In this document: positions 1-41,918 of the stretch, piece after piece | Numbering within the stretch: position 1 is the stretch's first letter | Layout of the letters: every line of letters begins with the position of its first letter | DNA from: Enterobacter phage Arya | Direction: 5' to 3' (one strand) | DNA: 41,918 bases | Sequence record: KX231828.1 | Notes under the pieces: generated by a model | Database searches by the model: none | What the model was told of the DNA's origin: nothing | The model's input: the letters and a program-made list of their open reading frames with translations, nothing else | Program-made: the position numbers and the translations under genes

Positions 1-81
1 TGCGGGGGCATTGGTCCCGCATAATTCGCGTTCTGCGTGGATAACTAAAATCGGTTTTAGCATTAGATAAGGCGGCACCAA

Positions 82-606
82 TTGGAAAAAACGATTAAGG
101 GAAAGGTAGTAAATCGCACCGGTTTGGCTGAGTTTTTCGGCGTTGCACCGCCTACGGTTGACGGCTGGCGGCGCAACGGCTGCCCGTTCGTCACCCTGGG
201 AGGGCGCGGCAAAGAATGGGAGTTTGACACCGCAGCCGTGGCCACCTGGTTGCGTGACAAAGCGGTGACCGATGCCACCGGCGAAACGCAGGCTGATGAA
301 TCGGAACTGAAACGCCGTAAGCTGGCAGCCGAAACCGAAAAAGCAGAACTGGAACTGGCCAAAACCAAAGGCGAAGTGGCACCACTAGACCAGGTTGAAC
401 GGGCAGTTGCCAAAGCGTTTGCCGAAGTGCGCGCGGGAATGCGGAACCTGCCACAGCGCACCGTGTCAATGTTGATCGGTGAAACCGATGAACGCCGGTT
501 CAAAACCGTGCTTATGGGCGAAATTGACGAAGTGCTGAAATCACTGACCGCTGTTTCCCTGCTGGATGGCTATGACGAGGAAAGCGACGGTGACAGCGAA
601 GAATAA
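82..606 (+). CDS. terminase small subunit, lambda Nu1-like (N-terminal HTH DNA-binding)
   Basis: The translation VNRTGLAEFFGVAPPTVDGWRRNGCPFVTLGGRGKEWEFDTAAVATWL aligns with lambda Nu1 (VNKKQLADIFGASIRTIQNWQEQGMPVLRGGGKGNEVLYDSAAVIKW). It lies immediately upstream of, and overlaps, the gpA-like TerL. The start appears to be TTG at 82, which is uncertain. Confidence 0.8.
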   Translation: MEKTIKGKVVNRTGLAEFFGVAPPTVDGWRRNGCPFVTLGGRGKEWEFDTAAVATWLRDKAVTDATGETQADESELKRRKLAAETEKAELELAKTKGEVAPLDQVERAVAKAFAEVRAGMRNLPQRTVSMLIGETDERRFKTVLMGEIDEVLKSLTAVSLLDGYDEESDGDSEE

Positions 607-2623
607 TCCGTTTTCAAACCTGGACGGCATCGCCACTGCCATCAGGAAGGCACAACAACATTTGTTGCCGCCACCGGACATGAAGCCATCAGAGTGGGCG
701 CAGAACCATATCCGCATCCCTGCTGGTAACGCCGTTCCAGGACCGTTGCGCCTGGATAACGCGCCTTACCAGCGTGAACCAATGGATATGCTGGTTGACC
801 CGGATTGCTACCGCGTTACCCTGATGTGGGGCGCGCAGGTTGGCAAAACCATGCTGGCACTGTGCGTGCAGGCGTACAGCGTAGCCGCAGAGCCGCGCAG
901 CCAGATGATGATGCAGCCGTCACAGGATGACTTACGCACCTGGCTGGAAACCAAATTCAACCCGCTGGCGGAAGAATGCGCGCCGGTGAACACGGCTATT
1001 GCCAAACCGCGTGGCCGTGACGGCGTGAACAACCAGAAAATGAAATCCTACCCTGGCGGGTTCATGATGTTCGCCTGGTCAGGATCACCAAAGACCATGC
1101 GCGGGCGTTCCGCGCCGCTTATCGTTTGCGACGAGGTAGACGGATATGAACTGACTAGCGAGGGGCACCCGGTTGGCCTTCTGTGGCAGCGTTCTGCCAC
1201 GTTCGGTGACCAGCGTTTCCTACTGGAAATCAGCACCCCTACCATCAAGGGTGAATCCTACATTGAAAAAGCCTACGACATGGGCGACCAGCGGCATTAT
1301 TTCGTCTGCTGCCCGCACTGTGACGATCAAGTTACGCTGGAATGGGAAAACGTTAAATGGGATGGCCAGCGCGAAACGGATGATGAAAACCTGGCGACCA
1401 TCGAAGAACAGAAGCCGGAAACCGCGCACCTGTATTGCCCGTCCTGCGGTTCGCAGTGGAATGACGGTGAGAGGATAGCGGCTATCCGCCAGGCCGAAAG
1501 CAAAGGCGCTGGCTGGAAAGCCACCAGGCCGTTTGACGGTCACGCCAGCTACCACCTGAACGAACTGTACAGCACGTTCCGTAAGGTGCCGGCCATCGTG
1601 CGTGACTACCTGGACAAGCTGAAAACGGACGATTTGCAGACGTTCACCAACGTTAGCCTGGCGCGCACCTGGGAAGAGGAAGGCGACAAGGTTGACCCGG
1701 ATAGCCTGATGGCCAGACGCGAGGAATACGCGGCACCGGCACCGGCTGGCGTCCTGTACATCACCGCAGGCGTGGACATGCAGATTGACCGCCTGGAATG
1801 TGAGGTGGTTGGTTGGGGCGTTGGGGAAGAATCCTGGTCATTGGGTTACCACGTTCTGTGGGGTGACCCGCTTACGCCAGATCCTTGGGATGCCCTGGAT
1901 GACCTGCTGGCGGAAACCTACCTGCACGAAACCGGCGCTGTGCTGCCGATTAGTGCCGCCTGTTTAGATACCGGTGGCACCAGCGGTTACACGCAGGCCG
2001 CATATGACTACGCACGCGGGCGCACTGGCCGCCGTCTGTTCGCTATCAAAGGTGTTGGCGGTTGGGGCCGTCCAATCGTTGAGAAGCCGCAGCGCAAACA
2101 ATCCGGTAAGGATGCCCGTAAGGTTGATTTGTTCCTGGTTGGCACTGACGAAGCCAAACTGATCAACGCGCGCCGGTTGGGCAAGACTACGGCTGGCCCT
2201 GGGTTCTGCCACTTCCCGGCTGACCGTGACGAGGAATGGTTTAAACAGGTTACGGCTGAAAAACTCACTGTGCGTTACGTGAAGGGGCAGCCAATCCGCG
2301 AATGGAAGAAACCAGACCGCGCACGAAACGAGGCAACCGACTGCCGAAACTATGCCCTGGCGGCGCTAAAAATCATGCAGCCATCGTTTAAACGCCTTGC
2401 CGCAAAACTTGGCGTGGCCAACGACAACGCACCACCAGAGAAACGCGCACGCCTGCCATCGGTCAAACCGGTGATGAAACCGCAGGAAAAGCCAGCGAAA
2501 AGGGCCGTTGACACCCCGCACGAAGAAGAAAAGGCACCGGTAACGGAGACTAAACCGGACAAAATCAAACGTTCCGCCAGGCTTGGAAAGCAGCGGCGCG
2601 GCGGATGGATTAACCGGTATTAG
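566..2623 (+). CDS. terminase large subunit, lambda gpA-like
   Basis: A 685-aa ORF colinear with lambda gpA, for example KPSEWAQNHIRIPAGN against TAVEWADANYYLP and the LYITAGVDMQIDRLECEVVGWGVGEESW nuclease region against YLTAGIDSQLDRYEMRVWGWGPGEESW. The K/P/E-rich C-terminal tail contains one copy of the repeated 20-mer. It overlaps the TerS 3' end as in lambda. Confidence 0.92.
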   Translation: MAMTRKATVTAKNNPFSNLDGIATAIRKAQQHLLPPPDMKPSEWAQNHIRIPAGNAVPGPLRLDNAPYQREPMDMLVDPDCYRVTLMWGAQVGKTMLALCVQAYSVAAEPRSQMMMQPSQDDLRTWLETKFNPLAEECAPVNTAIAKPRGRDGVNNQKMKSYPGGFMMFAWSGSPKTMRGRSAPLIVCDEVDGYELTSEGHPVGLLWQRSATFGDQRFLLEISTPTIKGESYIEKAYDMGDQRHYFVCCPHCDDQVTLEWENVKWDGQRETDDENLATIEEQKPETAHLYCPSCGSQWNDGERIAAIRQAESKGAGWKATRPFDGHASYHLNELYSTFRKVPAIVRDYLDKLKTDDLQTFTNVSLARTWEEEGDKVDPDSLMARREEYAAPAPAGVLYITAGVDMQIDRLECEVVGWGVGEESWSLGYHVLWGDPLTPDPWDALDDLLAETYLHETGAVLPISAACLDTGGTSGYTQAAYDYARGRTGRRLFAIKGVGGWGRPIVEKPQRKQSGKDARKVDLFLVGTDEAKLINARRLGKTTAGPGFCHFPADRDEEWFKQVTAEKLTVRYVKGQPIREWKKPDRARNEATDCRNYALAALKIMQPSFKRLAAKLGVANDNAPPEKRARLPSVKPVMKPQEKPAKRAVDTPHEEEKAPVTETKPDKIKRSARLGKQRRGGWINRY

Positions 2624-2633
2624 GTAACTAACA

Positions 2634-3173
2634 GTGAAATGCTGCTCAATCCCGAAACAAATCACAGCCGGTCTGACGTTTGAAGCCCGGCTAAAAAAAT
2701 CAGGGTTCCCGCCTGCGCAATGGTCAGCCACGCTGATGCTGCGCGGGCCATCCAACGTTAATATCACCGGCACTGCTGACGGTGACTATTTCGTGTTCAC
2801 CGTACCAGCTACCGAAACAGCCAACTGGACACCAGGCGATTACTGGTACGCCGTGCGCGCCACCAGCGGCGCTGACGAGCAAGAACTGGAAAGCAGCCAG
2901 ACAACCGTATTGCCCGACATGGCCAATGCGCCAGAAGGCTATGACGGAAGAACACCTGCTGAAATCGCGCTGGCAGCCATTGACGCTGTGCTGGCAAAGC
3001 GCGCGACGATGGACCAGGAACGCTATCGCATCAACAACCGCGAACTGTACCACACACCGATTGCCGATCTGATTAAGCTGCGTGACATGTACCGCGCCGA
3101 AGTCAACCGCGAACGCGCAGCGAAGTGCGGCAAAAATCCATTTGGGCGCAAAGTGCGCGTGGTGCTTAGATAA
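2634..3173 (+). CDS. head-tail joining protein, gpW-like C-terminal domain with an unusual N-terminal extension (start uncertain)
   Basis: The C-terminal ~70 aa (TPAEIALAAIDAVLAKRATMDQERYRINNRELYHTPIADLIKLRDMYRAEV) align with lambda gpW ([49 protein letters not shown]). It sits between TerL and portal as in lambda. The frame is open from GTG 2634 and internal ATGs occur at 2736 and 2919, so the true start is unresolved. Confidence 0.6.
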   Translation: MKCCSIPKQITAGLTFEARLKKSGFPPAQWSATLMLRGPSNVNITGTADGDYFVFTVPATETANWTPGDYWYAVRATSGADEQELESSQTTVLPDMANAPEGYDGRTPAEIALAAIDAVLAKRATMDQERYRINNRELYHTPIADLIKLRDMYRAEVNRERAAKCGKNPFGRKVRVVLR

Positions 3174-4732
3174 TGGGAATATTTGACTTTTTAACACGCA
3201 ATAAGCCTGCGCCATCGCAGGATTTACCACAGAGAAAGCGCGGTTTTGTGCCGTCAAAGGCGGCAAAACGCATGTTTGACGGCGCGAAAGTTGACCGTTT
3301 AGGAGCTGGTTGGGGTACGCAGCCGCTGTCTGCTGATGACATTATCAGCAAGAACCAGCGTGTTTTAGTGGCGCGTTCCCGCGAACAGGCAGCCAATAAC
3401 GACTATGCGCGCGAATTTTTACGCCTTTGCAGAACAAATATTGTTGGCCAGAAAGGCATCTTGTTGCAGGCCAAAAGTATTGACAGCGCTGGCAAGCTGG
3501 ACACGCAAGCGAACGCAGCCATTGAACTGGCGTTTGCCAGTTGGGGCAAGAAACAGAACTGCGACGTTACCGGCGAACTGTCATGGCGTGGCATTCAGTC
3601 TGCGTGCATCAACACGGCTGCCAAAGACGGTGAATTTTTCATCCGCATGATCTGGGGCTCTGACGCAGGGCCGTGGGGTTTTTCCCTGCAAATGATTGAC
3701 CCGCAGCGATGCCCTGTTGATCTGGTAGAGGACCGCTTACCAAACGGCGCGTTCATCCGCCAGGGCATCGAATTTAACCGCTACGGCAGGCCGCTGGCGT
3801 ATTACTTCCGCACCCTGGATGATTCCGATGAATATTACAATTTTGCGGGCCGTGATTACGTGCGCGTTCCTGCTGATGAAATCATTCACGGTTTCGTAAA
3901 AGACATCGTTGGCCAGCGCCGTGGGCTGCCGTGGATGGCAACCGGGCTGTTCCGTATGCGCCACCTGAACGGCATGGAAGATGCCGCGCTGGTGAATGCC
4001 CGCGTTGGTGCCAACAAAATGGGGTTCATCGAATGGGATGATGGCAAGGGGCCACAATTCGATGACCCGGAAGAATACTACGTTGAAAGCGAACCGGGTG
4101 AATTCGAAATCCTGCCTGACGGCGCGCGCCTGAAAGAGTGGAACCCGCAATACCCTAGCGGTGAATTCGCCAGTTTCACCAAACAGATGCTGCGCGGCAT
4201 TTCTGCCGGGTTCGGTGTGGCTTACAACAACCTGGCCAACGACCTGGAAGGCGTGAACTATTCCAGCATTCGCCAGGGAACGCTAAACGAGCGCGAGAAC
4301 TGGAAAGAGCTACAGGAATGGTTGATTGAAACGCTGCACCAGACTGTATTTGACGCCTGGCTGCCGCGTGCGCTGCTGGCTGGCCGCATCACCGTTAAGG
4401 GCCGCAGCCTGAAGCCGGAACGAATTGACCGTTACAGCCTGATTGAATGGCAGCCGCGCCGCTGGTCATGGGTTGACCCGCAGGCAGATGTCAAAGCCGC
4501 CGAAACGATGAAAAACAACTTATTGCAGGCACCTGGCCGCATCATCAGGGAAATGGGCAACGATCCTGATGCTGTCTGGAAGGAAGCCGCCAGCGATATG
4601 CGCCGAATGTCTGATGAACTGGTGGCGCAGGGGTTCGAGAAGAAAGCCGCTGACAACTACGTGTTGCACAGCATGGGCCAGGATAAACAATTGTTGCATG
4701 GGCAAACCGATGAACAAAAACCGGCTGAGTAG
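3173..4732 (+). CDS. portal protein, lambda gpB-like
   Basis: A 519-aa ORF in the canonical position after W with a lambda-portal-like length and motif layout (NRYGRPLAYYF against DRYGRAVAYHI). Its ATG overlaps the previous stop (ATGA coupling). Confidence 0.88.
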   Translation: MGIFDFLTRNKPAPSQDLPQRKRGFVPSKAAKRMFDGAKVDRLGAGWGTQPLSADDIISKNQRVLVARSREQAANNDYAREFLRLCRTNIVGQKGILLQAKSIDSAGKLDTQANAAIELAFASWGKKQNCDVTGELSWRGIQSACINTAAKDGEFFIRMIWGSDAGPWGFSLQMIDPQRCPVDLVEDRLPNGAFIRQGIEFNRYGRPLAYYFRTLDDSDEYYNFAGRDYVRVPADEIIHGFVKDIVGQRRGLPWMATGLFRMRHLNGMEDAALVNARVGANKMGFIEWDDGKGPQFDDPEEYYVESEPGEFEILPDGARLKEWNPQYPSGEFASFTKQMLRGISAGFGVAYNNLANDLEGVNYSSIRQGTLNERENWKELQEWLIETLHQTVFDAWLPRALLAGRITVKGRSLKPERIDRYSLIEWQPRRWSWVDPQADVKAAETMKNNLLQAPGRIIREMGNDPDAVWKEAASDMRRMSDELVAQGFEKKAADNYVLHSMGQDKQLLHGQTDEQKPAE

Positions 4733-6731
4733 CATTATCGGCACGTATTACACCCGCGAAGCTGGCAGCAAACCGCTGCCTGACTTCAACAAAGGCGGGC
4801 TAGTTCGTACTATGGAAGTGCGCAGCATCGACACCGCAGCGCGCACCGTAGAACTGGCGTTTTCATCCGAAATCGAGGTTGAACGCTGGTACGGCATTGA
4901 AATTCTGGACCATGACCCGGCCAGCGTTCGCCTTGACCGTCTGCGTGACGGCGGGGCGTTGCTGGTGGACCATGACTGGACCGATCAAGTAGGCGTCATT
5001 GAATCCGTCACCATCGACGCAGACCGCCGGGGGCGGGCTGTTGTGCGTTTTGGTCGAAGCGCGCGAGCCGATGAGATTTTCAACGACATCGTTGACGGCA
5101 TTCGTAAACACGTTTCCGTTGGCTACCGCGTGTTAGCGGCGAAGCTGACAGAGACGCGCGACGAATGGCAGGACGTTTACCGGATCACTGATTGGGAACC
5201 TTACGAAATTTCTATTGTGAGTGTTCCCGCTGACAACAGCGTTGGCATTGGCCGTGCTCTTGACACCCCGCACGAAGAACAGCGGGCGGAGAAGCCCAAT
5301 ACTTCGCAAAGTACAAAACCCGTTTCTGAGGATTCACGAATGGAAAAGATTTTACGCGATGCGTCAGGCAACCTGGTGCGCGCACTGGTAGACGAAAAAG
5401 GCAACATCACGCAGGTTCTGGAAGTGCTGGAACGTGCTGGCGATGATGCCCGTAATGCTGAAAAGCGTGGCCGTGAAGCCGAACAGGCGCGCGTTCGTTC
5501 CATTACCGAAATGGGCGAGAAGTACAACGCGCGTGACCTGGCACTGAAAGCCATTGGCGACAACACCAGCGCAGAAGAGTTTCAGCGTTCCTTGCTGGAC
5601 CACCTGAACAAGCCGAAAGACCCGGCGCAGCCTGCTGAACGTTCTGGCAGCCGTCCACTGTCTGAAATGCCATCCAGCGTGATCGGCATGGATGAAAAAG
5701 ACATCCGCCGCTACTCAATTTTCAACGTGGTTCGCGCACTGGCAAACCCGAACGACGCAGCCGCACAGCGTGCCGCAGCGTTTGAGATCGAGTGCAGCAA
5801 CATGGCGCAGAAGCAATATGGCCGTAACGCCAAAGGCATTCTGATCCCGGATGACGTTCTGCGTGCGTTCAACGCCGGTGGTGCACCAAATACCCCGGCA
5901 GGCGCGCAAACCGGTTCCAACATGGTTGGCACTGACTTTATGGCCGGTTCGTTCATCGACCTGCTGCGCCCACGTACCACCATTATGCGCCTGGCGCGTA
6001 CTATGGGCGGTCTGGTTGGCAACGTCGAGATTCCGAAACAGACCGGTGGCGCAACTGCCTACTGGATTGGTGAAGGCGATGACGCCAACGAAACCACGCC
6101 GACCATCGGCCAGCTTGGTTTGTCACCAAAAACCGTGGCGGCTTACACCGACATTACCCGCCGTCTGCTGATGCAATCCACACCGGATGCGGAAGCCATC
6201 GTGCGTGGTGACCTGGTGGCAGCTATCGCGCAGGCGATTGACTACGCTGGTTACTACGGCACCGGCACCAGCAATCAGCCGTTGGGCCTGGCGAACTACA
6301 CCGGCATTAACGCGGTCGATTTCGCAGGTGCCAACCCGACTTATGCGGAACTGGTGCAGATGGAAACCGAAATTGCAGCCGACAACGCTGACGTGAACAG
6401 CATGGCATATGTGCTGAACGCGCGTGGCCGTGGTGCAGCGAAAACCACGCCGAAGTTTGCCAGCGGTGCTTCCGTTTCCGATGCTGGCGTGATTTGGGAG
6501 CCGGGCAACACCATTAACGGTTACCGCGCCGAAGTTACCAACCAGGTGCAGGATGGTGACGTGTTCTTTGGCAACTTCGCTGACCTGGTGGTTGGTATGT
6601 GGGGCGGTCTGGATATGACTGTTGACCCGTACAGCCTGAGCAAATCCGGTGGCCTGCGTATCGTTGTATTCCAGGACGTTGACTTTGCGGTGCGCCGTGT
6701 TGAGTCCTTCGCCCTGGGCCGCAACTCCTAA
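4698..6731 (+). CDS. fused prohead protease (HK97 gp4/U35-like) - scaffold/delta region - HK97-fold major capsid protein
   Basis: The N-terminal ~190 aa (VELAFSSEIEVERWYGIEILDHDPASV...ISIVSVPADNSVGIG) are an HK97-type prohead protease signature. The middle is a charged, coiled-coil-like, scaffold-like stretch. The C-terminal ~300 aa are an HK97-fold MCP-like domain. The track ORF starts at 4569 inside the portal gene; an in-frame ATG at 4698 (or 4710) is the likely start. A strong terminator follows at about 6738-6766. Confidence 0.8.
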   Translation: MGKPMNKNRLSSIIGTYYTREAGSKPLPDFNKGGLVRTMEVRSIDTAARTVELAFSSEIEVERWYGIEILDHDPASVRLDRLRDGGALLVDHDWTDQVGVIESVTIDADRRGRAVVRFGRSARADEIFNDIVDGIRKHVSVGYRVLAAKLTETRDEWQDVYRITDWEPYEISIVSVPADNSVGIGRALDTPHEEQRAEKPNTSQSTKPVSEDSRMEKILRDASGNLVRALVDEKGNITQVLEVLERAGDDARNAEKRGREAEQARVRSITEMGEKYNARDLALKAIGDNTSAEEFQRSLLDHLNKPKDPAQPAERSGSRPLSEMPSSVIGMDEKDIRRYSIFNVVRALANPNDAAAQRAAAFEIECSNMAQKQYGRNAKGILIPDDVLRAFNAGGAPNTPAGAQTGSNMVGTDFMAGSFIDLLRPRTTIMRLARTMGGLVGNVEIPKQTGGATAYWIGEGDDANETTPTIGQLGLSPKTVAAYTDITRRLLMQSTPDAEAIVRGDLVAAIAQAIDYAGYYGTGTSNQPLGLANYTGINAVDFAGANPTYAELVQMETEIAADNADVNSMAYVLNARGRGAAKTTPKFASGASVSDAGVIWEPGNTINGYRAEVTNQVQDGDVFFGNFADLVVGMWGGLDMTVDPYSLSKSGGLRIVVFQDVDFAVRRVESFALGRNS

Positions 6732-6737
6732 CCTGAA

Positions 6738-6766
6738 ATAGTGGCCGCTTCGGCGGCCATTTTTGC
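6738..6766 (+). terminator. rho-independent terminator after the capsid gene
   Basis: AGTGGCCGCTTCGGCGGCCATTTTTGCTT: a GC stem with a TTCG loop and a T-run, immediately 3' of the MCP stop. Confidence 0.7.
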
Positions 6767-7083
6767 TTAGAGGTAAGCTGATGAAATCCGTACTGCTTAA
6801 ACTGACTTCCGCCATTGTCATTGCTGGTTCCATTGCCAAAGCTGGCGAGGTTGTTGAAGTCACCGAACTGGAAGCAAAGAACCTGCTGGCACGCGGCAAA
6901 GGCGTGTTGAATGATGAACAGCCTGCTGATGAAGTTGATTTGGACCTGTCCAAAAAGACCAAAGATCAGTTGCTGGAAATCGCAGACAATCTGGAAATCG
7001 AAGGCGCGGCGAAGATGAACAAAGCGCAGTTGATTGAAGCTATCGAAGCCGCTGACAACGGCCAGGAAGAGGAAACCGAATAA
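6763..7083 (+). CDS. small head-associated protein with C-terminal HeH/Rho-N-like (SAP-like) motif
   Basis: The C-terminus TKDQLLEIADNLEIEGAAKMNKAQLIEAIEAA is a HeH/Rho-termination-N-like helix-extension-helix. It sits between the MCP and the head-completion genes. The ATG start is at about 6781. Confidence 0.5.
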   Translation: MLRGKLMKSVLLKLTSAIVIAGSIAKAGEVVEVTELEAKNLLARGKGVLNDEQPADEVDLDLSKKTKDQLLEIADNLEIEGAAKMNKAQLIEAIEAADNGQEEETE

Positions 7084-7445
7084 TGATCCGTCATGGTACT
7101 TCTGTGAAGGTGCTGGCAGCACCGGCCACCGTAACCGCTAACGGCAACGGCGCTGCGGTTGATGTCAGCAAATATGAAAGCCTGGTATTACTGCACGCTG
7201 TTGGCGCTATCACCGCAGGTGACAACACCATCAAACTGCAACACAGCGATGATGGTTCAACCGGTTGGACTGACGTTGCAAATGCTGCGTTCCCGAAACT
7301 GGACGCGACCACCAAAGAAGCAAGCCTGCTGTTCAACTCTGATCGCTTCAAAAAGTTTGTGCGTGTGGTTGATACGGTTAGCGGCACAACCCCGTCAGGC
7401 GTGCGTTCCGTGGTCCTGGTTGGCGTAACTAAAGAGTCACAGTAA
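7083..7445 (+). CDS. hypothetical virion protein (head completion / connector-like, beta-rich)
   Basis: A 120-aa ORF tightly coupled (ATGA) between the head and tail modules. No family was recognised. Confidence 0.4.
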   Translation: MIRHGTSVKVLAAPATVTANGNGAAVDVSKYESLVLLHAVGAITAGDNTIKLQHSDDGSTGWTDVANAAFPKLDATTKEASLLFNSDRFKKFVRVVDTVSGTTPSGVRSVVLVGVTKESQ

Positions 7446-7777
7446 TGCCAGCGCCGTCCTGGGAAAACCTGGACGACTTTTTTGACCTTGACACAGACGG
7501 CGGGTTTGCATTCCCCGCCGTTTTGCAATCTCAAAAAGGCTGGACCAGAACAATCAACGCCATCTTTGATGATCCGTACTTTAACGCGCAACTTGGCGAG
7601 TATGAAGCAGACACCAGCAGCCCGCGTTTGACAGCCAAAGAATCTGACCTGGCTGGCCTGTTGCGAGGTGACACAATTATTGTGGCTGGCGAAACCTTTG
7701 ACGTACTGGATTCACCTGAACAGGATGGCACCGGAACCGCAGTGATAAGGCTGGCGCGTCAGGATGCTAAACTTTGA
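7445..7777 (+). CDS. hypothetical head-tail joining protein
   Basis: A 110-aa ORF with a start overlapping the upstream stop and the position expected for a head-closure or neck protein. Confidence 0.4.
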   Translation: MPAPSWENLDDFFDLDTDGGFAFPAVLQSQKGWTRTINAIFDDPYFNAQLGEYEADTSSPRLTAKESDLAGLLRGDTIIVAGETFDVLDSPEQDGTGTAVIRLARQDAKL

Positions 7778-8315
7778 TATTGATTGGGACCAGCTACAGG
7801 ACGTAGCCAAAGAACTACAGGCCAGCGAAAAGCAATTCCGGGCCGCCTTAAGCCGTGCTGCAAACCGCACGGCTGCAACCCTTCGCAAAATGTCAGCCAG
7901 GGGGCTGAAAGACGAACTGCAACTGCGCACCCTGGCAGTGCTTCGCAAGCGCCTGAAATCCATCAAACTGAAATCCAAAGGAAAGGAAGGGCTGGTGCTG
8001 TGGTACGGGCTTAATGATCTGCCGGTCAGCAGTTTCAAAGGGCGCGTAAGCAAATCCAAAGAGGGTGCCAGTTTCCGTGGCCACCAGTTCAAAGGCGCGT
8101 TTGTGGCCAAAAGCGGCGTTAAGGGGAAACGCACGGTGTTTAAACGCAGTGGCAGTGGCCGCCTGCCGATTGCTGAACAGCTTATGCCTATCAAAGACCA
8201 GGCTGACATTTTCATTGAGGATGAAATTTTCACGCAGGTTGAGGAAATTTTCTGGAACAACTTCCGCCGCGATCTGGCCGCGCGCGTCAAATACAATCTT
8301 GGTGGCAAGAAATGA
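7764..8315 (+). CDS. tail completion protein, lambda gpZ-like
   Basis: Colinear similarity to lambda gpZ (NDLPVSSFKGRV against GDLPVIKLGNARV; FKGAFV against IPGAFI; RLPIAEQLMPI against RYPIDVVKIPM), with the same length class (183 aa). Confidence 0.6.
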   Translation: MLNFDIDWDQLQDVAKELQASEKQFRAALSRAANRTAATLRKMSARGLKDELQLRTLAVLRKRLKSIKLKSKGKEGLVLWYGLNDLPVSSFKGRVSKSKEGASFRGHQFKGAFVAKSGVKGKRTVFKRSGSGRLPIAEQLMPIKDQADIFIEDEIFTQVEEIFWNNFRRDLAARVKYNLGGKK

Positions 8316-8878
8316 ACGCGAACACGAATATTGACCTTGAAATTTTACATGACGCCATTGTTGCCGACATCAAAGCGGCGTTCCCTTCCCTGGTGACCGT
8401 TGAGTTTTACCAGGATGAACCGGAAATGCGCAAAAACCTGCCAATTCCTGCCTGCCTGCTGACGCTTTCGGAAATGGAAGTGGACCCGGAAATTGACCCC
8501 GGCACAGAACAACTGGCGGTGAACGCAACGTTTGAGGCTTATTTCATCATCAACAGCCTGCGCACCCCGCGTGCAAAACTGGCCATTCGCAAGAACATTG
8601 CCGCTTTCATGGCCTGGCTGCGCCTGCGCAGGTGGACCAACCCGGCTGACACCAGCAAGAAACTGCCGACCGGACCCGCTTACGTGATGGGCGGTTACCC
8701 TGACGACTTCCAGCCCGAAATTGATAAATACGAAGTGTGGCGCGTCGAGTGGCAGCAGGTCATCCACCTGGGCGAAACGATTTGGACCGATGAAGGCACC
8801 ACACCACAGAACCCGGTTTATAGCTGGGCACCTGACATCGGGAACGGCAACGAAGATAAATACCAGGATGCCGTATGA
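8312..8878 (+). CDS. hypothetical tail protein (possible tail terminator/neck)
   Basis: A 188-aa ORF lying between the Z-like protein and baseplate V, translationally coupled on both sides. Confidence 0.4.
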   Translation: MNANTNIDLEILHDAIVADIKAAFPSLVTVEFYQDEPEMRKNLPIPACLLTLSEMEVDPEIDPGTEQLAVNATFEAYFIINSLRTPRAKLAIRKNIAAFMAWLRLRRWTNPADTSKKLPTGPAYVMGGYPDDFQPEIDKYEVWRVEWQQVIHLGETIWTDEGTTPQNPVYSWAPDIGNGNEDKYQDAV

Positions 8879-9531
8879 ACAATTACGACATGACCGAAAT
8901 GAACCGCGCGCTGTCAAACCTGATACGCGTGGGAAACATCCGGGCGGTTGATGCAGCCAATGCCCGCGTGCGTGTAGCGTTCGGCGGTTGCGTCAGTGGT
9001 TGGATTCCCTGGGGAACGTCACGCGCTGGCAACCGGCGTGATTGGACCATGCCCAACGTTGGTGAACAGGTCATGGTGTTCGCGCCTTTCGGTGACCCAA
9101 CACAGGCCGTTGTTGGGCCGTCTATCTTCCAGGATGATTTCAGCGCGCCAGCTACCAGCCCGGATAAAGATGTGACCGTGTTCCCTGACGGCACAACGTT
9201 TGAATATGACAGCGCATCGAACACGTATACGCAGACCATTGCCGGTTCTGGCAATTGGGTGTTCAACCTGAAAAACGCGCAGATCAACACGGAAACGGCC
9301 ACCGTGACGGCGGAAACCAGCGTGACGCTGGACACGCCTGACACGATTTGCACCGGCAACCTGACCGTGGCCAAAAGTCTGACTATGGGCCAGGAGGGCG
9401 GAACAGCGACCATGAAAGGTGCCGTGTCAATAGAAGGACCATCCCTGACACACAACGGCAAGAATATTGGTTCTGACCATTCGCATAGCGGCGTTCAAAC
9501 AGGCGGCGGGAACACCGGCGCACCGGTTTAA
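8875..9531 (+). CDS. baseplate assembly protein V (P2 gpV-like spike, gp5/VgrG OB-fold)
   Basis: IRVGNIRAVDAANARVRVAFGGCVSGWIPW ... NLTVAKSLTMGQEGGTATMKGAVSIEGPSLTHNGKNIGSDHSHSG is the typical P2 gpV N-terminal OB-fold plus C-terminal spike motif. Confidence 0.85.
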   Translation: MNNYDMTEMNRALSNLIRVGNIRAVDAANARVRVAFGGCVSGWIPWGTSRAGNRRDWTMPNVGEQVMVFAPFGDPTQAVVGPSIFQDDFSAPATSPDKDVTVFPDGTTFEYDSASNTYTQTIAGSGNWVFNLKNAQINTETATVTAETSVTLDTPDTICTGNLTVAKSLTMGQEGGTATMKGAVSIEGPSLTHNGKNIGSDHSHSGVQTGGGNTGAPV

Positions 9532-9584
9532 TCTGACACCCCGCACGAAGATAGAAAACCTGTCGTGCGGGCATCATCGAGCAT

Positions 9585-9923
9585 ATGAACGGAACAGACG
9601 CGACCACCGGAAAACCGCTGGATGGGCTGGCCCATTTGCAGCAATCAATAAAAGACATTCTGACCACGCCGATTGGTTCGCGTGTGATGCGGCGCGACTA
9701 TGGCAGCCGCCTGCCCCGCCTGATTGACGCACCAATGAACCGGGCCACGCTGATTGACCTGTACGCGGCCACAGCCGAAGCACTGGCCACCTGGGAACCG
9801 CGTTTCAGCGTTCAGCAGGTTGTTGCCGTATCAGCCGCACCAGGGCGCGTGGAATTGGAGGTTACAGGCGAATATCTGCCTGATGGCCAACAGGTAACGA
9901 TTGATGGAATAGTGGTGACATAA
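9585..9923 (+). CDS. baseplate protein W (P2 gpW / T4 gp25-like)
   Basis: A 112-aa ORF: LAHLQQSIKDILTTPIGSRVMRRDYGSRLPRLIDAPMN is the GPW/gp25 signature. Confidence 0.85.
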   Translation: MNGTDATTGKPLDGLAHLQQSIKDILTTPIGSRVMRRDYGSRLPRLIDAPMNRATLIDLYAATAEALATWEPRFSVQQVVAVSAAPGRVELEVTGEYLPDGQQVTIDGIVVT

Positions 9924-10825
9924 TGGCCGGTGCATTCACCGTTGTTGATTTATCCCAACTGCCAGCGCCCAACGTTGTTGAACCGCTGGGTTTTGAAACG
10001 ATCCTGTCAGCAATGATTGCTGATTTACAGGAGCGTGACCCAACATTCACCGCGCTGGTGGAGTCCGACCCGGCTTATAAAATCCTTGAGGTTTGCGCTT
10101 ATCGTGAATTGCTGATGCGTCAGCGCGTCAACGAGGCTGCAAAAGCCGTCATGCTGGCTTACGCTACTGGCGCAGACCTGGACCAGCTTGGCGCTAACGT
10201 GGGCGTACAGCGTCAGGTCATTACGCCTGCTGATGACACCACCGTGCCGCCAACGCCTGCCTTCATGGAATCAGACGAAGATTTCCGCGCACGCATCCAG
10301 TTATCACCGGAAGGCTACACCACAGCAGGTTCAGAAGGTAGCTACGTGTTCCACGGCTTAGGCGCTGATGCTGACGTGAAAGACATTCAGGCCATCAGCC
10401 CGGAACCAGGCAAAGTCACCGTTTACGTGCTGTCACGTACCGGCGACGGAACCGCACCGGCTGGAACGATTACTGCCGTGACCAACACCCTCAACGGCGA
10501 AACCATCAGGCCGATGACCGATGAAGTCACAGTGCTGTCAGCAAACATTGTGAATTACACAATCACGGCTGAACTGACGCTGTTCCCTGGCCCTGATGCC
10601 ACAGTGGTGCTTCAATCTGCCATTGATGCCGTTACGGCGTTCGCAGAGGCACAGCGCCGCATTGGCTACGATGTCACGCTTTCTGGCCTGTATCACGCGT
10701 TGCATCAGCCTGGGGTGCAGAACGTCAACCTGACCAGCCCAACAGCATCACTGGTGTTGGGTGATGACCAGGCCAGTTACTGCACGGCGATCACTGTAAC
10801 CGTGGCGGATGATACTGATGTCTGA
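9923..10825 (+). CDS. baseplate protein J (P2 gpJ-like)
   Basis: A 300-aa ORF following W with P2-J-like conserved order and overlapping start and stop codons. Confidence 0.8.
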   Translation: MAGAFTVVDLSQLPAPNVVEPLGFETILSAMIADLQERDPTFTALVESDPAYKILEVCAYRELLMRQRVNEAAKAVMLAYATGADLDQLGANVGVQRQVITPADDTTVPPTPAFMESDEDFRARIQLSPEGYTTAGSEGSYVFHGLGADADVKDIQAISPEPGKVTVYVLSRTGDGTAPAGTITAVTNTLNGETIRPMTDEVTVLSANIVNYTITAELTLFPGPDATVVLQSAIDAVTAFAEAQRRIGYDVTLSGLYHALHQPGVQNVNLTSPTASLVLGDDQASYCTAITVTVADDTDV

Positions 10826-11405
10826 CTTACTGCCATATAACGCCACAGACCAGGAACGCGCACTGGCGGAAACAACCGCCAGGATTAGTGACGTTCCTGT
10901 TATCGTGCGTGAAGTCTGGAACCCTGACACCTGCCCGTCAAACGTCCTTCCTTGGCTGGCATGGGCATTCAGCGTTGATGATTGGGACACCGACTGGACG
11001 GACGAACAAAAGCGCCGGGTGATTAAGGAATCTGTGTATTCGCAGCGCATCAAAGGCACCATTGGCGCAGTTACGCGCCAGCTTGCGGCGCTTGGCTACC
11101 AGATTCAAATCCTGGAATGGTTCCAGCAGTCACCGCAAGGCGCGCCGTATACGTTTAACGTTTACATTACAGCAAACCAATACCCGCTAACGCAGGCAGA
11201 CTTTCAGAAAATATTACAGGTCATCGACACCAACAAGAACCTGCGTTCACACATGGATGAAACTCAGTTGATTGTTAAGTCAGAGGATAAAACGACAGTT
11301 GGCATTATCTGTGGCACAGGGAACGAAATTAGTCTGACGAATTACACCAGGTTTGTTGGTGCATTGAACGACTATGTTATGGCGCAATCCAATATTTATA
11401 TATAG
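10809..11405 (+). CDS. tail protein I (P2 gpI-like)
   Basis: A 198-aa ORF: LPYNATDQERALAETTARISDVPVIVREVWNPDTCPSNVLPWLAWAFSVD is the P2 gpI family motif. Confidence 0.8.
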   Translation: MILMSDLLPYNATDQERALAETTARISDVPVIVREVWNPDTCPSNVLPWLAWAFSVDDWDTDWTDEQKRRVIKESVYSQRIKGTIGAVTRQLAALGYQIQILEWFQQSPQGAPYTFNVYITANQYPLTQADFQKILQVIDTNKNLRSHMDETQLIVKSEDKTTVGIICGTGNEISLTNYTRFVGALNDYVMAQSNIYI

Positions 11406-11413
11406 GTGATTAA

Positions 11414-13855
11414 GTGGAACTAAAAACATACTTTGCACAGGACAGAACAGGAAACCTGATTCCGTCAGCCACAGTGTCCATTTACCTGACCGGCACAACC
11501 ACGCTGGCAACAGGTCTGAAAAATGTTTCAGGTGGAAACCTGGCTAACCCATTTAGCGCCGATGCTGACGGTAAAATCCAGTTTTATGCACCTGATGGCA
11601 TCTATGATATGCAGGTTTCGCTAGGTAGCACCACTGGCGTAAAAGTAACGTTTCAATGTTTGGACGTACAACAGCAACTGACTGACGCAAATAGCGCTGC
11701 TGACCGTGCAGAAAATGCGGCGGAAAGCATTGAAGATCAGACAGCAACGATTACCGCCAACACCCGCGAACAATGGCGCAGAGCACTGGCAGACGCCGGT
11801 TTAAGCCTTGTGTCAGGAAGTTTTGAGGAAGGGGCTACGGCCACCACAACAATTGATGCTGTATGGAACCAGGAAGGCGGACAATGCTATACCTGGGGCG
11901 GAACGCTGCCAAAAACCGTTCCGGCTAATTCGACCCCTGGAAGCACAGGTGGCGTTTCTTCTGGCGCGTGGGTTAGTGTAGCTGGAGTCATCCTAAGAAG
12001 TGATCTGTTATCAGAGGTGACATCATTAGGTGATAACTTAATCACCGTGAAACAACCTATTTCTAACAGTTCAGCCAGGAAGCTACATGATTGGGTTTCT
12101 GACCATATATCAGTAACTGACATGGCTGGTGTTGTCGGTGATGGAGTAAACGACGACGCACCAGGAATTATCGCTGCTATAACGGCGCTTTCAGCGGCAA
12201 AAAAGCCCGTGGTATTTGTCCCTGGCACATACCTGATTAGCACCAGCATTACCTTTAACACCCCGGTAAAGATCCATAATGGTGCTGTTCTAAAGGCAAG
12301 AAACGGTGCTGTTATTAGGTTCAATGCTGAAATTCAAGCTGGTGAATACAAGGTTTTTGATACAAACGATGATTTCGTAAGCAATTACCTACAGGTTCCT
12401 TCTGTCAAGATTGCGATGGGGCCGGTTCGCCCGGAATGGTTTGGCGCAAGAACGGTCAGTTCTTATGCTGAATTGGCAACGTCCATTGATTGTTCTTCGG
12501 CATTCCATAAAGCCTGGCACGCCACTTGTGGTGAATTCAATGTAGAACTAACACCAGGAAGCTTCTATCAATCTGAATTTTACCATTCTTATATTCTACT
12601 GGCGGCCGGGAAATACCGCATTGATAATAATCTTAAGTTTTGGTATCGAGTAACATCACCATCAGTCATCCGATATAACAAGAACGGCGGTGGTATTGTG
12701 GGTGCTGGAATGGGTTTATCCGTTATAGTGCTAACTAACCCGGCAGATGAAAGTAACGCTGCTATGGAGTTTAGTGATATGAGCGGCGAATTGCACATGT
12801 TCAGGGACTTCAAAGTTACCTTTTACGATTTTAACGCCACTGGTGATGCTCGCTGGTTCGGTCGTACAGGCGCAGGTATTCTGTTCTCTAGTTCAGACAG
12901 TATTTACACCCTGAATCTATGGGCGGCAGGATTTAAATATTTGAAGTTGGATGGTGATGGTGTTCGACGTGGTGGCGTTGGTATTCAGTTCGAATCGCTT
13001 GTTGATCACTTTTATGGGAACCTGCTTACTGAACATTGCGTACACGGAGTGGCGTTTAGTTCTTGTGTATCAAATGGCTATAACGCAAAAGGATTTGTAA
13101 ATACTGTAGCAGACATATCGTGTGGTAATTTTATTCCGGCCTGGCCTGACCTTATTGACCAGACAGGTATTAATTTGATCGCTTTATCCGGCCTGGAAAG
13201 TAAAGCATGTCCGGCCACTCCTATTTACTTTGGTACTGCGGACAACAGAGTTAGCATCACAAATGTAAACGTTAAAGGTAACGGTGAATCTTCATCAGCC
13301 GTAGTAACATACAGGGTTATTGATTTTAACCCTGCTGGTGGCGGCGCATCAGGACTCATTCAGGGCAATGCCATGAACGTTAACTATGGTCTTATTGATG
13401 ACCGAACCACCGGTTTTGCTGGCCGTGATGGTAGACCACTACGTTTGGTTTTTAATCTGCACAATGTTGCTGGTGCATCGTCAACAGAAACGGCAGTTGC
13501 TGTTTTCAGAAATCCACTATCAAACATAGATGTAGACATGGGTATTGATGGAGCTAAATCACCTGCGTTGATCAGTAACTGTAACCATGCAAAAGCTAAC
13601 CTTAACCTGAATAATATTTCTGGTTATACTCAAGCGCCTTATGCGGCATTCATCTGCGGAGCAGGTAAATTATTAATTCAATCCTTGAAAGTAAATGCCA
13701 CCACTAATGCGACATATCTTGGATATGCTGGCGGTTCAGCGCAGGTAATTCTTCCAGCGGCAATGGATGTTGATATCGCACCAGTCAGAAAAGGTTCTGG
13801 TTCAACAGCTGATATCAGGCAAGTATCCTCAGCTACTTATAGCACCATTCAGTAA
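11414..13855 (+). CDS. tailspike/tail fibre with pectate-lyase-like right-handed beta-helix (putative polysaccharide depolymerase)
   Basis: An 813-aa ORF: SVTDMAGVVGDGVNDDAPGIIAAITALSAAKKPVVFVPGTYLI matches the Pectate_lyase_3/tailspike beta-helix signature (GDGxxDDxxAIQAAI). GTG start. A terminator follows at about 13861-13888. Confidence 0.7.
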   Translation: MELKTYFAQDRTGNLIPSATVSIYLTGTTTLATGLKNVSGGNLANPFSADADGKIQFYAPDGIYDMQVSLGSTTGVKVTFQCLDVQQQLTDANSAADRAENAAESIEDQTATITANTREQWRRALADAGLSLVSGSFEEGATATTTIDAVWNQEGGQCYTWGGTLPKTVPANSTPGSTGGVSSGAWVSVAGVILRSDLLSEVTSLGDNLITVKQPISNSSARKLHDWVSDHISVTDMAGVVGDGVNDDAPGIIAAITALSAAKKPVVFVPGTYLISTSITFNTPVKIHNGAVLKARNGAVIRFNAEIQAGEYKVFDTNDDFVSNYLQVPSVKIAMGPVRPEWFGARTVSSYAELATSIDCSSAFHKAWHATCGEFNVELTPGSFYQSEFYHSYILLAAGKYRIDNNLKFWYRVTSPSVIRYNKNGGGIVGAGMGLSVIVLTNPADESNAAMEFSDMSGELHMFRDFKVTFYDFNATGDARWFGRTGAGILFSSSDSIYTLNLWAAGFKYLKLDGDGVRRGGVGIQFESLVDHFYGNLLTEHCVHGVAFSSCVSNGYNAKGFVNTVADISCGNFIPAWPDLIDQTGINLIALSGLESKACPATPIYFGTADNRVSITNVNVKGNGESSSAVVTYRVIDFNPAGGGASGLIQGNAMNVNYGLIDDRTTGFAGRDGRPLRLVFNLHNVAGASSTETAVAVFRNPLSNIDVDMGIDGAKSPALISNCNHAKANLNLNNISGYTQAPYAAFICGAGKLLIQSLKVNATTNATYLGYAGGSAQVILPAAMDVDIAPVRKGSGSTADIRQVSSATYSTIQ

Positions 13856-13860
13856 GTGTC

Positions 13861-13888
13861 GAACCCCGCTACGGCGGGGTATTATTTA
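13861..13888 (+). terminator. rho-independent terminator after the tailspike gene
   Basis: GAACCCCGCTACGGCGGGGTATTATTT. Confidence 0.55.
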
Positions 13889-13913
13889 AATCATTGATAA
13901 TCGTAGGCGAAAA

Positions 13914-15284
13914 ATGGCATTCATTACGATACATACAAATTACGGTTTGCAATCGCTAGCGAGAGCAGAATCCACAGGCGTACCTATCAATCTGACTCAT
14001 ATGGCTGTAGGTGATGGAAACGGTAACGCGGTAACGCCGAACCCTTCACAAACAACACTTGTGCGAGAGCAGTTCAGAGCCACCATCAATCGCGTGTATC
14101 AGTCAGCGGATGACCCGCTGCGCTTCACTGCTGAACTGGTTATACCAGCAAGCACTGGCGGTTTCACGTTGCGGGAAGTTGGCGTGTTTGATGCCGATGG
14201 TTCGCTGTTCGCCGTTGGTAATCTTCCAGACACTTACAAGCCTGTTGATACAGAAGGTGCCTACTCTGACACAGTTGTGCGACTTGATTTCATGGTGAGC
14301 AACGCCAGCACCATTACTTTGCAGGTTGATCCAAATGTTGTTGTTGTTACGCAACAATGGATTTCAAACAACGTGACGGCTGGAACAATAATTCCAGGCG
14401 GAACCACCGGGCAGGTTCTTGCCAAACAATCAAACACTGATGGTGACGTGCATTGGGTTGACCCAACACAGGCAAACGTTGTGGTTGACACCATAACCGA
14501 AAAACAAACCCTGGCAGCAAGCCAGACAGTTGTCATGCTAACTGAAACCATCACGCGCGGATTGGCTGTATATATCGAAGGCATCAGATTGCCGCAAGGT
14601 TCTGGCGTTGATGAGTGGCAGCCTGATGCGACCGACCCGGAGAAATTCACACTTGGGAAATCTTATCCTGATGGTTCTATTTTGCAGGCAGTGAATAACG
14701 AACCAGCAGGAAGCGCACCGGCACCGCTGGAACGCAGCAAAAACCTGTCAGACGTAGCAGATAAATCAACTTCACGCACAAATCTTGATGTTTTTAGCAA
14801 ATCGGAAACGCGACAGATGGCACCTGCTGGCCTGGTGGCTAGTTTTGCCAGAAGTTCAGCGCCAACAGGATGGATGAAAGCTAATGGTGCGGCAGTCAGC
14901 CGAACCGCTTACGCTGACCTGTTCGCAGCGATCGGCACCACGTTTGGAGCAGGGGATGGGCTTACCACTTTTAACCTGCCAGATCTACGCGGTGAATTTG
15001 TTCGCTACCTGGATGACGGCAGAGGCGTTGACTCAGGCCGCGCGCTTGGTTCTGCGCAATCTCACGCGCTGCAAAATATCACAGGCAAGGTTGTTGATGC
15101 CCGTTTCAACGCGAATAAATCCGCATCAGGTGCTTTCACACTAACAACCATTGGCCCTGCTGATAACGTGTCTACTGGACCAGGCAGCGCCTGCACTGTG
15201 AATTTTGACGCATCACGTGTGGCGAACACCGCCACGGAAACCAGGCCGCGAAACGTTGCCCTGTTGGCTTGCATTAAATTCTAA
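13914..15284 (+). CDS. tail fibre protein, P2 gpH-like N-terminus with C-terminal phage tail-collar domain
   Basis: The N-terminus HMAVGDGNGNAVTPNPSQTTLVREQF...FTAELVIPASTGGFTLREVGVFDADGSLFAVGNLPDTYKP matches the P2 H baseplate-attachment domain (MAVGDGGGKLPVP...IIAELVIPPEVGGFWMRELGLYDDAGTLIAV). The C-terminus TAYADLFAAIGTTFGAGDGLTTFNLPDLRGEFVR is a tail-collar motif. Confidence 0.85.
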   Translation: MAFITIHTNYGLQSLARAESTGVPINLTHMAVGDGNGNAVTPNPSQTTLVREQFRATINRVYQSADDPLRFTAELVIPASTGGFTLREVGVFDADGSLFAVGNLPDTYKPVDTEGAYSDTVVRLDFMVSNASTITLQVDPNVVVVTQQWISNNVTAGTIIPGGTTGQVLAKQSNTDGDVHWVDPTQANVVVDTITEKQTLAASQTVVMLTETITRGLAVYIEGIRLPQGSGVDEWQPDATDPEKFTLGKSYPDGSILQAVNNEPAGSAPAPLERSKNLSDVADKSTSRTNLDVFSKSETRQMAPAGLVASFARSSAPTGWMKANGAAVSRTAYADLFAAIGTTFGAGDGLTTFNLPDLRGEFVRYLDDGRGVDSGRALGSAQSHALQNITGKVVDARFNANKSASGAFTLTTIGPADNVSTGPGSACTVNFDASRVANTATETRPRNVALLACIKF

Positions 15285-15293
15285 GGCGGAAAC

Positions 15294-15599
15294 ATGAGCA
15301 CAAAAGCCGTTTATCAATATGACCTGGCTGGCATGTATACCGGTCAGACTGATGCCGATGAATCACCGCTGGAACCTGGCGTGTTCCTCATTCCTGCGCG
15401 GTGTGTTGAAGTGGCACCGCCTGAATTCACCGGTGGCCAGTGGCCGCGTTGGAATGGTGCAAAGTGGGAGCTGATCACCGTAGCACCGGCGAATGACAAT
15501 CAACCGGAAAGCCCGGTTGATAAACTGCGTGAATTCCTGAACGCAAACCCTGACGTGGCCGCGCTGATTGGCGCAACGAATGAGGCAAGCAATGTATGA
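15294..15599 (+). CDS. tail fibre assembly chaperone (Tfa / P2 gpG-like N-terminal domain)
   Basis: A 101-aa ORF immediately after the fibre gene. The motif GQWPRWNGAKWEL is the Tfa W-rich signature. Confidence 0.65.
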   Translation: MSTKAVYQYDLAGMYTGQTDADESPLEPGVFLIPARCVEVAPPEFTGGQWPRWNGAKWELITVAPANDNQPESPVDKLREFLNANPDVAALIGATNEASNV

Positions 15600-16369
15600 G
15601 CCGTGTTTTAGATTTGATCAGAGCGTTAAAGGCCGACCCGACAACAAATATTGTCACGGCTACAGTTTCACCGGTCAATCATCCTGACACCAAACAAATG
15701 GTAACCGGCGAAGCAGCCAAAGGCCGCCTGATCGGTGTTCGGGTATTTTCAACGCCAGGCGTTTCAACTTACACGCCGACGCCGGGAACCAAAGCTGTTC
15801 TGGTAGAGGTTCAGGGAGGTGGTGGCGGTGGTGGCGGAACAGGCACCACAGGTTCAGGATCGTTTGCGGCTGGTGGTTCTGGTGGTGCTGGTGGCGGTTA
15901 CGCGGCAAGTTATCTGACTTCTGGCTTTTCCAATATTGGTGTTACTGTTGGCGCTGGCGGCGGTGTTGCTGCAAACAGTGCAGGCGCTACCGGTGGAACG
16001 TCAGCATTTGGTGCGCTCATAAACTGCGCAGGTGGTGCAGGCGGTACGCTCGGAACCAGCGTAAGCACCACAAACGGAATGTTGGCCATCGGTGGTGCCA
16101 CTGGCGGAACAGCTACAGGCGGGAACATCATTAACGAACAGGGCGGCCACGGCATGTGCGCGTTTGTTAACACATCGCCATTAAGTGGCAGCGGTGGTTC
16201 CTCGCACTTCGGTTCTGGCGCTTACTACGCCAGCGGAACATCAGGAGGGCGACCAGCCACAAACCCTGGCTCTGGTGGTTCAGGTGCATGTTCATTGCAG
16301 TCTAACCCGTCAGGCATCACAGGCGGGAACGGCGCGCCAGGCATCGTGATTATTTGGGAATACGCATAA
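15596..16369 (+). CDS. glycine-rich protein of unknown function (tail-module moron or extra fibre component)
   Basis: A 257-aa ORF with ATGA coupling to tfa. It has a ~75-aa ordered N-terminus followed by about 180 aa of G/A/S/T-rich sequence (GGGGGGGGTGTTGSGSFAAGGSGGAGGG...). It sits at the G-FI junction where P2 carries Z/fun. Confidence 0.6.
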   Translation: MSRVLDLIRALKADPTTNIVTATVSPVNHPDTKQMVTGEAAKGRLIGVRVFSTPGVSTYTPTPGTKAVLVEVQGGGGGGGGTGTTGSGSFAAGGSGGAGGGYAASYLTSGFSNIGVTVGAGGGVAANSAGATGGTSAFGALINCAGGAGGTLGTSVSTTNGMLAIGGATGGTATGGNIINEQGGHGMCAFVNTSPLSGSGGSSHFGSGAYYASGTSGGRPATNPGSGGSGACSLQSNPSGITGGNGAPGIVIIWEYA

Positions 16370-16390
16370 TAAATTTTTTGTCGCCTTTGC

Positions 16391-16417
16391 CCGCATATCG
16401 CGGGCTTTTTTTTGTCC
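16391..16417 (+). terminator. rho-independent terminator
   Basis: GCCCGCATATCGCGGGCTTTTTTTTGTCC, immediately after the glycine-rich gene. Confidence 0.7.
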
Positions 16418-16506
16418 TGACACCCCGCACGAAGAAGCAGCAAGCGCCACGCGCCACAATCAAACTGCCTTTTTTTATGTGTGCACACATCAGGAAACCA
16501 CGAATT

Positions 16507-17940
16507 ATGGCAGAACAATTTTTGCATGGCGTCGAGGTACTGGATATTGATTCCGGTTCGCGCCCAATTCAGACAGTAAAATCAAGCGTCATCGGCATTG
16601 TGGGAACCGCGCCTGATGCTGACGCAACCGCGTTCCCACTGAACGTTCCAACTCTTATCGCTGGCAGCCGCCTGGAGGCGTCCAAACTGGATATGACCGG
16701 CGAAGGCAACGGCACCCTGCCCGCTGCACTGGATGCCATCCTGGACCAGATTGGCGCGGTGGTGATCGTCATCCGCGTCGAGGAAGGCAGCACCGAAACC
16801 GAAACCCTGGCCAACGTCATTGGCGGCGTGAATTCTTCAACTGGTCAGTATGAAGGCGTGCAAGCGCTGCTGGCTGCGGAATCCGTCACCGGCTACGCGC
16901 CGCGCATCCTGTGCGTGCCTGGTTTCACCAGTGACCGCGTGCAGGGCGGCGTTACGGCCATCACCGTGACCACACCAGGCAGCGGCTACACTTCCGCGCC
17001 GACTGTTGCTCTTACTGGTGGCGGTGGTTCTGGCGCTACGGCACACGCTGTGCTTGGCACCGGCGCTGACGCAGGCAAGGTGGCCAGCGTGGTGATCGAC
17101 AGCAACGGCACCGGCTACACCAGCGCACCAACCGTGGCATTCACTGGCGGTGGCGGCACTGGCGCAGCAGCAACGGCATCATTTGGCACCGCAGCAAACG
17201 CCGTGGTGGCTGAAATGCTCGGTATCGCTGACCGCCTGCGCGCTGTCATCATTGCCGATGGCCCAAACACCACCGACAACGCAGCCATTGCCTACCGTGG
17301 CGACTTCGGCAGCAAACGCGTGTTTGTTGTTGACCCGGCAGTGTTGGTTCTGGACGATGACGGCAACACCGTTGTTGACCCGGTATCGGCGCGCGTAGCT
17401 GGTCTGATTGCCCGCATTGATAACCAGCTTGGTTTCTGGTGGTCACCGTCTAACCAGGAAATCTACGGCATCCAGGGAACTGCGCGCCAGATTGATTTCG
17501 TTCTGGGTGACGCTTCCAGCCGTGCCAACCTGCTGAACGAAAACGAAGTGGCCACGATTATTCGCCAGGACGGTTTCCGCCTGTGGGGTAACCGCACCTG
17601 TTCAAGCGATCAGAAATGGGCATTCCTGTGCGTGGTGCGTACCGCTGACATCATCAATGACAGCCTGGCGCGTAACCACATGTGGGCGGTTGACCGTGGC
17701 ATCACCAAAAATTACGTCACTGACGTTATTGAAGGTGTTAGCAATTATCTGCGATACTTAACCAGTATTGGTGCCATCCTCGGTGGTTCGTGCTGGGCTG
17801 ACCCGGACCTGAACACCCCGGACCAGATCGCACAGGGCAAAATCTTTTTTGATTTTGATTTCACGCCAGTGTACCCGGCAGAACACATCACGTTCCGCAG
17901 CCACCTGGTCAATGATTACGTTCAGGAGATTTTTGAATAA
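16507..17940 (+). CDS. contractile tail sheath protein (P2 FI-like) with an internal 43-aa tandem duplication
   Basis: The 478-aa sheath family has the expected order before the tube gene. The ATG at 16507 follows AGGAAA; the track ORF begins upstream at 16354 without an ATG. An internal tandem repeat (PGSGYTSAPTVALTGGGGSGATA... / GTGYTSAPTVAFTGGGGTGAAATA...) has a 129-nt period at 16978-17235. Confidence 0.85.
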   Translation: MAEQFLHGVEVLDIDSGSRPIQTVKSSVIGIVGTAPDADATAFPLNVPTLIAGSRLEASKLDMTGEGNGTLPAALDAILDQIGAVVIVIRVEEGSTETETLANVIGGVNSSTGQYEGVQALLAAESVTGYAPRILCVPGFTSDRVQGGVTAITVTTPGSGYTSAPTVALTGGGGSGATAHAVLGTGADAGKVASVVIDSNGTGYTSAPTVAFTGGGGTGAAATASFGTAANAVVAEMLGIADRLRAVIIADGPNTTDNAAIAYRGDFGSKRVFVVDPAVLVLDDDGNTVVDPVSARVAGLIARIDNQLGFWWSPSNQEIYGIQGTARQIDFVLGDASSRANLLNENEVATIIRQDGFRLWGNRTCSSDQKWAFLCVVRTADIINDSLARNHMWAVDRGITKNYVTDVIEGVSNYLRYLTSIGAILGGSCWADPDLNTPDQIAQGKIFFDFDFTPVYPAEHITFRSHLVNDYVQEIFE

Positions 17941-18446
17941 TGGCCGCACGCGACGTTCGCAAGAACCTAAACCTGTTCGTTGATGGCCGGGGTTACGCTG
18001 GCCAGATCGAAGATTTCAACGCGCCGAAACTGACGCTGACCACGGAAGAATTCCGGGGCGGTGGCATGAACGCGCCGATTGACATCACAACAGGTCATGA
18101 AAAGCTGGTGACTGATTTCCAGCTTATTTCCTATGACAAAGACGTTTTGGCGCTGTGGGGCGTTACCGAAGGGAACCAGATTCCGTTCATTGCCCGAGAA
18201 GCGCTGGAATCCTTTGACGGCACCGTGACGCCGGTTGTTCACACCATGCGCGGGAAGATCACCGAAATCGACCCGCAGACCAGCAAGGCAGGCGAAGTGC
18301 CGCGCCTGAAAGTCACGCTGTCGCTGGTCTATTACAAAATGCAACACGGCCAGAGCACCATCCACGAAATCGACGTGGAAAACATGATTCAGGTCATCAA
18401 CGGCGTTGATGTTCTGCAATCCATGCGTTCTGCCCTGGGCATGTAA
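17940..18446 (+). CDS. tail tube protein (P2 FII-like)
   Basis: A 168-aa ORF: RKNLNLFVDGRGYAGQIEDFNAPKL is the FII-like N-terminus. It is ATGA-coupled to the sheath gene and followed by a hairpin plus T-run at about 18455-18480. Confidence 0.85.
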   Translation: MAARDVRKNLNLFVDGRGYAGQIEDFNAPKLTLTTEEFRGGGMNAPIDITTGHEKLVTDFQLISYDKDVLALWGVTEGNQIPFIAREALESFDGTVTPVVHTMRGKITEIDPQTSKAGEVPRLKVTLSLVYYKMQHGQSTIHEIDVENMIQVINGVDVLQSMRSALGM

Positions 18447-18507
18447 TTTTTTAAGGCCAGTCATTTGGCTGGCCATTTTCAACAATCATTATTTGAGGCG
18501 ATAAATC

Positions 18508-18798
18508 ATGACTACGAAGAAATTACCGGACTATCTGAAACTGAACGAACAGACCGGACATATTGATATCACCCTGGCGCGCCCACTGAACGTGGACGGT
18601 GCAAACGTCACTGTTCTGCGTATGCGTGAACCAACCGTGGCAGACCAGGAAGTTGCGGTGGACGCTGCTGGCAGTGACGCATCACGCGAAATCGCGATGT
18701 TTGCGAACCTGTGTGAAGTCAGCCCGGACCAGATCCGCAAAATGGCCCTGCGCGACTATAAGCGCCTGCAAGAAGCGTTCGTAAATTTTACCATCTAA
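18508..18798 (+). CDS. tail assembly chaperone E (P2 gpE-like)
   Basis: A 96-aa ORF directly upstream of the tape measure gene. Its stop lies 10 nt after the slippery heptamer A_AAT_TTT at 18783-18789. Confidence 0.75.
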   Translation: MTTKKLPDYLKLNEQTGHIDITLARPLNVDGANVTVLRMREPTVADQEVAVDAAGSDASREIAMFANLCEVSPDQIRKMALRDYKRLQEAFVNFTI

Positions 18799-18932
18799 GC
18801 CCGGAGTACATCCGTTCGGGCGTTCTTGCTCTTGCCAGCCACACCGGCTGGCAATTGTCAGAAATTCAACGGCTGAGGGTAAGCCGGTTTATATTCTGGT
18901 TAGAGGGCTTACCGAAGAATGGCCAGCAATAA
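18508..18932 (+). CDS. E+E' fusion chaperone via a putative programmed -1 ribosomal frameshift (about 18783-18789)
   Basis: The -1 frame is open from the slippery site to TAA at 18930-18932 (FYHLSPEYIRSGVLALASHTGWQLSEIQRLRVSRFIFWLEGLPKNGQQ). It contains no ATG and overlaps the tape-measure start, which is the canonical G/GT or E/E' arrangement. Confidence 0.55.
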
Positions 18933-21006
18933 GCAGTTAAACGCAACGATCACCATTGGCGGTGCCGTATCTGGCAGCCTGAAATCCGCTTTCGGCACCG
19001 TCAACAAGTCACTGCAACAGGTTGGCAGCACCATTACCAACCTGGAAAAACAGAACAAACTACTTGCAAACTCAATCCAGACGTTTGGCCGCCAGGGCAA
19101 AAACGTTGATTCTATGCGCGCGAAGTACGCCGCAAACACAGCAGCCATCGACAAACTGCGCACGGCGCAAGAACGCCTGAACCGCGTTGAGGCTGCGCGT
19201 GATCGCAACATGGCGAAGCGTGACGCTTACAAATCGGGCATTCTTGAAACGGTGGCCCTGGGTGCCACTGTGGTTGCGCCGGTCAAAGCCGCGATGGATT
19301 TTGAATCCACAATGGCCGACATCCGCAAGGTGGTGGACTTCCCTGAACCTGATGGCCTGCAAAAGATGGGCCAAACCATTCTTGATATGTCACGCCGGTT
19401 GCCGATGACCGCCAACGACATTGGCAAGATCGTTGCCGCTGGTGGTCAGTCAGGCATTGCCACCAAAGAACTGACCGCGTTTGCTGAATCCGCCATCAAA
19501 ATGGGTGTGGCGTTCGATATCACGGCAGACGAGGCAGGGCAGGCAATGGCCGAAATGCGCGCCGCGTTCCGCATGACGCAGCCGCAAGTCAACGCGCTGG
19601 CTGACAAAATCAACTACCTGGGCAACAACACTGCCGCATCAGCCAAAGACATTATGGAGATCGTGCAGCGCATCGGGCCGCTTGGTGAAGTGGCTGGCGC
19701 TGCGTCAGGTTCGATTGCAGCTATGGGCGCGACACTGCGCGGCATGGGTATTGGCAACGAGATTGCCGCGACCGGTATCAAGAACCTGTTGCTGAACCTG
19801 TCAGCCGGTAAGGCCGCCACAAAAGCACAGGTGGCAGTGTTTAAACAGCTTGGCTACACATCCAGCCAGGTTGCCAAATCCATGCAGTTGAACGCTGACG
19901 AAACGATCCGCGTCATCCTGACGAAGATTGCAAAACTGCCGAAGCACGCGCAGGCCGCAGCATTAACGCAACTGTTCGGCAAAGAGGTGGTTGGTTCAAT
20001 CGCGCCGCTGCTGACGAACCTGGACCAGTTGCAAGAAAACCTGAAACTGGTTGGCGACCAAACCAAATACGCGGGTTCGATGGAAAAAGAATATCAGGCG
20101 CGCGCGGCGACAACCGCCAACAGCCTGATAATTTTCCGCAACCAGGTGAATGCCCTTGGCGTCACGATTGGTTCCGTGCTGCTGCCAGCCGTCAACAGCC
20201 TGCTGATGACCGTGGGGCCGTGGGTTGGCCAGGTGACCGAACTGGCGCAGAAATACCCGACCGTGACGAAAGCCGTGATTGCGACCGTTGGCGCACTGGT
20301 GGCCATGAAGGTTGCGACGTTCGCGCTTGGGTTCGCGTTCACGTACCTGCGCGGTGGAATGCTGAACATCGTTGGCCTGTTCTACCGCACCGCAGCCGGT
20401 GCCGCGCTGGTTGGCACCACCACCACAACGGCAGCCGCTGGCCCTACCCTGTTGGGCCGTGCGTTCCTGTTCCTGGGCCGTGGCATCCTGTGGGCTGGCC
20501 GTATGCTGCTGCTGAACCCTATTGGCCTGGCAGTGACCACCATAGCTGGTGCCGCGTACCTGATTTATAAGAATTGGGAACCGCTGAAAGCGTGGTTTAA
20601 GGGGCTGTGGGAGGACATCACCCGGATTTTTGACGAGTCCATTGGAAAAATCATGGGCATGATAAACGGCATTAAGCAGAAGTGGACAGACTTCAAATCA
20701 TCCGTTTCTGACGGCGTTGGCGGTGCCTGGCAGAGTACGAAAGACTTTTTCAGCAACCCGTTTGGCACTGATGACAACACCGGCAAACCGGCTGCCGCTG
20801 CACCAGGCATGACGCCACCGGCAGCACCACAGATGGCCAACCGTTCTGGTGGAACCTACCAGGACAACAGCCAGAACACTTACCAGATTGTGCAGCGTCC
20901 TGGCGAGAGCAACGCCGACCTGGCCAAACGCATTGCCGCCGAACATGAACGGCAGCGCGGTGTTCGCCAGCGCAGCATGATGACTGACGGAGTAGTGACA
21001 CCATGA
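18919..21006 (+). CDS. tail tape measure protein
   Basis: A 695-aa ORF with a coiled-coil-rich N-terminus, a hydrophobic G/A-rich central segment and the TMP position after E/E'. Confidence 0.85.
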   Translation: MASNKQLNATITIGGAVSGSLKSAFGTVNKSLQQVGSTITNLEKQNKLLANSIQTFGRQGKNVDSMRAKYAANTAAIDKLRTAQERLNRVEAARDRNMAKRDAYKSGILETVALGATVVAPVKAAMDFESTMADIRKVVDFPEPDGLQKMGQTILDMSRRLPMTANDIGKIVAAGGQSGIATKELTAFAESAIKMGVAFDITADEAGQAMAEMRAAFRMTQPQVNALADKINYLGNNTAASAKDIMEIVQRIGPLGEVAGAASGSIAAMGATLRGMGIGNEIAATGIKNLLLNLSAGKAATKAQVAVFKQLGYTSSQVAKSMQLNADETIRVILTKIAKLPKHAQAAALTQLFGKEVVGSIAPLLTNLDQLQENLKLVGDQTKYAGSMEKEYQARAATTANSLIIFRNQVNALGVTIGSVLLPAVNSLLMTVGPWVGQVTELAQKYPTVTKAVIATVGALVAMKVATFALGFAFTYLRGGMLNIVGLFYRTAAGAALVGTTTTTAAAGPTLLGRAFLFLGRGILWAGRMLLLNPIGLAVTTIAGAAYLIYKNWEPLKAWFKGLWEDITRIFDESIGKIMGMINGIKQKWTDFKSSVSDGVGGAWQSTKDFFSNPFGTDDNTGKPAAAAPGMTPPAAPQMANRSGGTYQDNSQNTYQIVQRPGESNADLAKRIAAEHERQRGVRQRSMMTDGVVTP

Positions 21007-21410
21007 GTTTCATGATCCCTATCGGGCAGATGAACATCATGATGCAGTTGGGCAGTTTTCAGTTCAGCATCATGACGGCGGTTTACCAGGAGCTAATCCG
21101 CAAAAACGAATACAAGTGGCCATCGCAGCACCGGTTTGGCCAGCGTCCTTCACGCCAGTTCGTTGGCGTGGGTGACGAAACCATCCAGCTACCGGGCGTC
21201 ATTTATCCTGAATACCGTGGTGGGTTCCAGCAGGTTGAAGCCATGCGCCGCATCGCCGCGCGCGGTCAACCACTGTTGCTGGTGGATGGCCTGGGCAAGT
21301 TGTGGGGCCGTTGGGTGATCGAAAGCATTGACGAAAAACAATCATTGTTTGCCGCGTTCGGTGCGCCACGGAAACAGGAATTCACCTTATCACTGGCGAG
21401 GTTCGACTAA
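21003..21410 (+). CDS. tail protein U (P2 gpU-like)
   Basis: A 135-aa ORF: QFSIMTAVYQELIRKNEYKWPSQHRFGQRPSRQFVGVGDETIQLPGVIYPE is the gpU family motif. Confidence 0.8.
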   Translation: MSFMIPIGQMNIMMQLGSFQFSIMTAVYQELIRKNEYKWPSQHRFGQRPSRQFVGVGDETIQLPGVIYPEYRGGFQQVEAMRRIAARGQPLLLVDGLGKLWGRWVIESIDEKQSLFAAFGAPRKQEFTLSLARFD

Positions 21411-21625
21411 TGGCCGCACAGACCTACGTGACCAGCGACGGTGACACCGCCGATTACATCGCCTGGAAGTATTACGGCAACCAGGACCCCGGCACCGTTG
21501 AAGCGCTGGTGGATGCCAATAAAGGGCTGGCAGACATCGGCCCACTTTTACCGGCTGGCATGGTCATAACCCTGCCAGAAATCAGCACGCCAGCCACGCA
21601 GCAGGGGATTAAACTGTGGGATTAA
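21410..21625 (+). CDS. tail protein X (P2 gpX-like, LysM-like)
   Basis: A 71-aa ORF: YVTSDGDTADYIAWKYYGNQDPGTVEALVDANKGLADIGPLLPAGMVITLPE is the gpX/LysM motif. Confidence 0.8.
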   Translation: MAAQTYVTSDGDTADYIAWKYYGNQDPGTVEALVDANKGLADIGPLLPAGMVITLPEISTPATQQGIKLWD

Positions 21626-21628
21626 GTT

Positions 21629-22759
21629 ATGACTGATATTTCAATGGCGCTGACCGGAACGCGCGTGACGCCAACGTTTCGCGTCACAGCGAACGGCACG
21701 GACATAACCGCGAAGATTAACGAACGCCTGCTGACGCTGAACCTGACGGACGGCGTTGGCTACGAATCTGACACGCTGGATATTGCCCTGGCGGATGATG
21801 AACCGTTCAACCCAATCCAGATGCCTGAAACCGGCGCGGAACTGGAACTGTTCCTGGGCTATGACATAATCACGCAACGCATGGGCCTGTTTGTTGTTGA
21901 TGAAGTGGAATTGTCAGGCTGGCCAGGCCAGATGAACATCCGCGCACGCGCTGCGGTTTATGACCAATCGAAGGGTGGCAAAAAGGATCTGCAAACGCAG
22001 AAGTCACGAAGCTGGACGGCAGGCACGAAGTTTGGCGACATGATTAAGCGCATCGCTGATGAACACAGCATGGAATATGCCATATCGAAAAGCATCGAAG
22101 GCATAGCGCTGCCGCACATCGACCAGGCCGACGAATCCGACCTGAACCTGATGTTACGCATTGCCAAAAAATATGACGCCGTGGTGAAGCCGTCAGGCGG
22201 CAAAATCACGGTCACGAAACGCGGTGAAGGCAAGACGGCCAGCGGTGAAGAACTGCCAACCATCACGCTGCTGGCAGCAGATTGCACCGCGTACCGGCTG
22301 ACCAGCCAGAAACGCGAGAACGCAGGCACGGTGGTGGCGCAGTACCAGTTAACGAAGAAGGGCAGCCGGTTTGAAGTCAAAGTGGGTGAAGGCGAACCCG
22401 TCAAACGCATTGGAAAGGCATACCCGACGAAGGAACAGGCGCTGGATGCAGCCAAAGCCGAACTGGCCAGGCGCAGCCGCAACCAGGTGACGGTTGCCGT
22501 TTCCCTGCCTGGTGACCCGTCCATTGCCGCAGAATGCAAACTGGTGCTGGTTGGGTTCCGCGAGGGCATTGACGGTGAATGGTTGATTACCCGCGCAGAT
22601 CACCGGCTGGACCCGAACACCGGTTATGCCTGTGACGTGGAAGCCACCAAACCGAACAGCGAAGAAGAACCAAACGTGGAAGTTGTCGAGCACAAACGTT
22701 CAACATCATCCAGTTGGAACCCGGACGATGACGGGCCTGGCCATGTAATCACAGAGTAA
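21629..22759 (+). CDS. tail protein D (P2 gpD-like)
   Basis: A 376-aa ORF in the terminal position of the P2-like tail operon, with a P2 D-like N-terminus (TFRVTANGTDITAKINERLLTLNLTDGVGYESDTLDIALAD). Confidence 0.8.
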   Translation: MTDISMALTGTRVTPTFRVTANGTDITAKINERLLTLNLTDGVGYESDTLDIALADDEPFNPIQMPETGAELELFLGYDIITQRMGLFVVDEVELSGWPGQMNIRARAAVYDQSKGGKKDLQTQKSRSWTAGTKFGDMIKRIADEHSMEYAISKSIEGIALPHIDQADESDLNLMLRIAKKYDAVVKPSGGKITVTKRGEGKTASGEELPTITLLAADCTAYRLTSQKRENAGTVVAQYQLTKKGSRFEVKVGEGEPVKRIGKAYPTKEQALDAAKAELARRSRNQVTVAVSLPGDPSIAAECKLVLVGFREGIDGEWLITRADHRLDPNTGYACDVEATKPNSEEEPNVEVVEHKRSTSSSWNPDDDGPGHVITE

Positions 22760-22857
22760 CAACAAACATTGTTGTTGCATAATTCTGAATCACGCAATAT
22801 CATTACCTACGAACCGGGCGGAATGACTGCCCGGATTACTAACGAGGTAATGCCCAC

Positions 22858-23553
22858 ATGAACACATCAAAATCTTTACTTGCGATCCTGGTTGAAGAAC
22901 TGCCGAAACTCGGTGGCTGGCCGGACTGTTGCCATGCAATTACGCAGGATTCAGACGCAGCTATCAACACCTACAATTCAGCAGATGGTTTAGAACTTAA
23001 TCAATATGGAACATGGCGTAGTTTAGACTCCTGGATGGATTACTGCATTACGGCAAAAAACGCGCCATGCCTGGCATCAGATTACGCCACCGCCATCATC
23101 ACCCGCGACCAGTACGAAGCCGCGCTGGCTGATACCGCAACAACTGACGGCTGGATTGATTGGGCTGGTGGTGAATGCCCGGTGGAGCGTGGAACGCTGG
23201 TTGATGTTCGCTATCGTGACAGTACAGCATACCCCGATAAATACGGTACACCAGCGCTGGTGGCGGGTGGATATGGGGCAACGGACCGTCACTGGTTACG
23301 CGAAGGGATGCGTAACGACATCATCGCCTACCGCCTGCACCAGCCGCAGGACGCCAACAGCCGCGCGAATGATGACAGGCTGGAAGCCGATCTGAATGAA
23401 TGCATTGGGCAGCCGCAAAGCAATGAACATGCTCGCGATGAAATCCTTTACGAATTGGCGAATTTTGCCGCCAGCACTGTGACCAGCCTTGATATTGGCG
23501 TGGCAACAAACATTGCAATATGGCTTTCTGATAAAGGTTATCGTAAACAATGA
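22858..23553 (+). CDS. hypothetical protein (moron 1, conserved hairpin+leader upstream)
   Basis: A 231-aa ORF of unrecognised family. It is preceded by the hairpin CCGGGC-N9-GCCCGG and the leader AACGAGGTAATGCCCACATG, which is shared with two other genes. Confidence 0.6.
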   Translation: MNTSKSLLAILVEELPKLGGWPDCCHAITQDSDAAINTYNSADGLELNQYGTWRSLDSWMDYCITAKNAPCLASDYATAIITRDQYEAALADTATTDGWIDWAGGECPVERGTLVDVRYRDSTAYPDKYGTPALVAGGYGATDRHWLREGMRNDIIAYRLHQPQDANSRANDDRLEADLNECIGQPQSNEHARDEILYELANFAASTVTSLDIGVATNIAIWLSDKGYRKQ

Positions 23554-23635
23554 TTGTCCGTGGTTCTGACCTGCCCACGGTTATTGCGTGGGCATCATTG
23601 ATTATCATCGCAATTGTATTGGGATCTTTTTAATT

Positions 23636-24400
23636 ATGACTATTCGCAAACTGTATGACGCCAAAAAGCTGAACGCCAAACGCAATGGCGGCGCATGGTT
23701 CGTTCCATTCGCTGATTTGTACATGGAACCCGGCTACAACATCCGTGACGGTGAGATCAACGCGGAGAAGGTGCAGGCGTTCGCTGATGCCTACACCGCT
23801 GGTGAATACGTGCCAGCCATCACCGTTGACGTGACTGAACAAGGGCTGCGCGTGAACGATGGCCAGCACCGCTATTTAGGCGCGAAACTGGCCATTGAAA
23901 ACGGACTGGCATCGGTCCTGCTGGAAGTGGTTGACGTTACCGGCATTGAAACCGGCAAGAAGATTGCCCGCATGGTCAACGCCAATGACGGCACGCCAAC
24001 GTCACCTATTGCCCGCGCCAATGCCTATGCCCGCATGAAGGCGGAAGGCATGACCAATGACCAGATCGCCAAAGAGGTTCACCGCAGCCCGTCAGACGTG
24101 GCCAATTTCCTGGCCCTGGCTGCCTGCCCTGACGATATCAAAGCGATGGTGAGCGCTGGCCAGATGTCCTACGTGATGGCCATTGAAATGACCAAAGAGC
24201 ATGGCGACGACGCGCCAGCCGTGGCAGCCGAAGCGCTGGAAAAGGCCAAAGCCGCTGGCAAAGAGAAGGTGACGAAGAAGTTTACGGCACCGGCAGAGCC
24301 GAAGGAACCGAAGGAACCGGCTGAACCGGCAGCAACGGCACCGAAAGCGCCGAAGGCCAAACCGGAAGCCTTACAGCCGCCGTTCGGCAAAGCCAACTGA
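23636..24400 (+). CDS. ParB-like protein: N-terminal ParB/Srx-type DGQHR domain, central ParB HTH, C-terminal K/P/E-rich tail
   Basis: VNDGQHRYLGAKLA is a DGQHR motif (ParB N-terminal/DndB-like class). MTNDQIAKEVHRSPSDVANFLALAACPDDIKAMVSAGQMSYVMAIEMTK resembles the ParB HTH plus its following helix. The track ORF starts at 23588; the ATG at 23636 with RBS is more likely. Confidence 0.65.
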   Translation: MTIRKLYDAKKLNAKRNGGAWFVPFADLYMEPGYNIRDGEINAEKVQAFADAYTAGEYVPAITVDVTEQGLRVNDGQHRYLGAKLAIENGLASVLLEVVDVTGIETGKKIARMVNANDGTPTSPIARANAYARMKAEGMTNDQIAKEVHRSPSDVANFLALAACPDDIKAMVSAGQMSYVMAIEMTKEHGDDAPAVAAEALEKAKAAGKEKVTKKFTAPAEPKEPKEPAEPAATAPKAPKAKPEALQPPFGKAN

Positions 24401-24420
24401 CGCGCCTGGCTGAACTGGCT

Positions 24421-24555
24421 GTGCATGTTGAACTGGTTCAGGGCCAGGAAGATGAAGCGCGTTGGGATGACGAACAATCGCTGACGCTGTGCTGCCCTGC
24501 CGGGATCTGGAAGGAACTGGCACCGCTGCTGAATAGCTACCTGGGGGCCAAATGA
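24421..24555 (+). CDS. small hypothetical ORF (GTG start), coupled to the downstream gene
   Basis: About 44 codons ending in ATGA overlap with the next ORF. No ATG start is present. Weak. Confidence 0.2.
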   Translation: MHVELVQGQEDEARWDDEQSLTLCCPAGIWKELAPLLNSYLGAK

Positions 24556-24845
24556 AAGGCGAACTGAAAGCCGGTGGCCTGGCGCTGGTTTATGGGTTGC
24601 ATCGTGACGTTCACCACAACGGAAAGGCAGTAAGGCTGATTGACCTGGAAAGCGAGGAAAGCGCCATAACATTCGCCATAATGAACGACCTTGACGAGCC
24701 TGAACGGTGGTGGCGTGTAACAGGGTTGCTTCCCCATGACAGGGTATCAAAAGTTAAGGCGCGCAACCTGCTGCCAATCGACGGCGACGATCACCAGGAA
24801 CGTGACGAACTGGCCAAAGACAAACCGCGCGAGGTGGTGGCATGA
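24552..24845 (+). CDS. hypothetical protein
   Basis: A 97-aa ORF in a chain of ATGA-coupled moron genes. Confidence 0.45.
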   Translation: MKGELKAGGLALVYGLHRDVHHNGKAVRLIDLESEESAITFAIMNDLDEPERWWRVTGLLPHDRVSKVKARNLLPIDGDDHQERDELAKDKPREVVA

Positions 24846-25072
24846 TTCGTTATGTTATTCACCCCGGCTACGTGTTCAGCAAGAATGATGGTCAGCGCCA
24901 CTACATCAATGGCCATCAACTGATACGGCTTTACGGCTTGAATCCTGCCGAATGCGTCATAGCCAGTGAGCAAAACGGCTGGTGCGCGCCTGCCGGGTGC
25001 ATCCACCTGCGCCCGCGCAGTTCCGGCAACTATAAAATATCACCGTATCATAACCTCGCCGGTGAGGCGTAA
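24842..25072 (+). CDS. hypothetical protein
   Basis: A 76-aa ORF with its start overlapping the upstream stop. Confidence 0.45.
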   Translation: MIRYVIHPGYVFSKNDGQRHYINGHQLIRLYGLNPAECVIASEQNGWCAPAGCIHLRPRSSGNYKISPYHNLAGEA

Positions 25073-25081
25073 GGGGTAAGA

Positions 25082-25237
25082 GTGACTAACGAGAATTTCA
25101 GCTTTGAAGAGTGGTTTGATTTCCTGCGTGACCATGCGCGTAAGCAAGGCGGCGCGGCCAACTTTGCTGACGAATGGCAGGAAGATTATGACAACGGACT
25201 GACGCCAGAAGAAGCCTGGCGCAACGCCTGGGAATGA
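25082..25237 (+). CDS. small hypothetical protein (51 aa, GTG start)
   Basis: An AAGGGG RBS lies 6 nt upstream. The ORF ends just before a strong terminator. Confidence 0.35.
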   Translation: MTNENFSFEEWFDFLRDHARKQGGAANFADEWQEDYDNGLTPEEAWRNAWE

Positions 25238-25242
25238 CACAC

Positions 25243-25271
25243 AGCCCGCCACTTCGGCGGGCTTTTTGTTG
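25243..25271 (+). terminator. rho-independent terminator
   Basis: CAGCCCGCCACTTCGGCGGGCTTTTTGTT, abutting the 3' end of the tRNA gene. Confidence 0.75.
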
Positions 25272-25272
25272 G

Positions 25273-25349
25273 TGGCGACCCCACCAGGAATCGAACCTGG
25301 AACCTACAGCTTAGAAGGCTGTCGCTCTATCCGGTTGAGCTATGGGGCC
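25273..25349 (-). tRNA. tRNA-Arg (anticodon UCU, decodes AGA/AGG), CCA encoded
   Basis: Manual fold of the reverse complement gives acceptor GGCCCCA/TGGGGTC, D-arm GCTC-AACCGGATA-GAGC, anticodon arm ACAGC-CTTCTAA-GCTGT (U33, anticodon TCT, A37), variable AGGTT, T-arm CCAGG-TTCGATT-CCTGG, discriminator G, and CCA. Confidence 0.85.
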
Positions 25350-25461
25350 GTGTAATTATGTGGCGTGATTCAGCGTGTAGCCTGTTGCGTGGTACACCCC
25401 AAAGTACACCCTAACCTGTTTTGAAATTCGTATAACCTACTGTAAACACTCACTAATTTAA

Positions 25462-25692
25462 TCTGTTGCCAACCGCTTAGAAGGCATCAACCCGTTCACC
25501 CCGCGTGACCTGCGCCGAACCTGGAAAAGCCGCGCCGGTGACGCTGGCATTGACCGGTTCATGCGTGACATCATCCAGCAGCACGCGCAGACCGATACCG
25601 GCAGCAAACACTATGACCGGTTCGACTACCTTCCGCAGATGCGTGAAGCGATGAATAAATGGGAAACATGGTTGCAGAATGCTATAGCGTGA
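25462..25692 (+). pseudogene. 3' remnant (76 codons) of a tyrosine integrase gene
   Basis: ...NPFTPRDLRRTWKSRAGDAGIDRFMRDIIQQHAQTDTGSKHYDRFDYLPQMREAMNKWETWLQNAIA* matches the conserved C-terminus of P4/phage-type integrases (HDLRRT box and catalytic Y region). The frame is closed by TAA at 25459-25461 with no N-terminal ~250 aa present. Confidence 0.65.
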
Positions 25693-25914
25693 TGTAGAGT
25701 TATTTTATGCAGACGGTGGAGACGCTCCACGCCGGAGACGTAACCGGCACGCACCGTGATGCGCTTTTGCGAAACACTTTCCCCGTCTGGTGTTACCTCG
25801 CAAATCGTGAAAGCGCATCGCAGTGCGCCAGGCGTACTGATTGGAACTTACCCGACAATGAGTTTCCATTAAGGCAGGTGATCCGTATCTCGCATCACAG
25901 CGTTAAGTGACACA

Positions 25915-25942
25915 AAACCCCGCTTCGGCGGGGTTTTTATTT
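25915..25942. terminator. bidirectional rho-independent terminator
   Basis: AAAACCCCGCTTCGGCGGGGTTTTTATTT has an A-run and a T-run flanking a GC stem, between convergent plus-strand and minus-strand transcription units. Confidence 0.7.
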
Positions 25943-25944
25943 GG

Positions 25945-26628
25945 TCATTCTTCGGGGCTTTCGTCATCGCCTTGCGCTTTCATCGGCCCATGTTCCGGGC
26001 AGTGCGGCGCGCCAACATCCAGCCACTTTTGCGTAACGCGCACCGTGTAGCCGCATTCCTCGCATTCGCATTTTTTCAGCCTGGTTGACTGTTTCGGTTT
26101 TGCCGTGGACGCACCGCCGACCGGTGCCACTTCAATTTCTTCGCCTTCATCGTCATCGCCTGATTCATCCATGCCAATGCGCAGGCGCGGCACCTTAATG
26201 GACATCCCACGATCAAACGTCAGTTTGGCGTGAGGCATCGGCCCCAATTCATCCGGGAACGGTTTCACGTACTCTTTGAACGCTTCACCAGGCGTGGTGG
26301 CGGTCATCGGTCCATTCAGGCCAACAGCCTTGCAGACCTTCGCAAACGCACCCTTGTGGCCGCAGTCAAAGCCAACAGCGGCGTGTGTCAGTTCGTGCCA
26401 CAGGTGGTTTGCAACCATGAACGGTTCAACCTGGTCAGGCATGATGAATATTTCAAACGTGTTGTCACTGGAACACTTGCTATGCCAGCAATGTGCTGCC
26501 GTACTGGAACGCGCACCGCTGCTGCAAAAGCCAACTGACACGCGGAATTTAGGCAGTTCATAACCGAATTCTTTGAAACGTGGCGCGAACTTCGCAGCCA
26601 GAGCATTCAACCAACCTTCACGATCCAT
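25945..26628 (-). CDS. SprT-like zinc metalloprotease domain protein with C-terminal zinc ribbon
   Basis: It carries HELTH (HExxH) in WHELTHAAVGFDCGHKG and C-terminal CECEECGYTVRVTQ...HCPEHG. The leader TTACCTCGCAATT is shared with the recE-like gene. Confidence 0.65.
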   Translation of the reverse strand: MDREGWLNALAAKFAPRFKEFGYELPKFRVSVGFCSSGARSSTAAHCWHSKCSSDNTFEIFIMPDQVEPFMVANHLWHELTHAAVGFDCGHKGAFAKVCKAVGLNGPMTATTPGEAFKEYVKPFPDELGPMPHAKLTFDRGMSIKVPRLRIGMDESGDDDEGEEIEVAPVGGASTAKPKQSTRLKKCECEECGYTVRVTQKWLDVGAPHCPEHGPMKAQGDDESPEE

Positions 26629-26727
26629 TCTTTATTACCTCGCAATTCGTTTAAACGTAGTAAGATTTTATGCCAACAAAGAAAAACCCGCCACAGCGGC
26701 GGGTTTATTACTTAGAATGATTTGGAA

Positions 26728-27228
26728 TTAAAACGGGATATCGTCATCAAAATCCATCGGCGGTTCGTTGCCTGCACCCTGCGCCGGTGGTCTTTGCTGC
26801 TGTGGTCGAGACTGCGCGCCACCACTGAACTGCTGTTGCTGGCCACCACCTGACTGCTGGCCACCGGCCTGACGGTTATCGTTGGCGGATGACAGCATAA
26901 GCATACGGCCATTCATGCCCACGTTGATTTCAGTGGTGTAGCGCTCAACGCCTTGCTGATCAGTCCATTTACGGGTTCGCAGACCGCCTTCAATGAACAC
27001 CTTGCTGCCTTTGCGCAGGTATTCACCAGCGATTTCCGCCAGCTTGCCGAAGATGACAACGCGGTGCCATTCCGTCTGCTCTTTTGGTTCGCCTGTGGCC
27101 TTATCTTTCCACTTTTCGGTTGTGGCAATGCTGAGATTGGCAACTGCGCCACCTGACGGCATGTAGCGCACTTCTGGATCGTTGCCTAAATTACCGATTA
27201 ACTGCACCTGGTTTAATGAACCGGACAT
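26728..27228 (-). CDS. ssb: single-stranded DNA-binding protein (SSB)
   Basis: The OB-fold motifs [31 protein letters not shown] and [34 protein letters not shown] are present. There is a Gly/Gln-rich tail and an acidic C-terminus DFDDDIPF. Confidence 0.95.
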
Positions 27229-27235
27229 AATTACC

Positions 27236-27446
27236 CCTATTTACGTTTTAAGTGTGCGGCGTGCTCACTGGCACAAACCGCATCGCAATAAATTTTCTTG
27301 CTGCCCGAGTCGAAATCTTCACCACAGTTCAGGCAGTAACCCTGCGGCACAGCATGACCAGCCTATGCCTTCTGGAAGTGCGCAGCAATTGCCGCCGCGC
27401 GTTCCCGTTCTTCGCGCTCGCTTGCGCGGTCCATATCGTCAGCCAT
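27236..27446 (-). pseudogene. TraR/DksA-family-like C4 zinc-finger gene interrupted by an in-frame TAG (27363-27365)
   Basis: The N-terminal part MADDMDRASEREERERAAAIAAHFQKA is a typical TraR-like N-terminus. It is followed by TAG and then, in the same frame, [41 protein letters not shown] (CxxC...CxxxC). The downstream part has only a GTG as a possible independent start. Confidence 0.5.
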
Positions 27447-27858
27447 CGTGCACCCCAAAGCGGCCAGGTGCAGCCGTGCATTTATCGTGGTGGTGGCCAT
27501 CAACGTGCTGGCACACCGGGCAGCAATCGCGCGGCTGTTCGTTGTCGTTGCCAGCTACTGGCTGGCCGTGACGTTCCAGCCAGATTACCGCGCCAGCCAG
27601 GTAGACAATCGCGCCCAACAGTTCACGCACTGCGGCGTCAACCTGGCCACGGTTGGCCATGCCCTGCGCTTCTTCGGATTTCTTATCCGCCTGGCCTAAA
27701 ATGAAGCCAACGCCACGGCGGTCAGCGATCAGTTGCATAGGCTGCTGGTGGAAAGGCTTGTTGTCAGCGTGACGTTCAGCGCCTTTGCCAACTGCTGCCT
27801 GGTCAAACGCGCGTTCCAGGACATTGGCCAGACGGCCATAACCATCAACGTTCATCAT
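27439..27858 (-). CDS. hypothetical protein with C-terminal Cys/His cluster (CCPVCQHVDGHHHDKC)
   Basis: About 140 aa. The start ATGATGAACGTTGA overlaps the stop of the Xis-like gene, and the stop overlaps the TraR-like start (ATGGCTGA). Confidence 0.5.
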   Translation of the reverse strand: MMNVDGYGRLANVLERAFDQAAVGKGAERHADNKPFHQQPMQLIADRRGVGFILGQADKKSEEAQGMANRGQVDAAVRELLGAIVYLAGAVIWLERHGQPVAGNDNEQPRDCCPVCQHVDGHHHDKCTAAPGRFGVHDG

Positions 27859-28066
27859 TGTCGTTTGCCCCAATCATGTTCTTTGCTTCATACGCTTCCA
27901 CACTTTCCAGCTTGTAGCGCACGCGCGAACCGAATTTAGTGTAAGCCGGACCCTTACCCTGATTACGCCAGTTCGCCAGGGTGCCGGTGGTAACAGCGCC
28001 GTTCCAGCGCTGAACCAGTTCCTGTGGCGTCAGATATGCAGATTGTTTCTGTGCCGGTAGTGCCAT
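27845..28066 (-). CDS. excisionase/AlpA-like (MerR-type HTH) small DNA-binding protein
   Basis: A 73-aa ORF: LTPQELVQRWNGAVTTGTLANWRNQGKGPAYTKFGSRVRYKLESVEAY is the AlpA/Xis-family HTH signature. Confidence 0.6.
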   Translation of the reverse strand: MALPAQKQSAYLTPQELVQRWNGAVTTGTLANWRNQGKGPAYTKFGSRVRYKLESVEAYEAKNMIGANDNDER

Positions 28067-28079
28067 TTTTTACCCTTTC

Positions 28080-29072
28080 TTACTGTTGGCCCATAACCTG
28101 TGCGTTCAGGTCATCGACGGTTTGCGCATCTTCACTGGTATCAACCGCTTGCTTGTCGTAAGCGCGTGCAGATTCCAACAATGATTGTTTGAACTCTTCC
28201 CCTAATGCCTTTTGATATTTGGCCGGGGTTTTGCCCCAACATTCCAGGGTGTAAGCTTCGCCGCGTTCAGTGACGTTGCGCAGGCGGTTGCGCCATTCTT
28301 CAACCTTCGGATCTAACTGTTTGGCACCATCAACCCAATCGCGGATTTGCTTTCCGTGCTGTGATGTCAGGTAGCCTTCCTGCCATTCGCCTGCGGTGCC
28401 GAAAATTTCTTCCAGACCGTCACCGGATTTTAGCACCTGGCGCTGTTTGCCGCCGTCATACATCATCACGCTGGCGGTCATTTCAAACATGAAATTCTTT
28501 TCGCAGATCGGCTGGATGCCCTGCGGAATGTAAACGGTCTTGCCGCCGTCCTTTTCCAGAATCACTTTTTCACGCGCGCGGGTGCAGCAGATGACGTGCA
28601 TGTTGGATTGCAGCATTGTGTTCATGAACTTTTTGTGTGCTGCCTTTGCGAAGTTATCGCGCTTGCCCTTCTGGCCCGGCAGCGGTTCACGCATTTCCAG
28701 AACACCGCCAATGCCTTCATATTCGTGGCTGGTGGAGTCAATCACCAGTACTTCAACGCCAAAGTCAGCGAACTGGCGGATTGCTTCGGCGTAGCGTTCC
28801 GGGCTGAACGGCGGTTCCAGATCACCGATGAAGAATTCCTGCACTTCGCCTTTTTCGTTTTTCAGACAATCGGCATACAGCGAACCACGGCGGTTTTCAG
28901 TATCGAGGAAACCGATTTTTGACGCGGAGAAATTTGACATGCCGTAGGCCAGTTCCAGCGCGGTGCGTGTCTTACCGCTGCCGCTGATACCTGCCAGACC
29001 AATCACCAGGCGTGCGCCTTCGCGCTTCGCTTTACGGATGTTAATCACTGCCATTATTAATTCCTCAAACAA
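28080..29072 (-). CDS. RecA-like P-loop ATPase (Sak4/AAA_24-like recombination protein) with C-terminal extension
   Basis: Walker A GLAGISGSGKT and Walker B VLVIDST are present. It sits between the SSB and RecE-like nuclease genes. An alternative ATG start is at 29054. Confidence 0.55.
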   Translation of the reverse strand: MFEELIMAVINIRKAKREGARLVIGLAGISGSGKTRTALELAYGMSNFSASKIGFLDTENRRGSLYADCLKNEKGEVQEFFIGDLEPPFSPERYAEAIRQFADFGVEVLVIDSTSHEYEGIGGVLEMREPLPGQKGKRDNFAKAAHKKFMNTMLQSNMHVICCTRAREKVILEKDGGKTVYIPQGIQPICEKNFMFEMTASVMMYDGGKQRQVLKSGDGLEEIFGTAGEWQEGYLTSQHGKQIRDWVDGAKQLDPKVEEWRNRLRNVTERGEAYTLECWGKTPAKYQKALGEEFKQSLLESARAYDKQAVDTSEDAQTVDDLNAQVMGQQ

Positions 29073-29115
29073 TTATTATTTATGGCCAGCACAACGCTGG
29101 CCGTCAGTAAATCAA

Positions 29116-30492
29116 TTACCAGTTTGGCCGTGGGCCATTGCTGCCGAAACTGGCACGAATTCCATCTTCATATGAAGATGATTCCAGCAGGTGCGCGTTT
29201 TTGTTCGCGTGCCAGGCTGGCATGTTGATGGTCTGGATCTTATCGCCGTAGCCTGGCCAGTTGTCGTTTGCCAGGCATTCAGCGTAAACCTTCAAATCAT
29301 GCTGATATGTAGCGCGGCCAATTTCACGGCTGGCAGAATCCAGGACGTACACACCAACCGCGTAAGGCGGTTTCTTTTCAACGGCGATGAATACGAACGC
29401 CTTCACGTTGCGGCCAGTGGCAATCTTCACGCCGTCTGTGTAGAACGGATCTTGCACGTCATAGCGCCAGTTGGCCATTGACTTGGCGAACCCTTCCGGG
29501 CTGGCGTCATCGGTGGTTTTCAGGTCAACCAGCACGTCATCTTCACGCCACCAGTCTGGACGGCAGCGGCACAGCACACCGGTGGTAGGATCGTTCCAGT
29601 ATACGGATTTTTCCGCTTCACCAGGTACGCTGGTAAGCAGTGCACCGGCAGCCGGGTGCGCATGAACTGCTGCGGCCATCGCGTGCAACTGTTCCCACAC
29701 TTCCGGTGACAGCACGATGCGGCCAGGGTTGTTTTCGGTCCATTCCGCCAGCACGTCAGACCACAGGCGCACAGGCTTACCGTTGGCGCTCAACCAGGCG
29801 GCCATATCGTGACGGCTGGCAGTGCTGGTGGACAGCACATAAGGGCGGCCATGTTCCTGCTGGTAAGCGTCAGTGATTTCAGACCACAGAACGACATCAA
29901 CGCCATTGGCGCGCAGCAGGTTTGCCAGGTCAGCGCGGCTGCCGCTGGTGGACAATAGGCCAGGGCGATCAACGTTCAACTGGTTGATGATGTCCTTAAG
30001 TGCTGGCGCTTTCAGTTCGTTAAGCTGTTCAGCAGACCAGGTTTCAACTGGCTGATTATCCAGGATGCGTTCAACCAGTTCGCCTTTATTGCCACCGGTC
30101 AGCAGTTTCGGCAGGCGGTCAGCGTTCAGTTCGTTAATTTTGGCCACCAGCACATCAGCATCACGCACGGCGTCAGGGTGTGCAGCTACGCGTTCAGCGT
30201 TGATTTCTTCAACCATCTGCACCAGCACTTCGCGATCTTCAATGGCGTCAGGAACGTCAGAGCGGCGCAGAGCAAGGCAATACGTATCAGTGAACACATC
30301 CGGTTCTAAAATCAGCGCGTGGGCAGCAGTCCCCAATTCCTGCGCTGCTGTTGGAACGCGGTCATTTTCCGCAGTGACTACAGCATGAAAGTGCATCGGG
30401 CTGCGGTGAATCAAATCCAGACCAGATTTACTAATGCCAGGGCCGCTATGGTATTCAGCGTTTGGAATACCTTCATAAACACCAGGTTTCAT
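29116..30492 (-). CDS. PD-(D/E)XK-family exonuclease (RecE / exodeoxyribonuclease VIII-like), with three SAP/HeH-like inserts
   Basis: The N-terminus MKPGVYEGIPNAEYHSGPGISKSGLDLIHRSPMHFHAVVTAENDRVPTAAQELGTAAHALILEP is the characteristic start of phage RecE-like/Cas4-like nucleases. The central region has repeated motifs LNELKAPALKDIINQLNVDRP, KINELNADRLPKLL and RADLANLLRANGVDV. Confidence 0.65.
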   Translation of the reverse strand: MKPGVYEGIPNAEYHSGPGISKSGLDLIHRSPMHFHAVVTAENDRVPTAAQELGTAAHALILEPDVFTDTYCLALRRSDVPDAIEDREVLVQMVEEINAERVAAHPDAVRDADVLVAKINELNADRLPKLLTGGNKGELVERILDNQPVETWSAEQLNELKAPALKDIINQLNVDRPGLLSTSGSRADLANLLRANGVDVVLWSEITDAYQQEHGRPYVLSTSTASRHDMAAWLSANGKPVRLWSDVLAEWTENNPGRIVLSPEVWEQLHAMAAAVHAHPAAGALLTSVPGEAEKSVYWNDPTTGVLCRCRPDWWREDDVLVDLKTTDDASPEGFAKSMANWRYDVQDPFYTDGVKIATGRNVKAFVFIAVEKKPPYAVGVYVLDSASREIGRATYQHDLKVYAECLANDNWPGYGDKIQTINMPAWHANKNAHLLESSSYEDGIRASFGSNGPRPNW

Positions 30493-30573
30493 TTGTTACC
30501 TCGCAATTGATTGATGATATAACGTGATGTAGCGTGAAAACGAAGCAAGTATAAATAAGTAATATTATTGCTG

Positions 30574-31116
30574 TCAAATCTTTCTGTGGTGGCCTATTAC
30601 TTTGCCGATTACTTCCAGGCGTTCATCTGCCCAAGTAAAATCGACCTTATAAAGCGGATTATCGCAAGTAAGCCTAATCCCGCCTTCCAGATTGCGATGA
30701 CCGCGAACCAGGCGAGCTTCACCGTTCAAAATGATGGCGTAAACGCCAGCGTTGTCGATCCATGTAATCGACTTATCAATAAAGCAGTGGTCACCCTGCG
30801 CGAACGTGGGGGCCATCATATCGGTGGCGACAACTACCAGGCTGATGCGTTCCGCTGGAATGTCATAGAACTGCGCCAGGCCAGCCAGCGCGGATTCATT
30901 CAGGTCAGCACTGTTCGTTAGTGGCAGCGACCGCGCCAGCAGTTCTTCTTTGCTGCACCCAATAGCGGCGGCCAGCTTATCGAGAATTACCAGCGTCACC
31001 CGTTGTGGTTCGCGCTCCCACCGGCTGACCGTCACGGCGGTGGTTTTTAGTTTTTCAGCCACGTCCTGCAACGTAAGCCCGGCTGCCTGGCGGCGCTCTC
31101 TGATGCGGTTTGGCAT
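30574..31116 (-). CDS. CI-like repressor: N-terminal XRE-type HTH + C-terminal LexA/S24-like domain apparently lacking the catalytic Ser
   Basis: The HTH region is LTLQDVAEKLKTTAVTVSRWER. The C-terminal domain aligns with lambda cI/LexA S24, with the Lys motif EVIGKVIG present, but the G-D-S-M nucleophile motif reads T-D-M-M (VVVATDMMAPTFAQGDHCFID against VxGDSMxPxhxxGDxhhVD). Confidence 0.8.
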   Translation of the reverse strand: MPNRIRERRQAAGLTLQDVAEKLKTTAVTVSRWEREPQRVTLVILDKLAAAIGCSKEELLARSLPLTNSADLNESALAGLAQFYDIPAERISLVVVATDMMAPTFAQGDHCFIDKSITWIDNAGVYAIILNGEARLVRGHRNLEGGIRLTCDNPLYKVDFTWADERLEVIGKVIGHHRKI

Positions 31117-31285
31117 ATCGCTGTTTCCTTAACGTTCACGGTGAATGGACGGTTACCGGTACGGTTGATCCGAGTCAAGCCAGAGTCTATTTTCTTCACC
31201 GCTGTGGAAAACCATAGTTGGTTTCATGTACAATGACGTAAATCAATTAACCGTTACAGACAATGAATAACCGTGAAGGGCAATT
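31117..31285. promoter_or_regulatory. divergent early promoter/operator region between the repressor and the helicase operon
   Basis: A 169-bp gap with repeated half-site-like motifs: TTCACGG (31135) and its complement CCGTGAA (31271), plus ACGGTT/AACCGT four times (31150, 31162, 31252, 31271). A related ACGTGA/GCGTGAA pair lies downstream of cI at 30522-30538. Confidence 0.4.
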
Positions 31286-32701
31286 ATGGGCGTTGTGCTG
31301 CGTGACTACCAACAGGACATTATCGACAGGGGCCGCCAGGCTATGCGGCGGCATAAGCGAATACTTTTCCAGGCACCTACCGGCGCAGGCAAAACGGCCC
31401 TGGCGTCATTCATGGCCGCGCAAACTTCTGACAAAGGGCAGCAGGTCTGGTTCATCTGCCACCGGGCTGAACTGGTCCTGCAAACCAGCCTGACATTCAG
31501 AAAGTTTGGCATCGACCACGGATTTATTGCCGCAGGTTATCCCATGAACCTGCGCGCCGGTGTTCAGGTGTGCAGCATCGACACGCTGAAAAACCGACTG
31601 CACCAGCTACCGCCACCAAAGCTGGCCATCATGGACGAAGCGCACCACTGTGGCGCGGCTGGTTGGGCCAGGGTGAACCAGTGGCTGTTTGAAAACGGCG
31701 CGTTCGTCATCGGGCTGTCAGCCACGCCAAAGCGCCTGGACGGCACCGGCCTGGACGCACACTTTGACGATATCGTTTTAGGGCCATCCGTTCGCTGGCT
31801 GATGGATAACGGCCACCTGTCTGACTATCGCATGTTCTGCCCGGACATCCCTGACATGAAGGGTGTACGCAAACAGATGGGCGATTTTTCCAAAGGCGAA
31901 ACCGCCGAAAAGATGGACAAGCCGAAGTTAACCGGGAACATCATCAACCACTGGCGCAAGTACGCCAACGGGATGAAAACGGTTGGGTTCGCCGTGAACA
32001 TTGCCCACAGCCAGCACCTGACGCGCGCGTTTCAGGAGGCAGGGATAAGGGCCGCGCACCTGGACGGCGGCACCGATAAGGCGGAACGCAAGCGCATCAT
32101 TCAGGAATATGCCAATGACAACCTGGATGTCATTTTCAACGTTTCGCTGTTCGGTGAAGGTTTCGACCTGTCAGCCATCGCACAGACTGACGTGACGATT
32201 GACTGCCTGATTGACGCGCAGCCAACACAATCATTGTCACTGGTGCTGCAAAAGGATGGCCGCGTGTTGCGACCGTCCAAAGGCAAAACCGCTGTCATCC
32301 TGGACCATGCTGGCAACGCACTGCGTCACGGTTTCCCTGATGACGAACGGGAATGGAGCCTGGCCGGTGACGAAAGCGGCAGCAAATCATCCACCAGCGA
32401 TGGACCACCACCGCCAGTGATCTGCAAAGGCTGCTTTAACGCCATCCGCAGACCACTGCCGCCGAAATGCCCGCACTGCCAAAAGGAACTAATTGCCGAA
32501 GCCAAAGAAATTGAAGTGGCCGAAGGTGAGCTGAAAGAGATGGACGAACGCGCCAAAGAAAGCCTGCGCGCGAAGATGAAGCGAGAAGAAGCGGCCTGTA
32601 AGGACATCGGCGCACTGACTGCCCTGGCGATGAAACGCGGCCTGCCGAACCCGTCAGGTTGGGCCATTGCGAAGATGGGCGGCAGAAGGTTTAACCGATG
32701 A
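31286..32701 (+). CDS. superfamily-2 DEAH-box DNA helicase with C-terminal zinc ribbon
   Basis: DYQQDIIDRG, Walker A APTGAGKT, motif II MDEAHH, and further helicase motifs are present, with C-terminal CKGCFNAIRRPLPPKCPHC. Confidence 0.8.
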   Translation: MGVVLRDYQQDIIDRGRQAMRRHKRILFQAPTGAGKTALASFMAAQTSDKGQQVWFICHRAELVLQTSLTFRKFGIDHGFIAAGYPMNLRAGVQVCSIDTLKNRLHQLPPPKLAIMDEAHHCGAAGWARVNQWLFENGAFVIGLSATPKRLDGTGLDAHFDDIVLGPSVRWLMDNGHLSDYRMFCPDIPDMKGVRKQMGDFSKGETAEKMDKPKLTGNIINHWRKYANGMKTVGFAVNIAHSQHLTRAFQEAGIRAAHLDGGTDKAERKRIIQEYANDNLDVIFNVSLFGEGFDLSAIAQTDVTIDCLIDAQPTQSLSLVLQKDGRVLRPSKGKTAVILDHAGNALRHGFPDDEREWSLAGDESGSKSSTSDGPPPPVICKGCFNAIRRPLPPKCPHCQKELIAEAKEIEVAEGELKEMDERAKESLRAKMKREEAACKDIGALTALAMKRGLPNPSGWAIAKMGGRRFNR

Positions 32702-32809
32702 ATACCTGTGAATTGATAGTTATAAACAACTGGAAGGTTTAAGTATTTAAACGTAATATCTAATCACCGGCACAGATGGTGCCCAATAACAAAACGAGGT
32801 AATGCCCAA

Positions 32810-33100
32810 ATGACTACTGTAAATATTCGCAATGGTTTTGGTTTTCAAGAACTGCCAGCCGCTTTTGAAGGCACGATTCATGACGCAGATGGCTGCAAGT
32901 TTTTCATTGCAACAACCAATGATTTCAAGCTGACGGTTGACAGCGAACAAGAACACGGCGTGATCATCGCATTTGGACCTGACAGCATGAAAAATGACGG
33001 TGAACATTGCAGTGACGGCCTGGTGTTTTCGTCTAACGATGACAAGAAAATCATTGCTGCGCAGTTGCGAGAACTGGCTGATTGGTTCGAGCAGCAGTAA
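32810..33100 (+). CDS. hypothetical protein (moron 2, conserved hairpin+leader upstream)
   Basis: A 96-aa ORF preceded by the hairpin GGCAC-agatg-GTGCC and the leader CCAATAACAAAACGAGGTAATGCCCAAATG. Confidence 0.55.
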   Translation: MTTVNIRNGFGFQELPAAFEGTIHDADGCKFFIATTNDFKLTVDSEQEHGVIIAFGPDSMKNDGEHCSDGLVFSSNDDKKIIAAQLRELADWFEQQ

Positions 33101-33143
33101 AAACCCCCTGCCCGGTTCGCCGGGCATTATCACAGGTGAACCG

Positions 33144-33296
33144 ATGAAAACGTTTATTGAAGTTATCACGCTGGTTAAGACCGGATTTAACGCGGTCTGG
33201 CAACTGGCAATGGGCCTGCTGTGCCTCGGTATCGCGTTTGCGCTGGCTGGCTTCGCATACGCCATCATTAAAGCCGCTTTCTTTACGGGGGCATGA
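33144..33296 (+). CDS. small membrane protein (50 aa, one TM helix)
   Basis: MKTFIEVITLVKTGFNAVWQLAMGLLCLGIAFALAGFAYAIIKAAFFTGA, with an AGGTGA RBS 6 nt upstream. Confidence 0.45.
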   Translation: MKTFIEVITLVKTGFNAVWQLAMGLLCLGIAFALAGFAYAIIKAAFFTGA

Positions 33297-33405
33297 TGAA
33301 ACCATTAATGCGCGGCATCCTTGCGATGCTGGAAGATGAACTGTTCTGGCTGCTGATTTGCCTGGCCGCCTGTGCATGGCTTGTGGGGCTTATCTATGGC
33401 TAACA
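33295..33405 (+). CDS. small membrane peptide (about 36 aa)
   Basis: MMKPLMRGILAMLEDELFWLLICLAACAWLVGLIYG, with ATGATGA overlap upstream and ATGGCTAA overlap with the downstream VRR-NUC gene. Confidence 0.35.
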
Positions 33406-33806
33406 AAGAACACGCGTTGCAGAACACCATCCGCAACGCACTGGCGGGGCGCGCGCTGATATTCCGCGCCAACGTGGGCAAGGCATACGCCAGCAATGAC
33501 GTGGTGAAGGTGCCACGCCAGATGCCCGTTGTGATGGGGCCGCGTGACGTGCTGCTGAAAAATGCGCGTCCATTCGAAACCGGGTTACCACCTGGATTCG
33601 CTGACCTGTTCGGGCTGGTGGCCGTCGAGATCACCCCGGACATGGTTGGCAAAAAACTGGCCGTGTTTACGGCGCTGGAAGTCAAAGACGGTGCGCGCGT
33701 TTCTCCGTTGCAGCGGAACTTCATCAACGCGGTGAATGATAATGGGGGCCGCGCCGGTGTTGTGCGGTCAGTGGACGATGCTGAACACCTGGTGTTTGGC
33801 AAGTGA
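33396..33806 (+). CDS. VRR-NUC domain nuclease (PD-(D/E)XK fold)
   Basis: GLPPGFADLFGLV...VFTALEVKDG carries the D...E.K catalytic signature of VRR-NUC. The ATG is at 33396; the track ORF starts upstream at 33372. Confidence 0.65.
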   Translation: MANKEHALQNTIRNALAGRALIFRANVGKAYASNDVVKVPRQMPVVMGPRDVLLKNARPFETGLPPGFADLFGLVAVEITPDMVGKKLAVFTALEVKDGARVSPLQRNFINAVNDNGGRAGVVRSVDDAEHLVFGK

Positions 33807-33869
33807 ACGTCAAAGAGGTGCTGCGGTACAGCTACGAAACCGCGCGCTGTATGTTTGAGGACTGCAACA

Positions 33870-34034
33870 ATGATGACACTTCAAAGCATTCGCATGTTAT
33901 GGGCCGAAGCGCTGATGACCAGGAACCACATCACGTTCCTGGCAGCGAAAGTGGCAATGGCCAATTACCACCGTTACGGCATGTTGACGCCGGGTGACGT
34001 TGAAAACCTGAAAAAATCCTGGGGGATTGAATGA
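33870..34034 (+). CDS. small hypothetical protein (54 aa)
   Basis: MMTLQSIRMLWAEALMTRNHITFLAAKVAMANYHRYGMLTPGDVENLKKSWGIE. Its stop overlaps the next ATG (ATGA). The competing track ORF 33803..33997 is in another frame. Confidence 0.3.
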   Translation: MMTLQSIRMLWAEALMTRNHITFLAAKVAMANYHRYGMLTPGDVENLKKSWGIE

Positions 34035-34264
34035 AAATCACAGAAGCGTTTAAACGCATACAGGCCGGTTTTTCAAAGGGGATAGCCGCAGCAGTAGAGG
34101 CGTTCCGGTTGCACGCCGTGCGCATGGGCTGGCGTCATCCAGTGCGGTCAATGCAAGTGGCGCTGGACTACCCGAAACCAGGGCCGCGCCGTTCCCGCTT
34201 CACCGGCATTGCAGCCATGCGCCGTGAAGCACGTCACCAGCGTAACAGGAAGCGTGCAGCATGA
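34031..34264 (+). CDS. small basic hypothetical protein
   Basis: A 77-aa ORF coupled at both ends. Confidence 0.4.
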   Translation: MKITEAFKRIQAGFSKGIAAAVEAFRLHAVRMGWRHPVRSMQVALDYPKPGPRRSRFTGIAAMRREARHQRNRKRAA

Positions 34265-34482
34265 ACCCCGTAGACTTCATCAAAAAGTCAGTCATTACCG
34301 AACTGGTGAAGCAAGGCGCATCACCTGGAACCGCGCAGGCAGCCGCAGACCACGCAGCAGATCACTACAGAATCAGTTCATGCGGTGGCCGTGACGCGTT
34401 CGCAGAACTGATTTACCGCGCTGGCCAGTTCGCCATGAAGCGGCAGCCCGATTTCCGTTATGTGCAGCCTAAGCCGCGTTAA
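34261..34482 (+). CDS. hypothetical protein
   Basis: A 73-aa ORF that is last in the coupled chain. A terminator follows. Confidence 0.4.
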   Translation: MNPVDFIKKSVITELVKQGASPGTAQAAADHAADHYRISSCGGRDAFAELIYRAGQFAMKRQPDFRYVQPKPR

Positions 34483-34506
34483 GTAAAATTATCTCAGATT
34501 AGCTTT

Positions 34507-34545
34507 AAATTCTTAAATGGTCCTGCTATAGTAGGACCATTGTTT
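34507..34545 (+). terminator. rho-independent terminator / near-perfect 13-bp inverted repeat
   Basis: AATGGTCCTGCTA-TAGTAGGACCATT followed by GTTTATTTC. Confidence 0.6.
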
Positions 34546-34572
34546 ATTTCATTACTGATGGCGACGACATTT

Positions 34573-34767
34573 ATGAATAAGAATACGGAAAAACTAATTG
34601 CTCTGATGAACGCGCACCAGCTTACCTGCCGTGATGTTGGTAATATGTTGGGCCGCACTGTTTCAACCGTTCGCGTATGGCGCTGCGCCAACCCCGAAAG
34701 CCCGACCATCCCGAATGGACAGCTTGAATTGCTGGAACTGAAACTGGCGCAGCAGGCAGCACAGTGA
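34573..34767 (+). CDS. small HTH DNA-binding protein (putative replication-module regulator)
   Basis: MNKNTEKLIALMNAHQLTCRDVGNMLGRTVSTVRVWRCAN has an HTH pattern. It is the first gene after the terminator and upstream of the primase. Confidence 0.5.
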   Translation: MNKNTEKLIALMNAHQLTCRDVGNMLGRTVSTVRVWRCANPESPTIPNGQLELLELKLAQQAAQ

Positions 34768-34994
34768 ACGTCTGCACCTGGCAGCCAGCTACCTTGACCC
34801 TGCACGATGGGCGCGAAGTGTTGAGCGATAGCCGGGATTGGTTGCTGGAATGTGAAGCCAACTACGTGCTGAAACAGCCAACCATTGAAGAACGGCGCAA
34901 CCTGCTGGCAGCGATAGAAAAACGGCGCGGTAAAACAGCCCGCGAAGAATTAGAACAACGCGCATTGACTATCTGGCGCGCTAAACGCTCTTAA
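34764..34994 (+). CDS. hypothetical protein
   Basis: A 76-aa ORF with a GTG start overlapping the upstream stop, directly preceding the primase gene. Confidence 0.35.
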   Translation: MNVCTWQPATLTLHDGREVLSDSRDWLLECEANYVLKQPTIEERRNLLAAIEKRRGKTAREELEQRALTIWRAKRS

Positions 34995-35004
34995 TCGGGG
35001 TTCT

Positions 35005-37305
35005 ATGAGTGCACAGCCAAATTACAAGGATTTGACCGAACAGGAAATTGCAGAGGCGCTTTCGTATATCGACGCCAGTTGCGACCGGGAAACCTGGGTA
35101 CGCATGGCAATGGCGGTCAAATCAGAATTGGGTGACGGTGGTTTCACCGTCTGGAATGACTGGTCAAAACAGTCTGGCAAATACGATACCAAATCAGCAC
35201 GCTACACCTGGCGCAGCGTTAAGCGTCACGGCGGCATTGCCATTGGCACGCTGATTGGTGAGGCGAAACTGTTTGGCTTTTCCCTGAACGATGCGGAACG
35301 CACCCCGCTGTCAGGTGAAGAAATCGCCGCACGTAAGCAGCGCCGCGAAGCAGAGGAGCGCGCCGAAGCCGAACGCCTGGCCGCATACCGTGCGAAGGCA
35401 GCCGAACAGGCACGCACCATTTGGGAATCTGCCGCTGACATCGAGGGCAGCGAACACCCGTACCTGTCACGCAAAGGCGTGAACGCGTTCGGGCTGCGTG
35501 TTGGCCGGTTCTGGACCGATAAGCGCAGCATTGATGGCGCACTGCTGATTCCTGTTCGTAACATTGACGGGCAGATCACCAGCGTTCAGGCCATCTTCCC
35601 GAACGAAAACCCGCAGTTGGGCCGTGACCGTGACTACCTGCCAGGCGGCCAGAAGCGTGGATGCTTCCACGTCATCGGCAACAAGCCAACCGGGCAGAAA
35701 CCCGTCATTGTGGTCTGTGAGGGCTACGCCACTGGTGCATCCATTCACCAGGCTACCGGGTTCTGTGTGGCCGTGGCATTCGATGACGGCAACCTGCCTA
35801 CTGTGGCCAGACTTCTGCGCCAGCAGTTCGGCAGCGCCACAATTGTTGTGGCTGCGGATAATGACCAGTGGACCGAAGGCAACCCCGGCGTTCACTTCGC
35901 GCGCCAGGCAGCTACAGCAGCCTGTGCAATCCTGGTGGTGCCAAAATTCGACGTAATGAGCGACCAGCCAACCGACTTCAATGACCTGCAAAAACTGCAA
36001 GGCATCGAAGAGGTAAGGCACCAAATCCAGGCGGTCATCCCTGAACCGGCAAATGATAATTTCCTGGATCTGGATTCCAACGTATCGCCGTTCGAATTCC
36101 CGCACCTGTCAGACAAGATGCAGCCGCTGAACACCTGGGAAAACCTGGATTGGATGTTGAGCCAGTACGGCATCACATCGCGTTACAACGAGATCAGCAA
36201 AGACGTGGTTGTTTCCATACCTGGGAAGGACTACGGCAACGACGCATCAGCCAACTGTTCCCTGGCGGAAATATCCAGCCTGTGCGCGCGTAACCGTATG
36301 CCAAAAGGTGACGTGGGCGATTACATCAAACTGATTGGCGTGGCCAACCGCTTCAACCCTGCGGCTGATTTCATCACGTCAAAGCCGTGGGATGGCACCA
36401 GCCGCATTTATGACCTGTGTGACACGCTGGAAACCGCGCCTGGGTTTGACCGCAGCCTGGTGTTGATGCTGGTTCGCCGCTGGCTGATTTCCGCCGTAGC
36501 CGCAGCCATGCAGCCAACCGGGTTCTGGTCCAAAGGCGTCCTGGTGCTACAGGGTGAACAATCCCTGGGTAAAACCGCATGGTTCCGCGCGCTGGTTCCT
36601 GACCTACACAGAAATCTGGTTAAAATCGGCGCAACTATCGATCCAAGTAATAAGGACAGCATCAGCAGTGCAATCGGTCACTGGATGGTTGAATTAGGCG
36701 AACTGGATGCGACGTTCCGCAAAGCCGACATTGCGCGCCTTAAGTCATTCATCAGCCAGGACCGTGATGACCTGCGCAGACCATATGACCGCCTGGAATC
36801 GAAGTACCAGCGCCGCACCGTGTTTTTTGCGTCAGTGAACCCGAAACACTTTCTGGCCGATGACACCGGGAACGTGCGCTGGTGGACCATCCCTGTAACA
36901 AGCGTGAACTATGAACACGACATTGACACACAACAATTGTGGGCCGAAGTGGCGCAACTGTTCCGTGACGGTGAACGCTGGTGGTTAGAACCACACGAAG
37001 AACAGGCGCTGGAACAGGTCAACCGTGACCACGAAGCGATTGACCCGGTAGAGGAAATGATCCTGTCACGTTATGAATGGGGTTGTGACCGCATTGGCGC
37101 TTACAGTGAGCAGACGGCCAGCCAGGTGCTGCAAACCATCGGGTTTGATAAGCCGAACAAATCACAGGCCACGAATTGCAGCAACGTGCTGCGTAAGCTG
37201 ACCGGCGAAGAACCGCGCAAGACCAAAAACGGGCGTTTCTTCAACCTGCCGCCGAAGGTGTTACAGCCTGATTACAGGCGGCCACAGGATGACGAGCCAT
37301 TTTAA
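35005..37305 (+). CDS. bifunctional primase-helicase, P4 alpha / D5-like (PriCT_2 N-terminus, TOPRIM, SF3 helicase)
   Basis: The N-terminus WNDWSKQSGKYDTKSARYTWRSV has a PriCT_2-like pattern. TOPRIM is PVIVVCEGYATGASIHQATG...VVAADNDQ. The SF3 helicase Walker A is VLVLQGEQSLGKTAWF. The C-terminal about 100 aa is a putative DNA-binding domain. Confidence 0.85.
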   Translation: MSAQPNYKDLTEQEIAEALSYIDASCDRETWVRMAMAVKSELGDGGFTVWNDWSKQSGKYDTKSARYTWRSVKRHGGIAIGTLIGEAKLFGFSLNDAERTPLSGEEIAARKQRREAEERAEAERLAAYRAKAAEQARTIWESAADIEGSEHPYLSRKGVNAFGLRVGRFWTDKRSIDGALLIPVRNIDGQITSVQAIFPNENPQLGRDRDYLPGGQKRGCFHVIGNKPTGQKPVIVVCEGYATGASIHQATGFCVAVAFDDGNLPTVARLLRQQFGSATIVVAADNDQWTEGNPGVHFARQAATAACAILVVPKFDVMSDQPTDFNDLQKLQGIEEVRHQIQAVIPEPANDNFLDLDSNVSPFEFPHLSDKMQPLNTWENLDWMLSQYGITSRYNEISKDVVVSIPGKDYGNDASANCSLAEISSLCARNRMPKGDVGDYIKLIGVANRFNPAADFITSKPWDGTSRIYDLCDTLETAPGFDRSLVLMLVRRWLISAVAAAMQPTGFWSKGVLVLQGEQSLGKTAWFRALVPDLHRNLVKIGATIDPSNKDSISSAIGHWMVELGELDATFRKADIARLKSFISQDRDDLRRPYDRLESKYQRRTVFFASVNPKHFLADDTGNVRWWTIPVTSVNYEHDIDTQQLWAEVAQLFRDGERWWLEPHEEQALEQVNRDHEAIDPVEEMILSRYEWGCDRIGAYSEQTASQVLQTIGFDKPNKSQATNCSNVLRKLTGEEPRKTKNGRFFNLPPKVLQPDYRRPQDDEPF

Positions 37306-37308
37306 TCA

Positions 37309-37336
37309 ATAACCCGCTTCGGCGGGTTTTTCGTTT
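37309..37336 (+). terminator. rho-independent terminator
   Basis: AACCCGCTTCGGCGGGTTTTTCGTTTATT, immediately after the primase stop. Confidence 0.75.
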
Positions 37337-37577
37337 ATTGATAGGTATAAACGATTAGCCCATTTAAGAAGTTAAACGTATAGTTATTACATAGGGCGGC
37401 GGCAGGATGCAGCCGGAGAGGAGCAACGCAGGGGCTTGATCGTAGTGTCAGGATTCCCAACCGTGAGGCCGAACATTGGACACTCGCCGAAAGGCAGAAC
37501 GCTTACCAATGACATCGAACCGAGGCTACCGACGAAGCACGACGCCCACAATTAACAGCATCATGAGGGGCAGCGCG

Positions 37578-37793
37578 ATGGCGGCAGAAACCAGCAAAGC
37601 AATCAGCGTAAAGACAAACAGCAGAGGCATCAAATATTGCCTGGTCAGCAACAGTCAGGGATTTGAAGTCTGGAAGCTGTGCGAAAACTATTGCCGTCAG
37701 ACCAAAGGCGGAATTCGTAAAACGTGGCGCTATGTCGAAAAAGGCATGACGCAGGAAGCGGCTGAAAAACTGTTTAAACGCCGCACGAAATAA
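37578..37793 (+). CDS. small basic hypothetical protein (71 aa)
   Basis: MAAETSKAISVKTNSRGIKYCLVSNSQGFEVWKLCENYCRQTKGGIRKTWRYVEKGMTQEAAEKLFKRRTK. GAGGGG lies 7 nt upstream of the ATG at 37578. The track ORF starts at 37476. Confidence 0.45.
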   Translation: MAAETSKAISVKTNSRGIKYCLVSNSQGFEVWKLCENYCRQTKGGIRKTWRYVEKGMTQEAAEKLFKRRTK

Positions 37794-37842
37794 CCAACCC
37801 TGCCCCACTTCGCGTGGGGCCAATAAAAACGAGGTAACACCC

Positions 37843-38211
37843 ATGTTAGTGAAAGAGACAAACGGAAAAATCAATTTCATCGACCGCAATGATTGTTTCG
37901 TTGGGTTCGATTATGCACAGGACTGCTGTGAATCGTTCGGCTGGTACTTGAACACCATCTGGTCAACCGAAGCATCACCGCTTTTCACCAGCGAAAACTT
38001 TGCAGACGAGAAAGCACTGGATGGGTTCTGGTTCGACACTGCAACAGATCCGGTTAGTGTTGACGATGACGCCAACGACGAGGGCGGAACGGTAGCATTC
38101 CGCTGCGTGAACTCCGCTGGCGATGTTCTATGGCTGCACCTGTACAACGCACATAACGGCTACTACTCGCACGGCTGGGAAACATCCTGGGGCCAGGCTG
38201 GCAGCCTGTGA
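37843..38211 (+). CDS. hypothetical protein (moron 3, conserved hairpin+leader upstream)
   Basis: A 122-aa ORF preceded by the hairpin CCCCAC-TTCG-CGTGGGG and the leader CCAATAAAAACGAGGTAACACCCATG. Confidence 0.55.
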   Translation: MLVKETNGKINFIDRNDCFVGFDYAQDCCESFGWYLNTIWSTEASPLFTSENFADEKALDGFWFDTATDPVSVDDDANDEGGTVAFRCVNSAGDVLWLHLYNAHNGYYSHGWETSWGQAGSL

Positions 38212-38285
38212 ACAACATCATTTTCATCTACGCCATCAGCGCACTGCTGGTGGCACATGCACTGATTGAATTGGGGGTTTTATGA
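38208..38285 (+). CDS. tiny hydrophobic peptide (25 aa, GTG start)
   Basis: VNNIIFIYAISALLVAHALIELGVL, overlapping the stop and start of its neighbours (GTGA and ATGA). Speculative. Confidence 0.2.
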   Translation: MNNIIFIYAISALLVAHALIELGVL

Positions 38286-39040
38286 AAGAACAACTGTACC
38301 GCCTGGCCAGACATATTGCCGCTGCAAAAGGCGGTCTGCCAGCAGAATGGCAGGATTGGGCGGAAGAAATTGAATCCGACCTGCGCCGGTTATCATCGCA
38401 GTCAGAGCCGGTGGCCAGTTTTGAAGAAGCCGTGGAACTGTTCAAAACAATGAACATTGGTTTTCCTGTTGAGCGCACGAAAGCTGACTATGTGATTGGC
38501 TGGTGCCTGGCCAACATGTTCCAGCCAGGTCAGGAACGCCGCCAGGTGCGCGCTGACCACGCTGAATGGTCACAGGAAGCGTTTGGCGACGTTGGCCCTG
38601 TTGGACCACTGAAACACCTGTCAATAGAAGCGCTGGAAGCCGCAGCAGCGCCAGGCGACCTTTCTGAATGGGCTGACATGCAATTCCTGCTGTGGGATGC
38701 GCAGCGCCGTGCTGGCATCACTGACGAGCAAATTACGCAGGCCATGATTGATAAGCTGGCAGTGAACAAAGCGCGCACCTGGCAGGAACCTAAAGACGGA
38801 GAACCGCGCCTGCACATCCAGCCGGATAATGACAACACCGCGCAGCAGTTTGAAGCGCTGGCCACCAGCAATGCCCATGATTGCTTATGGTCATATGACA
38901 GCCATCAAGGAACATGGCATGGCAAGTGCGGCGTTTATTGGGTGTTCATGGACGATGGCCCGGATGAAAACGGGATGAAGTTCTGCCCTGGGTGCGGCAA
39001 GCCGGTTTCTACCACCAGCGCGGGGAGCGGCAAGCAATGA
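38282..39040 (+). CDS. DUF550-type dATP/dGTP pyrophosphohydrolase (MazG-like) domain protein with N-terminal extension and C-terminal zinc ribbon
   Basis: ADHAEWSQEAFGDVGPVGPLKHLSIEALEAAAAPGDLSEWADMQFLLWDAQRRAGITDEQITQAMIDKLAVNKARTWQEPKDGEPRLHI matches the phage DUF550 signature. The C-terminus is HGKCGVYWVF...CPGCGKP. Confidence 0.7.
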   Translation: MKEQLYRLARHIAAAKGGLPAEWQDWAEEIESDLRRLSSQSEPVASFEEAVELFKTMNIGFPVERTKADYVIGWCLANMFQPGQERRQVRADHAEWSQEAFGDVGPVGPLKHLSIEALEAAAAPGDLSEWADMQFLLWDAQRRAGITDEQITQAMIDKLAVNKARTWQEPKDGEPRLHIQPDNDNTAQQFEALATSNAHDCLWSYDSHQGTWHGKCGVYWVFMDDGPDENGMKFCPGCGKPVSTTSAGSGKQ

Positions 39041-39369
39041 GCCTGGCCGGTGACATCCTGCGGCGGCTCAACCTGCCGGTGACCATTCAGGAATCACCGG
39101 CACCACAGCCACAACCGCAGCCGAAACCAGAACCGACACTGCTGGATAAGAAGCACATCAAATGGAACTGTGCACAGCGCGAGTTTTACGGGGTGACGTT
39201 CAGTAAGCGTAAACAGAAGTGGCAGGCGCGCATAACAACCCCAAAAGGTAAAATCGTGCTGGGTTATTTCAGAAAACGACAACGCGCCGCAATAGCTGTG
39301 CAATTATATTTGTTGTGGTTCAGACGTGGATTTATTGATATTCCAACAGGAAAATACTTGACAGAATAA
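39037..39369 (+). CDS. AP2-domain DNA-binding protein with Pro/Gln-rich linker
   Basis: YGVTFSKRKQKWQARITTPKGKIVLGYFRKRQRAAIAVQLY fits the AP2 (YRGV..RK.GKW.A.I...GK...LG.F...EEAA.AY) pattern. The ATGA start overlaps the upstream stop. A terminator follows. Confidence 0.55.
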   Translation: MSLAGDILRRLNLPVTIQESPAPQPQPQPKPEPTLLDKKHIKWNCAQREFYGVTFSKRKQKWQARITTPKGKIVLGYFRKRQRAAIAVQLYLLWFRRGFIDIPTGKYLTE

Positions 39370-39371
39370 CC

Positions 39372-39399
39372 AAAAGCCGCCTTCGGGCGGTTTTTTATT
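39372..39399 (+). terminator. rho-independent terminator
   Basis: AAAAGCCGCCTTCGGGCGGTTTTTTATT. Confidence 0.75.
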
Positions 39400-39403
39400 G
39401 CCC

Positions 39404-39700
39404 GGTGACCAACTTTCTTGTCACCTGGTCACCACTTAGTCACCTACTTGGTCACCACTTAAGTTGCTGATATCTCTATATAATACCTTATAGGTGACTA
39501 AGGGTGACAAGATATATATAAAATAGGATAACCGTATATTGTATAGAGAATAGCCAATAGGTCGTATAACTTTAGAAAATCGCTGTCACTTGGTCACCTT
39601 TCGCATAAAAAACGCCTGTTTTTCTTTATTAATCAATGCGTTCAAGTGGTGACTAACTATTTTCGAGCTTGTCACCCGTTAGTCACCTGTTGTGGTCACC
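39404..39700. repeat. array of 13 GGTSACC/GTCACC iteron-like repeats in direct and inverted orientation, interspersed with AT-rich DNA (putative origin or activator-binding array)
   Basis: Copies start at 39404, 39420, 39427, 39439, 39450, 39493 (inverted), 39503 (inverted), 39585, 39592, 39648 (inverted), 39671, 39682 and 39694. Direct copies are spaced 8-13 bp apart, about one helical turn. The AT-rich segments are 39461-39492 and 39509-39584. Confidence 0.7.
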
Positions 39701-39760
39701 GTTTAAGTTTTGCGCTACAATCACAGCCATTGACTTTTATTTATAATTACCTGGGATTAT

Positions 39761-40210
39761 ATGGACCTTCCGCGCAGTGTTCAGGATATAGCTGACGTTA
39801 TTGGGCGTGAACGTGCGCTTTATCTTATCGGCCAGTTGCCAACCTACACCGTCAAAGATACCCGCTGGCCATCTGCTACCCGAACCAAAATCATTCTGTA
39901 TGTGCCAAAGACCTTAAAGCCCACTGATGACCTGGTGCGCATCATTGGCTGGAATGACGCATCAAAACTGGTTCACTATTTCGGCGGTGAATTGCTCTAC
40001 CCTGGAACGTGCGCGGAACTGCACCGGCGCTTCATGGTCCAAACCATCAGACGCCTGGCAGCCGAAGGAATGAGCCATAAAGCCATCGCCTTCAATCTGG
40101 ATGTGTCAGAACGCACCGTGAAGCGTCATTGCTCGGACAACACCCCCAAAGACATTAGCGCGGCTAACGATAACCATCGGCAGCGACTTATCACAGCTAT
40201 GGGGCATTAA
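39761..40210 (+). CDS. putative late-gene transcriptional activator, Mor/C-family-like (C-terminal HTH)
   Basis: YFGGELLYPGTCAELHRRFMVQTIRRLAAEGMSHKAIAFNLDVSERTVKRHCS resembles Mu Mor (GGQVYIPRGQALDSLIRDLRIW...ELTTRYGVTFNTVYKAIRR). It sits directly upstream of the lysis cassette. A TTGACT-17-GATTAT promoter-like sequence is at 39731-39759. Confidence 0.4.
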   Translation: MDLPRSVQDIADVIGRERALYLIGQLPTYTVKDTRWPSATRTKIILYVPKTLKPTDDLVRIIGWNDASKLVHYFGGELLYPGTCAELHRRFMVQTIRRLAAEGMSHKAIAFNLDVSERTVKRHCSDNTPKDISAANDNHRQRLITAMGH

Positions 40211-40215
40211 GTGGA

Positions 40216-40539
40216 ATGAACATTTTTGAGAAATTTCTGGATAACATTGGGTGGGCAATAGCTGGCATGATGGGTGCGCTGGTTGCTGTTCCTTTTCACG
40301 ACAACAAGAGCATTAAGGGCCGCCTGTGGTTCGTGTGCAGCGGCATGATCTGTTCGTACTTTATGACCGGTTGGGCATCGTGGTTCTACAGCATTCCGCC
40401 TGAGTACACTGGCGCAATTGGCTTTATCCTCGGTGCCATTGGTGGTTCGCTGGTGGCGGCAGTCATCAAGAAGATTCAGAATGCCAACATTGCGAGCTTG
40501 ATTGAAGCTATCAAAAGCAAATTCGGTGGTAACGCATGA
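40216..40539 (+). CDS. holin-like membrane protein
   Basis: A 107-aa ORF with 2-3 predicted TM helices and a charged C-terminus. It lies immediately upstream of the lysozyme gene. Confidence 0.6.
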   Translation: MNIFEKFLDNIGWAIAGMMGALVAVPFHDNKSIKGRLWFVCSGMICSYFMTGWASWFYSIPPEYTGAIGFILGAIGGSLVAAVIKKIQNANIASLIEAIKSKFGGNA

Positions 40540-40817
40540 CAACTTTTGCCATTAACTTCATCGCCGTCTGTTTCATCTTCATCTGGGCATCATGGTGCGT
40601 GATGTACAGCGGAGTGAAAGACGGCATTGTTGGAAAACTGTTCTTTTCGCTGGTGGCCATATCTGCGCTGGCAATCATCATTCACACCCTCACCGGCCAT
40701 TACGCAAAGCGGCCATTCATCACCATGAACGTCAGCATTGCGCTGGTTGGTGCACGTCACGTTTTCTTATCCTGGCTTAAGCGTTTTAAAGCCGCACAAC
40801 AGAGACACCATTCATGA
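40536..40817 (+). CDS. second small membrane protein (holin/antiholin-like)
   Basis: A 93-aa ORF with two hydrophobic helices, ATGA-coupled between the holin and lysozyme genes. Confidence 0.5.
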   Translation: MTTFAINFIAVCFIFIWASWCVMYSGVKDGIVGKLFFSLVAISALAIIIHTLTGHYAKRPFITMNVSIALVGARHVFLSWLKRFKAAQQRHHS

Positions 40818-41305
40818 AAACTTCACCCAACGGCATTGCCGTGACTAAATATTTTGAATCGTTTGAGGCGCGGGCATATCCAGATCCTGCCACTGGCGGC
40901 AAACCCTACACCATCGGTTTTGGCACTACGGTTTATCCGTCTGGTGCACCTGTGCGCCTTGGTGATGTCTGCACCAAAGAGCAGGCGGAAAAATATCTGC
41001 AAAATGACCTGGCCAAATTTGAAAAGATCGTGAGTGATGCGGTTCGCGTTCCGCTAAATCAGGGCCAGTTTGATGCGCTGGTTTCGTTCACCTACAACCT
41101 GGGGCCAGCCAACCTGCGCAGCAGTACGCTGTTGAAGAAACTGAACGCCGGTGATTATGCCGGTGCGGCTAAAGAGTTTCCGCGCTGGAACAGGGCCAAC
41201 GGCAAAGTCATGAAGGGCTTAACCCGCCGTCGTGCCGCTGAACAATGTTTGTTCGAAGGCATGGGAGGTGCATCAGCCATTGAACGTGGCGTGGCGGCAG
41301 CATGA
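40814..41305 (+). CDS. endolysin, GH24 lysozyme (T4 E / lambdoid R-like)
   Basis: The catalytic E...D...T pattern is present: YFESFEARAYPDPATGGKPYTIGFGTT. No N-terminal SAR/TM segment is apparent. Confidence 0.9.
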   Translation: MKTSPNGIAVTKYFESFEARAYPDPATGGKPYTIGFGTTVYPSGAPVRLGDVCTKEQAEKYLQNDLAKFEKIVSDAVRVPLNQGQFDALVSFTYNLGPANLRSSTLLKKLNAGDYAGAAKEFPRWNRANGKVMKGLTRRRAAEQCLFEGMGGASAIERGVAAA

Positions 41306-41835
41306 CCGCGCTATTGAAGGCGTACTGGAAGCCACTGGCAGCATTGCTGCTGGTGGCTGGTTCGTTATGGCTGGCGCATCACGCTGGCTATTCGTCTGGA
41401 TATGACAAGGCAGATACAGCCTGGAACGACAAGTGGACCAAACGCGACCTGGCTGACGCAAAGGCAGCACAGGAATTCACCGAACAACAACGCCGCATCG
41501 AGCTACAGCGGCAGGGGGCAATAGATGCCATACAAGAGCAAGCACAGCAGGACATTGCTACAGCGCAGCGTAATGCTGCCATTGCTGCTGCTGAGTCTAA
41601 GCGCCTGCAAGACGGTATCGCAGACGCCATCGCCAGACTACAGGCAGATAGCAGCAATCCCGGCGCTACCATCAGCAGCAAGACAAGGGCCAGCACCAGC
41701 AGCCTGCTTGCCGTCCTGTTCAGAGAGATTGACACAGCAGCGGGAGAGTATGCGGCAGAGGCTGACAGAGCCAGGGCCGCAGGGCTGACGTGTGAACGTG
41801 CATACGACGCAGTGAGAGAGACGCAACAAAAATGA
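41302..41835 (+). CDS. i-spanin (Rz-like)
   Basis: It has an N-terminal TM helix (LAALLLVAGSLWLA), a long coiled-coil periplasmic domain, and an embedded Rz1 ORF. Confidence 0.8.
   Translation: MTALLKAYWKPLAALLLVAGSLWLAHHAGYSSGYDKADTAWNDKWTKRDLADAKAAQEFTEQQRRIELQRQGAIDAIQEQAQQDIATAQRNAAIAAAESKRLQDGIADAIARLQADSSNPGATISSKTRASTSSLLAVLFREIDTAAGEYAAEADRARAAGLTCERAYDAVRETQQK
41573..41788 (+). CDS. o-spanin (Rz1-like lipoprotein) embedded in +1 frame of Rz
   Basis: MLPLLLLSLSAC carries a lipobox (LSAC) followed by a proline-rich mature region (TPSPDYRQIAAIPALPSAARQGPAPAAC). Confidence 0.7.
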   Translation: MLPLLLLSLSACKTVSQTPSPDYRQIAAIPALPSAARQGPAPAACLPSCSERLTQQRESMRQRLTEPGPQG

Positions 41836-41918
41836 AAAAATGTGAGCCGTATCACCAAAAAGTGCTTGACATCGACCGACCGGACGAAATCGGCGGGTCC
41901 TTCCTGGCGGCACTGCCT

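Follow-up and report, generated by a model that had tools for sequence, protein, structure and literature searches.

Four exact copies of an 18-nt element, TGACACCCCGCACGAAGA, are present in the genome of Enterobacter phage Arya (KX231828.1), and the element is likely (a probability of roughly 75%) to be an activator-binding box, the upstream half of late promoters that need the activator and share their architecture with the C-dependent ones of phage Mu. The sequence analysed, hereafter the window, is the complete genome (41,918 nucleotides, ~42 kb) of a Jilinvirus-like (Iiscvirinae) myophage. Control elements of this kind are ordinary for phages; the present example is unusually clean and apparently undescribed.

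Copies of the element in the late region

A scan of the whole window placed all four copies on the + strand, which is the strand of the late genes, and none on the other (Table 1). Dinucleotide shuffling of the sequence gave a chance expectation of 0.01 copies, and four copies were reached in none of 100 shuffles. When up to three mismatches were allowed, the window held no copy beyond the four. Copy 3 is followed by T, whereas the base after the 18-mer is A in the other three copies; outside the element the flanks of the copies do not align, the likeness ending at its edges. The original prediction of four perfect copies, with T as the last base of the third, was thus accurate, as was its placement of them in the tail of TerL, in the protease-scaffold linker, after the gpV stop and after a terminator. 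Copy 1 is located in the TerL ORF (566–2623) beyond the Pfam nuclease domain, which ends at residue 607, and copy 2 between the Peptidase_S78 (residues 131–223) and Phage_capsid (residues 453–717) domains of a single ORF. Dyad symmetry of the 18-mer amounts at best to three of seven complementary pairs at any centre, with no improvement from the flanks; short inverted repeats that are only partial are seen in some relatives, one being GGAA-A-TTCC of FoX1.

Table 1. Elements of the putative late-promoter system in the window.
Feature	Position	Strand	Context
Box copy 1 (P1, predicted activator site)	2509–2526	+	TerL C-terminal tail; read as DTPHEE; syntenic box in all relatives
-10-like hexamer GAGACT	2546–2551	+	19 nt after box 1; TSS predicted near 2558; head-tail joining gene (GTG 2634) and portal lie downstream
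Box copy 2 (P2)	5261–5278	+	Protease/scaffold-capsid linker, ORF 4569–6731; read as DTPHEE
-10-like hexamer AATACT	5298–5303	+	19 nt after box 2; TSS predicted near 5310
SD GAGGA (5328–5332) and in-frame ATG (5340)	5328–5342	+	Predicted internal start of nested scaffold-capsid product MEKILRDASGNLVRA...
Box copy 3 (P3)	9534–9551	+	Non-coding; starts two bases past gpV stop (TAA, 9529–9531)
Hairpin CCCGCACGA...TCGTGCGGG	9540–9571	+	Core of box 3 forms the 5' arm; the 3' arm runs up to the -10 hexamer
-10-like hexamer CATCAT	9572–9577	+	20 nt after box 3; TSS predicted near 9584
Intrinsic terminator, GCCCGCATATCGCGGGC then T8	16389–16413	+	Closes baseplate/tail-fibre operon; box 4 starts four bases later
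Box copy 4 (P4)	16418–16435	+	Non-coding; upstream of sheath gene (SD 16492–16497, ATG 16507)
-10-like hexamer CACAAT	16455–16460	+	19 nt after box 4; TSS predicted near 16467
Predicted late-activator gene, 149 aa, C-terminal helix-turn-helix	39761–40210	+	Mor/C-like, PHROG 836; directly upstream of holin, endolysin, spanin, terminase
Degenerate box 5 (P5), GGACAACACCCCCAAAGA	40135–40152	+	3' end of activator gene; read as DNTPKD
-10-like hexamer AACCAT	40172–40177	+	19 nt after box 5, upstream of holin ATG 40216; TSS predicted near 40184

Repetition by itself, and nothing more, would also suit a dispersed repeat of host origin (REP-like) or a site for a packaging or nucleoid protein, but this reading is extremely improbable. 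The exact 18-mer was found once, in an unrelated context, among 2.9 million viral contigs and as 11 unrelated single matches among 241 million metagenome records, and none of these 12 contigs carries more than one copy. The region of copy 3 has no match in Escherichia coli genomes, the element is not palindromic, and two or three of its copies are coding. As to packaging, which the original prediction had listed among candidate roles, the sites are scattered at the heads of operons with no cos- or pac-like clustering.

The same kind of box in related phages

Boxes of the same kind were found at the same syntenic places in 16 related phages, the hosts of which range from Escherichia to Xanthomonas and Acinetobacter (phages of Escherichia, Klebsiella, Salmonella, Serratia, Pseudomonas, Burkholderia, Achromobacter, Aquabacterium, Xanthomonas and Acinetobacter were covered). 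In each of the relatives tested, the 12-mers that recurred most often proved to be a genome-specific version of the box at these places. The mean pairwise mismatch between boxes is 0.59 within a genome versus 5.13 between genomes. The enterobacterial phages alone display six versions of the box, their activators (see below) being 60–85% identical, and in the lineage of the window the four exact boxes share the changes A6C and C10G relative to the closest (L008) type, whereas box 5 is without them. Box positions G2, A5, C8, C9, A15 and G17 are invariant. A check proposed with the original prediction came out in favour of function: the 18-mer is no common repeat elsewhere, and relatives keep a box at all syntenic positions.

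Box 5, a degenerate fifth copy at the 3' end of the activator gene, had previously been overlooked. In the window it differs from the other four boxes at 7 of 18 positions, one of them an otherwise invariant C. The syntenic box is a copy with 0–2 mismatches in the ep3-group phages, MQ-4, Persinger, Mica, Mano, PPpW-3 and FoX1. The -10 hexamer of P5 encodes a conserved A-N-D-N in the C-terminal tail of the activator.

Wherever the boxes are coding (sites 1, 2 and 5), they are read in one shared frame in every genome and give a peptide of the form (D/E)xPxE(E/D). Such a frame is what would be expected if the coding copies were a shared peptide motif, (D/E)xPxEE, for instance a prohead-protease cleavage or interaction site as had been suggested, with the non-coding copies incidental. 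However, the sites are syntenic, and their common frame therefore counts as only three independent events. The peptide also changes along with the DNA (DTPHEE, DKPHEE, DKPQEE, DKPKEE, EIPREE and ENPLEE were encountered), two exact copies are non-coding, and the activator, TerL and the protease-capsid protein share no common processing step. We therefore give a peptide motif next to no credence, and the earlier claim that selection acts on the nucleic acid rather than on the peptide is supported. The coding copies are probably situated in disordered linkers, tolerant of any peptide that the box encodes.

Identity of the copies might alternatively have been maintained by gene conversion, or the copies might be homology linkers for module exchange, with no regulatory role in either case. 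It is true that positions varying between genomes are still identical within a genome and that an exonuclease VIII-type recombination module is present in the phage. Yet 18 bases without flanking homology are a poor substrate for conversion, and essential genes would be lost if direct repeats of one genome recombined. The boxes would be unable to guide exchange between phages because they differ even in close relatives, which speaks against the recombination linkers of the original prediction. With the placement at operon heads and the -10 hexamer described below left unexplained as well, we regard this explanation as very unlikely.

A -10 hexamer at a fixed distance from the box

A hexamer with A at its second and T at its sixth position follows the box at all 53 sites in 13 genomes, after 19 nt in 49 cases and after 20 nt in four; at any other offset from the box, such hexamers number 0–8. 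Their consensus is (G/C)AnA(A/C)T. No -35 hexamer was found at the boxes at a spacing of 17±1 bp from the -10 hexamer, and a consensus promoter scan reported no promoter at any of them. Canonical sigma-70 promoters show no + strand excess in the late region, where nine were detected on both strands, only two of them on the + strand, versus 11.4 expected. With transcription start sites (TSSs) predicted ~5–9 nt downstream of the hexamers, the latter would occupy -12 to -7 and the 18-bp box ~-49 to -32, its centre lying near -40.5 relative to the predicted TSS. The box may thus stand in for the -35 hexamer, upstream of a weak sigma-70 -10 hexamer 19 (or 20) bp on.

This geometry bears on whether the element acts in RNA instead, as a processing, stability or antitermination signal in long late transcripts; processing or stability had been among the roles first proposed. 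All copies are on the transcribed strand, and copy 3 pairs with the sequence downstream of it, forming a hairpin with compensatory changes in relatives (GCCGCACGA/TCGTGCGGC in KA2-1 and CCCCCACG/CGTGGGGG in L008). Against an RNA signal, no fold is common to the four copies (z-scores 0.35, 0.04, -1.76 and -1.96), no Rfam family matches the box (in the window only tRNA reaches the gathering threshold), and little read-through RNA is expected at copy 4, which follows a strong terminator. Nor does such a signal predict the invariable -11A and -7T at a fixed distance, which it would render superfluous. Action in RNA is accordingly judged improbable, and the evidence favours the late-activator binding site at late promoters that had figured among the original candidates.

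A predicted late activator

The 149-aa product of the gene preceding the lysis genes matches the PHROG 836 'late transcriptional activator' profile (E=1.7e-29), and the same profile is matched by Mu C (E=2e-11) and Mu Mor (E=1e-10). Pfam Mor gave no match to the protein, hhalign found nothing when the protein was aligned to the Mu C sequence, and a profile search of the PDB returned generic helix-turn-helix domains only. The profile matches are suggestive of a remote relationship to the Mor/C proteins. By analogy with Mu C, the Mor/C-like activator would bind the box and recruit the host RNA polymerase.

A late-promoter box might nevertheless be read in another way, with the 149-aa protein acting as a sigma region-4 substitute or appropriator, like T4 MotA/AsiA, or with some other phage factor recognizing the box. 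In the middle promoters of T4, a phage-specific box likewise takes the place of the -35 element, and a sigma-70 -10 hexamer follows it. However, the MotA box is ~9 bp long and centred at -30, whereas the present box reaches ~-49, further upstream than either a -35 hexamer or a MotA box. No homologue of MotA or AsiA, and no sigma gene, was seen here. The matches of Mu C and Mor to the family profile at about 1e-11, and the placement of the gene, which like that of Mu C immediately precedes the lysis and late genes, also weigh against this possibility, which we consider unlikely.

In support of an activator of the Mor/C kind, changes in the recognition helix go along with changes in the outer parts of the box, but in effect this is one split between clades: ERTVKRH (ERTVSRH in MQ-4) is paired with GACA...GAAGA, while DRHVRNL, ERTVRNL and DRHIKNL are paired with GGAAA...GAGGA. 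No simple residue-to-base code emerges from the comparison of activators with boxes, and of two activators 81% and 84% identical to that of the window, the former is associated with the same box and the latter with a different one. That box and activator form fast-diversifying, mutually orthogonal specificity pairs is a tentative and rather doubtful proposition. If it were true, it would imply selection for private activation of late genes, for example to keep the phage and co-resident relatives or satellites from activating one another, and promoter sequence would be imposed on three protein-coding linkers, including the C-terminal tail of the activator itself.

Predicted late transcription units

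The five boxes would define five co-oriented late transcription units. P5, within the activator gene, may serve the lysis genes and the terminase. P1 would lead into the genes for the portal, the protease and the head-tail joining protein, whereas the head- and tail-completion genes, together with a nested scaffold-capsid product, would depend on P2. P3 would serve gpW, followed by the baseplate and tail fibres, and P4 the sheath, tube, tape measure and remaining tail genes.

An in-frame ATG with an SD-like sequence is located 29–53 nt past the predicted P2 TSS in 12 of 13 genomes, and box 2 probably drives a nested scaffold-capsid product from it. At P3, the gpW ATG (9585) is found 7 nt past the CATCAT hexamer with no SD before it, and a leaderless gpW mRNA, probably arising from box 3, is therefore predicted. 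The distance from the end of the P3 hexamer to the gpW ATG is 5–8 nt in all 11 genomes when the hexamer is taken at the 19-nt offset throughout. Both spacings, judged from sequence, fit real transcription starts.

Comparison with other phage systems

The C-dependent late promoters of Mu are Plys, PI, PP and Pmom. Like the promoters proposed here, Mu late promoters have a -10 hexamer and no -35 hexamer, the C site overlapping the -35 region (PMC2582627); the stretch needed runs from -52 to -34, and the footprint of C extends from about -30 to -55 (PMC2582627). The two phages would further share a small activator with a C-terminal helix-turn-helix whose gene immediately precedes the lysis and late genes, a set of four or five late promoters of one orientation, a conserved box of ~18–19 bp over the -35 region, and one promoter each for lysis, protease/scaffold and baseplate genes. 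Differences are also apparent. The box is asymmetric, unlike the sites of Mu C and Mor, which are imperfect dyads; in a geometry close to that of Mu, it lies ~3 bp nearer the -10 hexamer (centre near -40.5 from the predicted TSS versus -43.5 in Mu); its copies in one genome are almost perfectly identical, while Mu sites are degenerate; and the activator belongs to PHROG 836, a sister family of PHROG 532. Unlike Mu, the phage is not transposable and combines a lambda-like terminase and portal with a P2-like tail.

Phages P2 and 186, with their promoters PP, PO, PV and PF and the zinc-finger activators Ogr and B, also have four activator-dependent late promoters with poor -35 regions, of which one precedes the baseplate genes and another the sheath gene, and a P2-type tail, although the baseplate promoter predicted here precedes W rather than V. 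P2-type promoters, to the location of which the two non-coding copies had originally been likened, find no support: the TGT-N12-ACA dyad, centred near -55 in P2/186 late promoters, is absent from the interval -100 to +50 around each of the five boxes, and neither the window nor nine further relatives yielded a significant tblastn match to the Ogr/Delta protein of Serratia phage MQ-4. MQ-4, the only one of ten relatives checked that encodes Ogr/Delta (PF04606, E=1.8e-19), still has the same five boxes.

The predicted in-frame internal start in the protease-scaffold gene resembles those of lambda C/Nu3 and Mu I/Z, in which it yields a shorter, more abundant scaffold, and the protease-scaffold gene of RcapMu is annotated as nested in the same manner. 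In contrast to lambda and Mu, the nested product predicted here would include the capsid domain and be expressed from its own activator-dependent promoter within the coding sequence, 62 nt upstream of the internal ATG.

A repeated box in the late region

The 18-mer TGACACCCCGCACGAAGA occurs in four exact copies in the Arya genome, all on the same strand; no further copies were found in the genome at up to three mismatches, and dinucleotide shuffles lead one to expect 0.01 by chance. When the copies were aligned with 100 nt on either side, the likeness was confined to 18–20 nt and the flanks were unrelated, so that a longer repeat unit was rejected. The original prediction had placed a four-copy repeat in two coding and two non-coding contexts of the structural region, and exact-match counts, ORF and domain positions and the terminator bear it out. 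The repeat is genuine and of a functional kind. It clearly illustrates how regulatory sequence can overlie coding sequence, the 18 bases being kept exact in translated and untranslated copies alike. A common repeat, such as a REP-like element of the host, was rejected, since elsewhere the exact 18-mer has only 12 matches in the viral and metagenome collections, each single-copy and unrelated. An origin in an E. coli prophage was likewise rejected, the region of copy 3 having no match in 5,426 E. coli genomes.

Features of the Arya genome (P1–P5, predicted late promoters)
Feature	Position	Strand	Context
Copy 1 (box of P1)	2509	+	TerL tail, past nuclease domain; read as DTPHEE
Copy 2 (P2)	5261	+	ORF 4569-6731, between Peptidase_S78 and Phage_capsid domains; read as DTPHEE
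Copy 3 (P3)	9534	+	Begins two bases past gpV stop codon
Copy 4 (P4)	16418	+	Begins four bases past strong terminator 16389-16413
Fifth box (P5), GGACAACACCCCCAAAGA	40135-40152		-10 hexamer AACCAT at canonical 19 nt
P2 Shine-Dalgarno GAGGA	5328
P2 in-frame ATG	5340
Terminator-like hairpin	6740-6761	+	After capsid gene; no box follows
gpV-gpW hairpin	9540-9571		Between gpV stop and gpW start codons
Low-GC segment	12001-14000		GC 0.44 vs about 0.55
Terminator-like hairpin	13863-13880	+	After tail-spike gene 11414-13855; no box follows
tRNA-Arg(TCT) gene	25273-25349	-
CI-like repressor	30574-31116	-	HTH_3 and Peptidase_S24 domains
MazG-like ORF	38282-39040		Upstream of activator gene
(T/A)(T/G)GTCACC cluster	39400-39710		Adjoins activator gene upstream
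Activator gene	39761-40210	+	Directly upstream of lysis cassette
Activator C-terminal tail	40160-40180		3' end of activator gene

Arya is a small myophage with a complete genome of ~42 kb, in which terminase and portal are of lambda type, the tail is of P2 type, and protease, scaffold and capsid are fused in a single gene. Its nucleotide identity is 78–84% to Klebsiella phage KA2-1 and to ep3, ECOO78, ECO1230-10, HeidiAbel_Bas97 (Bas97) and PT1, which are Jilinvirus phages of the subfamily Iiscvirinae. The group has been called poorly characterised, and promoters are not mentioned in the literature found (PMC11990801; PMC9151335). Searching genome and viral contigs with the portal as anchor added only seven loci.

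Genome-specific versions of the box

The original prediction looked to related phages for the same element, and every relative examined keeps a version of its own at syntenic positions. The commonest repeated 12-mers of each are a genome-specific form of the Arya box, found on the late-gene strand only and in the same places: inside the late-activator gene, at its 3' end and ahead of the holin gene, in the TerL tail, in the protease/scaffold linker, between gpV and gpW, and past the terminator ahead of the sheath gene.

Versions of the box in Arya and related phages and contigs
Source	Box	Copies
Arya, contig L031	TGACACCCCGCACGAAGA	4 in Arya, plus degenerate fifth
KA2-1, contig L030	TGACAAGCCGCACGAAGA	4 in KA2-1
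Contig L008	GACAACCCCCACGAAGA	3, contig partial
Contig L032	TGACAACCCACACGAAGA	3, contig partial
ep3, Bas97, ECOO78, PT1	TGACAAACCCCAAGAAGA	5
Serratia phage MQ-4	GACAAACCCAAAGAAGA	5
Mano	GGAAAA[G/C/T]CCGCAAGAGGA	5
PPpW-3	GGCAAACCCACAAGAGGA	5
Persinger	GGAAATCCCACAAGAGGA	5
Burkholderia phage Mica	GGAAATCCCACGGGAGGA	5
Aquabacterium prophage	GGAAAACCCACTAGAGGA	3, contig partial
FoX1	GGAAATTCCGGACATGG	5
Alexa	AAAAAGCGCAGGATGAA	3

On average, two boxes of one genome have 0.59 mismatches, and two boxes of different genomes 5.13. Positions that vary freely from one genome to another are nevertheless identical within each, and six (G2, A5, C8, C9, A15 and G17 of the 18-mer) are invariant across the family. 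A shared peptide motif had been offered as an alternative for the coding copies. Their common reading frame amounts to only three independent events, two copies are untranslated, and the peptide varies along with the DNA (DTPHEE, DKPHEE, DKPQEE, DKPKEE, EIPREE, ENPLEE and others, by genome), so this motif is not supported. Because coding and non-coding boxes change together, the constraint acts at the level of the DNA, and the peptide changes only as a consequence, in line with the selection on nucleic acid originally proposed. Conserved linkers mediating module exchange by recombination, another of the suggested roles, are not supported either, since close relatives have different boxes. The within-genome identity is most simply explained by co-evolution with an activator of high specificity. 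Gene conversion might also keep the boxes of a genome identical, yet it seems unlikely for 18 bp whose flanks share no homology.

Seven of the 18 positions of the fifth Arya box differ from the other four, among them a C that is otherwise invariant. The same split is present in contig L031, whose activator is 81% identical to that of Arya, so the arrangement is stable. Compared with the type of contig L008, the Arya lineage has two substitutions that are common to the four dispersed boxes and missing from the fifth.

Proposed promoter architecture

Of 53 boxes from 13 genomes, 49 are followed at exactly 19 nt, and the other four at 20 nt, by the start of a hexamer of the form nAnnnT; at every other offset tested (5–39 nt) the count is 0–8. 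The A at position 2 and the T at position 6 are the most important bases of the sigma-70 -10 element. The hexamers have the consensus (G/C)AnA(A/C)T and read GAGACT, AATACT, CATCAT and CACAAT at Arya boxes 1–4; those of an AT-rich Acinetobacter phage are CATAAT, TATAAT and TAAAAT. An RNA processing or stability signal, as had been envisaged for the late transcript, gives no reason for a -10 hexamer at fixed distance, and the copies share neither a fold nor an Rfam match; it is not supported.

No -35 hexamer was found at the boxes, and the late strand of Arya has no excess of canonical promoters. A simple sigma-70 promoter using the TTGACA of copies 1 and 2 was rejected, as no -10 hexamer lies 16–18 nt downstream and copies 3 and 4 read CTGACA instead. 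If the hexamer is placed at -12 to -7, the box would extend from about -49 to -32. Late promoters of Mu possess a -10 but no -35 hexamer, and their C site, centred at -43.5 with -52 to -34 required, overlaps the -35 region (PMC2582627; bioRxiv 10.1101/2025.05.02.651988). The predicted Arya promoters have this architecture, with a box that would overlap the -35 region, but their box is not a dyad, unlike the Mu sites.

We regard the boxes as activator boxes of late promoters with a probability of roughly 0.85; that these promoters are Mu-C-like, the identity of the factor included, is also probable, if somewhat less so. The activator would bind the box and recruit host RNA polymerase, and the five boxes would give five co-oriented late transcription units. 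Such promoters have apparently not been described before in this phage group.

P2-type late promoters, near whose usual places the non-coding copies had been thought to lie, do not account for the boxes: no TGT-N12-ACA dyad was found near any of them, and Arya has no Ogr homologue. MQ-4 does carry a bona fide Ogr/Delta zinc-finger gene (25115-25357 of its genome; PF04606, E=1.8e-19) in addition to a Mor/C-like activator and five boxes; the gene is absent from Arya and nine other relatives. An Ogr-type activator was excluded as the general factor because it is found only in MQ-4 and the boxes have no dyad nearby, and the MQ-4 protein is an accessory second late-type regulator.

Notable in this system are the near-perfect identity within genomes, the concerted change between them and the placing of promoters inside coding linkers. 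The result is a concrete and testable map of late transcription, whose predicted elements are five promoters with their activator, a nested product of scaffold and capsid, and a baseplate mRNA that lacks a leader. It covers poorly studied small myophages, Jilinvirus and other Iiscvirinae, and related phages of Pseudomonas, Burkholderia, Achromobacter, Xanthomonas and Acinetobacter; several phages of this group are under consideration for therapy or biocontrol.

The candidate activator

The proposed factor, a protein of 149 aa whose C-terminal part holds a helix-turn-helix, matches PHROG 836, 'late transcriptional activator' (E=1.7e-29). Mu C and Mor, themselves members of PHROG 532, match PHROG 836 as well (2e-11 and 1e-10), over the linker and helix-turn-helix. 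A C homologue of the Mu-like phage RcapMu was reached by tblastn, Pfam Mor is carried by one of 183 activator homologues, and the annotation of Mano records an HHpred match to 1RR7. Direct comparison of the activator with Mu C and Pfam Mor gave no match. As the profile links are remote and the direct tests failed, we use the term Mor/C-like and make no claim that membership of the family is proven.

Covariation is seen between the recognition helix and the outer segments of the box: ERTVKRH (in MQ-4, ERTVSRH) accompanies GACA...GAAGA, and DRHVRNL, ERTVRNL and DRHIKNL accompany GGAAA...GAGGA. This amounts to a single clade split, and a simple residue-to-base recognition code is not resolvable from the five closer relatives. 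A de novo search for an equivalent multi-copy box in RcapMu, whose activator is 31% identical, found none that stood out from the GC-rich background. Box variants and the activator variants that go with them form a natural series, a data set on how Mor/C-like activators read DNA, which could also yield orthogonal activator-promoter pairs.

The C-terminal tail of the activator has a family-wide A-N-D-N motif encoded by the P5 -10 hexamer (GAT AAC AAT/GAC AAT), and box 5 encodes the residues that immediately precede the motif, so that conservation of the tail may reflect promoter constraint and not protein function. Upstream of the gene, 12 copies of (T/A)(T/G)GTCACC in both orientations (12 of the 56 GTCACC sites in Arya) occupy ~300 bp around an AT-rich core. 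Bas97, ep3 and contigs L030-L032 have the same heptamer cluster ahead of their activator gene, as does Mica in the form GGTGACA. The cluster resembles an iteron-type origin or, alternatively, a set of operators for the activator's own (middle) promoter. The ORF further upstream has a dATP/dGTP pyrophosphohydrolase domain (PF04447, E=9e-38).

Predicted downstream starts and other features

At P2, an in-frame ATG with a Shine-Dalgarno sequence lies 29–53 nt past the predicted start in 12 of 13 genomes, from which we predict a nested product that comprises scaffold and capsid but not the protease, in analogy with lambda C/Nu3 and Mu I/Z. At P3, the gpW ATG lies 5–8 nt past the -10 hexamer without a Shine-Dalgarno sequence in 11/11 genomes (9572-9587 in Arya), and this short distance predicts a leaderless gpW mRNA. 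The late region has a single strong terminator, and P4 lies immediately past it. The spacings at P2 and P3 and the position of P4 fit real transcription starts.

In the Arya clade, the core of the box forms the 5' arm of the gpV-gpW hairpin, and changes in the box are compensated in the 3' arm (Arya, KA2-1, L008). Phages ep3, MQ-4, Mano and PPpW-3 and contig L011 have a different strong hairpin there (z -4 to -7), with the -10 hexamer in the loop and the gpW ATG in the 3' arm. The hairpin might serve to keep gpW silent on transcripts that read through, or to insulate P3.

In relatives, a tRNA gene in the same place as tRNA-Arg(TCT) adjoins the integrase gene. The markedly lower GC of the segment 12001-14000 suggests a recently acquired receptor-binding gene.

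Follow-up and report, generated by a model that had tools for sequence, protein, structure and literature searches.

A conserved hairpin-leader cassette before three accessory genes of Enterobacter phage Arya as a candidate expression slot and recombination joint

Why are three unrelated genes of one small phage genome each preceded by a GC-rich hairpin and a nearly identical leader? The window analyzed here, 41,918 bases in length, is the entire genome of Enterobacter phage Arya, and the 231-aa protein encoded behind the first of these sites was identical to BI096_gp27 of this phage. The structural genes are encoded rightward up to ~25.1 kb, followed by a leftward early operon from the recE-like to the SprT-like gene (25.9–31.1 kb) and a rightward early/replication region starting from 31.3 kb. 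The integrase of Arya is a pseudogene (PMC5754474). Relatives of Arya were found in the Jilinvirus group (Iiscvirinae), namely HeidiAbel_Bas97, PT1, KA2-1, ECOO78, ep3, ECO1230-10, and Alux-21; this barely studied group comprises small myoviruses whose lysogeny module is decaying and whose lifestyle has been called 'enigmatic' (bioRxiv 10.1101/2024.09.12.612763). No prophage relatives were detected in 5,426 complete Escherichia coli genomes, and a scan of species-representative genomes yielded no relatives. The answer that we favor, with moderate confidence, is that one lineage-specific expression slot, present in three related copies, underlies these sites and may also act as a recombination joint.

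A preliminary description of this DNA had proposed three arrangements of hairpin, leader, and ATG, and all three were found in the sequence on the + strand. The site 1 cassette (22814..22860) contains an 8-bp hairpin composed of CCGGGCGG (22814–22821) and CTGCCCGG (22827–22834), the spacer ATTACTAA, and AACGAGGTAA (22841–22850), the last including the core CGAGGTAA (22843–22850); TGCCCAC and the ATG at 22858 follow, where the 231-aa gene begins (22858–23553; phrog_26870). The site 2 cassette (32769..32812) contains the hairpin GGCAC-AGATG-GTGCC, CAATAACAAAA, CGAGGTAA (32795–32802), TGCCCAA, and the ATG at 32810 of a 96-aa gene (32810–33100; phrog_28115); its stem (GGCAC 32769–32773, GTGCC 32779–32783) had originally been placed one base too low, at 32768–32782. 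The site 3 cassette (37802..37845) lies behind an ORF that stops at TAA 37791–37793 and contains the hairpin GCCCCAC-TTCGC-GTGGGGC (stem GCCCCAC 37802–37808, GTGGGGC 37814–37820), CAATAAAAA, CGAGGTAA (37830–37837), CACCC, and the ATG at 37843 of a 122-aa DUF7448 gene (37843–38211). The plan common to the three sites thus runs from a GC hairpin through an A/CA-rich spacer and AACGAGGTAA-YRCCC to the ATG. The CCAATAA leader, attributed beforehand to all three sites, was present at sites 2 and 3 but not at site 1. Sites 1 and 2 have 16 contiguous bases in common, AACGAGGTAATGCCCA, and sites 2 and 3 share CCAATAA and AAAACGAGGTAA, with the end of the stem always 0–2 nt ahead of CAAYAA. A mini-ORF readable in the TGCCC leaders (ATG CCC ACA TGA) was judged from the sequence to be unused, because its ATG lies 1–2 nt from the Shine–Dalgarno sequence and is missing in the CACCC variants.

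The repeat was significant by counting. AACGAGGTAA occurred exactly three times in the window, at the three cassettes only; allowing up to one mismatch, six matches were obtained against 1.39 expected, a number reached in none of 100 shuffles, and a repeat finder grouped the three sites as a single family (D13). Manual alignment, made without a dedicated tool, showed AACGAGGT to be complementary at seven of eight bases to the 3' end of 16S rRNA. The GAGGT Shine–Dalgarno sequence, previously called strong, ranked in the top quarter of the genome but was not its strongest, and when upstream context was included, the ribosome sites of the cassettes were not unusually open.

These properties raise an alternative that we consider unlikely, in which the phage places its favored strong ribosome-binding site beside ordinary intergenic hairpins, so that the likeness of the sites reflects descent or convergence and carries no function as a unit. 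The component parts do recur elsewhere. Shine–Dalgarno strength at the cassettes is nothing unusual within the top quarter of genes, and GC hairpins occur in 11 of ~16 intergenic gaps of Arya, so that the hairpin alone is generic and not specific to the three sites. The 8-mer CGAGGTAA occurred six times: in the three cassettes, in the recE-like leader, in the SprT-like leader, and at 25793–25800 on the minus strand. The shorter related context suggested for the recE-like and SprT-like genes was indeed found at both, as the minus-strand leader AATTGCGAGGTAA at 30496..30508 (recE-like ATG at 30492; downstream of a strong promoter, TTGACA-18-TATACT, at 30577–30548 on the same strand) and at 26635..26647 (SprT-like ATG at 26628; downstream of a minus-strand terminator at 26706–26684); CGAGG(T/A)AA thus precedes both genes without a hairpin. 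Likewise, the statement that the full form is absent before structural genes stood for the full form itself, but a reduced form follows the capsid gene at 6743–6783, consisting of a terminator hairpin, GAGGTAA, and ATG. Leaders combining an A-rich spacer with CGAGGTAA are also ordinary ribosome sites in many unrelated phages. Against this alternative, identity between the sites extends 16–19 nt beyond what a Shine–Dalgarno sequence needs and includes the non-pairing YRCCC, the stems of sites 2 and 3 keep their distance of 0–2 nt from CAAYAA, and stems that are replaced are succeeded by a new stem. Moreover, the cassette persists as an island between unrelated genes and is present in Lastavirus. 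The full form is specific to the three accessory genes, whereas its component parts are not unique, and the link between hairpin and leader may partly reflect the generic design of intergenic gaps.

To describe the cassette as a unit, we built a covariance model, R1, from ten copies that MAFFT put in register. In the MAFFT alignment of all copies, stems with 3-, 4-, and 10-nt loops were out of register; the model was therefore seeded with the copies having 5-nt loops, after which the copies were realigned. In the window, R1 detected the three sites only, with 67 (site 1), 59 (site 2), and 45 bits (site 3). Across 17 Jilinvirus-like sources, which include metagenomic genomes reached via the site 1 protein, 34 matches were obtained at E ≤ 0.05, some of them copies outside the seed, and orthologues were present in every Jilinvirus-like genome examined. 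One match was found in each of three Lastavirus loci, and none was significant in the more distant phages MQ-4 and Persinger or in the other 60 of 61 IMG/VR loci with a leader-like pattern. When IMG/VR was scanned with the leader core, or with this core preceded by the A-rich spacer, most matches lay in unrelated coding sequence or were ordinary ribosome sites, and a scan combining the anti-Shine–Dalgarno segment described below with the leader gave about as many matches as estimated by chance, of which only the Lastavirus copies passed R1. No Rfam family reached its gathering score at the sites, tRNA alone scoring in the whole window, and a permissive Rfam search of 37300–37860 returned nothing at site 3.

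The stems varied in sequence yet stayed paired, a robust result in qualitative terms. The position directly before the leader was occupied by at least six stems of unrelated sequence: CCGGGCGG/CTGCCCGG, CCCGGCGG/CTGCCGGG, GGCAC/GTGCC, CCCCAC/GTGGGG, GCCCC/GGGGC, and GCGCA/TGCGC. Pairing was retained in 91–94% of alignment cells with four to five pairs altered on both sides (4/6 on the 34-copy alignment), and the covariation score was 0.41 vs. 0.16 in shuffles (0/500) and 0.02–0.11 with a slid partner, figures that overstate independence because the model shaped the alignment and many of the sequences come from close relatives. The ten-copy seed alignment gave the same covariation picture as the larger one. 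The clearest replacement was seen in HeidiAbel, where the leader and gene of site 2 are as in site 2 of ep3 and the stem, GCCCC/GGGGC, is wholly different. At site 1 a single compensatory change was seen, from CCGGGC/GCCCGG to CCCGGC/GCCGGG in KA2-1-type genomes. The covariance test proposed in the preliminary description thus came out positive.

Comparison with relatives located the cassettes at the edges of homology. We aligned the window to nine relatives, seven of them complete genomes. At sites 1 and 2, all seven complete genomes aligned through the cassette and lost similarity at its 3' edge, within the first codons of the gene behind. At site 3, similarity was confined to an island of ~85 nt shared with ECOO78, ep3, and two metagenomic genomes; the DNA flanking this island aligned to none of the nine relatives, and Arya and ECOO78 have unrelated genes upstream of the site. 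Orthologues of site 2, which carry the variant leader CAACAACAAAAGAGGAAACACCC, were followed by four cargo families (MTTVN.., MARLT.., M(Y/K)(K/Q)FAKLF.., and MAKYIS..), and those of site 3 by four or five. The expectation of different cargo genes failed at site 1, where one modular gene family with a variable N-terminal part was found across relatives. Since the cassette is conserved and its neighbors are not, it may also serve as a homologous joint for accessory-gene exchange. The variable dinucleotide of the leader was TG, CA, or TA, always a pyrimidine followed by a purine, and it differed between orthologous copies (e.g., site 2 of Arya and that of ECOO78), suggesting exchange between copies.

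A further copy was found outside the Jilinvirus group. LASTA and SopranoGao, Klebsiella phages of the genus Lastavirus, carry a complete site-1-type cassette in single copy before an unrelated 107-aa gene, comprising a -10-like element, the anti-Shine–Dalgarno segment, a new stem, CAATAAC, and AACGAGGTAACACCC-ATG. As far as genome comparison can tell, this copy and the cargo turnover support portability of the cassette, though one limited to a narrow range of hosts. The portable expression cassette proposed earlier was supported by the kept leader with swapped genes at sites 2 and 3, the breakpoints at the 3' edge, and the Lastavirus copy.

The three sites had been described as the same arrangement, which holds for hairpin and leader; however, the sites are not equivalent, with promoter-like sequences at sites 1 and 2 and none at site 3. 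The candidate sigma-70 promoter of site 1 (22775..22803, + strand) consists of TTGCAT (22775–22780), a 17-nt spacer, and TATCAT (22798–22803), and is overlapped from upstream by the palindrome CAACAAACATTGTTG (22760–22774). In orthologues it reads TTGCA[T/A]-17/18-TATCAT and scored in the top 0.1–0.3% of random positions in each. The AT-rich promoter module of site 2 (32712..32759, + strand) comprises ATTGATAGTTATAAAC (32712–32727), a weak -35 element, TGGAAG (32731–32736), and a -10 element, TAATAT (32754–32759). The module was present twice in the window (32712 and 37337) against 0.06 expected; its AT-rich part, ATTGATAG(G/T)TATAAAC, lies upstream of the promoter and is duplicated after the primase terminator, so that an activator may be involved. 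The -35 elements of site 2 were weak, with spacers of 17–19 nt (e.g., TTGGCG-19-TATAGT in one orthologue), and a -10-like hexamer (TAATAT, TATTAT, TATAGT, or TATATT) stood at a fixed distance from the stem in all 11 orthologues scored. In a sigma-70 position-weight scan, sites 1 and 2 fell within the top 0–1.4% of random positions in all orthologues, and site 3 and two other intergenic hairpins scored at background.

At both promoter-like sites the predicted -10 element ends 8–10 nt before the stem, and the hairpin would thus form the 5' end of the transcript. The variable sequence of the site 2 element at constant distance argues for a real -10, with transcription probably starting 0–3 nt before the stem. 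In HeidiAbel, the variant of site 2 is predicted to lie between genes inside a transcript, as is site 3. In E. coli mRNA decay, a 5'-terminal stem-loop is stabilizing for the mRNA, and the leader of T7 gene 10 has the same layout of stem-loop, A/U-rich spacer, and strong Shine–Dalgarno sequence.

The position of the hairpins also bears on an improbable alternative, that they are attenuators or terminators insulating the accessory genes from upstream transcription, the leader being no more than the ribosome site of the next gene. Each hairpin does follow the end of an upstream unit, namely tail gene D at site 1, the helicase at site 2, and the preceding ORF at site 3, and the stem-loops of PeSL (promoter-early stem-loop) cassettes cut reporter expression like a strong terminator (PMC2839356). 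However, none of the three stems is followed by a U-tract on either strand, A-rich sequence standing there instead, whereas canonical T-run terminators occur elsewhere in the phage (e.g., at 25243, 37311, and 6743), and the stems of sites 1 and 2 lie downstream of the predicted -10, so that the gene's own transcript would be attenuated too. A terminator scan listed none of the three sites, and intrinsic (Rho-independent) termination was rejected because no U-run follows the stems.

For the expression slot that we favor, site 1 suggested an additional level of control. The segment CATTACCT (22801..22808, + strand) is complementary to AGGTAATG (22845–22852), which makes it an anti-Shine–Dalgarno segment, and it overlaps the -10 hexamer; the fold z-score of site 1 was −4.5. 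In six orthologues and LASTA, the predicted energy needed to open the Shine–Dalgarno/start region was 7.3–9.9 kcal/mol for read-through transcripts starting 60–120 nt upstream vs. 1.7–5.0 kcal/mol for transcripts starting at the hairpin, and at sites 2 and 3 no difference between the two transcript forms was found. As the scan listed no terminator between the tail genes and site 1, late read-through mRNA should carry the closed form, which would restrict translation of the site 1 gene to transcripts from its own promoter. Promoter-dependent occlusion of ribosome sites is established for e, soc, 49, and I-TevI of T4 (PMC3014915). The helix hiding the Shine–Dalgarno sequence at site 1 resembles these cases in that its 5' strand overlaps the gene's own promoter and that it is expected only in transcripts begun upstream of the site. 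It differs in its predicted timing, which is reversed such that late read-through mRNA would be silenced, and in having a second, inner hairpin nested inside the helix.

A reading to which we give little credence takes the shared core CGAGGTAAYRCC as the binding site of one trans-acting regulator, either a phage protein or an antisense RNA, that co-regulates the genes carrying it. The core is conserved beyond the Shine–Dalgarno sequence with the pyrimidine–purine constraint noted above, and the same 12–13-nt core recurs in the apical portion of a long, conserved hairpin (25748–25938), the + strand of which would read GGUGUUACCUCGCAA, complementary to all leaders. This long inverted repeat adjoins the integrase pseudogene, showed one compensatory change, and encloses the invariant GCGAGGTAACACC. 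It also contains a possible degenerate fourth copy of the cassette on the minus strand (25788..25828), with the hairpin GCGCA-CTGCGA-TGCGC, TTTCACGATTTG, and CGAGGTAACACC (CGAGGTAA at 25800–25793), which lacks a start codon in Arya. In relatives, however, the core at 25793–25800 is followed at suitable spacing by ATG (KA2-1 and L266) or TTG (HeidiAbel type) and a short ORF, so that it is more simply another ribosome site. The folding energies of −55.5 vs. −54.4 kcal/mol and the mixed wobble-pair evidence do not decide the strand of the block, and leader variants with GAGGAAACACCC would pair imperfectly with the putative antisense RNA, and the block shows no corresponding change. The block may instead be an attP arm, given its three CGCATCRC(A/G)G repeats; in Alux-21 it abuts a tRNA fragment, as an attP arm would. 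No candidate for an RNA-binding protein was found, and the shared RNA-binding regulator or RNase site put forward earlier is not required by anything in the data. That CGAGGTAAYRCC is the recognition element of a dedicated regulator, with the apical GGUGUUACCUCGCAA of a + strand RNA from 25748–25938 as the candidate, is very doubtful; if true, GGUGUUACCUCGCAA would pair across the Shine–Dalgarno sequences of five or six CGAGGTAA leaders, G–U pairs tolerating TG, CA, and TA, and a single post-transcriptional regulon, connected with the lysogeny module, would comprise the accessory genes together with the recE-like and SprT-like genes.

The cargo proteins gave few functional clues. All three fall into phage families of unknown function in PHROGs and Pfam (phrog_26870, phrog_28115, and phrog_10011/DUF7448), and PADLOC, NCBIfam, and sequence searches of the PDB returned nothing. 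The site 1 protein had 1,407 homologues, many of those listed being on contigs of 40–48 kb. Its AlphaFold2 model, based on 48 sequences, had a pLDDT of 68.5 and a pTM of 0.42, and a Foldseek search with this model against the PDB gave no match at E ≤ 0.001. The suggestion that the cargo comprises anti-defence or host-takeover factors thus found no match in any of these searches, and the evidence speaks neither for nor against an anti-defence role.

To place the Arya cassettes among known systems, we compared them with composite elements of other phages, of which the PeSL cassettes of T4-type phages (Arbiol et al., 2010, PMC2839356; Comeau et al., 2014, PMC4122927) and the start-associated sequences (SAS) of cluster K mycobacteriophages (Pope et al., 2011, PMC3203893) appear to be the closest analogues. 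Like the Arya cassettes, PeSLs are short conserved intergenic composites in which an upstream stop, AT-rich DNA, a sigma-70-like promoter (a candidate one in Arya, at sites 1 and 2), a GC stem-loop, a Shine–Dalgarno sequence, and a start codon follow one another, the stem-loop lying just after the -10 in one PeSL subclass. They stand before orphan genes in variable regions and coincide with indel or replacement differences between close relatives. Both a stable GC stem-loop inside an intergenic cassette and a Shine–Dalgarno sequence and start of an orphan gene marking indels or replacements were present in Arya. In contrast, the 42-kb Jilinvirus genome of Arya has three copies against ~50 in T4-type phages, the candidate promoters of Arya are weak to moderate and that of site 3 is missing, whereas PeSL promoters are very strong, and the conserved part in Arya is the translated-leader end, not the promoter. 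Terminator activity, tested for PeSLs (PMC2839356), and mini-circles count among the further differences, and the missing U-tract argues against intrinsic termination at the Arya stems.

The SAS and extended SAS have a putative function in translation (PMC3203893). The resemblance lies in an asymmetric conserved motif, with a Shine–Dalgarno core, flanks unable to pair with 16S rRNA, and a CCC end, placed before a subset of non-structural genes of different families; the distance to the ATG is 3–8 nt for SAS, and in Arya AACGAGGTAAYRCCC stands 0–3 nt before the ATG of three early/accessory genes. An inverted repeat directly precedes roughly half of the SAS sites (PMC3203893). However, the SAS consensus GGGATAGGAGCCC differs from the Arya sequence, SAS number 11–19 per genome, and the extended-SAS repeat has a conserved 17-bp consensus with variation that does not support a hairpin, unlike the covarying stems of Arya. 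Lacking some defining features of each of PeSL and SAS, the Arya cassettes are not classed as members of either. A looser likeness is to the morons of lambdoid phages, reportedly described by Juhala and colleagues in 2000. A moron consists of a gene with promoter and terminator that moves as a unit without conserved linkers. As in a moron, an accessory gene with a predicted promoter of its own stands between conserved modules, site 1 lying after the tail genes; in Arya, however, the linker is conserved and the gene changes, and no terminator follows the site 1 gene, the first one being at 25243. The Arya cassettes are real, lineage-specific, portable hairpin-leader elements that work like a small-scale version of the PeSL/SAS idea.

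In the explanation that we favor, each cassette places a GC hairpin directly before an unstructured A/CA-rich spacer, a long Shine–Dalgarno sequence, and a start codon, and the leader would provide a ready-made translation start for any gene behind it. A transcript from the predicted promoter of site 1 or site 2 would begin with the hairpin as a 5'-terminal stem-loop, a position in which it may protect the mRNA; the hairpin and leader of site 3 would be internal to a transcript, with a gene on either side. For site 1, the ribosome site would be hidden in read-through late mRNA from the tail genes and exposed in the shorter transcript of the gene itself. The start sites, the mRNA stability, and the promoter-dependent translation are predictions. 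The ~50-nt cassette may moreover be the homologous joint at which relatives swap accessory genes. An expression slot does not account for two observations: the conservation of YRCCC between the Shine–Dalgarno sequence and the ATG, and the presence of a leader-like core without a gene at 25793–25803.

If this explanation is correct, Arya and its relatives would offer a small-genome example of accessory-gene swapping at conserved regulatory linkers, which was previously documented mainly for the PeSLs of T4-type phages. It predicts a 5'-terminal hairpin at the start of the transcripts from sites 1 and 2 and the landing of new genes at the three slots in these genomes, and the leader may accordingly be useful as a natural insertion site for engineering, with expression signals already in place.

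Sequence comparison revealed a structured-RNA-like element of approximately 150 nt on the plus strand at 37392-37545 (core 37402-37466); its 5' edge coincides with the start predicted for the post-primase promoter, and an ORF is located downstream of it. The element was common to 170 phage records with 78-94% identity, and these records included unrelated genera (Dhillonvirus, Warwickvirus, Changchunvirus, Sortsnevirus, and Murrayvirus) and Sodalis phage SO-1; annotation of the element was missing in most of them. The single-stranded blocks GGAGAGGAGCAACGCAGGGGC, CAGGATTCCCAACCGTGA, GAGAACGC, and AGGCYACCGACGAAG were invariant and interleaved with helices in which complementarity was kept while the sequence had changed in nearly all lineages, as exemplified by CATTGG/CCAATG, ACGCAC/GTGCG, CCAGGT/ACCTGG, and CATGAT/ATCATG. 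In the related phage KA2-1, the counterpart was located after the helicase instead. An Rfam search with the element returned no match, and the element is a candidate for a novel leader RNA or riboswitch-like motif.

The regions following the helicase gene and the primase terminator each contained one copy of an AT-rich promoter-like module on the plus strand (32712-32759 and 37337-37383, respectively), recognized as a sequence repeat with the pattern ATTGATAG(G/T)TATAAAC ... TTTAAG ... TA(A/T)(T/A)(A/G)T. The module was kept at both locations in all relatives. Because the modules combine a good -10 with a poor -35, they may be activator-dependent promoters serving the two accessory-gene slots.

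Reading of the sequence behind the cassettes showed small hydrophobic ORFs downstream of the genes of sites 1 and 2, two of the three hairpin and Shine-Dalgarno leader cassettes. The first, comprising 27 codons (MIVRGSDLPTVIAWASLIIIAIVLGSF; 23550-23633, plus strand), overlaps the site 1 gene at its stop codon (ATGA) and terminates immediately ahead of the ParB-like gene, which places the start of the latter at ATG 23636, not at GTG 23588. This ORF was conserved at the protein level in relatives and was not annotated in those fetched. A similar hydrophobic ORF of 50 codons (approximately 33145-33296) was found downstream of the site 2 gene, with another hairpin between them. The site 1 gene is also flanked by two palindromes (22760-22774 and 23545-23557), the upstream one overlapping the -35 of site 1. 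Palindromes of this type (CAACAA-N3-TTGTTG or AACAAT-N-ATTGTT) occurred 16 times in the window versus 3.8 expected, a count reached in 0 of 100 shuffles; others lie at 653, 3432, 21336, 28176, and 41240. These palindromes are possible operators or ParB-like binding sites.

Another repeat, the 18-mer TGACACCCCGCACGAAGA, was present on the plus strand in four exact copies (2509, 5261, 9534, and 16418; 0.01 expected). Two copies lie within coding sequence in an identical frame (..DTPHEE..); the other two are intergenic, and one of these makes a hairpin with TCGTGCGGG. The repeat is specific to Arya, since its 11-mer core ACACCCCGCAC was not found in HeidiAbel, KA2-1, ECOO78, MQ-4, or Persinger.

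An integrase 3' remnant was followed by a conserved 190-nt block (25540-25945; block 25748-25938). The block contains a long inverted repeat, in which one change is compensatory, as well as three copies of CGCATCRC(A/G)G and the leader-like core GCGAGGTAACACC, and has a bidirectional terminator at its end. The stretch from int to the block was variable among relatives and in Alux-21 ended with a tRNA 3' fragment, matching the expectation for attP. The block may function as an attP arm, as a small RNA, or, within the int mRNA, as a sib-like 3' element.

The hairpin-leader design was also seen, independently, in another phage or prophage group of IMG/VR contigs (L128, L134, L137, L142, L146, L151, L153, L157, L159-L162, L166, and L172), in which a 13-nt spacer separates a GCCC-N4-GGGC hairpin from CAATAAAAAAACGAGGTAA and an ATG follows after another 7-8 nt, with at least four distinct N-termini downstream. 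Klebsiella phage LASTA (Lastavirus; L196), unrelated to Arya, carries a single site-1-type cassette (9587-9629), and one of the proteins encoded in its genome has the annotation CsrA-like regulator. In LASTA, tRNA-Arg(tct) adjoins an integrase fragment (28980-29894). In addition to the cassette, LASTA thus resembles Arya in having a tRNA-Arg(TCT) next to a truncated integrase, and this suggests module exchange between the phage groups of Arya and LASTA.

Follow-up and report, generated by a model that had tools for sequence, protein, structure and literature searches.

Enterobacter phage Arya, a small myovirus with a lytic life cycle, is related to Jilinvirus, a genus of the subfamily Iiscvirinae. 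The integrase stub beside its tRNA-Arg is already known and forms the headline of the genome paper, whose title carries the words "integrase pseudogene" (Tikhe et al. 2018, Genome Announc, PMC5754474; GenBank KX231828). That paper reports a length of 41,918 bp, a single tRNA-Arg with a 43-aa integrase pseudogene adjoining it, a GC content of 54%, clear plaques, a phage described as lytic, and synteny to ECO1230-10, ep3 and PPpW-3. It does not describe the attP site or the deletion endpoints.

Decay of integrase and repressor across Jilinvirus is a subject of the BASEL collection paper (PLoS Biol 2025, PMC11990801). In the sections of it on which we draw, these genes are called 'deteriorated or absent' in several Jilinvirus phages, and HeidiAbel (Bas97) is reported to form clear plaques despite an intact module. 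The order shown there for the HeidiAbel locus is that of Arya, namely tRNA-Arg, integrase, leftward early genes and cI-like repressor. Those sections make no mention of attP anatomy or of att-anchored deletion ends, nor do they single out the combination seen in Arya of a destroyed integrase with a full-length repressor. Here we describe the synteny of the Arya locus, the anatomy and conservation of the predicted attP, and the endpoints of the deletion, from which we infer how the deletion may have arisen. What we add is that a deletion of ~1.16 kb, starting at the phage's own predicted attachment site, probably made the integrase stub.

Genome and locus

The stretch of DNA analysed here (the window) is the complete Arya genome of 41,918 bp, with a GC content of 54.1%, a single tRNA-Arg and a 43-aa integrase ORF. 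The host is Enterobacter sp. CT7. Arya belongs with the Jilinvirus-like phages of ~41-44 kb, as it is syntenic and nucleotide-similar to ep3, ECO1230-10 and ECOO78 and matches HeidiAbel gene by gene. Nucleotide identity to its relatives is 78-84% over 37-80% of each Arya genome half, and synteny is complete with KA2-1, ECOO78, ep3, Alux-21, ECO1230-10, HeidiAbel and PT1. The features of the locus and of the neighbouring lysogeny genes are collected in Table 1.

Table 1 Features of the integrase locus of phage Arya and of nearby lysogeny genes (positions in the window).
Feature	Coordinates	Strand	Evidence
ParB-like helix-turn-helix protein without a ParA partner	23588..24400	+	Pfam HTH_ParB, phrog_1033
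G+C-rich hairpin followed by a T run (terminator)	25243..25263		Terminator scan and inverted repeat I1; conserved in HeidiAbel
tRNA-Arg(UCU), anticodon tct, complete, 77 nt, encoded CCA	25273..25349	-	ARAGORN, only tRNA in the window
Left (P) arm of predicted attP: tandem arm-type repeats GTACACCCCAA and GTACACCCTAA	25392..25414		Repeat family D4
Left half of predicted attP core: decayed copy of tRNA 3' half, stem CCGC and loop TTAGAAG (25477-25483)	25455..25485		Direct repeat
Integrase 3' remnant: 76 open codons (25462-25689) and stop (25690-25692)	25462..25692	+	Translation, tblastn, PHROGs
Deletion junction: attP-derived ...GAAGGC, then integrase-derived ATCAAC...	25483..25486		blastn and pairwise alignments
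43-aa ATG ORF inside the remnant	25561..25692	+	ORF list; size as in PMC5754474
Frameshifted homologue of small HeidiAbel gene Bas97_0031	25708..25967	-	tblastn, two pieces in different frames
Xis-like helix-turn-helix protein, 73 aa, HTH_17	27845..28066	-	Pfam, phrog_66
cI-like repressor, full length, 180 aa, HTH_3 and Peptidase_S24-like	30574..31116	-	ORF list, Pfam, PHROGs

The integrase remnant

The original prediction, made from the DNA alone, held that Arya keeps only the last 76 codons of a tyrosine integrase, closed upstream by a stop codon and 112 bp from the tRNA, and that no intact integrase exists elsewhere in the genome. All of this was borne out. Using the 403-aa HeidiAbel integrase as tblastn query, we obtained a single match in the window, at 25468-25689 (74 aa, 89% identical to residues 330-403 of the query); there was no other match to this integrase, and Pfam scans of those ORFs that lack a HeidiAbel counterpart revealed no other recombinase. 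A TAA stop at 25459-25461 closes the plus frame upstream, and 112 bp separate the remnant from the tRNA 5' end.

Homology to bona fide tyrosine integrases is clear, with a match to the PHROGs integrase family phrog_1 (E=4e-7), and on inspection the translation contains 'RDLRRT', 'QQH' and a C-terminal 'KHY', the last of which probably marks the site of the catalytic tyrosine. Covering residues 330-403 of 403 only, the remnant lacks the N-terminal arm-type DNA-binding domain (PF13356). It also lacks a complete catalytic domain with the R-K-H-R-H/W-Y residues, the upstream ones lying within the deleted 329 codons. The remnant is a gene fragment, and not a tyrosine recombinase able to function.

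Could the 76-codon (or 43-codon) ORF instead have been retained as a small gene in its own right, with a separate function? We regard this as very improbable. All integrase-less relatives that hold any integrase sequence do keep at least the last ~23 codons, and the remnant matches phrog_17497, a family of unknown function, slightly better than it matches phrog_1. However, the retained length varies by lineage (76 versus ~23 codons), one related locus (L072) is without any remnant, no Pfam domain (neither PF13356 nor PF00589) was detected in the remnant, and a simple scan of 25000-26100 found no sigma-70-like promoter. When the 75-aa remnant was compared with 5.8 billion proteins, only 8 short matches were returned, on contigs of at most 2.1 kb, and at least some of these may be genes cut off at contig ends. 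On such tiny contigs, the 8 matches are uninformative as to independent conservation.

The tRNA-Arg(UCU)

ARAGORN confirmed the predicted complete minus-strand tRNA-Arg(UCU) as the sole tRNA of the window. Its cloverleaf, UCU anticodon, acceptor stem and CCA end are intact, with a 3' end that reads GTCGCCA. Orthologues occur in HeidiAbel, Alux-21, MQ-4, PT1 and several metagenomic contigs, and they carry compensating stem changes, so this is no chance match: between Arya, HeidiAbel and MQ-4, acceptor-stem pair 7-66 is A-T or T-A, and T-stem pair 49-65 is C-G, A-T or G-C. From these compensating changes, the tRNA still appears to be functional. The best match among E. coli tRNAs is only 78% identical, so the Arya tRNA is no E. 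coli copy. The terminator hairpin, which terminates the rightward gene ending at 25237, lies just past the tRNA 3' end, a position that suggests it also ends the tRNA transcript.

The tRNA had been seen as a typical phage-carried rare-codon tRNA, with a count of AGA/AGG codons proposed as a check. Counted with strand constraints on ORFs, AGA (3.8 per 1000 codons) and AGG (3.5 per 1000) are only moderately frequent in Arya. They appear to cluster in the tail-spike and tail-fibre genes (AGA-rich, at 11414-15284), and most plausibly the tRNA helps to translate them there.

Intact relatives and the predicted attP

An intact integrase (403 aa in HeidiAbel) occupies the same syntenic place in HeidiAbel, Alux-21, MQ-4, PT1 and KA2-1, and also in relatives at a greater distance, namely PPpW-3, Persinger, Mica, phiRSP and Mano. 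For PPpW-3 our result differs from the Arya genome paper, which calls its integrase a pseudogene (PMC5754474), whereas tblastn here aligns it over its full length and in one piece. The integrases of the intact relatives hold both PF13356 and PF00589.

In relatives such as HeidiAbel, PT1, Alux-21 and MQ-4 a predicted attP lies between the tRNA and the integrase gene, ~170 bp upstream of the integrase start codon. Its core repeats the tRNA anticodon arm in degenerate form, as a dyad around a short overlap (CCGC-TTAGAAG-GCGG), and is flanked on either side by tandem arm-type repeats. The core is conserved in 10/10 integrase-positive loci, including the divergent lineage of locus L070, while the spacers diverge. 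The arm repeats differ between lineages and match across the core within a lineage: the Arya type stands on both sides of the core in L070, and the HeidiAbel lineage has a different repeat, ACCrTACCCTAA, on both sides. Arya itself keeps only the left pair of arm repeats and the left half and loop of the core. This left core half, GTTGCCAACCGCTTAGAAGGC, is identical to that of L070 and forms a 31-nt direct repeat of tRNA positions 25289-25319 (74% identical, 166 bp away). The predicted core sequences are CCGCTTAGAAGGCGG, the putative site of integrase action, and CCGCTTAGAAGGC.

This arrangement resembles that of P4-type integrases, which combine PF13356 with PF00589 and target tRNA anticodon loops; in the intact relatives, as there, the attP has a tRNA-derived segment ending in an anticodon stem-loop. 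The HeidiAbel/Arya type differs in having an attP with a decayed tRNA-like part, while the complete tRNA stands apart from it, at a distance of 166 bp. KA2-1 has a like layout, with the anticodon arm ~175 bp upstream of the integrase gene and a tRNA 3' half with a CTACGAA loop. An integrated 9.4-kb island (L011) encodes a 55%-identical integrase beside a tRNA-Arg(UCU), again with the anticodon arm ~175 bp upstream of the integrase gene. Its partial and full tRNAs are not what a simple exchange at the anticodon loop would give. Judging by its likeness to the anticodon arm, the attP would target the anticodon loop of a host tRNA-Arg(UCU). The match between the attP core and what we take to be the E. 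coli argU sequence extends over only ~9 nt.

The finding of related integrases on small P4-like islands inserted at tRNA-Arg(UCU) also bears on another suggestion of the original prediction, that of a scar left by an older element which had integrated into a phage-borne tRNA. The foreign element, for example a P4-like satellite, would since have disappeared. The succession of a full tRNA and a partial tRNA repeat does resemble an attL/attR pair. Against this, all branches of the subfamily have the integrase in one and the same syntenic place, be the phages enterobacterial or those of Pseudomonas, Burkholderia, Ralstonia and Achromobacter, there are no satellite genes alongside it, and arm repeats and core evolve together within each phage lineage. 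An integrase-attP-tRNA module inherited across the whole subfamily, with arm repeats that change by lineage, speaks against the idea of a foreign scar, which we judge very improbable. The tRNA may have been captured deep in the ancestry of the subfamily; such a capture would not be specific to Arya.

Searches for integrated copies yielded no close relative in an integrated state. A megablast comparison of the HeidiAbel tRNA-integrase region with complete E. coli genomes found no integrated prophage from which attL and attR could be read, and a search of genome contigs for the HeidiAbel integrase gave 57 pattern matches, of which 0 were confirmed. All integrase clusters of at least 71% identity are on phage-sized contigs of at most 44.3 kb. 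Among viral contigs, the SprT-like protein led to just two close loci, both with an intact integrase, although a protein search indicates over 100 member sequences for the SprT-like gene; longer contigs with SprT-like homologues (P0227 in Burkholderia, P0186) proved to be unrelated mosaic prophages, uninformative on att sites. A 17-nt DNA pattern from the integrase 3' end was likewise abandoned, as 29 of its 31 matches in viral contigs were on contigs unlinked to the phage group. As HeidiAbel plaques are clear and these integrase clusters occur only on phage-sized contigs, the module, even when intact, is perhaps non-functional or put to another use. Integration has been reported for none of the group.

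The deletion in Arya

The original prediction had offered deletion of the integrase as one explanation and proposed alignment to intact integrases of related phages. Such alignments, with an intact 403-aa gene at the same place in relatives, map both endpoints to the nucleotide and show a deletion running from the attP core into integrase codon ~329. By blastn, Arya 25233-25485 corresponds to L070 1662-1913, and Arya 25483-25674 to L070 3070-3261; blastn and pairwise alignments with HeidiAbel give the same picture. Arya lacks 1,159 bp when L070 is taken as reference, and 1,173 bp when HeidiAbel is. Microhomology at the junction is 3-4 nt (GGC or AGGC). A seemingly extended homology, a 22-nt attP/integrase 'overlap' at the junction relative to HeidiAbel, shrinks to 3 nt with the closer L070-type attP and was discarded. 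On the integrase side, the deletion site reads GGATGAAGGGT in L070 and CCGCATGGCAGGC in HeidiAbel, with partial likeness to the core CCGCTTAGAAGGC.

From these alignments, the ancestral lysogeny module would have comprised, in order, the minus-strand tRNA-Arg(UCU), attP, and a plus-strand gene for a P4-type 403-aa tyrosine integrase with an N-terminal arm-DNA-binding domain. A single deletion of ~1.16 kb would then have taken the right core half with the arm repeats on that side, as well as the promoter region and codons 1 to ~329 of the integrase gene, leaving the intact tRNA, the left half of attP and the 76-codon stub. The stub is a pseudogene, as the two domains that bind DNA are missing along with the N-terminal portion of the catalytic domain; with such a non-functional stub Arya could not integrate and would therefore grow lytically, as published. 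We consider this reading as a whole, from ancestral module to lytic growth, to be very probable (roughly 85%).

Neighbouring lysogeny genes and lifestyle

The repressor, the Xis-like gene and the recombination module that had been predicted are all present. The Arya genome paper states that there is no repressor gene (PMC5754474), whereas we find a full-length 180-aa cI-like ORF, with 64% identity over its full length to the cI-like repressor of HeidiAbel. A comparison of the repressor with solved structures gave no match. A Ser-to-Met change at the S24 nucleophile was dropped as a sign of Arya-specific decay, as this position is S, T, V or M in integrase-positive relatives too. In the integrase-less ECOO78, a gene of Xis-like size is annotated at the same position as the Arya gene. 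The frameshifted Bas97_0031 homologue has its HeidiAbel counterpart just downstream of the integrase gene.

Two lifestyles had been proposed to account for the lost integrase. The first, a cryptic prophage, is at odds with the sequence record, which holds the entire genome, circularly permuted, of a lytic isolate that forms plaques (PMC5754474). The second is a plasmid-prophage lifestyle. Arya would then be temperate yet not integrate, persisting with the help of its ParB-like protein and with no need of an integrase. Arya does encode a ParB-like protein without ParA, as predicted, together with the full-length repressor. In addition, E. coli assembly GCA_012697465.1 holds an integrase-positive relative as a stand-alone 42.4-kb contig, the end of which falls inside a tail gene, so this relative is not integrated at attP; nor was any close relative seen on a long chromosomal contig. 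However, a lytic contaminant or a carrier-state culture would also give stand-alone contigs, and Arya plaques are clear and the phage is described as lytic (PMC5754474). Compared with P1- or N15-like plasmid prophages, which would have ParA, ParB, a centromere and plasmid replication, Arya shows the ParB-like protein only: no ParA-like match was found among the ORFs scanned or in the HeidiAbel comparison, and no plasmid replication initiator or parS-like repeat array was found among the genes compared or scanned. The ParB-like gene also occurs in every relative examined, lytic phages by report among them, and ep3, ECO1230-10 and ECOO78 share it yet have neither integrase nor repressor. These data argue against a plasmid-prophage lifestyle, which we consider highly improbable.

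Deletions in relatives and a possible role of the integrase

In Arya, the junction GAAGGC/ATC (the slash marks the junction) falls at the loop/stem border of the attP core, placing one end of the deletion in the att overlap region. The junction of ep3 and ECO1230-10, ...CAGCTTA/TACTACC, lies inside the tRNA anticodon loop, and that of ECOO78, ...CCTACAG/AGTGGAC, lies 1 nt before this loop. ECOO78 retains integrase bases that are absent from the ep3 type and so represents a separate event. We rejected ep3 and ECO1230-10 as independent events, since their junctions are identical, including an odd extra T. In all three junction types the left end is thus at most 2 nt from a TTAGAAG loop, which suggests that the deletions are anchored at the attachment site and possibly made by the integrase.

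On this tentative reading, the integrase itself cut out the DNA when site-specific recombination went astray and joined a weak secondary site in the integrase gene either to the attP core or to the tRNA anticodon loop, which in the phage tRNA has a likeness to a bacterial attachment site. Such a reading refines the account of the Arya deletion given above and does not contradict it. By our own rough calculation, an even spread of left ends over ~430 dispensable bp would give each a ~5% chance of falling so close to a loop, and ~1e-4 for three, and the integrase-side site in Arya partly resembles the attP core. On the other hand, the events number only three, and we saw the pattern in hindsight. 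Replication slippage would account just as well for the microhomologies of 2-6 nt at the junctions, and stem-loops are known hotspots of slippage even in the absence of an integrase. The extra T of the ep3-type junction is unexplained, and the right ends are without a convincing core-like dyad.

A precedent may exist in phage lambda, for which Parkinson and Davis are said to have described, in 1971, Int-promoted, att-anchored deletions whose dependence on Int was shown genetically. As in the Arya group, one end of the lambda deletions lies at the att crossover region and the deletions reach into neighbouring genes. For the Arya group, Int dependence would follow from the positions of three junctions only.

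Implications

The predicted attP points to a target tRNA-Arg(UCU) with the anticodon arm CCGCCTTCTAAGCGG, which makes integration by the intact relatives testable. Genomes such as Arya, with an integrase remnant and an intact repressor, would be ex-temperate and could regain the module by recombining with integrase-positive relatives, a point of relevance to phage therapy screening.

It is possible, if doubtful, that the repeated switch of this group from a temperate type to a strictly lytic one reflects deletions anchored at the integrase's own sites, the integrase destroying its own gene. If this is true, natural polymorphism would lie behind the stand-alone 42-kb contigs, and also behind the contigs that break off at the ep3-type junction (L071) or shortly after the 3' end of the integrase gene (L064-L066). 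The junction sequence is CAGCTTATACTACC, and the L071 contig, by where it starts, suggests polymorphism. Three separate deletions that inactivate the integrase, each beginning at an anticodon-type loop, would then represent a specific and possibly self-inflicted route from temperate to virulent phage.

The integrase remnant and its published context

The original prediction had described a tRNA-Arg(UCU) gene and a 76-codon integrase remnant, and both ARAGORN and translation reproduced it exactly, with 112 bp separating the tRNA 5′ end from the open frame. When the 403-aa integrase of the relative HeidiAbel (Bas97) was used as a tblastn query against the window, the sole match was to residues 330-403 (25468-25689, 89% identity). 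PHROGs still places the remnant in the integrase family; Pfam detected no domain in it, and a Pfam scan of the window-specific ORFs, i.e. those without a HeidiAbel counterpart, found no other recombinase. The best E. coli match to the Arya tRNA is only 78% identical, which indicates that the phage tRNA is not a copy of an E. coli gene. Next to its integrase gene, on the downstream side, HeidiAbel has a small gene, Bas97_0031, whose homologue in the window (25708-25967, minus strand) is broken in two by a frameshift.

Features of the Arya window and the HeidiAbel counterpart of the anticodon-arm copy
Feature	Position	Strand	Basis or remark
Tail-spike gene, Tail_spike_N and pectate-lyase-like domains	11414-13855	+	no HeidiAbel counterpart
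Tail-collar fibre gene	13914-15284	+	partial HeidiAbel match, 45% identity over part of length
ParB-like protein	23588-24400		Pfam/PHROGs
tRNA-Arg, anticodon UCU	25273-25349	-	ARAGORN; sole tRNA in window
Anticodon-arm copy	25455-25485		repeat analysis
TAA stop upstream of remnant frame	25459-25461	+	translation
Integrase remnant, 76 open codons	25462-25689, stop 25690-25692	+	translation
43-aa ORF from first ATG of remnant frame	25561-25692	+	ORF list
Xis-like helix-turn-helix protein	27845-28066		Pfam/PHROGs
cI-like repressor, 180 aa, full-length	30574-31116	-	HTH_3 and Peptidase_S24-like
Anticodon-arm copy, HeidiAbel	L001 2827-2852		contains CCGC-TTAGAAG-GCGG; repeat analysis

The window (41,918 bp, 54.1% GC) is the genome of Enterobacter phage Arya and agrees with all the properties given in its genome announcement: 41,918 bp, 54% GC, circular permutation, one arginine tRNA, clear plaques, synteny to ECO1230-10, ep3 and PPpW-3, and "a predicted integrase pseudogene", with a 43-aa product, adjoining the tRNA (PMC5754474). 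The pseudogene appears in the title of that paper and is thus already published for this genome. At group level, integrase loss is already explained in the BASEL collection paper, which describes integrase and repressor genes as "deteriorated or absent" in some phages of the group, where temperate behaviour has never been observed (PMC11990801). What is new here is the anatomy of a putative phage attachment site (attP), a map of the deletion to the nucleotide, and the finding that the ends of independent deletions cluster at anticodon-type loops. The integrase of PPpW-3 (AB775548.1, 21439-22644) gave a one-piece tblastn alignment to HeidiAbel residues 1-402 at 74% identity, in contrast to its "pseudogene" label in PMC5754474.

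Ancestry of the integrase module

Both halves of the window show 78-84% nucleotide identity to a small set of enterobacterial myoviruses (KA2-1, ECOO78, ep3, Alux-21, ECO1230-10, HeidiAbel_Bas97, PT1 and MQ-4) that fall within or adjoin the genus Jilinvirus, subfamily Iiscvirinae. In HeidiAbel, Alux-21, MQ-4 and PT1, the tRNA is followed by a 403-aa integrase in the same position as the Arya stub, flanked by the ParB-like gene cluster on one side and by the leftward SprT-like and SSB genes on the other; in KA2-1 this locus encodes a 413-aa integrase but lacks a full tRNA. Gene-by-gene comparison showed complete synteny between HeidiAbel and the window, and tblastn found full-length integrase homologues in the distant subfamily members PPpW-3, Persinger, Mica, phiRSP and Mano. 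This distribution indicates that the module is ancestral, and we read the Arya stub as the product of a deletion.

The locus also takes other forms. In a contig from ERR12320419 (L072), neither tRNA nor integrase remnant lies between the SprT-like and ParB-side genes, both being replaced by an AT-rich stretch of ~480 bp, a fourth state of the locus. In some relatives, the 3′ end of the integrase and the SprT-like gene are separated by an additional tRNA-Met(CAU) (L068, rc 2590-2664; L069, rc 880-954), so the locus accepts variable inserts here.

An attP-like site between tRNA and integrase

Repeat analysis revealed that the anticodon arm occurs a second time, in degenerate form, 166 bp away from the arm within the tRNA, and in HeidiAbel this core has tandem short repeats on both sides. 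The interval from tRNA to integrase start was aligned in ten integrase-positive loci, and we see that conservation of the core extends to the divergent lineage of the metagenomic locus L070 (SRR12008662), whose spacers are scrambled. The flanking repeats are lineage-specific (ACCrTACCCTAA in the HeidiAbel group, GTAcACCCyA in L070 and Arya), yet within each lineage the left and right sets match, as would be expected of integrase arm-binding sites co-evolving with the integrase. With lineage-matched repeats flanking a conserved core, the layout of left arm, core and right arm looks like a classic attP. The original prediction had also offered the scar of a foreign element as an explanation, which is not supported, as synteny is subfamily-wide and core and arm repeats show lineage-specific co-evolution.

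The core lies ~171 bp from the integrase start, a spacing that recurs in KA2-1 and in a 9.4-kb P4-like island, which is integrated at a tRNA-Arg(UCU) gene and has an integrase 55% identical to that of HeidiAbel. In KA2-1 (L002 ~2695-2751), the decayed copy is replaced, ~175 bp upstream of the integrase, by a tRNA 3′ half that is well preserved (CTACGAA loop, T arm and CCA end) and resembles a canonical attP directed at another tRNA. In the tRNA orientation, 16 nt of the phage core (CCGCCTTCTAAGCGGA) are identical to the anticodon arm of the island-side tRNA, and we infer that the recombination target of these integrases is a tRNA-Arg(UCU) anticodon loop. At the island locus (L011), the partial tRNA beside the integrase gene (9783-9835) has an acceptor strand, CGGGCAG, that is unable to pair with the 5′ half (GGCCCCA) of the full tRNA (19235-19310); the two thus do not correspond to the paired products of a simple exchange.

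Deletions ending at anticodon-type loops

The Arya deletion was mapped against L070, which has the closest attP type. Window 25233-25485 corresponds to L070 1662-1913 and window 25483-25674 to L070 3070-3261, and the two matches share only 3 nt (GGC). Missing from Arya are 1,159 bp compared to L070 (1,173 bp compared to HeidiAbel), a segment that takes in the core's right half and the arm repeats on that side, together with the region upstream of the integrase and its codons 1 to ~329. The sequence at the junction (...CCGCTTAGAAGGC/ATCAACCCGTTC...) places it at the loop/stem border of the putative attP core. That the integrase was deleted, as originally proposed, is borne out by the intact gene in relatives, by a stub confined to the C-terminal residues, and by alignment to intact integrases, which sets the endpoints in the attP core and at codon ~329.

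A larger deletion, from the phage tRNA anticodon loop to integrase codon ~382, is common to ep3 and ECO1230-10 (...CAGCTTA/T/ACTACCTGCCG...); because it starts inside the loop, half of the tRNA is lost. In ECOO78 the junction (...CCTACAG/AGTGGACTACC...) lies one nucleotide before the anticodon loop, and since integrase bases absent from the ep3 type are retained, this deletion must be a separate event.

The left ends of all three junction types lie no more than 2 nt from a TTAGAAG loop, for which our own rough calculation gives a chance of ~5% per event under an even distribution of ends across the dispensable interval. Such clustering would fit aberrant recombination by the integrase itself, a possible origin to which we give about one chance in three, and which resembles the att-anchored deletions of lambda. 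Replication slippage at stem-loops fits the clustering too, and suits the 2-6 nt microhomologies at the junctions.

Lifestyle genes and the role of the tRNA

A cryptic prophage, or a window covering only part of one, can be rejected because the genome is complete, plaque-forming and permuted (PMC5754474). A plasmid-prophage lifestyle finds no backing: neither a ParA-like match nor a plasmid replication function was found among the genes compared with HeidiAbel or scanned, and plaques are clear (PMC5754474). None of the contigs bearing the ~80 integrase clusters of at least 71% identity exceeds 44.3 kb, and an E. coli contig (L010; GCA_012697465.1, AATBGZ010000031.1), cited as a 'prophage' in PMC11990801, stands alone at 42.4 kb, with its end within a tail gene; integrase-positive relatives were thus not seen integrated in these data.

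The predicted repressor, Xis-like and ParB-like genes are all present. Counterparts of the latter two are also annotated in integrase-less relatives and so carry little information on lifestyle. Arya was said to have no repressor gene (PMC5754474), contrary to the full-length cI-like ORF found here, which shares 64% identity with its HeidiAbel counterpart and has homologues among sequenced relatives only in HeidiAbel, PT1 and MQ-4. As the S24 nucleophile position holds M in Arya, S in HeidiAbel, T in PT1 and V in MQ-4, the domain is unlikely to act as a self-cleaving protease in any of these four proteins.

AGA and AGG occur at 3.8 and 3.5 per 1000 codons in the window and are concentrated, with 20 of the 93 such codons, in the tail-spike and tail-fibre genes (11414-15284), whose absence or partial match in HeidiAbel suggests horizontally exchanged host-range genes. 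The proposal of a rare-codon tRNA is plausible but weak; ep3-type phages are described as lytic isolates even though they have lost the tRNA (PMC5754474).

Variation in natural populations

One metagenomic contig (L071, SRR12008666) starts exactly at ACTACCTGCC, the nucleotide at which the ep3-type junction resumes integrase sequence, and in its sister sample, the source of L070, the integrase gene is intact, which hints at within-population polymorphism at this junction. Together with three contigs (L064-L066) whose breaks lie shortly beyond the 3′ end of the integrase, these observations suggest that integrase presence or absence varies within natural populations.

Follow-up and report, generated by a model that had tools for sequence, protein, structure and literature searches.

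A predicted non-catalytic S24-fold CI-type repressor in the decaying lysogeny module of Enterobacter phage Arya

Results

The CI-like repressor gene lies between two divergent early operons

The window, that is the whole stretch of DNA analyzed here, comprises 41,918 nucleotides of Enterobacter phage Arya (KX231828.1). It contains an open reading frame of 180 amino acids plus stop codon (30574..31116, minus strand) whose product is identical to YP_009284306.1, named 'CI-like repressor' of this phage. The gene is located between divergent early operons, and promoter-like sites are present on both of its sides. The repressor stop codon is overlapped by a strong sigma-70-like promoter (TTGACA-18-TATACT, 11/12; 30548..30577, minus strand) that is oriented towards the leftward early operon and would drive it; this operon encodes exoVIII-like, AAA_24, Xis-like HTH_17, SSB and SprT-like proteins. 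The rightward promoter-like site (TGGAAA-18-TACAAT; 31205..31234, plus strand), which would serve the helicase/primase early operon, is weaker than the leftward one.

Short repeats accompany both promoters. Two conserved TCACGnT half-sites (30515..30540, minus strand) lie just downstream of the leftward promoter, three direct CACGGT/ACGGTT half-sites spaced by about 12 bp (31135..31168, plus strand) adjoin the repressor start codon, and two ACGGTT half-sites 20 bp apart (31247..31280, minus strand) are situated between the rightward promoter and the helicase ATG. The ACGGTT motif occurs four times in the two intergenic regions, compared to an expectation of 0.21 (p ~7e-5), and both the promoters and the ACGGTT/TCACGnT repeats are conserved in six phages carrying Ser-, Thr- or Met-type repressors (see below). 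Motif enrichment and conservation thus mark the three clusters as candidate operators. In phages ep3 and KA2-1, the exoVIII-helicase intergenic DNA (~270 bp) has no relation to that of Arya and contains hardly any of these repeats. Since both phages lack the repressor gene, the repeats appear to be tied to the repressor.

The domain composition of the protein is that of a phage repressor. Pfam assigns residues 5–59 to HTH_3 (E 1.9e-12) and residues 83–174 to Peptidase_S24 (PF00717; E 4.4e-9, 36.5 bits versus a cutoff of 23.3), the latter match taking in profile positions 28–116 only, so that positions 1–27, which contain the cleavage site, are unmatched. In PHROGs the protein falls into phrog_4, 'transcriptional repressor' (E 1.3e-25). 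An AlphaFold2 model (mean pLDDT 88.7), for which 48 homologues were used, comprises five N-terminal helices, a further helix at residues 74–84 and a beta-domain from residue 91 onwards. Foldseek superimposes the modelled C-terminal domain on the M. tuberculosis (Mtb) LexA C-domain (6a2s; TM 0.75, rmsd 1.8 Å) and also matches it to the lambda cI C-domain and UmuD'. We hence distinguish an N-terminal Cro/C1-type HTH domain (residues 1–62; 30931..31116, minus strand), which is near-invariant in homologues, and a C-terminal LexA/cI-fold, Peptidase_S24-like domain (residues 91–180; 30577..30846, minus strand). An earlier note, made from the letters of this DNA, had assigned the C-terminal domain to the LexA/cI S24 type; the PF00717 match and the LexA-type beta-fold of the model agree on this assignment.

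The same two-domain layout, an N-terminal HTH followed by a C-terminal LexA-fold beta-domain, is found in lambda cI, P22 C2 and LexA, with which the Arya protein also has in common the motifs D-x-M-x-P-T, G-D, D-N-x-x-Y and a C-terminal G-[KR]-V strand, as well as the position of the gene between divergent early operons with repeated operator-like sites. At 180 amino acids it is shorter than these proteins (202–237 amino acids). Unlike in lambda-type phages, there is no adjacent cro in Arya, the first rightward gene being the helicase; within the rightward operon, a small HTH protein (34540..34767, plus strand) of phrog_14341, 'transcriptional repressor', is the sole Cro-like candidate.

Both residues of the Ser-Lys dyad are missing

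S24-type repressors cleave themselves by means of a Ser-Lys dyad, and the Arya protein was compared to LexA at both catalytic positions. Profile alignment to PDB chains of the Mtb LexA C-domain places the family motif 'tDaM' on the LexA motif 'GDSM'. This motif is GDAM in the S160A mutant chain of Mtb LexA, which positions Met100 of Arya (codon 30817..30819, minus strand) at the nucleophile S160. The reading of TDMM in place of G-D-S-M in the earlier note is thus confirmed. The general base is the lysine of 'ATVKTF', as shown by the K197A mutant chain of Mtb LexA. To set the base register, hmmalign was used to align 122 wider relatives, obtained by an exhaustive profile search, as well as LexA and UmuD, to the family HMM. 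Canonical relatives read G-D-S-M ... V-K-R, and their lysine corresponds to family column 137, occupied in Arya by Val137 (codon 30706..30708, minus strand). This column (LexA K156, motif x-T-V-K-R-L) holds lysine in 79/122 wider relatives and in LexA and UmuD. Arg138 (codon 30703-30705, minus strand), directly after Val137, is the counterpart of LexA R157 and is invariant in all 122 wider relatives and all 48 family members. A HMMER gapped alignment to Mtb LexA, which had put Arg138 on the catalytic lysine, was dropped, as the 122 relatives reading V-K-R favour Val137.

The earlier note had further held that the general-base lysine is kept in EVIGKVIG. This does not stand: the residue is Lys172 (codon 30601..30603, minus strand) in the last beta-strand, a non-catalytic column that holds R in 96, K in 21 and Q in five of the relatives (n = 122) and K in 'VLGKVVT' of Mtb LexA. 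Hence, not one but both dyad residues are missing from the repressor.

A conserved Ala-Gly cleavage site or a hairpin preceding the core was not found in the Pfam profile match, the homologue alignment or the AlphaFold2 model; the pair Ala78-Gly79 is contained in the predicted helix 74–84 and varies among homologues. Compared to lambda cI, P22 C2 and LexA, the Arya repressor consequently differs by Ser to Met and Lys to Val replacements as well as by the lack of a conserved Ala-Gly and of a cleavage-site hairpin. Since Ser and Lys of the dyad are both absent, canonical Ser-Lys self-cleavage on RecA filaments should be impossible. The earlier prediction that RecA-stimulated self-cleavage does not take place, originally drawn from the Ser to Met exchange, is strengthened by the Lys to Val exchange and the missing cleavage site. 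Judged from its sequence, we consider the Arya protein a CI-type repressor with a non-catalytic S24 fold.

Loss of the dyad is common to the repressor family

The family was surveyed through 48 cluster representatives that are 33–96% identical. Their nucleophile column holds M in 17, T in 12, A in six, S in five, V in four, I in three and H in one, and not a single lysine is found in the base column (V 24, I 7, C 4, F 3, A 3, R 3, L 2, M 1, Y 1). Position 100, with an entropy of 2.41 bits, is flanked by two zero-entropy positions; D99, M101, P103, G108 and R138 are invariant among the 48 representatives. Since 17/48 representatives also read Met at the nucleophile position, the Met of Arya is not a sequencing error. 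The orthologues of phages HeidiAbel (Ser-type, TDSM) and PT1 (Thr-type, TDTM) likewise have Val at the base column and are, going by these residues, probably equally unable to self-cleave. Among the 122 wider relatives, Ser and Lys are combined in 71 and Ala and Arg in 16, and degenerate S24 repressors are therefore common in the neighbourhood of the Arya repressor family.

Two further features of the alignment are recorded here. T98 (codon 30823-30825, minus strand), two residues upstream of the nucleophile position, is Thr or Ser in 44/48 family members, as opposed to Gly in canonical S24 proteins; Arg135 is shared by 39/48. The HTH domain (residues 1–62) is almost invariant, e.g. in S31-R32-W33-E34-R35-E36, across homologues that are only 33–60% identical overall; unlike typical temperate-phage repressors, neither this domain nor the operator-like repeats display a diversification of immunity specificity.

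Pairwise dN/dS values amount to 0.13–0.27 for the full repressor gene in comparison with five relatives and to 0.05–0.21 for the C-terminal domain within the Met-type clade, although these values mostly reflect the history shared with integrase-bearing relatives and say little on the present function in Arya. The dyad-less state is common to the whole repressor family and is maintained under purifying selection. As the gene is still under such selection, the pseudo-protease domain is probably retained for a structural role, most likely in oligomerisation. Since the loss of the dyad is family-wide and selectively maintained, the ancestral switch of Jilinvirus-like phages would be independent of SOS autocleavage.

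The lysogeny module of Arya is decaying

Arya has been described as a lytic phage that forms small clear plaques and has an integrase pseudogene, and according to its genome announcement it contains neither repressor nor antirepressor genes (PMC5754474); hence, the repressor open reading frame was overlooked there. The integrase remnant consists of the last 74 codons only (25468..25692, plus strand), which are 89% identical to the C-terminus of the 403-amino acid HeidiAbel integrase. It is of the P4 type, and the close relatives L004, L085 and L086 keep the full gene. Adjoining the remnant is a tRNA-Arg(TCT) gene (25273..25349, minus strand), found in the same position in integrase-bearing relatives, and the leftward operon includes the gene for the Xis-like HTH_17 protein (27845..28066, minus strand). 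A gene for a TraR/DksA-like zinc-finger protein of 69 amino acids (27237-27446, minus strand) contains an in-frame TAG at codon 28 (27363-27365); L004 has an uninterrupted orthologue (9710-9919). The homologue of HeidiAbel Bas97_0031 (hyp31; 25708-25967, minus strand) matches in two reading frames, which suggests that it is frameshifted in Arya.

The repressor itself carries three unusual residues, G24K, P43V and G85D, each at a position conserved in at least 90% of homologues. K24 (codon 31045-31047) replaces the HTH-turn glycine present in 44/48 homologues, Lys being found elsewhere only in P0004, and this exchange may weaken DNA binding. Taken together, the truncated integrase, the nonsense codon in the TraR-like gene, the frameshift in the neighbouring open reading frame and G24K mark the lysogeny module of Arya as decaying. 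Since only 74 integrase codons remain and the phage has been published as lytic, there is probably no prophage to induce in Arya.

Distribution of the repressor among relatives

The nearest sequenced phages of Arya are Jilinvirus members, namely HeidiAbel_Bas97, Salmonella PT1, ep3, ECOO78 and ECO1230-10. The repressors of HeidiAbel and PT1 are 64% and 62% identical to that of Arya, of the same length and encoded at the same genomic position; their regulatory DNA is conserved as well, and unlike Arya both genomes keep a 403-amino acid integrase. Met-type relatives with 96%, 89% and 85% identity are found on phage-sized contigs with intact 403-amino acid integrases, and in intact genomes the repressor gene co-occurs with the integrase and the Xis-like gene. 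The gene is missing from ep3 and KA2-1. A protein search returned a homologue in only four phage records, from which it follows that ECOO78, ECO1230-10 and Alux-21 also lack it. All five are viable lytic phages. The repressor is dispensable for lytic growth, since ep3 and KA2-1 are viable without the gene.

The lifestyle of the Jilinvirus group has been termed 'enigmatic'; several isolates have lost cI and integrase or carry them in a decayed form, and the cI-like repressors of HeidiAbel (Bas97) and Salmonella phage PT1 have been called 'seemingly intact' (PMC11990801). HeidiAbel nevertheless forms clear plaques (PMC11990801), despite consensus residues at positions 24, 43 and 85 of its repressor and an intact integrase. 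Searches for an integrated copy gave the following results. The repressor/helicase DNA had no match in 5,426 complete E. coli genomes in either near or distant mode, and the GTDB representative genomes contained only distant HTH matches to the repressor, the best full-length one stemming from Vreelandella (32%). No integrated prophage with the repressor was detected in the assemblies holding homologues, all long contigs of which are phage-sized and in unintegrated gene order. The putative role of the repressor in maintaining lysogeny is deduced from its gene context and from prophages listed in PMC11990801, namely in E. coli USECESBL382 (contig AATBGZ010000031) and Aeromonas media T0.1-19 (CP038441).

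One metagenomic contig, L093 (ENA ERZ15232937 NODE_126), encodes a 189-amino acid repressor homologue with no integrase called; at its positions 1-75, a ribosome-modulation-factor-like gene (weak Pfam match) is located directly beside the primase gene. This contig may represent an integrated or cryptic element.

Other parts of the Arya genome also deserve mention. The 252-amino acid protein encoded at 38282-39040 (plus strand) combines a dATP/dGTP pyrophosphohydrolase domain (PF04447, E 8.7e-38) with a zinc ribbon at its C-terminus; it is absent from HeidiAbel at the same position. The tail-fibre region (11414-16369) is unlike that of HeidiAbel, with an 813-amino acid open reading frame and extra open reading frames with little or no match, which is consistent with a different host range. 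A ParB-like (HTH_ParB) protein (23588-24400, plus strand) is encoded without a ParA partner and is conserved in relatives near the integrase side.

Searches for LexA boxes and antirepressor genes

The earlier note had proposed that induction is driven by an antirepressor, possibly encoded by one of the small genes of the phage. We scanned intergenic DNA for LexA boxes using a 20-mer consensus with a cut-off of at least 13/20 matches and at most one core mismatch. No site reaching this cut-off was present in the intergenic DNA of Arya, of the whole HeidiAbel genome or of the related loci L002, L004, L085, L086 and L089, which were scanned over their early regions and include three relatives with an intact integrase. 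The pattern CTGT-N8-ACAG with at most one mismatch occurs at 24 sites in Arya compared to 14.9 expected, nearly all of them inside structural genes. The only intergenic one, at 31202-31217 (CTGTGGAAAACCATAG), was rejected as a LexA box on account of a core mismatch and its lack of conservation in five relatives.

Similarly, no match to an antirepressor family (Ant, KilAC, Bro, Tum-like or otherwise annotated) was obtained in PHROGs and/or Pfam for about 24 open reading frames of Arya and integrase-bearing relatives, most of them small or unannotated, small antirepressors being diverse. With neither a LexA box nor a known antirepressor family and with a truncated integrase, the proposal finds no support, and for the lytic, integrase-less Arya an antirepressor model is probably moot.

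An open reading frame of the leftward operon (25945-26628, minus strand) encodes a 227-amino acid protein with a HELTH (HExxH) motif and a C-terminal zinc ribbon. The protein is 91% identical to that of HeidiAbel and thereby among the best conserved of the early region. It has no PDB or Pfam match of its own; its homologues are named SprT-like, and some match PF10263. We dropped the idea that it inactivates the repressor as a trans-acting protease, as nothing links this open reading frame to the repressor.

Discussion

A CI-type repressor probably inherited with a lysogeny module

Our data are best explained by a CI-type repressor that belongs to an inherited Jilinvirus lysogeny module, has a dead S24 domain and is leftover or weakly functional in Arya, a reading to which we assign a probability of about three in four. 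The lysogeny module of Jilinvirus-like phages would consist of the repressor, a P4-type integrase beside tRNA-Arg and the Xis-like HTH protein. The N-terminal HTH domain of the repressor is predicted to bind DNA and to be followed by a short, partly helical linker, while the C-terminal domain would keep the LexA/cI beta-fold without the Ser-Lys dyad (Met100, Val137) and may have been retained as an oligomerisation scaffold. The repressor could repress the divergent early promoters by binding to the ACGGTT/TCACGnT repeats, two clusters of which follow the leftward and rightward promoters at a short distance and the third of which adjoins the repressor start. Since the module is decaying and the plaques are clear, the repressor of Arya has most likely been left over or works only weakly, and there would be no prophage for it to release. 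Among the points against this explanation, a near-invariant HTH that shows no diversification of immunity is atypical for a classical immunity repressor, and the explanation does not account for the family-specific Thr/Ser at the -2 position (T98; 44/48).

Replacement of the catalytic residues in an otherwise conserved S24 fold is known from non-peptidase S24 homologues and dyad-less LexA-like proteins, such as LexA of Synechocystis PCC 6803, in which DNA-binding regulation is uncoupled from RecA-stimulated cleavage. The Arya family differs from these in that its members are phage repressors whose dyad columns vary (seven and nine residue types) next to invariant neighbours. Repressors that are inactivated by antirepressors instead of cleavage comprise 186 CI (Tum), the Gifsy repressors GfoR-GtgR (GfoA-GfhA) and N15 CB (AntC) (PMC3121763). 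They are unable to self-cleave, as is predicted for the Arya protein, and by analogy their mode of induction offers a logical route for the integrase-bearing relatives. These phages have a LexA box upstream of the antirepressor gene, whereas none was found in Arya, HeidiAbel and the five related loci, nor did the scan of about 24 open reading frames yield a homologue of their antirepressors. The C-domain of 186 CI moreover belongs to a different fold family (whole-chain TM only ~0.33 in Foldseek). The analogy to Gifsy drawn in the earlier note therefore holds for the mechanistic likeness but not for descent, the Gifsy repressors being 136-amino acid proteins of a different family (PMC3121763). 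The regulatory module of Francisella phage KIRK is unrelated and uninformative here (PMC7924643).

Alternative explanations

It is possible but doubtful that the Arya gene has become a non-functional relic, with a repressor disabled by G24K, P43V and G85D, which together with the integrase deletion would explain the clear plaques. Three substitutions at sites where at least 90% of homologues agree, with G24K otherwise confined to P0004, would fit such a relic, as would the visible decay of other left-arm genes and the complete deletion of the gene in related lytic phages. On the other hand, the open reading frame is full length and intact, its promoter and operator-like repeats are intact as well, and the C-terminal domain has a single non-synonymous difference from the nearest integrase-bearing relative. 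A dead repressor is also not required for clear plaques, since HeidiAbel forms them with consensus residues and an intact integrase (PMC11990801). We consider it rather improbable that the gene is instead kept for lytic growth or competition, e.g. for the timing of the early operons or the exclusion of related superinfecting phages. Its intactness in Arya and the clear-plaque HeidiAbel, for which no temperate behaviour has been observed (PMC5754474, PMC11990801), the seemingly intact integrase and cI genes of PT1 (PMC11990801), purifying selection on the gene and the near-invariance of HTH domain and operator-like repeats, which is unlike diversifying immunity modules, all speak for such a role; yet ep3, KA2-1, ECOO78, ECO1230-10 and Alux-21 are viable and lytic without the gene, the repeats are nearly missing in ep3 and KA2-1, and in intact genomes the gene accompanies the integrase and the Xis-like gene.

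A working, non-cleavable immunity repressor that is induced by an antirepressor, encoded either by a small phage open reading frame or by a LexA-regulated host or prophage gene, appears unlikely to us. Non-cleavability is well supported, there is precedent for antirepressor control of such repressors (PMC3121763), many small early open reading frames have no known function, and for the Met-type relatives, which keep intact integrases, some route of inactivation is plausible. Arya, however, has 74 integrase codons and clear plaques (PMC5754474), no LexA box reached the cut-off in Arya, HeidiAbel or the five related loci, the near-match at 31202-31217 is not conserved in relatives, and none of the about 24 open reading frames matches a known antirepressor. 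Finally, the protein might still cleave itself through a non-canonical nucleophile such as Thr/Ser98 with another base, Arg135 or Arg138. Column 98 is indeed Thr/Ser in 44/48 members and Gly in canonical proteins, and both arginines are frequent in the family (39/48 and 48/48, respectively), but the invariance of Arg138 in canonical Ser-Lys relatives (122/122) means that it is not a replacement base, no conserved cleavage site was found and the cleavage-site region is unmatched in the Pfam profile. As we furthermore know of no precedent for an S24 enzyme with a dyad of the Thr/Ser98-Arg type, we regard this as extremely improbable.

Implications for Jilinvirus-type phages

Under the preferred reading, an inherited CI-type repressor with a dead S24 domain, Arya itself is an ordinary case: a phage already published as lytic whose lysogeny module is in decay; its integrase pseudogene, too, has been published before. 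That the whole family has lost the dyad adds a modest new point on the lifestyle of the group. This loss bears on how the group is described. In annotation pipelines and in published comparisons the labels 'CI-like' and 'seemingly intact' rest on the match to the S24 domain, and such a label implies SOS-inducible lysogeny. Since no family member has the Ser-Lys dyad, Jilinvirus-type phages are not expected to act as SOS-inducible prophages. Several of them are considered for therapy, and the presence of this repressor gene alone is weak evidence for temperate behaviour. A broader proposal, which we hold to be unlikely, is that the repressors are pseudo-proteases family-wide, with a dead S24 domain repurposed as the receiver of a non-SOS input, e.g. 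a phage or host protein or a signal of another kind, that governs a rare facultative lysogeny; alternatively, the repressor could act as a lytic timing or exclusion factor. If true, either version would help to explain the 'enigmatic' lifestyle of the group, in which intact-looking lysogeny genes are combined with no observed lysogens or induction. The dyad-less repressor thus provides a concrete, testable handle on the lifestyle of the Jilinvirus group.

Follow-up and report, generated by a model that had tools for sequence, protein, structure and literature searches.

The window analysed here, the whole 41,918-nt stretch of Enterobacter phage Arya (KX231828.1), carries a DNA helicase gene (31286–32701, PHROG 16), a + strand gene for a 64-aa helix-turn-helix (HTH) protein (34573–34767, PHROG 14341 "transcriptional repressor", E 7e-19) and a primase gene (35005–37305, PHROG 2249). 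The HTH–primase unit closes with an intrinsic terminator on the + strand (37311–37333, hairpin 37311–37328; AACCCGCTTCGGCGGGTT plus a T run) that is kept in all relatives. A pattern search of the whole window for TTGATAGNTATAAAC-N10-TTTAAG-N3-TTAAACGTA returned two exact matches, both on the + strand, at 32713–32755 (element 1) and 37338–37380 (element 2); no further three-block match occurred in the window at up to three mismatches, and 100 dinucleotide shuffles gave none. Element 1 starts 11 nt past the helicase stop codon and is followed by a 5′ leader (32767–32809, + strand) consisting of a GC hairpin (CCGGCACAGATGGTGCC), a CA-rich tract and a Shine-Dalgarno sequence, and by a 96-aa ORF (32810–33100, + strand; PHROG 28115, unknown function). 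Element 2 stands behind the primase terminator and precedes an untranslated stretch of ~190 nt, after which the first ORF encodes a 71-aa basic protein (37578–37793, + strand; weak match to PHROG 24586).

An earlier note on this DNA had proposed a three-block element present twice in this very context, and both the double occurrence and the context are borne out; its coordinates covered the element, with ends drawn slightly loosely (32760 for the first copy, 37336–37390 for the second). The 16-bp near-palindrome that it had reported in the first copy is equally real (GTTTAA-GTAT-TTAAAC, both 6-bp arms perfect, versus 5/6 matching positions in the arms of the second copy). The three blocks themselves also exist, but they are better read as an upstream 13–15-mer plus one putative 14-bp operator abutting a −10 hexamer; what had been called blocks 2 and 3 are the two dyad arms plus the first two −10 bases. 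The dyad core recurs once more, as TTTAAattcTTAAA upstream of the small HTH gene (34504–34517); this third occurrence is absent from the earlier note.

Over this region the window shares 80–83% identity with myophages that infect Escherichia, Salmonella and Klebsiella and belong to the genus Jilinvirus, subfamily Iiscvirinae. A check of the three blocks in the Jilinvirus relatives ECOO78, ep3, ECO1230-10, PT1, Alux-21, KA2-1 and HeidiAbel_Bas97 found the element retained at both positions in every relative examined, and Serratia phage MQ-4 carries an element after its helicase gene. Altogether, 23 element instances in 13 genomes share a single architecture, which reads in order as the block TTRATAGGTATAAMC, ~10 nt (often GATTRG), a 14-bp dyad, 0–4 nt and a TAnnn[T/A] hexamer (TATAGT, TAATAT, TAGTAT, TATTAT or TATAGA), with a conserved 5′ end 6–8 nt after the hexamer. 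Some Jilinvirus/Iiscvirinae phages have an intact cI and integrase that others have lost (PMC11990801); the elements are kept where cI and integrase are gone, and the system is therefore not tied to lysogeny. One variant layout was seen at the post-primase element of the metagenomic relative L042 (7756–7835), where an insertion of ~24 nt places the operator beyond the −10 (TACTAT-GCA-TTTAAGAACTTAAA), directly before a Shine-Dalgarno sequence and ATG, with 26 nt between the upstream block and the −10.

The upstream block (block 1) of element 1 is TTGATAGTTATAAAC (32713–32727, + strand, about −53 to −39), with the core 13-mer GATAGTTATAAAC at 32715–32727; it is exactly repeated in element 2 as TTGATAGGTATAAAC (37338–37352, + strand), where GATTAG comes next. 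The hexamers that we take as −10 are TAATAT in element 1 (32754–32759, + strand), which aligns with TAnnnT across the 23 instances and places the predicted start near A32766, and TATAGT in element 2 (37379–37384, + strand), with a predicted start near A37391; all 23 of 23 instances have a sigma-70-like TAnnn[T/A] at this position. A sigma-70 −35 close to TTGACA at 16–18 nt was not found in either element (best 3/6), element 1 offering only a weak CTGGAA/TGGAAG (32730–32736) and element 2 only a weak TTAGCC (37355–37360, spacer 18 nt); the spacing from weak TTRNNN to −10 runs from 16 to 19 nt across instances, and a consensus promoter scanner called neither element. The −10 assignment rests on homology with canonical promoters that drive the same RNA, and not on consensus alone. 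In unrelated phages, the RNA that follows element 2 stands behind canonical sigma-70 promoters whose −10 ends 6–8 nt before the RNA 5′ end, as in TTGACA-17-TATAGT-TCAACACA-TAGGG, TTGCAA-17-TATAGT-TAGTTCA-TAGGG and TTGACT-17-TAATAT (HK578); the window counterpart is TATAGT-TATTACA-TAGGG, and at element 1 the relatives read TATAGT-TATTTCA-CCGGCAC. A further layout, in which the left arm of the dyad would serve as −35 and ATTACA or TAATCA, 17 nt on, as −10, was considered and rejected, the conserved hexamer being TAnnnT, which matches the canonical geometry.

Block 1 has the core GATAGnnAwAAwC at about −51 to −39 and is common to the Jilinvirus relatives and to distant GC-rich lineages (examples from the latter are GAAAATCAAATA and GATAGTGAAAATC). 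It ends 24–27 nt before the −10 in every Jilinvirus-lineage instance, and the same distance was found in the GC-rich relatives L020 and L021 (−10 read by eye), L022 being ambiguous. Because this distance is constant, even in L042, block 1 and the −10 appear to form a fixed promoter skeleton to which the dyad is added as a separable module. Block 1 may be UP-element-like or the site of some conserved factor: like an UP element (the site of the alpha C-terminal domain, −60 to −40), it is A/T-rich and is held at a fixed distance from the −10. GATAG forms no part of the UP consensus, and the match of block 1 to that consensus is loose. Other candidates were tried for block 1 and set aside. IHF, Fis and CRP sites gave partial matches only (by eye, against their consensus sequences); a cI operator is contradicted by the absence of the block from the cI–helicase region and its retention in relatives without cI; and a Mor/C-like site is contradicted by its occurrence at no other place in the window and its lack of dyad symmetry. 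A Mor-like gene is present (39761–40210). The layout of Mu Mor/C-dependent promoters was not found here either, the dyad being centred near −21.5 and that of Mor/C activators near −43.5.

The 14-bp dyad TTTAA-N4-TTAAA occurs exactly three times in the window; 300 first-order Markov simulations gave 0.03 occurrences on average and never more than 1. The three putative operators, to which no strand is assigned, are O1 (TTTAAgtatTTAAA, 32738–32751) and O3 (TTTAAgaagTTAAA, 37363–37376), each in its promoter spacer at about −28 to −15, and O2, the copy at 34504–34517, which spans −35 to −22 of the HTH promoter and provides its −35 (TTTAAA) with the left half. The distance from dyad to −10 is 0–10 nt overall, 0–7 nt at sites of the element 1 and 2 type and 4–7 nt in GC-rich relatives. 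Within a genome, the dyad type upstream of the HTH gene is the type found at the other one or two sites, and RNA-carrying phages that have no HTH homologue have no dyad in the RNA promoter. The TTTAA dyad is absent from the cI–helicase intergenic region (31117–31285). That divergent region holds candidate cI operators of its own, TTCACgGTGAA (31135–31145) and TTCACcgctGTGGA (about 31194–31208), the latter adjoining a predicted rightward promoter, TGGAAA-18-TACAAT (31205–31234); they resemble the TTCAC/GTGAA dyads used for the small HTH protein in GC-rich relatives.

The promoter of the HTH gene was called by the scanner (TTTAAA-17-TGcTATAGT, with an upstream TG) and, unlike elements 1 and 2, has a recognizable −35; the inverted repeat at 34504–34517 lies inside the core promoter of the proposed regulator itself. 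The Jilinvirus relatives, MQ-4 and most of the GC-rich relatives share this layout, and no such dyad was found directly upstream of the HTH gene in L018/L019 and L022. The −10 of this promoter, TATAGT (34527–34532), is enclosed by a palindrome on the + strand, AATGGTCCTGC-TATA-GTAGGACCATT (34516–34541), whose arms vary between phages and stay complementary (GGTCCT/AGGACC, GCGCCC/GGGCGC, GCGCCG/CGGCGC, GGCCGA/TCGGCC); a T-rich run follows it in the enterobacterial phages, not in the GC-rich relatives. The palindrome may be a promoter fused with the terminator or 3′-end hairpin that closes the preceding unit. Gene callers start the HTH protein at TTG 34540 (75 aa), and the HeidiAbel, ep3 and Alux-21 annotations are lengthened likewise; since this TTG coincides with the predicted transcription start, translation more likely begins at ATG 34573 (64 aa).

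An AlphaFold2 model of the HTH protein (pLDDT 88.9) consists of four helices, with residues 30–37 (VSTVRVW) as the predicted recognition helix. Foldseek placed it near Xre/Cro-like folds, namely the phage 186 regulator, Aca1, Aca2, Aca10, C proteins, P2 C, 434 Cro and P22 Cro (entries 4yba, 2ef8, 2cro, 2xcj and 1rzs), with TM scores of 0.57–0.74, weak E-values of 0.1–1 and at most 18% sequence identity; these neighbours are small repressors that bind their operators as dimers. Pfam gave only a weak HTH_23 match. Within the phage collection, the protein has homologues in Iiscvirinae-like phages, in MQ-4 and in three further phages of Pseudomonas type, and nowhere else. Among 50,697 deposited phage genome records, none encodes a protein more than 60% identical to the window version, which has serine at position 31; this S-type protein together with TTTAA operators was otherwise seen only in the metagenome-assembled contigs L042–L044.

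The half-sites of the dyad change symmetrically between lineages and in step with the recognition helix, a pattern that is based on only four or five classes of specificity, not all of which come from distant phages. Proteins with R[TSK][ED]QTV go with TTTAC/GTAAA (Jilinvirus isolates, MQ-4 and L018), those with RTVSTV, RTISTV or RRPSTV go with TTTAA/TTAAA (the window, L042, L043 and L044; the L043 protein is only 53% identical), those with RTPQTV, RAPQTV or RKPHTV go with TTCAC/GTGAA (L015, L020 and L021; in L017, with RTAQTV, the right arm is ATGAA), and RSNQTV goes with TTCGT/ACGAA (L022). At position 2 of helix 3, the predicted recognition helix (S31 or Q31 in the AlphaFold2 model), Q accompanies TTTAC and S accompanies TTTAA, while TTCAC or TTCGT accompany other helices. 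This covariation, together with the fold neighbours and the shared distribution of HTH gene and dyad, makes the small HTH protein the likely binder. Three regulators had been put forward in the earlier note; the comparison points to the small HTH protein, and the cI-like and Mor-like proteins are not indicated.

Taken together, we consider it probable that the two copies are sigma-70-type promoters, that the dyads are operators of the HTH protein, likely repressing, and that element 2 launches a structured RNA. The proposal of internal promoters that serve variable accessory genes and are overlapped by a dimeric regulator site thus gains support. The repeat, its conservation, the promoter geometry by homology, the protein–operator covariation and the covariation within the RNA are direct results, whereas we infer the binding itself, the sign of regulation, the start sites, the role of block 1 and what the RNA does. 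Briefly, a dimer of the 64-aa protein would bind TTTAA-N4-TTAAA in the two promoter spacers, and the third operator, because it overlaps the −35 of the HTH gene's own promoter, would add autoregulation and co-regulation of three transcription units. The first unit would run from element 1 through accessory genes, a resolvase gene and small genes to the palindrome at 34516–34541; the second from the HTH promoter through the HTH gene, a DUF7696 gene and the primase gene to the terminator at 37311–37333; and the third from element 2 through the RNA, which would comprise the first transcribed nucleotides, and into further accessory genes. An operator placed inside the RNA polymerase footprint in a varying register would most likely act by steric repression, and negative autoregulation could yield a burst of early expression that is then shut off, or could buffer dosage while genome copies rise.

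The varying register of the dyad favours a repressor operator over helix-face-dependent activation, and we hold repression to be roughly twice as likely as activation. Nevertheless, the HTH protein could act as an activator that replaces the −35 contact or reshapes the spacer in the manner of MerR or T4 MotA, in which case elements 1 and 2 might be middle promoters turned on by an early protein that still represses itself through its own −35 site. The main argument for this unlikely alternative is that neither element has a good −35 or was called by the scanner, and promoters without a −35 often need an activator; furthermore, the HTH gene has a strong independent promoter, the terminator ahead of element 2 leaves the downstream genes in need of a new promoter, and some of the 16–19-nt spacers are long. 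Activation from one helix face, however, should not tolerate a dyad whose distance from the −10 ranges from 0 to 7 nt and which in L042 lies downstream of the −10, the Xre/Cro-like four-helix fold is neither MerR nor MotA, and block 1 at its fixed distance provides another route for recruiting polymerase. A non-transcriptional element, either a recombination boundary for cassette exchange or a site where the HTH protein acts in replication or partition, would suit the variable genes downstream of both elements and their position next to the helicase and primase genes. We regard it as very improbable, given that in 23/23 instances the spacing of a −10 hexamer from block 1 and from conserved 5′ ends is fixed, and that the HTH gene has a textbook promoter overlapped by the same dyad; a boundary role would in any case be compatible with promoter function and would not replace it. 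The anatomy proposed in the earlier note, with TTGATA as −35 and a −10 of (G/C)(G/A)TTTA 17 nt downstream, which would put the dyad in the transcribed leader, can hardly be upheld: TTGATA agrees with TTGACA at 5/6 positions, but it lies 35 nt from the real −10 (TAATAT / TATAGT) and so cannot be a −35, GC-rich relatives keep the GATAG and lose the TT, the supposed −10 (GGTTTA / CATTTA) is the left edge of the dyad, does not end in the T that matters at position 6 and shows no conservation as a −10, and the RNA 5′ boundary and −10 are set by homology to canonical promoters.

Under the preferred reading of HTH-bound operators within sigma-70-type promoters, we read the dyads as repressor operators with a logic similar to that of Aca proteins, Cro and restriction-modification controller (C) proteins. 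Aca proteins repress through inverted repeats inside core promoters (PMC9410906), and the system proposed here would share with them a small HTH protein, an inverted repeat of ~14 bp in the core promoter, variable accessory genes and self-control (PMC9410906), with Aca1, Aca2 and Aca10 among the structural neighbours. The differences are that the window protein is at most 18% identical to these neighbours and that its gene has its own promoter and two distant putative targets, whereas Aca sits downstream of its cargo in one operon. C proteins, Cro and P2 C are dimeric Xre/Cro-type HTH proteins with palindromic operators over −35/−10 and autoregulation, as is proposed for the window protein; here, in contrast, the operators lie outside the cI-proximal switch region and are kept in relatives without cI. 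As in MerR-type promoters, the operator dyad (here centred near −21.5) separates a weak −35 from the −10, and spacers of up to 19 nt occur, but the HTH protein does not belong to the MerR family, and both spacer length (16–19 nt, against a fixed 19–20 nt in MerR-type promoters) and dyad register vary. The promoter–operator system is thus of a familiar type; the unexpected part is the RNA that element 2 drives.

The stretch after element 2 is untranslated, as had been claimed, but it is a conserved structured RNA and not a spacer. This 5′-leader RNA of 159 nt (37391–37549, + strand) is closed by helix P1 (37394–37401 with 37540–37547) around a multi-helix domain. Intergenic DNA that is 80–98% identical to it, and carries no annotation, occurs in 170 phage records, which fall into four unrelated groups (Jilinvirus, Sortsnevirus, Dhillonvirus and Drexlerviridae Tempevirinae). 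Wherever its surroundings were inspected, the RNA sequence immediately follows a promoter and is on the coding strand. No match was found in 5,426 complete E. coli genomes or the plasmid collection, and a set of 185,579 species genomes gave a single match, on a phage-sized contig of 42.8 kb. Rfam 15 returned nothing over 37391–37549 at E values up to 10 and nothing for four other variants at E values up to 1, and searches of the literature by sequence string and keywords did not find a name for the RNA. The sole Rfam/ARAGORN match in the window is a tRNA-Arg (anticodon TCT) at 25273–25349 on the − strand. The sequence comparison suggests a mobile, promoter-proximal RNA module that the Jilinviruses have in common with unrelated virulent coliphages.

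A covariance model was built from a hand-derived structure of six helices; RNAalifold on a plain MAFFT alignment misaligned a variable arm and missed P1, and the hand-built structure and pair counts were used instead. The window copy scores 205.7 bits, and one copy per locus was found in 44 of 59 sources (the window plus 58 loci). In an alignment fitted to the model, 93.5% of pair-cells are paired, as opposed to 32–42% with partners shifted, 21 of the 37 pairs show compensatory changes on both sides, and the covariation score is 0.446, against at most 0.069 in shifted controls. P1, P4, P5 and P6 are strongly supported, P5 occurring in eight distinct complementary versions, while P3 is weak and P2 is invariant. 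G-U pairs identify the + strand as the functional strand. The folding energy is unremarkable (z = 0.15), so thermodynamics alone lends the RNA no support; this, and the fitting of the alignment to the model, call for some caution.

Each phage has different, unrelated genes downstream of the RNA, and a search for a riboswitch-style expression platform after it found none that is conserved, a 4-bp GCCC/GGGC option being present in two phages only; these two observations argue that the RNA is not a gene-specific riboswitch in the usual sense. It resembles the HK022 put RNAs and riboswitch leaders in starting at +1 of an early unit, in being highly structured and in having a conserved single-stranded core. 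It differs from put, which is two stem-loops, in its length of ~160 nt and its six helices, and from riboswitch leaders in having no conserved terminator or ribosome-binding-site-sequestering platform after it and in its unrelated downstream genes. Candidate roles are those of a cis-acting polymerase modifier, a host-factor binder and a 5′-end stabiliser. We tentatively suggest, as a reading that falls somewhat short of being the likelier one, that it represents a new phage RNA class and takes an active part, for example in processive antitermination in cis or in binding or decoying a host or defence factor. Were it active, its spread among four unrelated groups of virulent coliphages and its absence from bacterial chromosomes would be explained, and the Jilinviruses would have put it under a switchable HTH operator whose specificity is re-coded by a single Q/S residue.

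Several Jilinvirus relatives, namely ECOO78, ep3, ECO1230-10 and L044, do not carry the RNA; element 2 directly drives a DNA methyltransferase gene in ECOO78 and ep3 and other genes in ECO1230-10 and L044. In KA2-1 and ECO1230-10 (L008 9780–9830 and L009 10425–10470), the post-primase element drives another leader, ACATGAAGCGGCGCGGGGCCGCAG, a small GC hairpin in place of the 159-nt RNA. The hairpin P2 (37402–37410) contains CAGGAUG (CAAGGAUUG in Tempevirinae) with GGA in its loop, and a second CAGGAU follows 46 nt downstream (37450–37455). The P2-loop sequence resembles CsrA binding sites; CsrA binding was considered and rejected, as GGA is not enriched (5 occurrences by hand count, against a rough estimate of about 4 expected). 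Genes annotated as "hypothetical protein" lie inside the RNA in L003 (10018–10137, HeidiAbel Bas97_0052) and L005 (9369–9575, PT1 QIG65642.1, reverse strand); they are probably spurious, and other records have no annotation there.

The lifestyle of Jilinvirus/Iiscvirinae has been called enigmatic (PMC11990801). The map proposed here would be the first regulatory map for this group, with three units under one small autoregulated HTH protein that is independent of the cI module. The natural Q/S difference in the helix and the C:G/A:T operator pairs would form a compact specificity code that is directly testable, and the RNA is the more valuable by-product, strongly covarying and either unannotated or mis-annotated as small ORFs. 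Since the RNA-carrying records include the BASEL isolate HeidiAbel (Bas97), knock-outs and phenotyping against a defence panel are feasible. The cargo genes belong to PHROGs of unknown function, none identified as anti-CRISPR or anti-defence. The leader cassette after element 1, which begins at the predicted transcription start, is the same in relatives. A cassette of this kind, consisting of a GC hairpin, CCAAyAAnAAAAcGAGGwAA and ATG, is repeated before several variable genes (32767–32809 and 37795–37842 in the window; 4720–4763 in L003) and is shared with relatives.

Follow-up and report, generated by a model that had tools for sequence, protein, structure and literature searches.

SaPI Rep proteins are self-loading helicase-initiators whose C-terminal winged-helix domain binds penta- or hexanucleotide iterons. 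A SaPI origin comprises 6-12 such iterons just downstream of rep, arranged around an AT-rich centre with at least two oppositely pointing copies on each side (PMC9371898). The PICIs of E. coli share this origin layout, and their pri-rep-ori segment drives plasmid replication (PMC6092414).

Phage P4 requires two loci, ori and crr, which lie 4.5 kb apart, and additionally carries type-2 repeats. Its alpha protein, composed of a Toprim primase, an SF3 helicase and a C-terminal origin-binding domain, binds the P4 iterons itself. According to the annotated P4 record, the type-1 iterons (C)TGTTCACC occur in both orientations, 9-11 bp apart and with AT-rich flanks. The theta plasmids (pSC101, R6K, F, P1) have phased direct repeats of 17-22 bp beside an AT-rich unwinding element, DnaA boxes, a possible IHF site and a winged-helix initiator, and they depend on loading of the host DnaB/DnaC.

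Here, we analysed the complete genome of the Jilinvirus-like Enterobacter phage Arya (KX231828.1; 41,918 nt, the window of this study), a 42-kb myovirus. Among sequenced phages, those closest to Arya are KA2-1 of Klebsiella and, from Jilinvirus, ECOO78, ep3, PT1, Alux-21 and HeidiAbel/Bas97 (subfamily Iiscvirinae). The genome announcement mentions neither an origin nor repeats (PMC5754474), and the BASEL paper calls the lifestyle of the Jilinvirus/Iiscvirinae group "enigmatic" and does not discuss replication (PMC11990801). A literature search combining GTCACC and iteron returned only primer sequences, and a megablast against E. coli genomes gave no match. We describe an array of GTCACC repeats which, judged from sequence comparison, is probably the lytic replication origin of Arya, of the SaPI/PICI/P4 type, with iterons read by the winged helix of the phage's own primase-helicase. 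This kind of origin is already known from P4 and the SaPI/PICI satellites, but had gone unremarked in this group of phages.

Genome context and anatomy of the array

The genes of Arya are organised in four blocks, with the array located between the third and the fourth:

up to ~25 kb, plus strand: terminase and structural genes
25.9-31.1 kb, minus strand: leftward early block with SSB, an AAA_24 protein, an exonuclease and a CI-like repressor
from 31.3 kb, plus strand: rightward early block with a DEAD-box helicase, small genes, DUF7696, the primase-helicase, a MazG-like and an AP2-like gene, followed by terminator and array
from 39761, plus strand: lysis/late block, late activator first, directly followed by holins, endolysin and spanin

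The array is non-coding and flanked by a terminator and a promoter. It closes the rightward block that also contains the primase-helicase gene, whose stop codon lies 2.1 kb upstream; four or five small ORFs and a terminator (37311-37328) occupy the interval. In the region directly after the primase-helicase gene (37311-37393), a strong intrinsic terminator of -11.8 kcal/mol is followed by a stretch of 25% GC without iterons. The segment from this terminator to the array (37476-39369) varies in gene content from 1 to ~13 genes among relatives. The first-pass annotation had placed the array between an AP2-domain gene and a Mor-like activator gene. The upstream product gave no Pfam AP2 match; its matches are to PHROG 4947 (a family of unknown function) and, at a weak level, to AP2-like segments of HNH endonuclease families. 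For the downstream product, assignment as an activator is supported by PHROG 836 and HTH matches, while no Pfam Mor match was obtained at E <= 0.01 for the Arya protein and one homologue showed a weak one.

Several further features were observed elsewhere in the genome. A CI-like repressor with HTH_3 and Peptidase_S24 domains is encoded at 30574-31116 (minus strand), contrary to the genome announcement, according to which no repressor gene is present (PMC5754474). The adjacent divergent intergenic region (31117-31285) contains the palindrome GTTCACGGTGAAT and the related ACCGTGAAGG, which look like operators. A tRNA-Arg gene (anticodon TCT) at 25273-25349 (minus strand) lies next to an integrase pseudogene according to the same announcement (PMC5754474). 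The ParB-like gene (23588-24400) stands at the end of the structural block in Arya, and distant relatives have its homologue in the rightward early block instead. The tail-fibre region (11000-14000) has a low GC content (43-49% vs 54%), which suggests horizontal acquisition of host-range genes.

The array and its immediate surroundings comprise the following elements:

39372-39399, plus strand: intrinsic terminator (hairpin and T6 run; RNAfold -14.6 kcal/mol), kept in all relatives, which closes the early-right operon
39404-39456, both orientations: iteron cluster A, forming the left module; the copy at 39404-39412 is inverted, and those at 39417-39425, 39425-39433, 39436-39444 and 39448-39456 are direct
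39461-39492, no strand: AT-rich spacer 1 (25% GC), separating the convergent clusters A and B
39493-39511, minus strand: iteron cluster B, two inverted copies (GGTGACTAA, GGTGACAAG), 10 bp apart
39509-39584, no strand: central AT-rich region of 76 bp (27.6% GC vs 54.1% for the genome), candidate DNA-unwinding element
39582-39598, plus strand: iteron cluster C, two direct copies, of which GCTGTCACT is degenerate and the other reads TTGGTCACC, opposite in orientation to cluster B across the AT-rich core
39607-39643, plus strand: conserved A-tract followed by AATCAATGCGTTC, IHF-site-like, with one mismatch to WATCAANNNNTTR; a lead only
39648-39700, both orientations: iteron cluster D, forming the right module; the copy at 39648-39656 is inverted, and those at 39668-39676, 39679-39687 and 39692-39700 are direct
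39693-39721, plus strand: promoter-like site P1, -35 TGGTCA, 17-nt spacer, -10 TACAAT (39716-39721), invariant in relatives
39729-39749, plus strand: invariant 21-mer ATTGACTTTTATTTATAATTA, promoter-like site P2, perfect -10 TATAAT (39742-39747), no usable -35
39761-40210, plus strand: late transcriptional activator gene (PHROG 836, C-terminal HTH), first gene of the lysis/late block and presumably a neighbour of the origin rather than the iteron reader

The first-pass annotation had reported 13 copies of GTCACC/GGTGAC in about 300 bp of non-coding DNA, and positions 39404-39700 indeed hold 12 exact hexamers and one degenerate GTCACT (39585-39590). The hexamer is overrepresented in the whole genome (56 sites in both orientations vs 21 +/- 4.6 expected), and its concentration at the array is exceptional: the background outside the array amounts to 0.32 copies per 300 bp (Poisson P(>=12) ~1.6e-15), and the 300-bp window second in density contains 3 copies. 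When the clustering of 6-mers was compared over the whole genome, the 12 GTCACC copies at the array stood against 7 at the runner-up site. The reported spacing of about one helical turn and the inverted copies at 39493, 39503 and 39648 were reproduced, with intra-cluster distances of 8, 11, 12, 10, 8, 11 and 13 bp (mean 10.4) and a fourth inverted copy at 39404; the remaining nine copies are direct. The proposed extension of most copies to GGTSACC was overstated, as it fits 5 of the 13; YTNGTCACC, a 6-nt core in a 9-nt site that is T-rich 5' of the hexamer, describes them better. Beyond the array, this extended motif occurs only six times in the genome and forms no second cluster. The array itself is built from two homologous modules of ~65 bp (39404-39466 and 39648-39710), which are ~75% identical and lie 244 bp apart.

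Both AT-rich tracts noted in the first-pass annotation, 39461-39492 and 39509-39584, are present, and the centre of the array is the least stable DNA of the phage. The 80-bp duplex of lowest stability in the genome, at 39472-39551 (-87.4 kcal/mol vs a mean of -118.4, sd 6.7), spans spacer 1, cluster B and the left half of the central AT-rich region, and the lowest-GC windows of 100 bp and of 150 bp are also located in the array region. The AT-rich centre is flanked by two oppositely pointing iterons on each side, namely the two inverted copies of cluster B and the two direct copies, one of them degenerate, of cluster C. A DnaA box (TTATCCACA, <=2 mismatches) was not found within 39400-39760, which fits a self-loading initiator. 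An Rfam scan of 39200-39900 returned two sub-threshold chance matches only and indicated no RNA element. Extremes of AT content and cumulative GC skew had both been proposed as a check of the origin. The windows of lowest GC content fall in the array; the skew rises over plus-strand genes and falls over 25-31 kb, and thus follows the direction of transcription and gives no information on the origin.

The IHF-like element at 39607-39643 is so named for its resemblance to the IHF consensus, WATCAANNNNTTR. With its A-tract and AATCAATGCGTTC, this element resembles a strong IHF site of the lambda H' type. Relatives keep the ATCAA and the upstream A/T run, not the TTR part, and the conserved string reads AAAAA...TCTTTAT.AATCAAG.

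At its right edge, the array merges with the promoter region of the late activator, where the -35 of P1 falls inside the last GTCACC copy (39692-39700). This rightmost copy may be mainly a -35 box, because L137, a relative whose local iteron is TTGGTAAC, nevertheless retains TTGTCACC...CTACAAT. In the left module, the TGGTCA at 39449 lacks a suitably spaced -10, which leaves the right module as the only one with a promoter. The 21-mer ATTGACTTTTATTTATAATTA between P1 and the activator start codon occurs once in the genome and is unchanged in all seven relatives of the Jilinvirus type; it may serve as a promoter dependent on the activator or as a site of autoregulation.

The primase-helicase and comparison with described origins

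The candidate initiator is encoded by a single gene:

35005-37305, plus strand: primase-helicase gene, 766 aa, with PriCT_2, Toprim, VapE-like SF3 helicase and a predicted winged-helix C-terminal domain

The first-pass annotation had called this protein a P4-alpha-like primase-helicase. For the primase part this is supported by 28% identity to P4 alpha over 309 aa (BLASTP, E 1e-18), whereas the helicase is of the VapE type and not of the D5/DUF5906 type. The VapE-like domain (Pfam E 4.5e-51) matches SaPI1 Rep1 (PDB 7PDS, E 3.9e-17 over residues 442-638), and both matches place the protein with the self-loading helicases of the Rep family. The predicted winged-helix domain covers approximately residues 700-750 (nt ~37100-37255). 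An AF2 model of residues 660-766 revealed an H-S-H-H-S-S topology with a mean pLDDT of 76, and the fold matches of this C-terminal model are weak, with nearly all of them being winged-helix proteins. The evidence for a winged helix is moderate. No sequence similarity was detected between the C-terminal domains of the Arya protein and P4 alpha.

The closest known system is the SaPI/PICI origin, with P4 ori/crr second. Arya shares with SaPIs and PICIs the short iterons, of which 12 exact copies and one GTCACT within 297 bp compare with 6-12 copies of 5-6 nt, as well as two opposite sets flanking an AT-rich putative melting region and the lack of a DnaA box. The SF3/VapE helicase initiator is also common to both, and it is fused to a primase as in PriRep5 of SaPI5; in Arya, its winged helix is predicted. 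The differences concern position and complexity. The SaPI origin is located immediately 3' of rep, in contrast to the Arya array with its distance of 2.1 kb, and this position counts against the reading of the array as an origin. Furthermore, Arya is a complete myovirus and not a satellite, its array consists of four clusters with two AT-rich tracts and two homologous modules, its right edge is interlocked with the late-activator promoter, and its primase is of the Toprim/PriCT_2 type.

With P4, Arya shares a Toprim primase joined to an SF3 helicase and to a C-terminal domain, which binds the origin in P4 and is predicted to do so in Arya. The P4 helicase is, however, of the D5_N/DUF5906/Pox_D5 type. 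The resemblance of the TCACC core to the P4 type-I iteron, already noted in the first-pass annotation, extends to 7 of 9 positions between CTGTTCACC of P4 and CTTGTCACC of Arya, so that the two are similar and not identical. Their spacing, their occurrence in both orientations and their AT-rich flanks are likewise alike. In contrast to the two P4 loci, Arya has a single locus with two modules, and no second GTCACC cluster as in a bipartite ori/crr arrangement was found in its genome. In P4 (L131, 4291-4590 and 9086-9809), crr directly follows the terminator of alpha, and the late sid-delta-psu operon, whose delta protein is an activator, is immediately preceded by ori. The single Arya locus occupies both of these positions, after the terminator of the replication operon and before the late-activator gene.

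Theta-plasmid origins are like the Arya locus in their phased direct repeats beside an AT-rich unwinding element, the winged-helix initiator, which is predicted in Arya, and the possible IHF site. They differ in the length of their iterons (17-22 bp vs 6-9 bp in Arya) and in their host-derived helicase, as the presumed Arya initiator is itself a helicase-primase; the combination of long iterons and DnaA boxes typical of RepA-type plasmids is absent from the array (39400-39760).

Conservation, covariation and alternative explanations

As suggested in the first-pass annotation, the array was sought in relatives, and its architecture was found in every one examined, where it follows the terminator that closes the rightward early block. 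The intergenic region is ~69-77% identical in six GenBank and two metagenomic relatives (L007, L008), with an unchanged layout. From left to right, this layout consists of the terminator, one inverted and four direct copies, ~30 bp of AT-rich DNA, two inverted copies, 60-100 bp of AT-rich DNA, one or two direct copies, the A-tract followed by ATCAA, one or two inverted and two or three direct copies, and the promoter. The cluster A arrangement of one inverted and four direct copies was also seen in KA2-1, Bas97, ECOO78, PT1, Alux-21, L007 and L008. In an alignment of five non-redundant relatives, 52 of 78 iteron columns are invariant vs 67 of 228 spacer columns (Fisher p = 9e-9), a pattern which indicates that the repeats are under purifying selection.

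More distant relatives were retrieved via homologues of the activator and of the primase; a search of viral contigs with the activator protein alone confirmed no related locus. In total, twelve related phages and contigs with nine iteron classes display the same architecture. The classes are listed with the recognition helix predicted for the C-terminal domain of their primase:

YTNGTCACC, in Arya, KA2-1, L007, L008 and the E. coli Jilinviruses: KSQATNCSNVLRK (E. coli phages: KAQTTHCAGVLRK)
GGTNGTCAY, in L009: KTQATDCSRLLQK
TNGTCAT, in L133: KGQATHASKVLKK
TAGTCCCA, in L134: KAQATHASKVLQR
TGCATCCC, in L132: NKRAKEMGTVLRK
GTGTAG / GCACTG, in L010: QSDVTKAAGFLRK
ATAACCCC, in L135: KTQSTQMRIVLEK
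TTGGACCCTG, in L136: RAAATQASTLLKK
TTGGTAAC, in L137: KKQATDVSAILRK

The predicted helix differs in each of the nine classes, and a K-x-Q-A/T-T motif is kept in all four classes with an NGTC core. Apparently, the iteron sequence changes together with the predicted winged-helix domain of the primase, a covariation that was assessed by eye over nine classes and is partly confounded by the divergence of the primases.

We also scanned a viral contig collection for GTCACC-N2-7-GTCACC-N2-7-GTCACC and obtained at least 19 dense arrays of mixed orientation. Among the matches listed, which are a sample and not a census, an SF3 primase-helicase gene precedes 10 of the 19 arrays. The encoded proteins belong, among these matches, to the VapE type (L051, L095, L075), carry Prim-Pol, PriCT_2, D5_N, DUF5906 or Pox_D5 domains (L111, L093, L122, L058, L012, L049) or comprise a DnaG-like Toprim primase (L102). 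These 10 helicases among the matches listed are mutually <=55% identical, and in nine of the ten contigs the first iteron begins 1-67 nt past the helicase stop codon. This association within the matches listed implies that GTCACC arrays travel with this helicase class, and the related TTCACC iteron of P4 likewise accompanies an SF3 primase-helicase. Homologues of the activator, the AP2-like protein, the small HTH protein and DUF7696 were not found in these contigs among the matches listed. The C-terminal 115 residues of the unrelated array-associated helicases and P4 alpha were too divergent to be aligned, so that no shared recognition motif can be claimed.

The location of the array exactly at the early/late boundary raises the question whether it serves as an operator or enhancer of the late-activator promoter, bound by the activator, the AP2-like protein or the small HTH protein and devoid of origin function. 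The array ends at this promoter in most relatives, its last copy overlaps the -35, and a set of short repeats facing both ways is typical of an operator, too. We nevertheless consider an operator unlikely, because none of its possible readers follows the repeats. The HTH helix of the activator, SE/DRHVRN, is nearly identical (SERHVRN) in L009, L132, L135, L136 and L137 despite five different iterons, so that the sites do not track the C-terminal HTH in the way of Mor/C-type activator sites. The small HTH protein (34540-34767) has one helix common to L133 and L137 and another common to L010 and L132, again with different iterons, and two relatives with an array lack the AP2-like gene, namely L009 and L007, the latter having the GTCACC array of Arya. 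The two alternatives offered in the first-pass annotation, a binding array for the AP2-domain protein or for the Mor-like activator, are therefore not borne out. Moreover, another gene lies between the array and the activator gene in L134 and L010, the extended motif is rare and unclustered outside the array, and the GTCACC arrays of unrelated contigs, among the matches listed, follow primase-helicase genes with no activator homologue nearby. The same argument from recognition helices applies to a centromere-like (ParB/partition) or a terminase recognition (cos/pac) site, which we regard as highly improbable. Such a site might be suspected since the phage encodes the ParB-like protein and a Nu1-like small terminase, and since P1 parS and lambda cosB pair short repeats with an IHF site, comparable to the IHF-like element between clusters C and D. 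However, L135 and L136 have almost the same HTH in the ParB-like protein and yet different iterons (ATAACCCC and TTGGACCCTG), and the N-terminal HTH of TerS is similar in L010 and L134, whose iterons differ. The complete lysis cassette separates the array from terS, which lies 2.3 kb downstream, and by analogy with lambda a cos or pac site is expected in the 165-bp gap before terS.

An origin may also be envisaged whose iterons are read by a separate small protein, such as DUF7696, that recruits the primase-helicase in the manner of lambda O with P-DnaB. In Arya, as in all relatives examined, the DUF7696 gene (34764-34994) is a direct neighbour of the primase-helicase gene, mostly just on its upstream side and in L133 on its downstream side, and the moderate evidence for the winged helix of the primase leaves room for such a partner. 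A separate reader appears decidedly unlikely, as the unrelated contigs with GTCACC arrays have no DUF7696 homologue among the matches listed, as SaPI Rep, PICI Rep and P4 alpha, all homologues of the Arya protein, bind their iterons themselves, and as DUF7696 has no recognised DNA-binding domain by its Pfam family labels. DUF7696 may still be a replication cofactor or a co-reader of the iterons.

Proposed mode of action and implications

The reading of the array as a phage origin recognised by a P4-alpha-like primase-helicase, put forward in the first-pass annotation, is supported by the homology of the protein, the resemblance of the iterons, and the conservation and covariation of the locus. 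The repeats, their conservation, the minimum of GC content and duplex stability, the protein homologies, the covariation of iterons and C-terminal domains and the association with SF3 helicases are computational observations; binding, melting, helicase loading and an effect on the promoter are the steps that we infer from them. In the proposed mechanism, the winged-helix C-terminal domain of the primase-helicase would bind the 9-bp iterons YTNGTCACC, with the oppositely oriented clusters B and C flanking the AT-rich core at 39509-39584 and with modules A and D as further binding sites. The bound protomers would form hexamers at both flanks of the AT-rich DNA and melt it without DnaA, whereupon the primase-helicase would load itself as the replicative helicase and its Toprim domain would prime synthesis. 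The upstream terminator would keep early transcription out of the origin and thereby shield the array from read-through.

Initiator occupancy at the rightmost copy may also affect the late-activator promoter, and regulation of this promoter by initiator binding is a speculation. One can go further and assume that origin and late-activator promoter are interlocked: the primase-helicase bound to the right module would cover the -35, and its occupancy, or its departure when replication fires, would gate the activator, so that the onset of replication controls the late and lysis genes. The nine pairs of iteron and winged helix would also represent mutually incompatible replicons. We consider this extended proposal rather unlikely.

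The array and the primase-helicase provide a concrete candidate for origin and initiator in the Jilinvirus/Iiscvirinae phages, whose replication is otherwise unstudied. If the array is indeed the origin, the layout of two iteron sets around an AT-rich core would also occur in complete myoviruses. With nine pairs of iteron and C-terminal domain that have diverged in nature while the scaffold stayed conserved, the family offers material for studying how winged helices read DNA and for orthogonal replicons, and the overlap of the array with the promoter is a lead to replication-coupled control of late genes.
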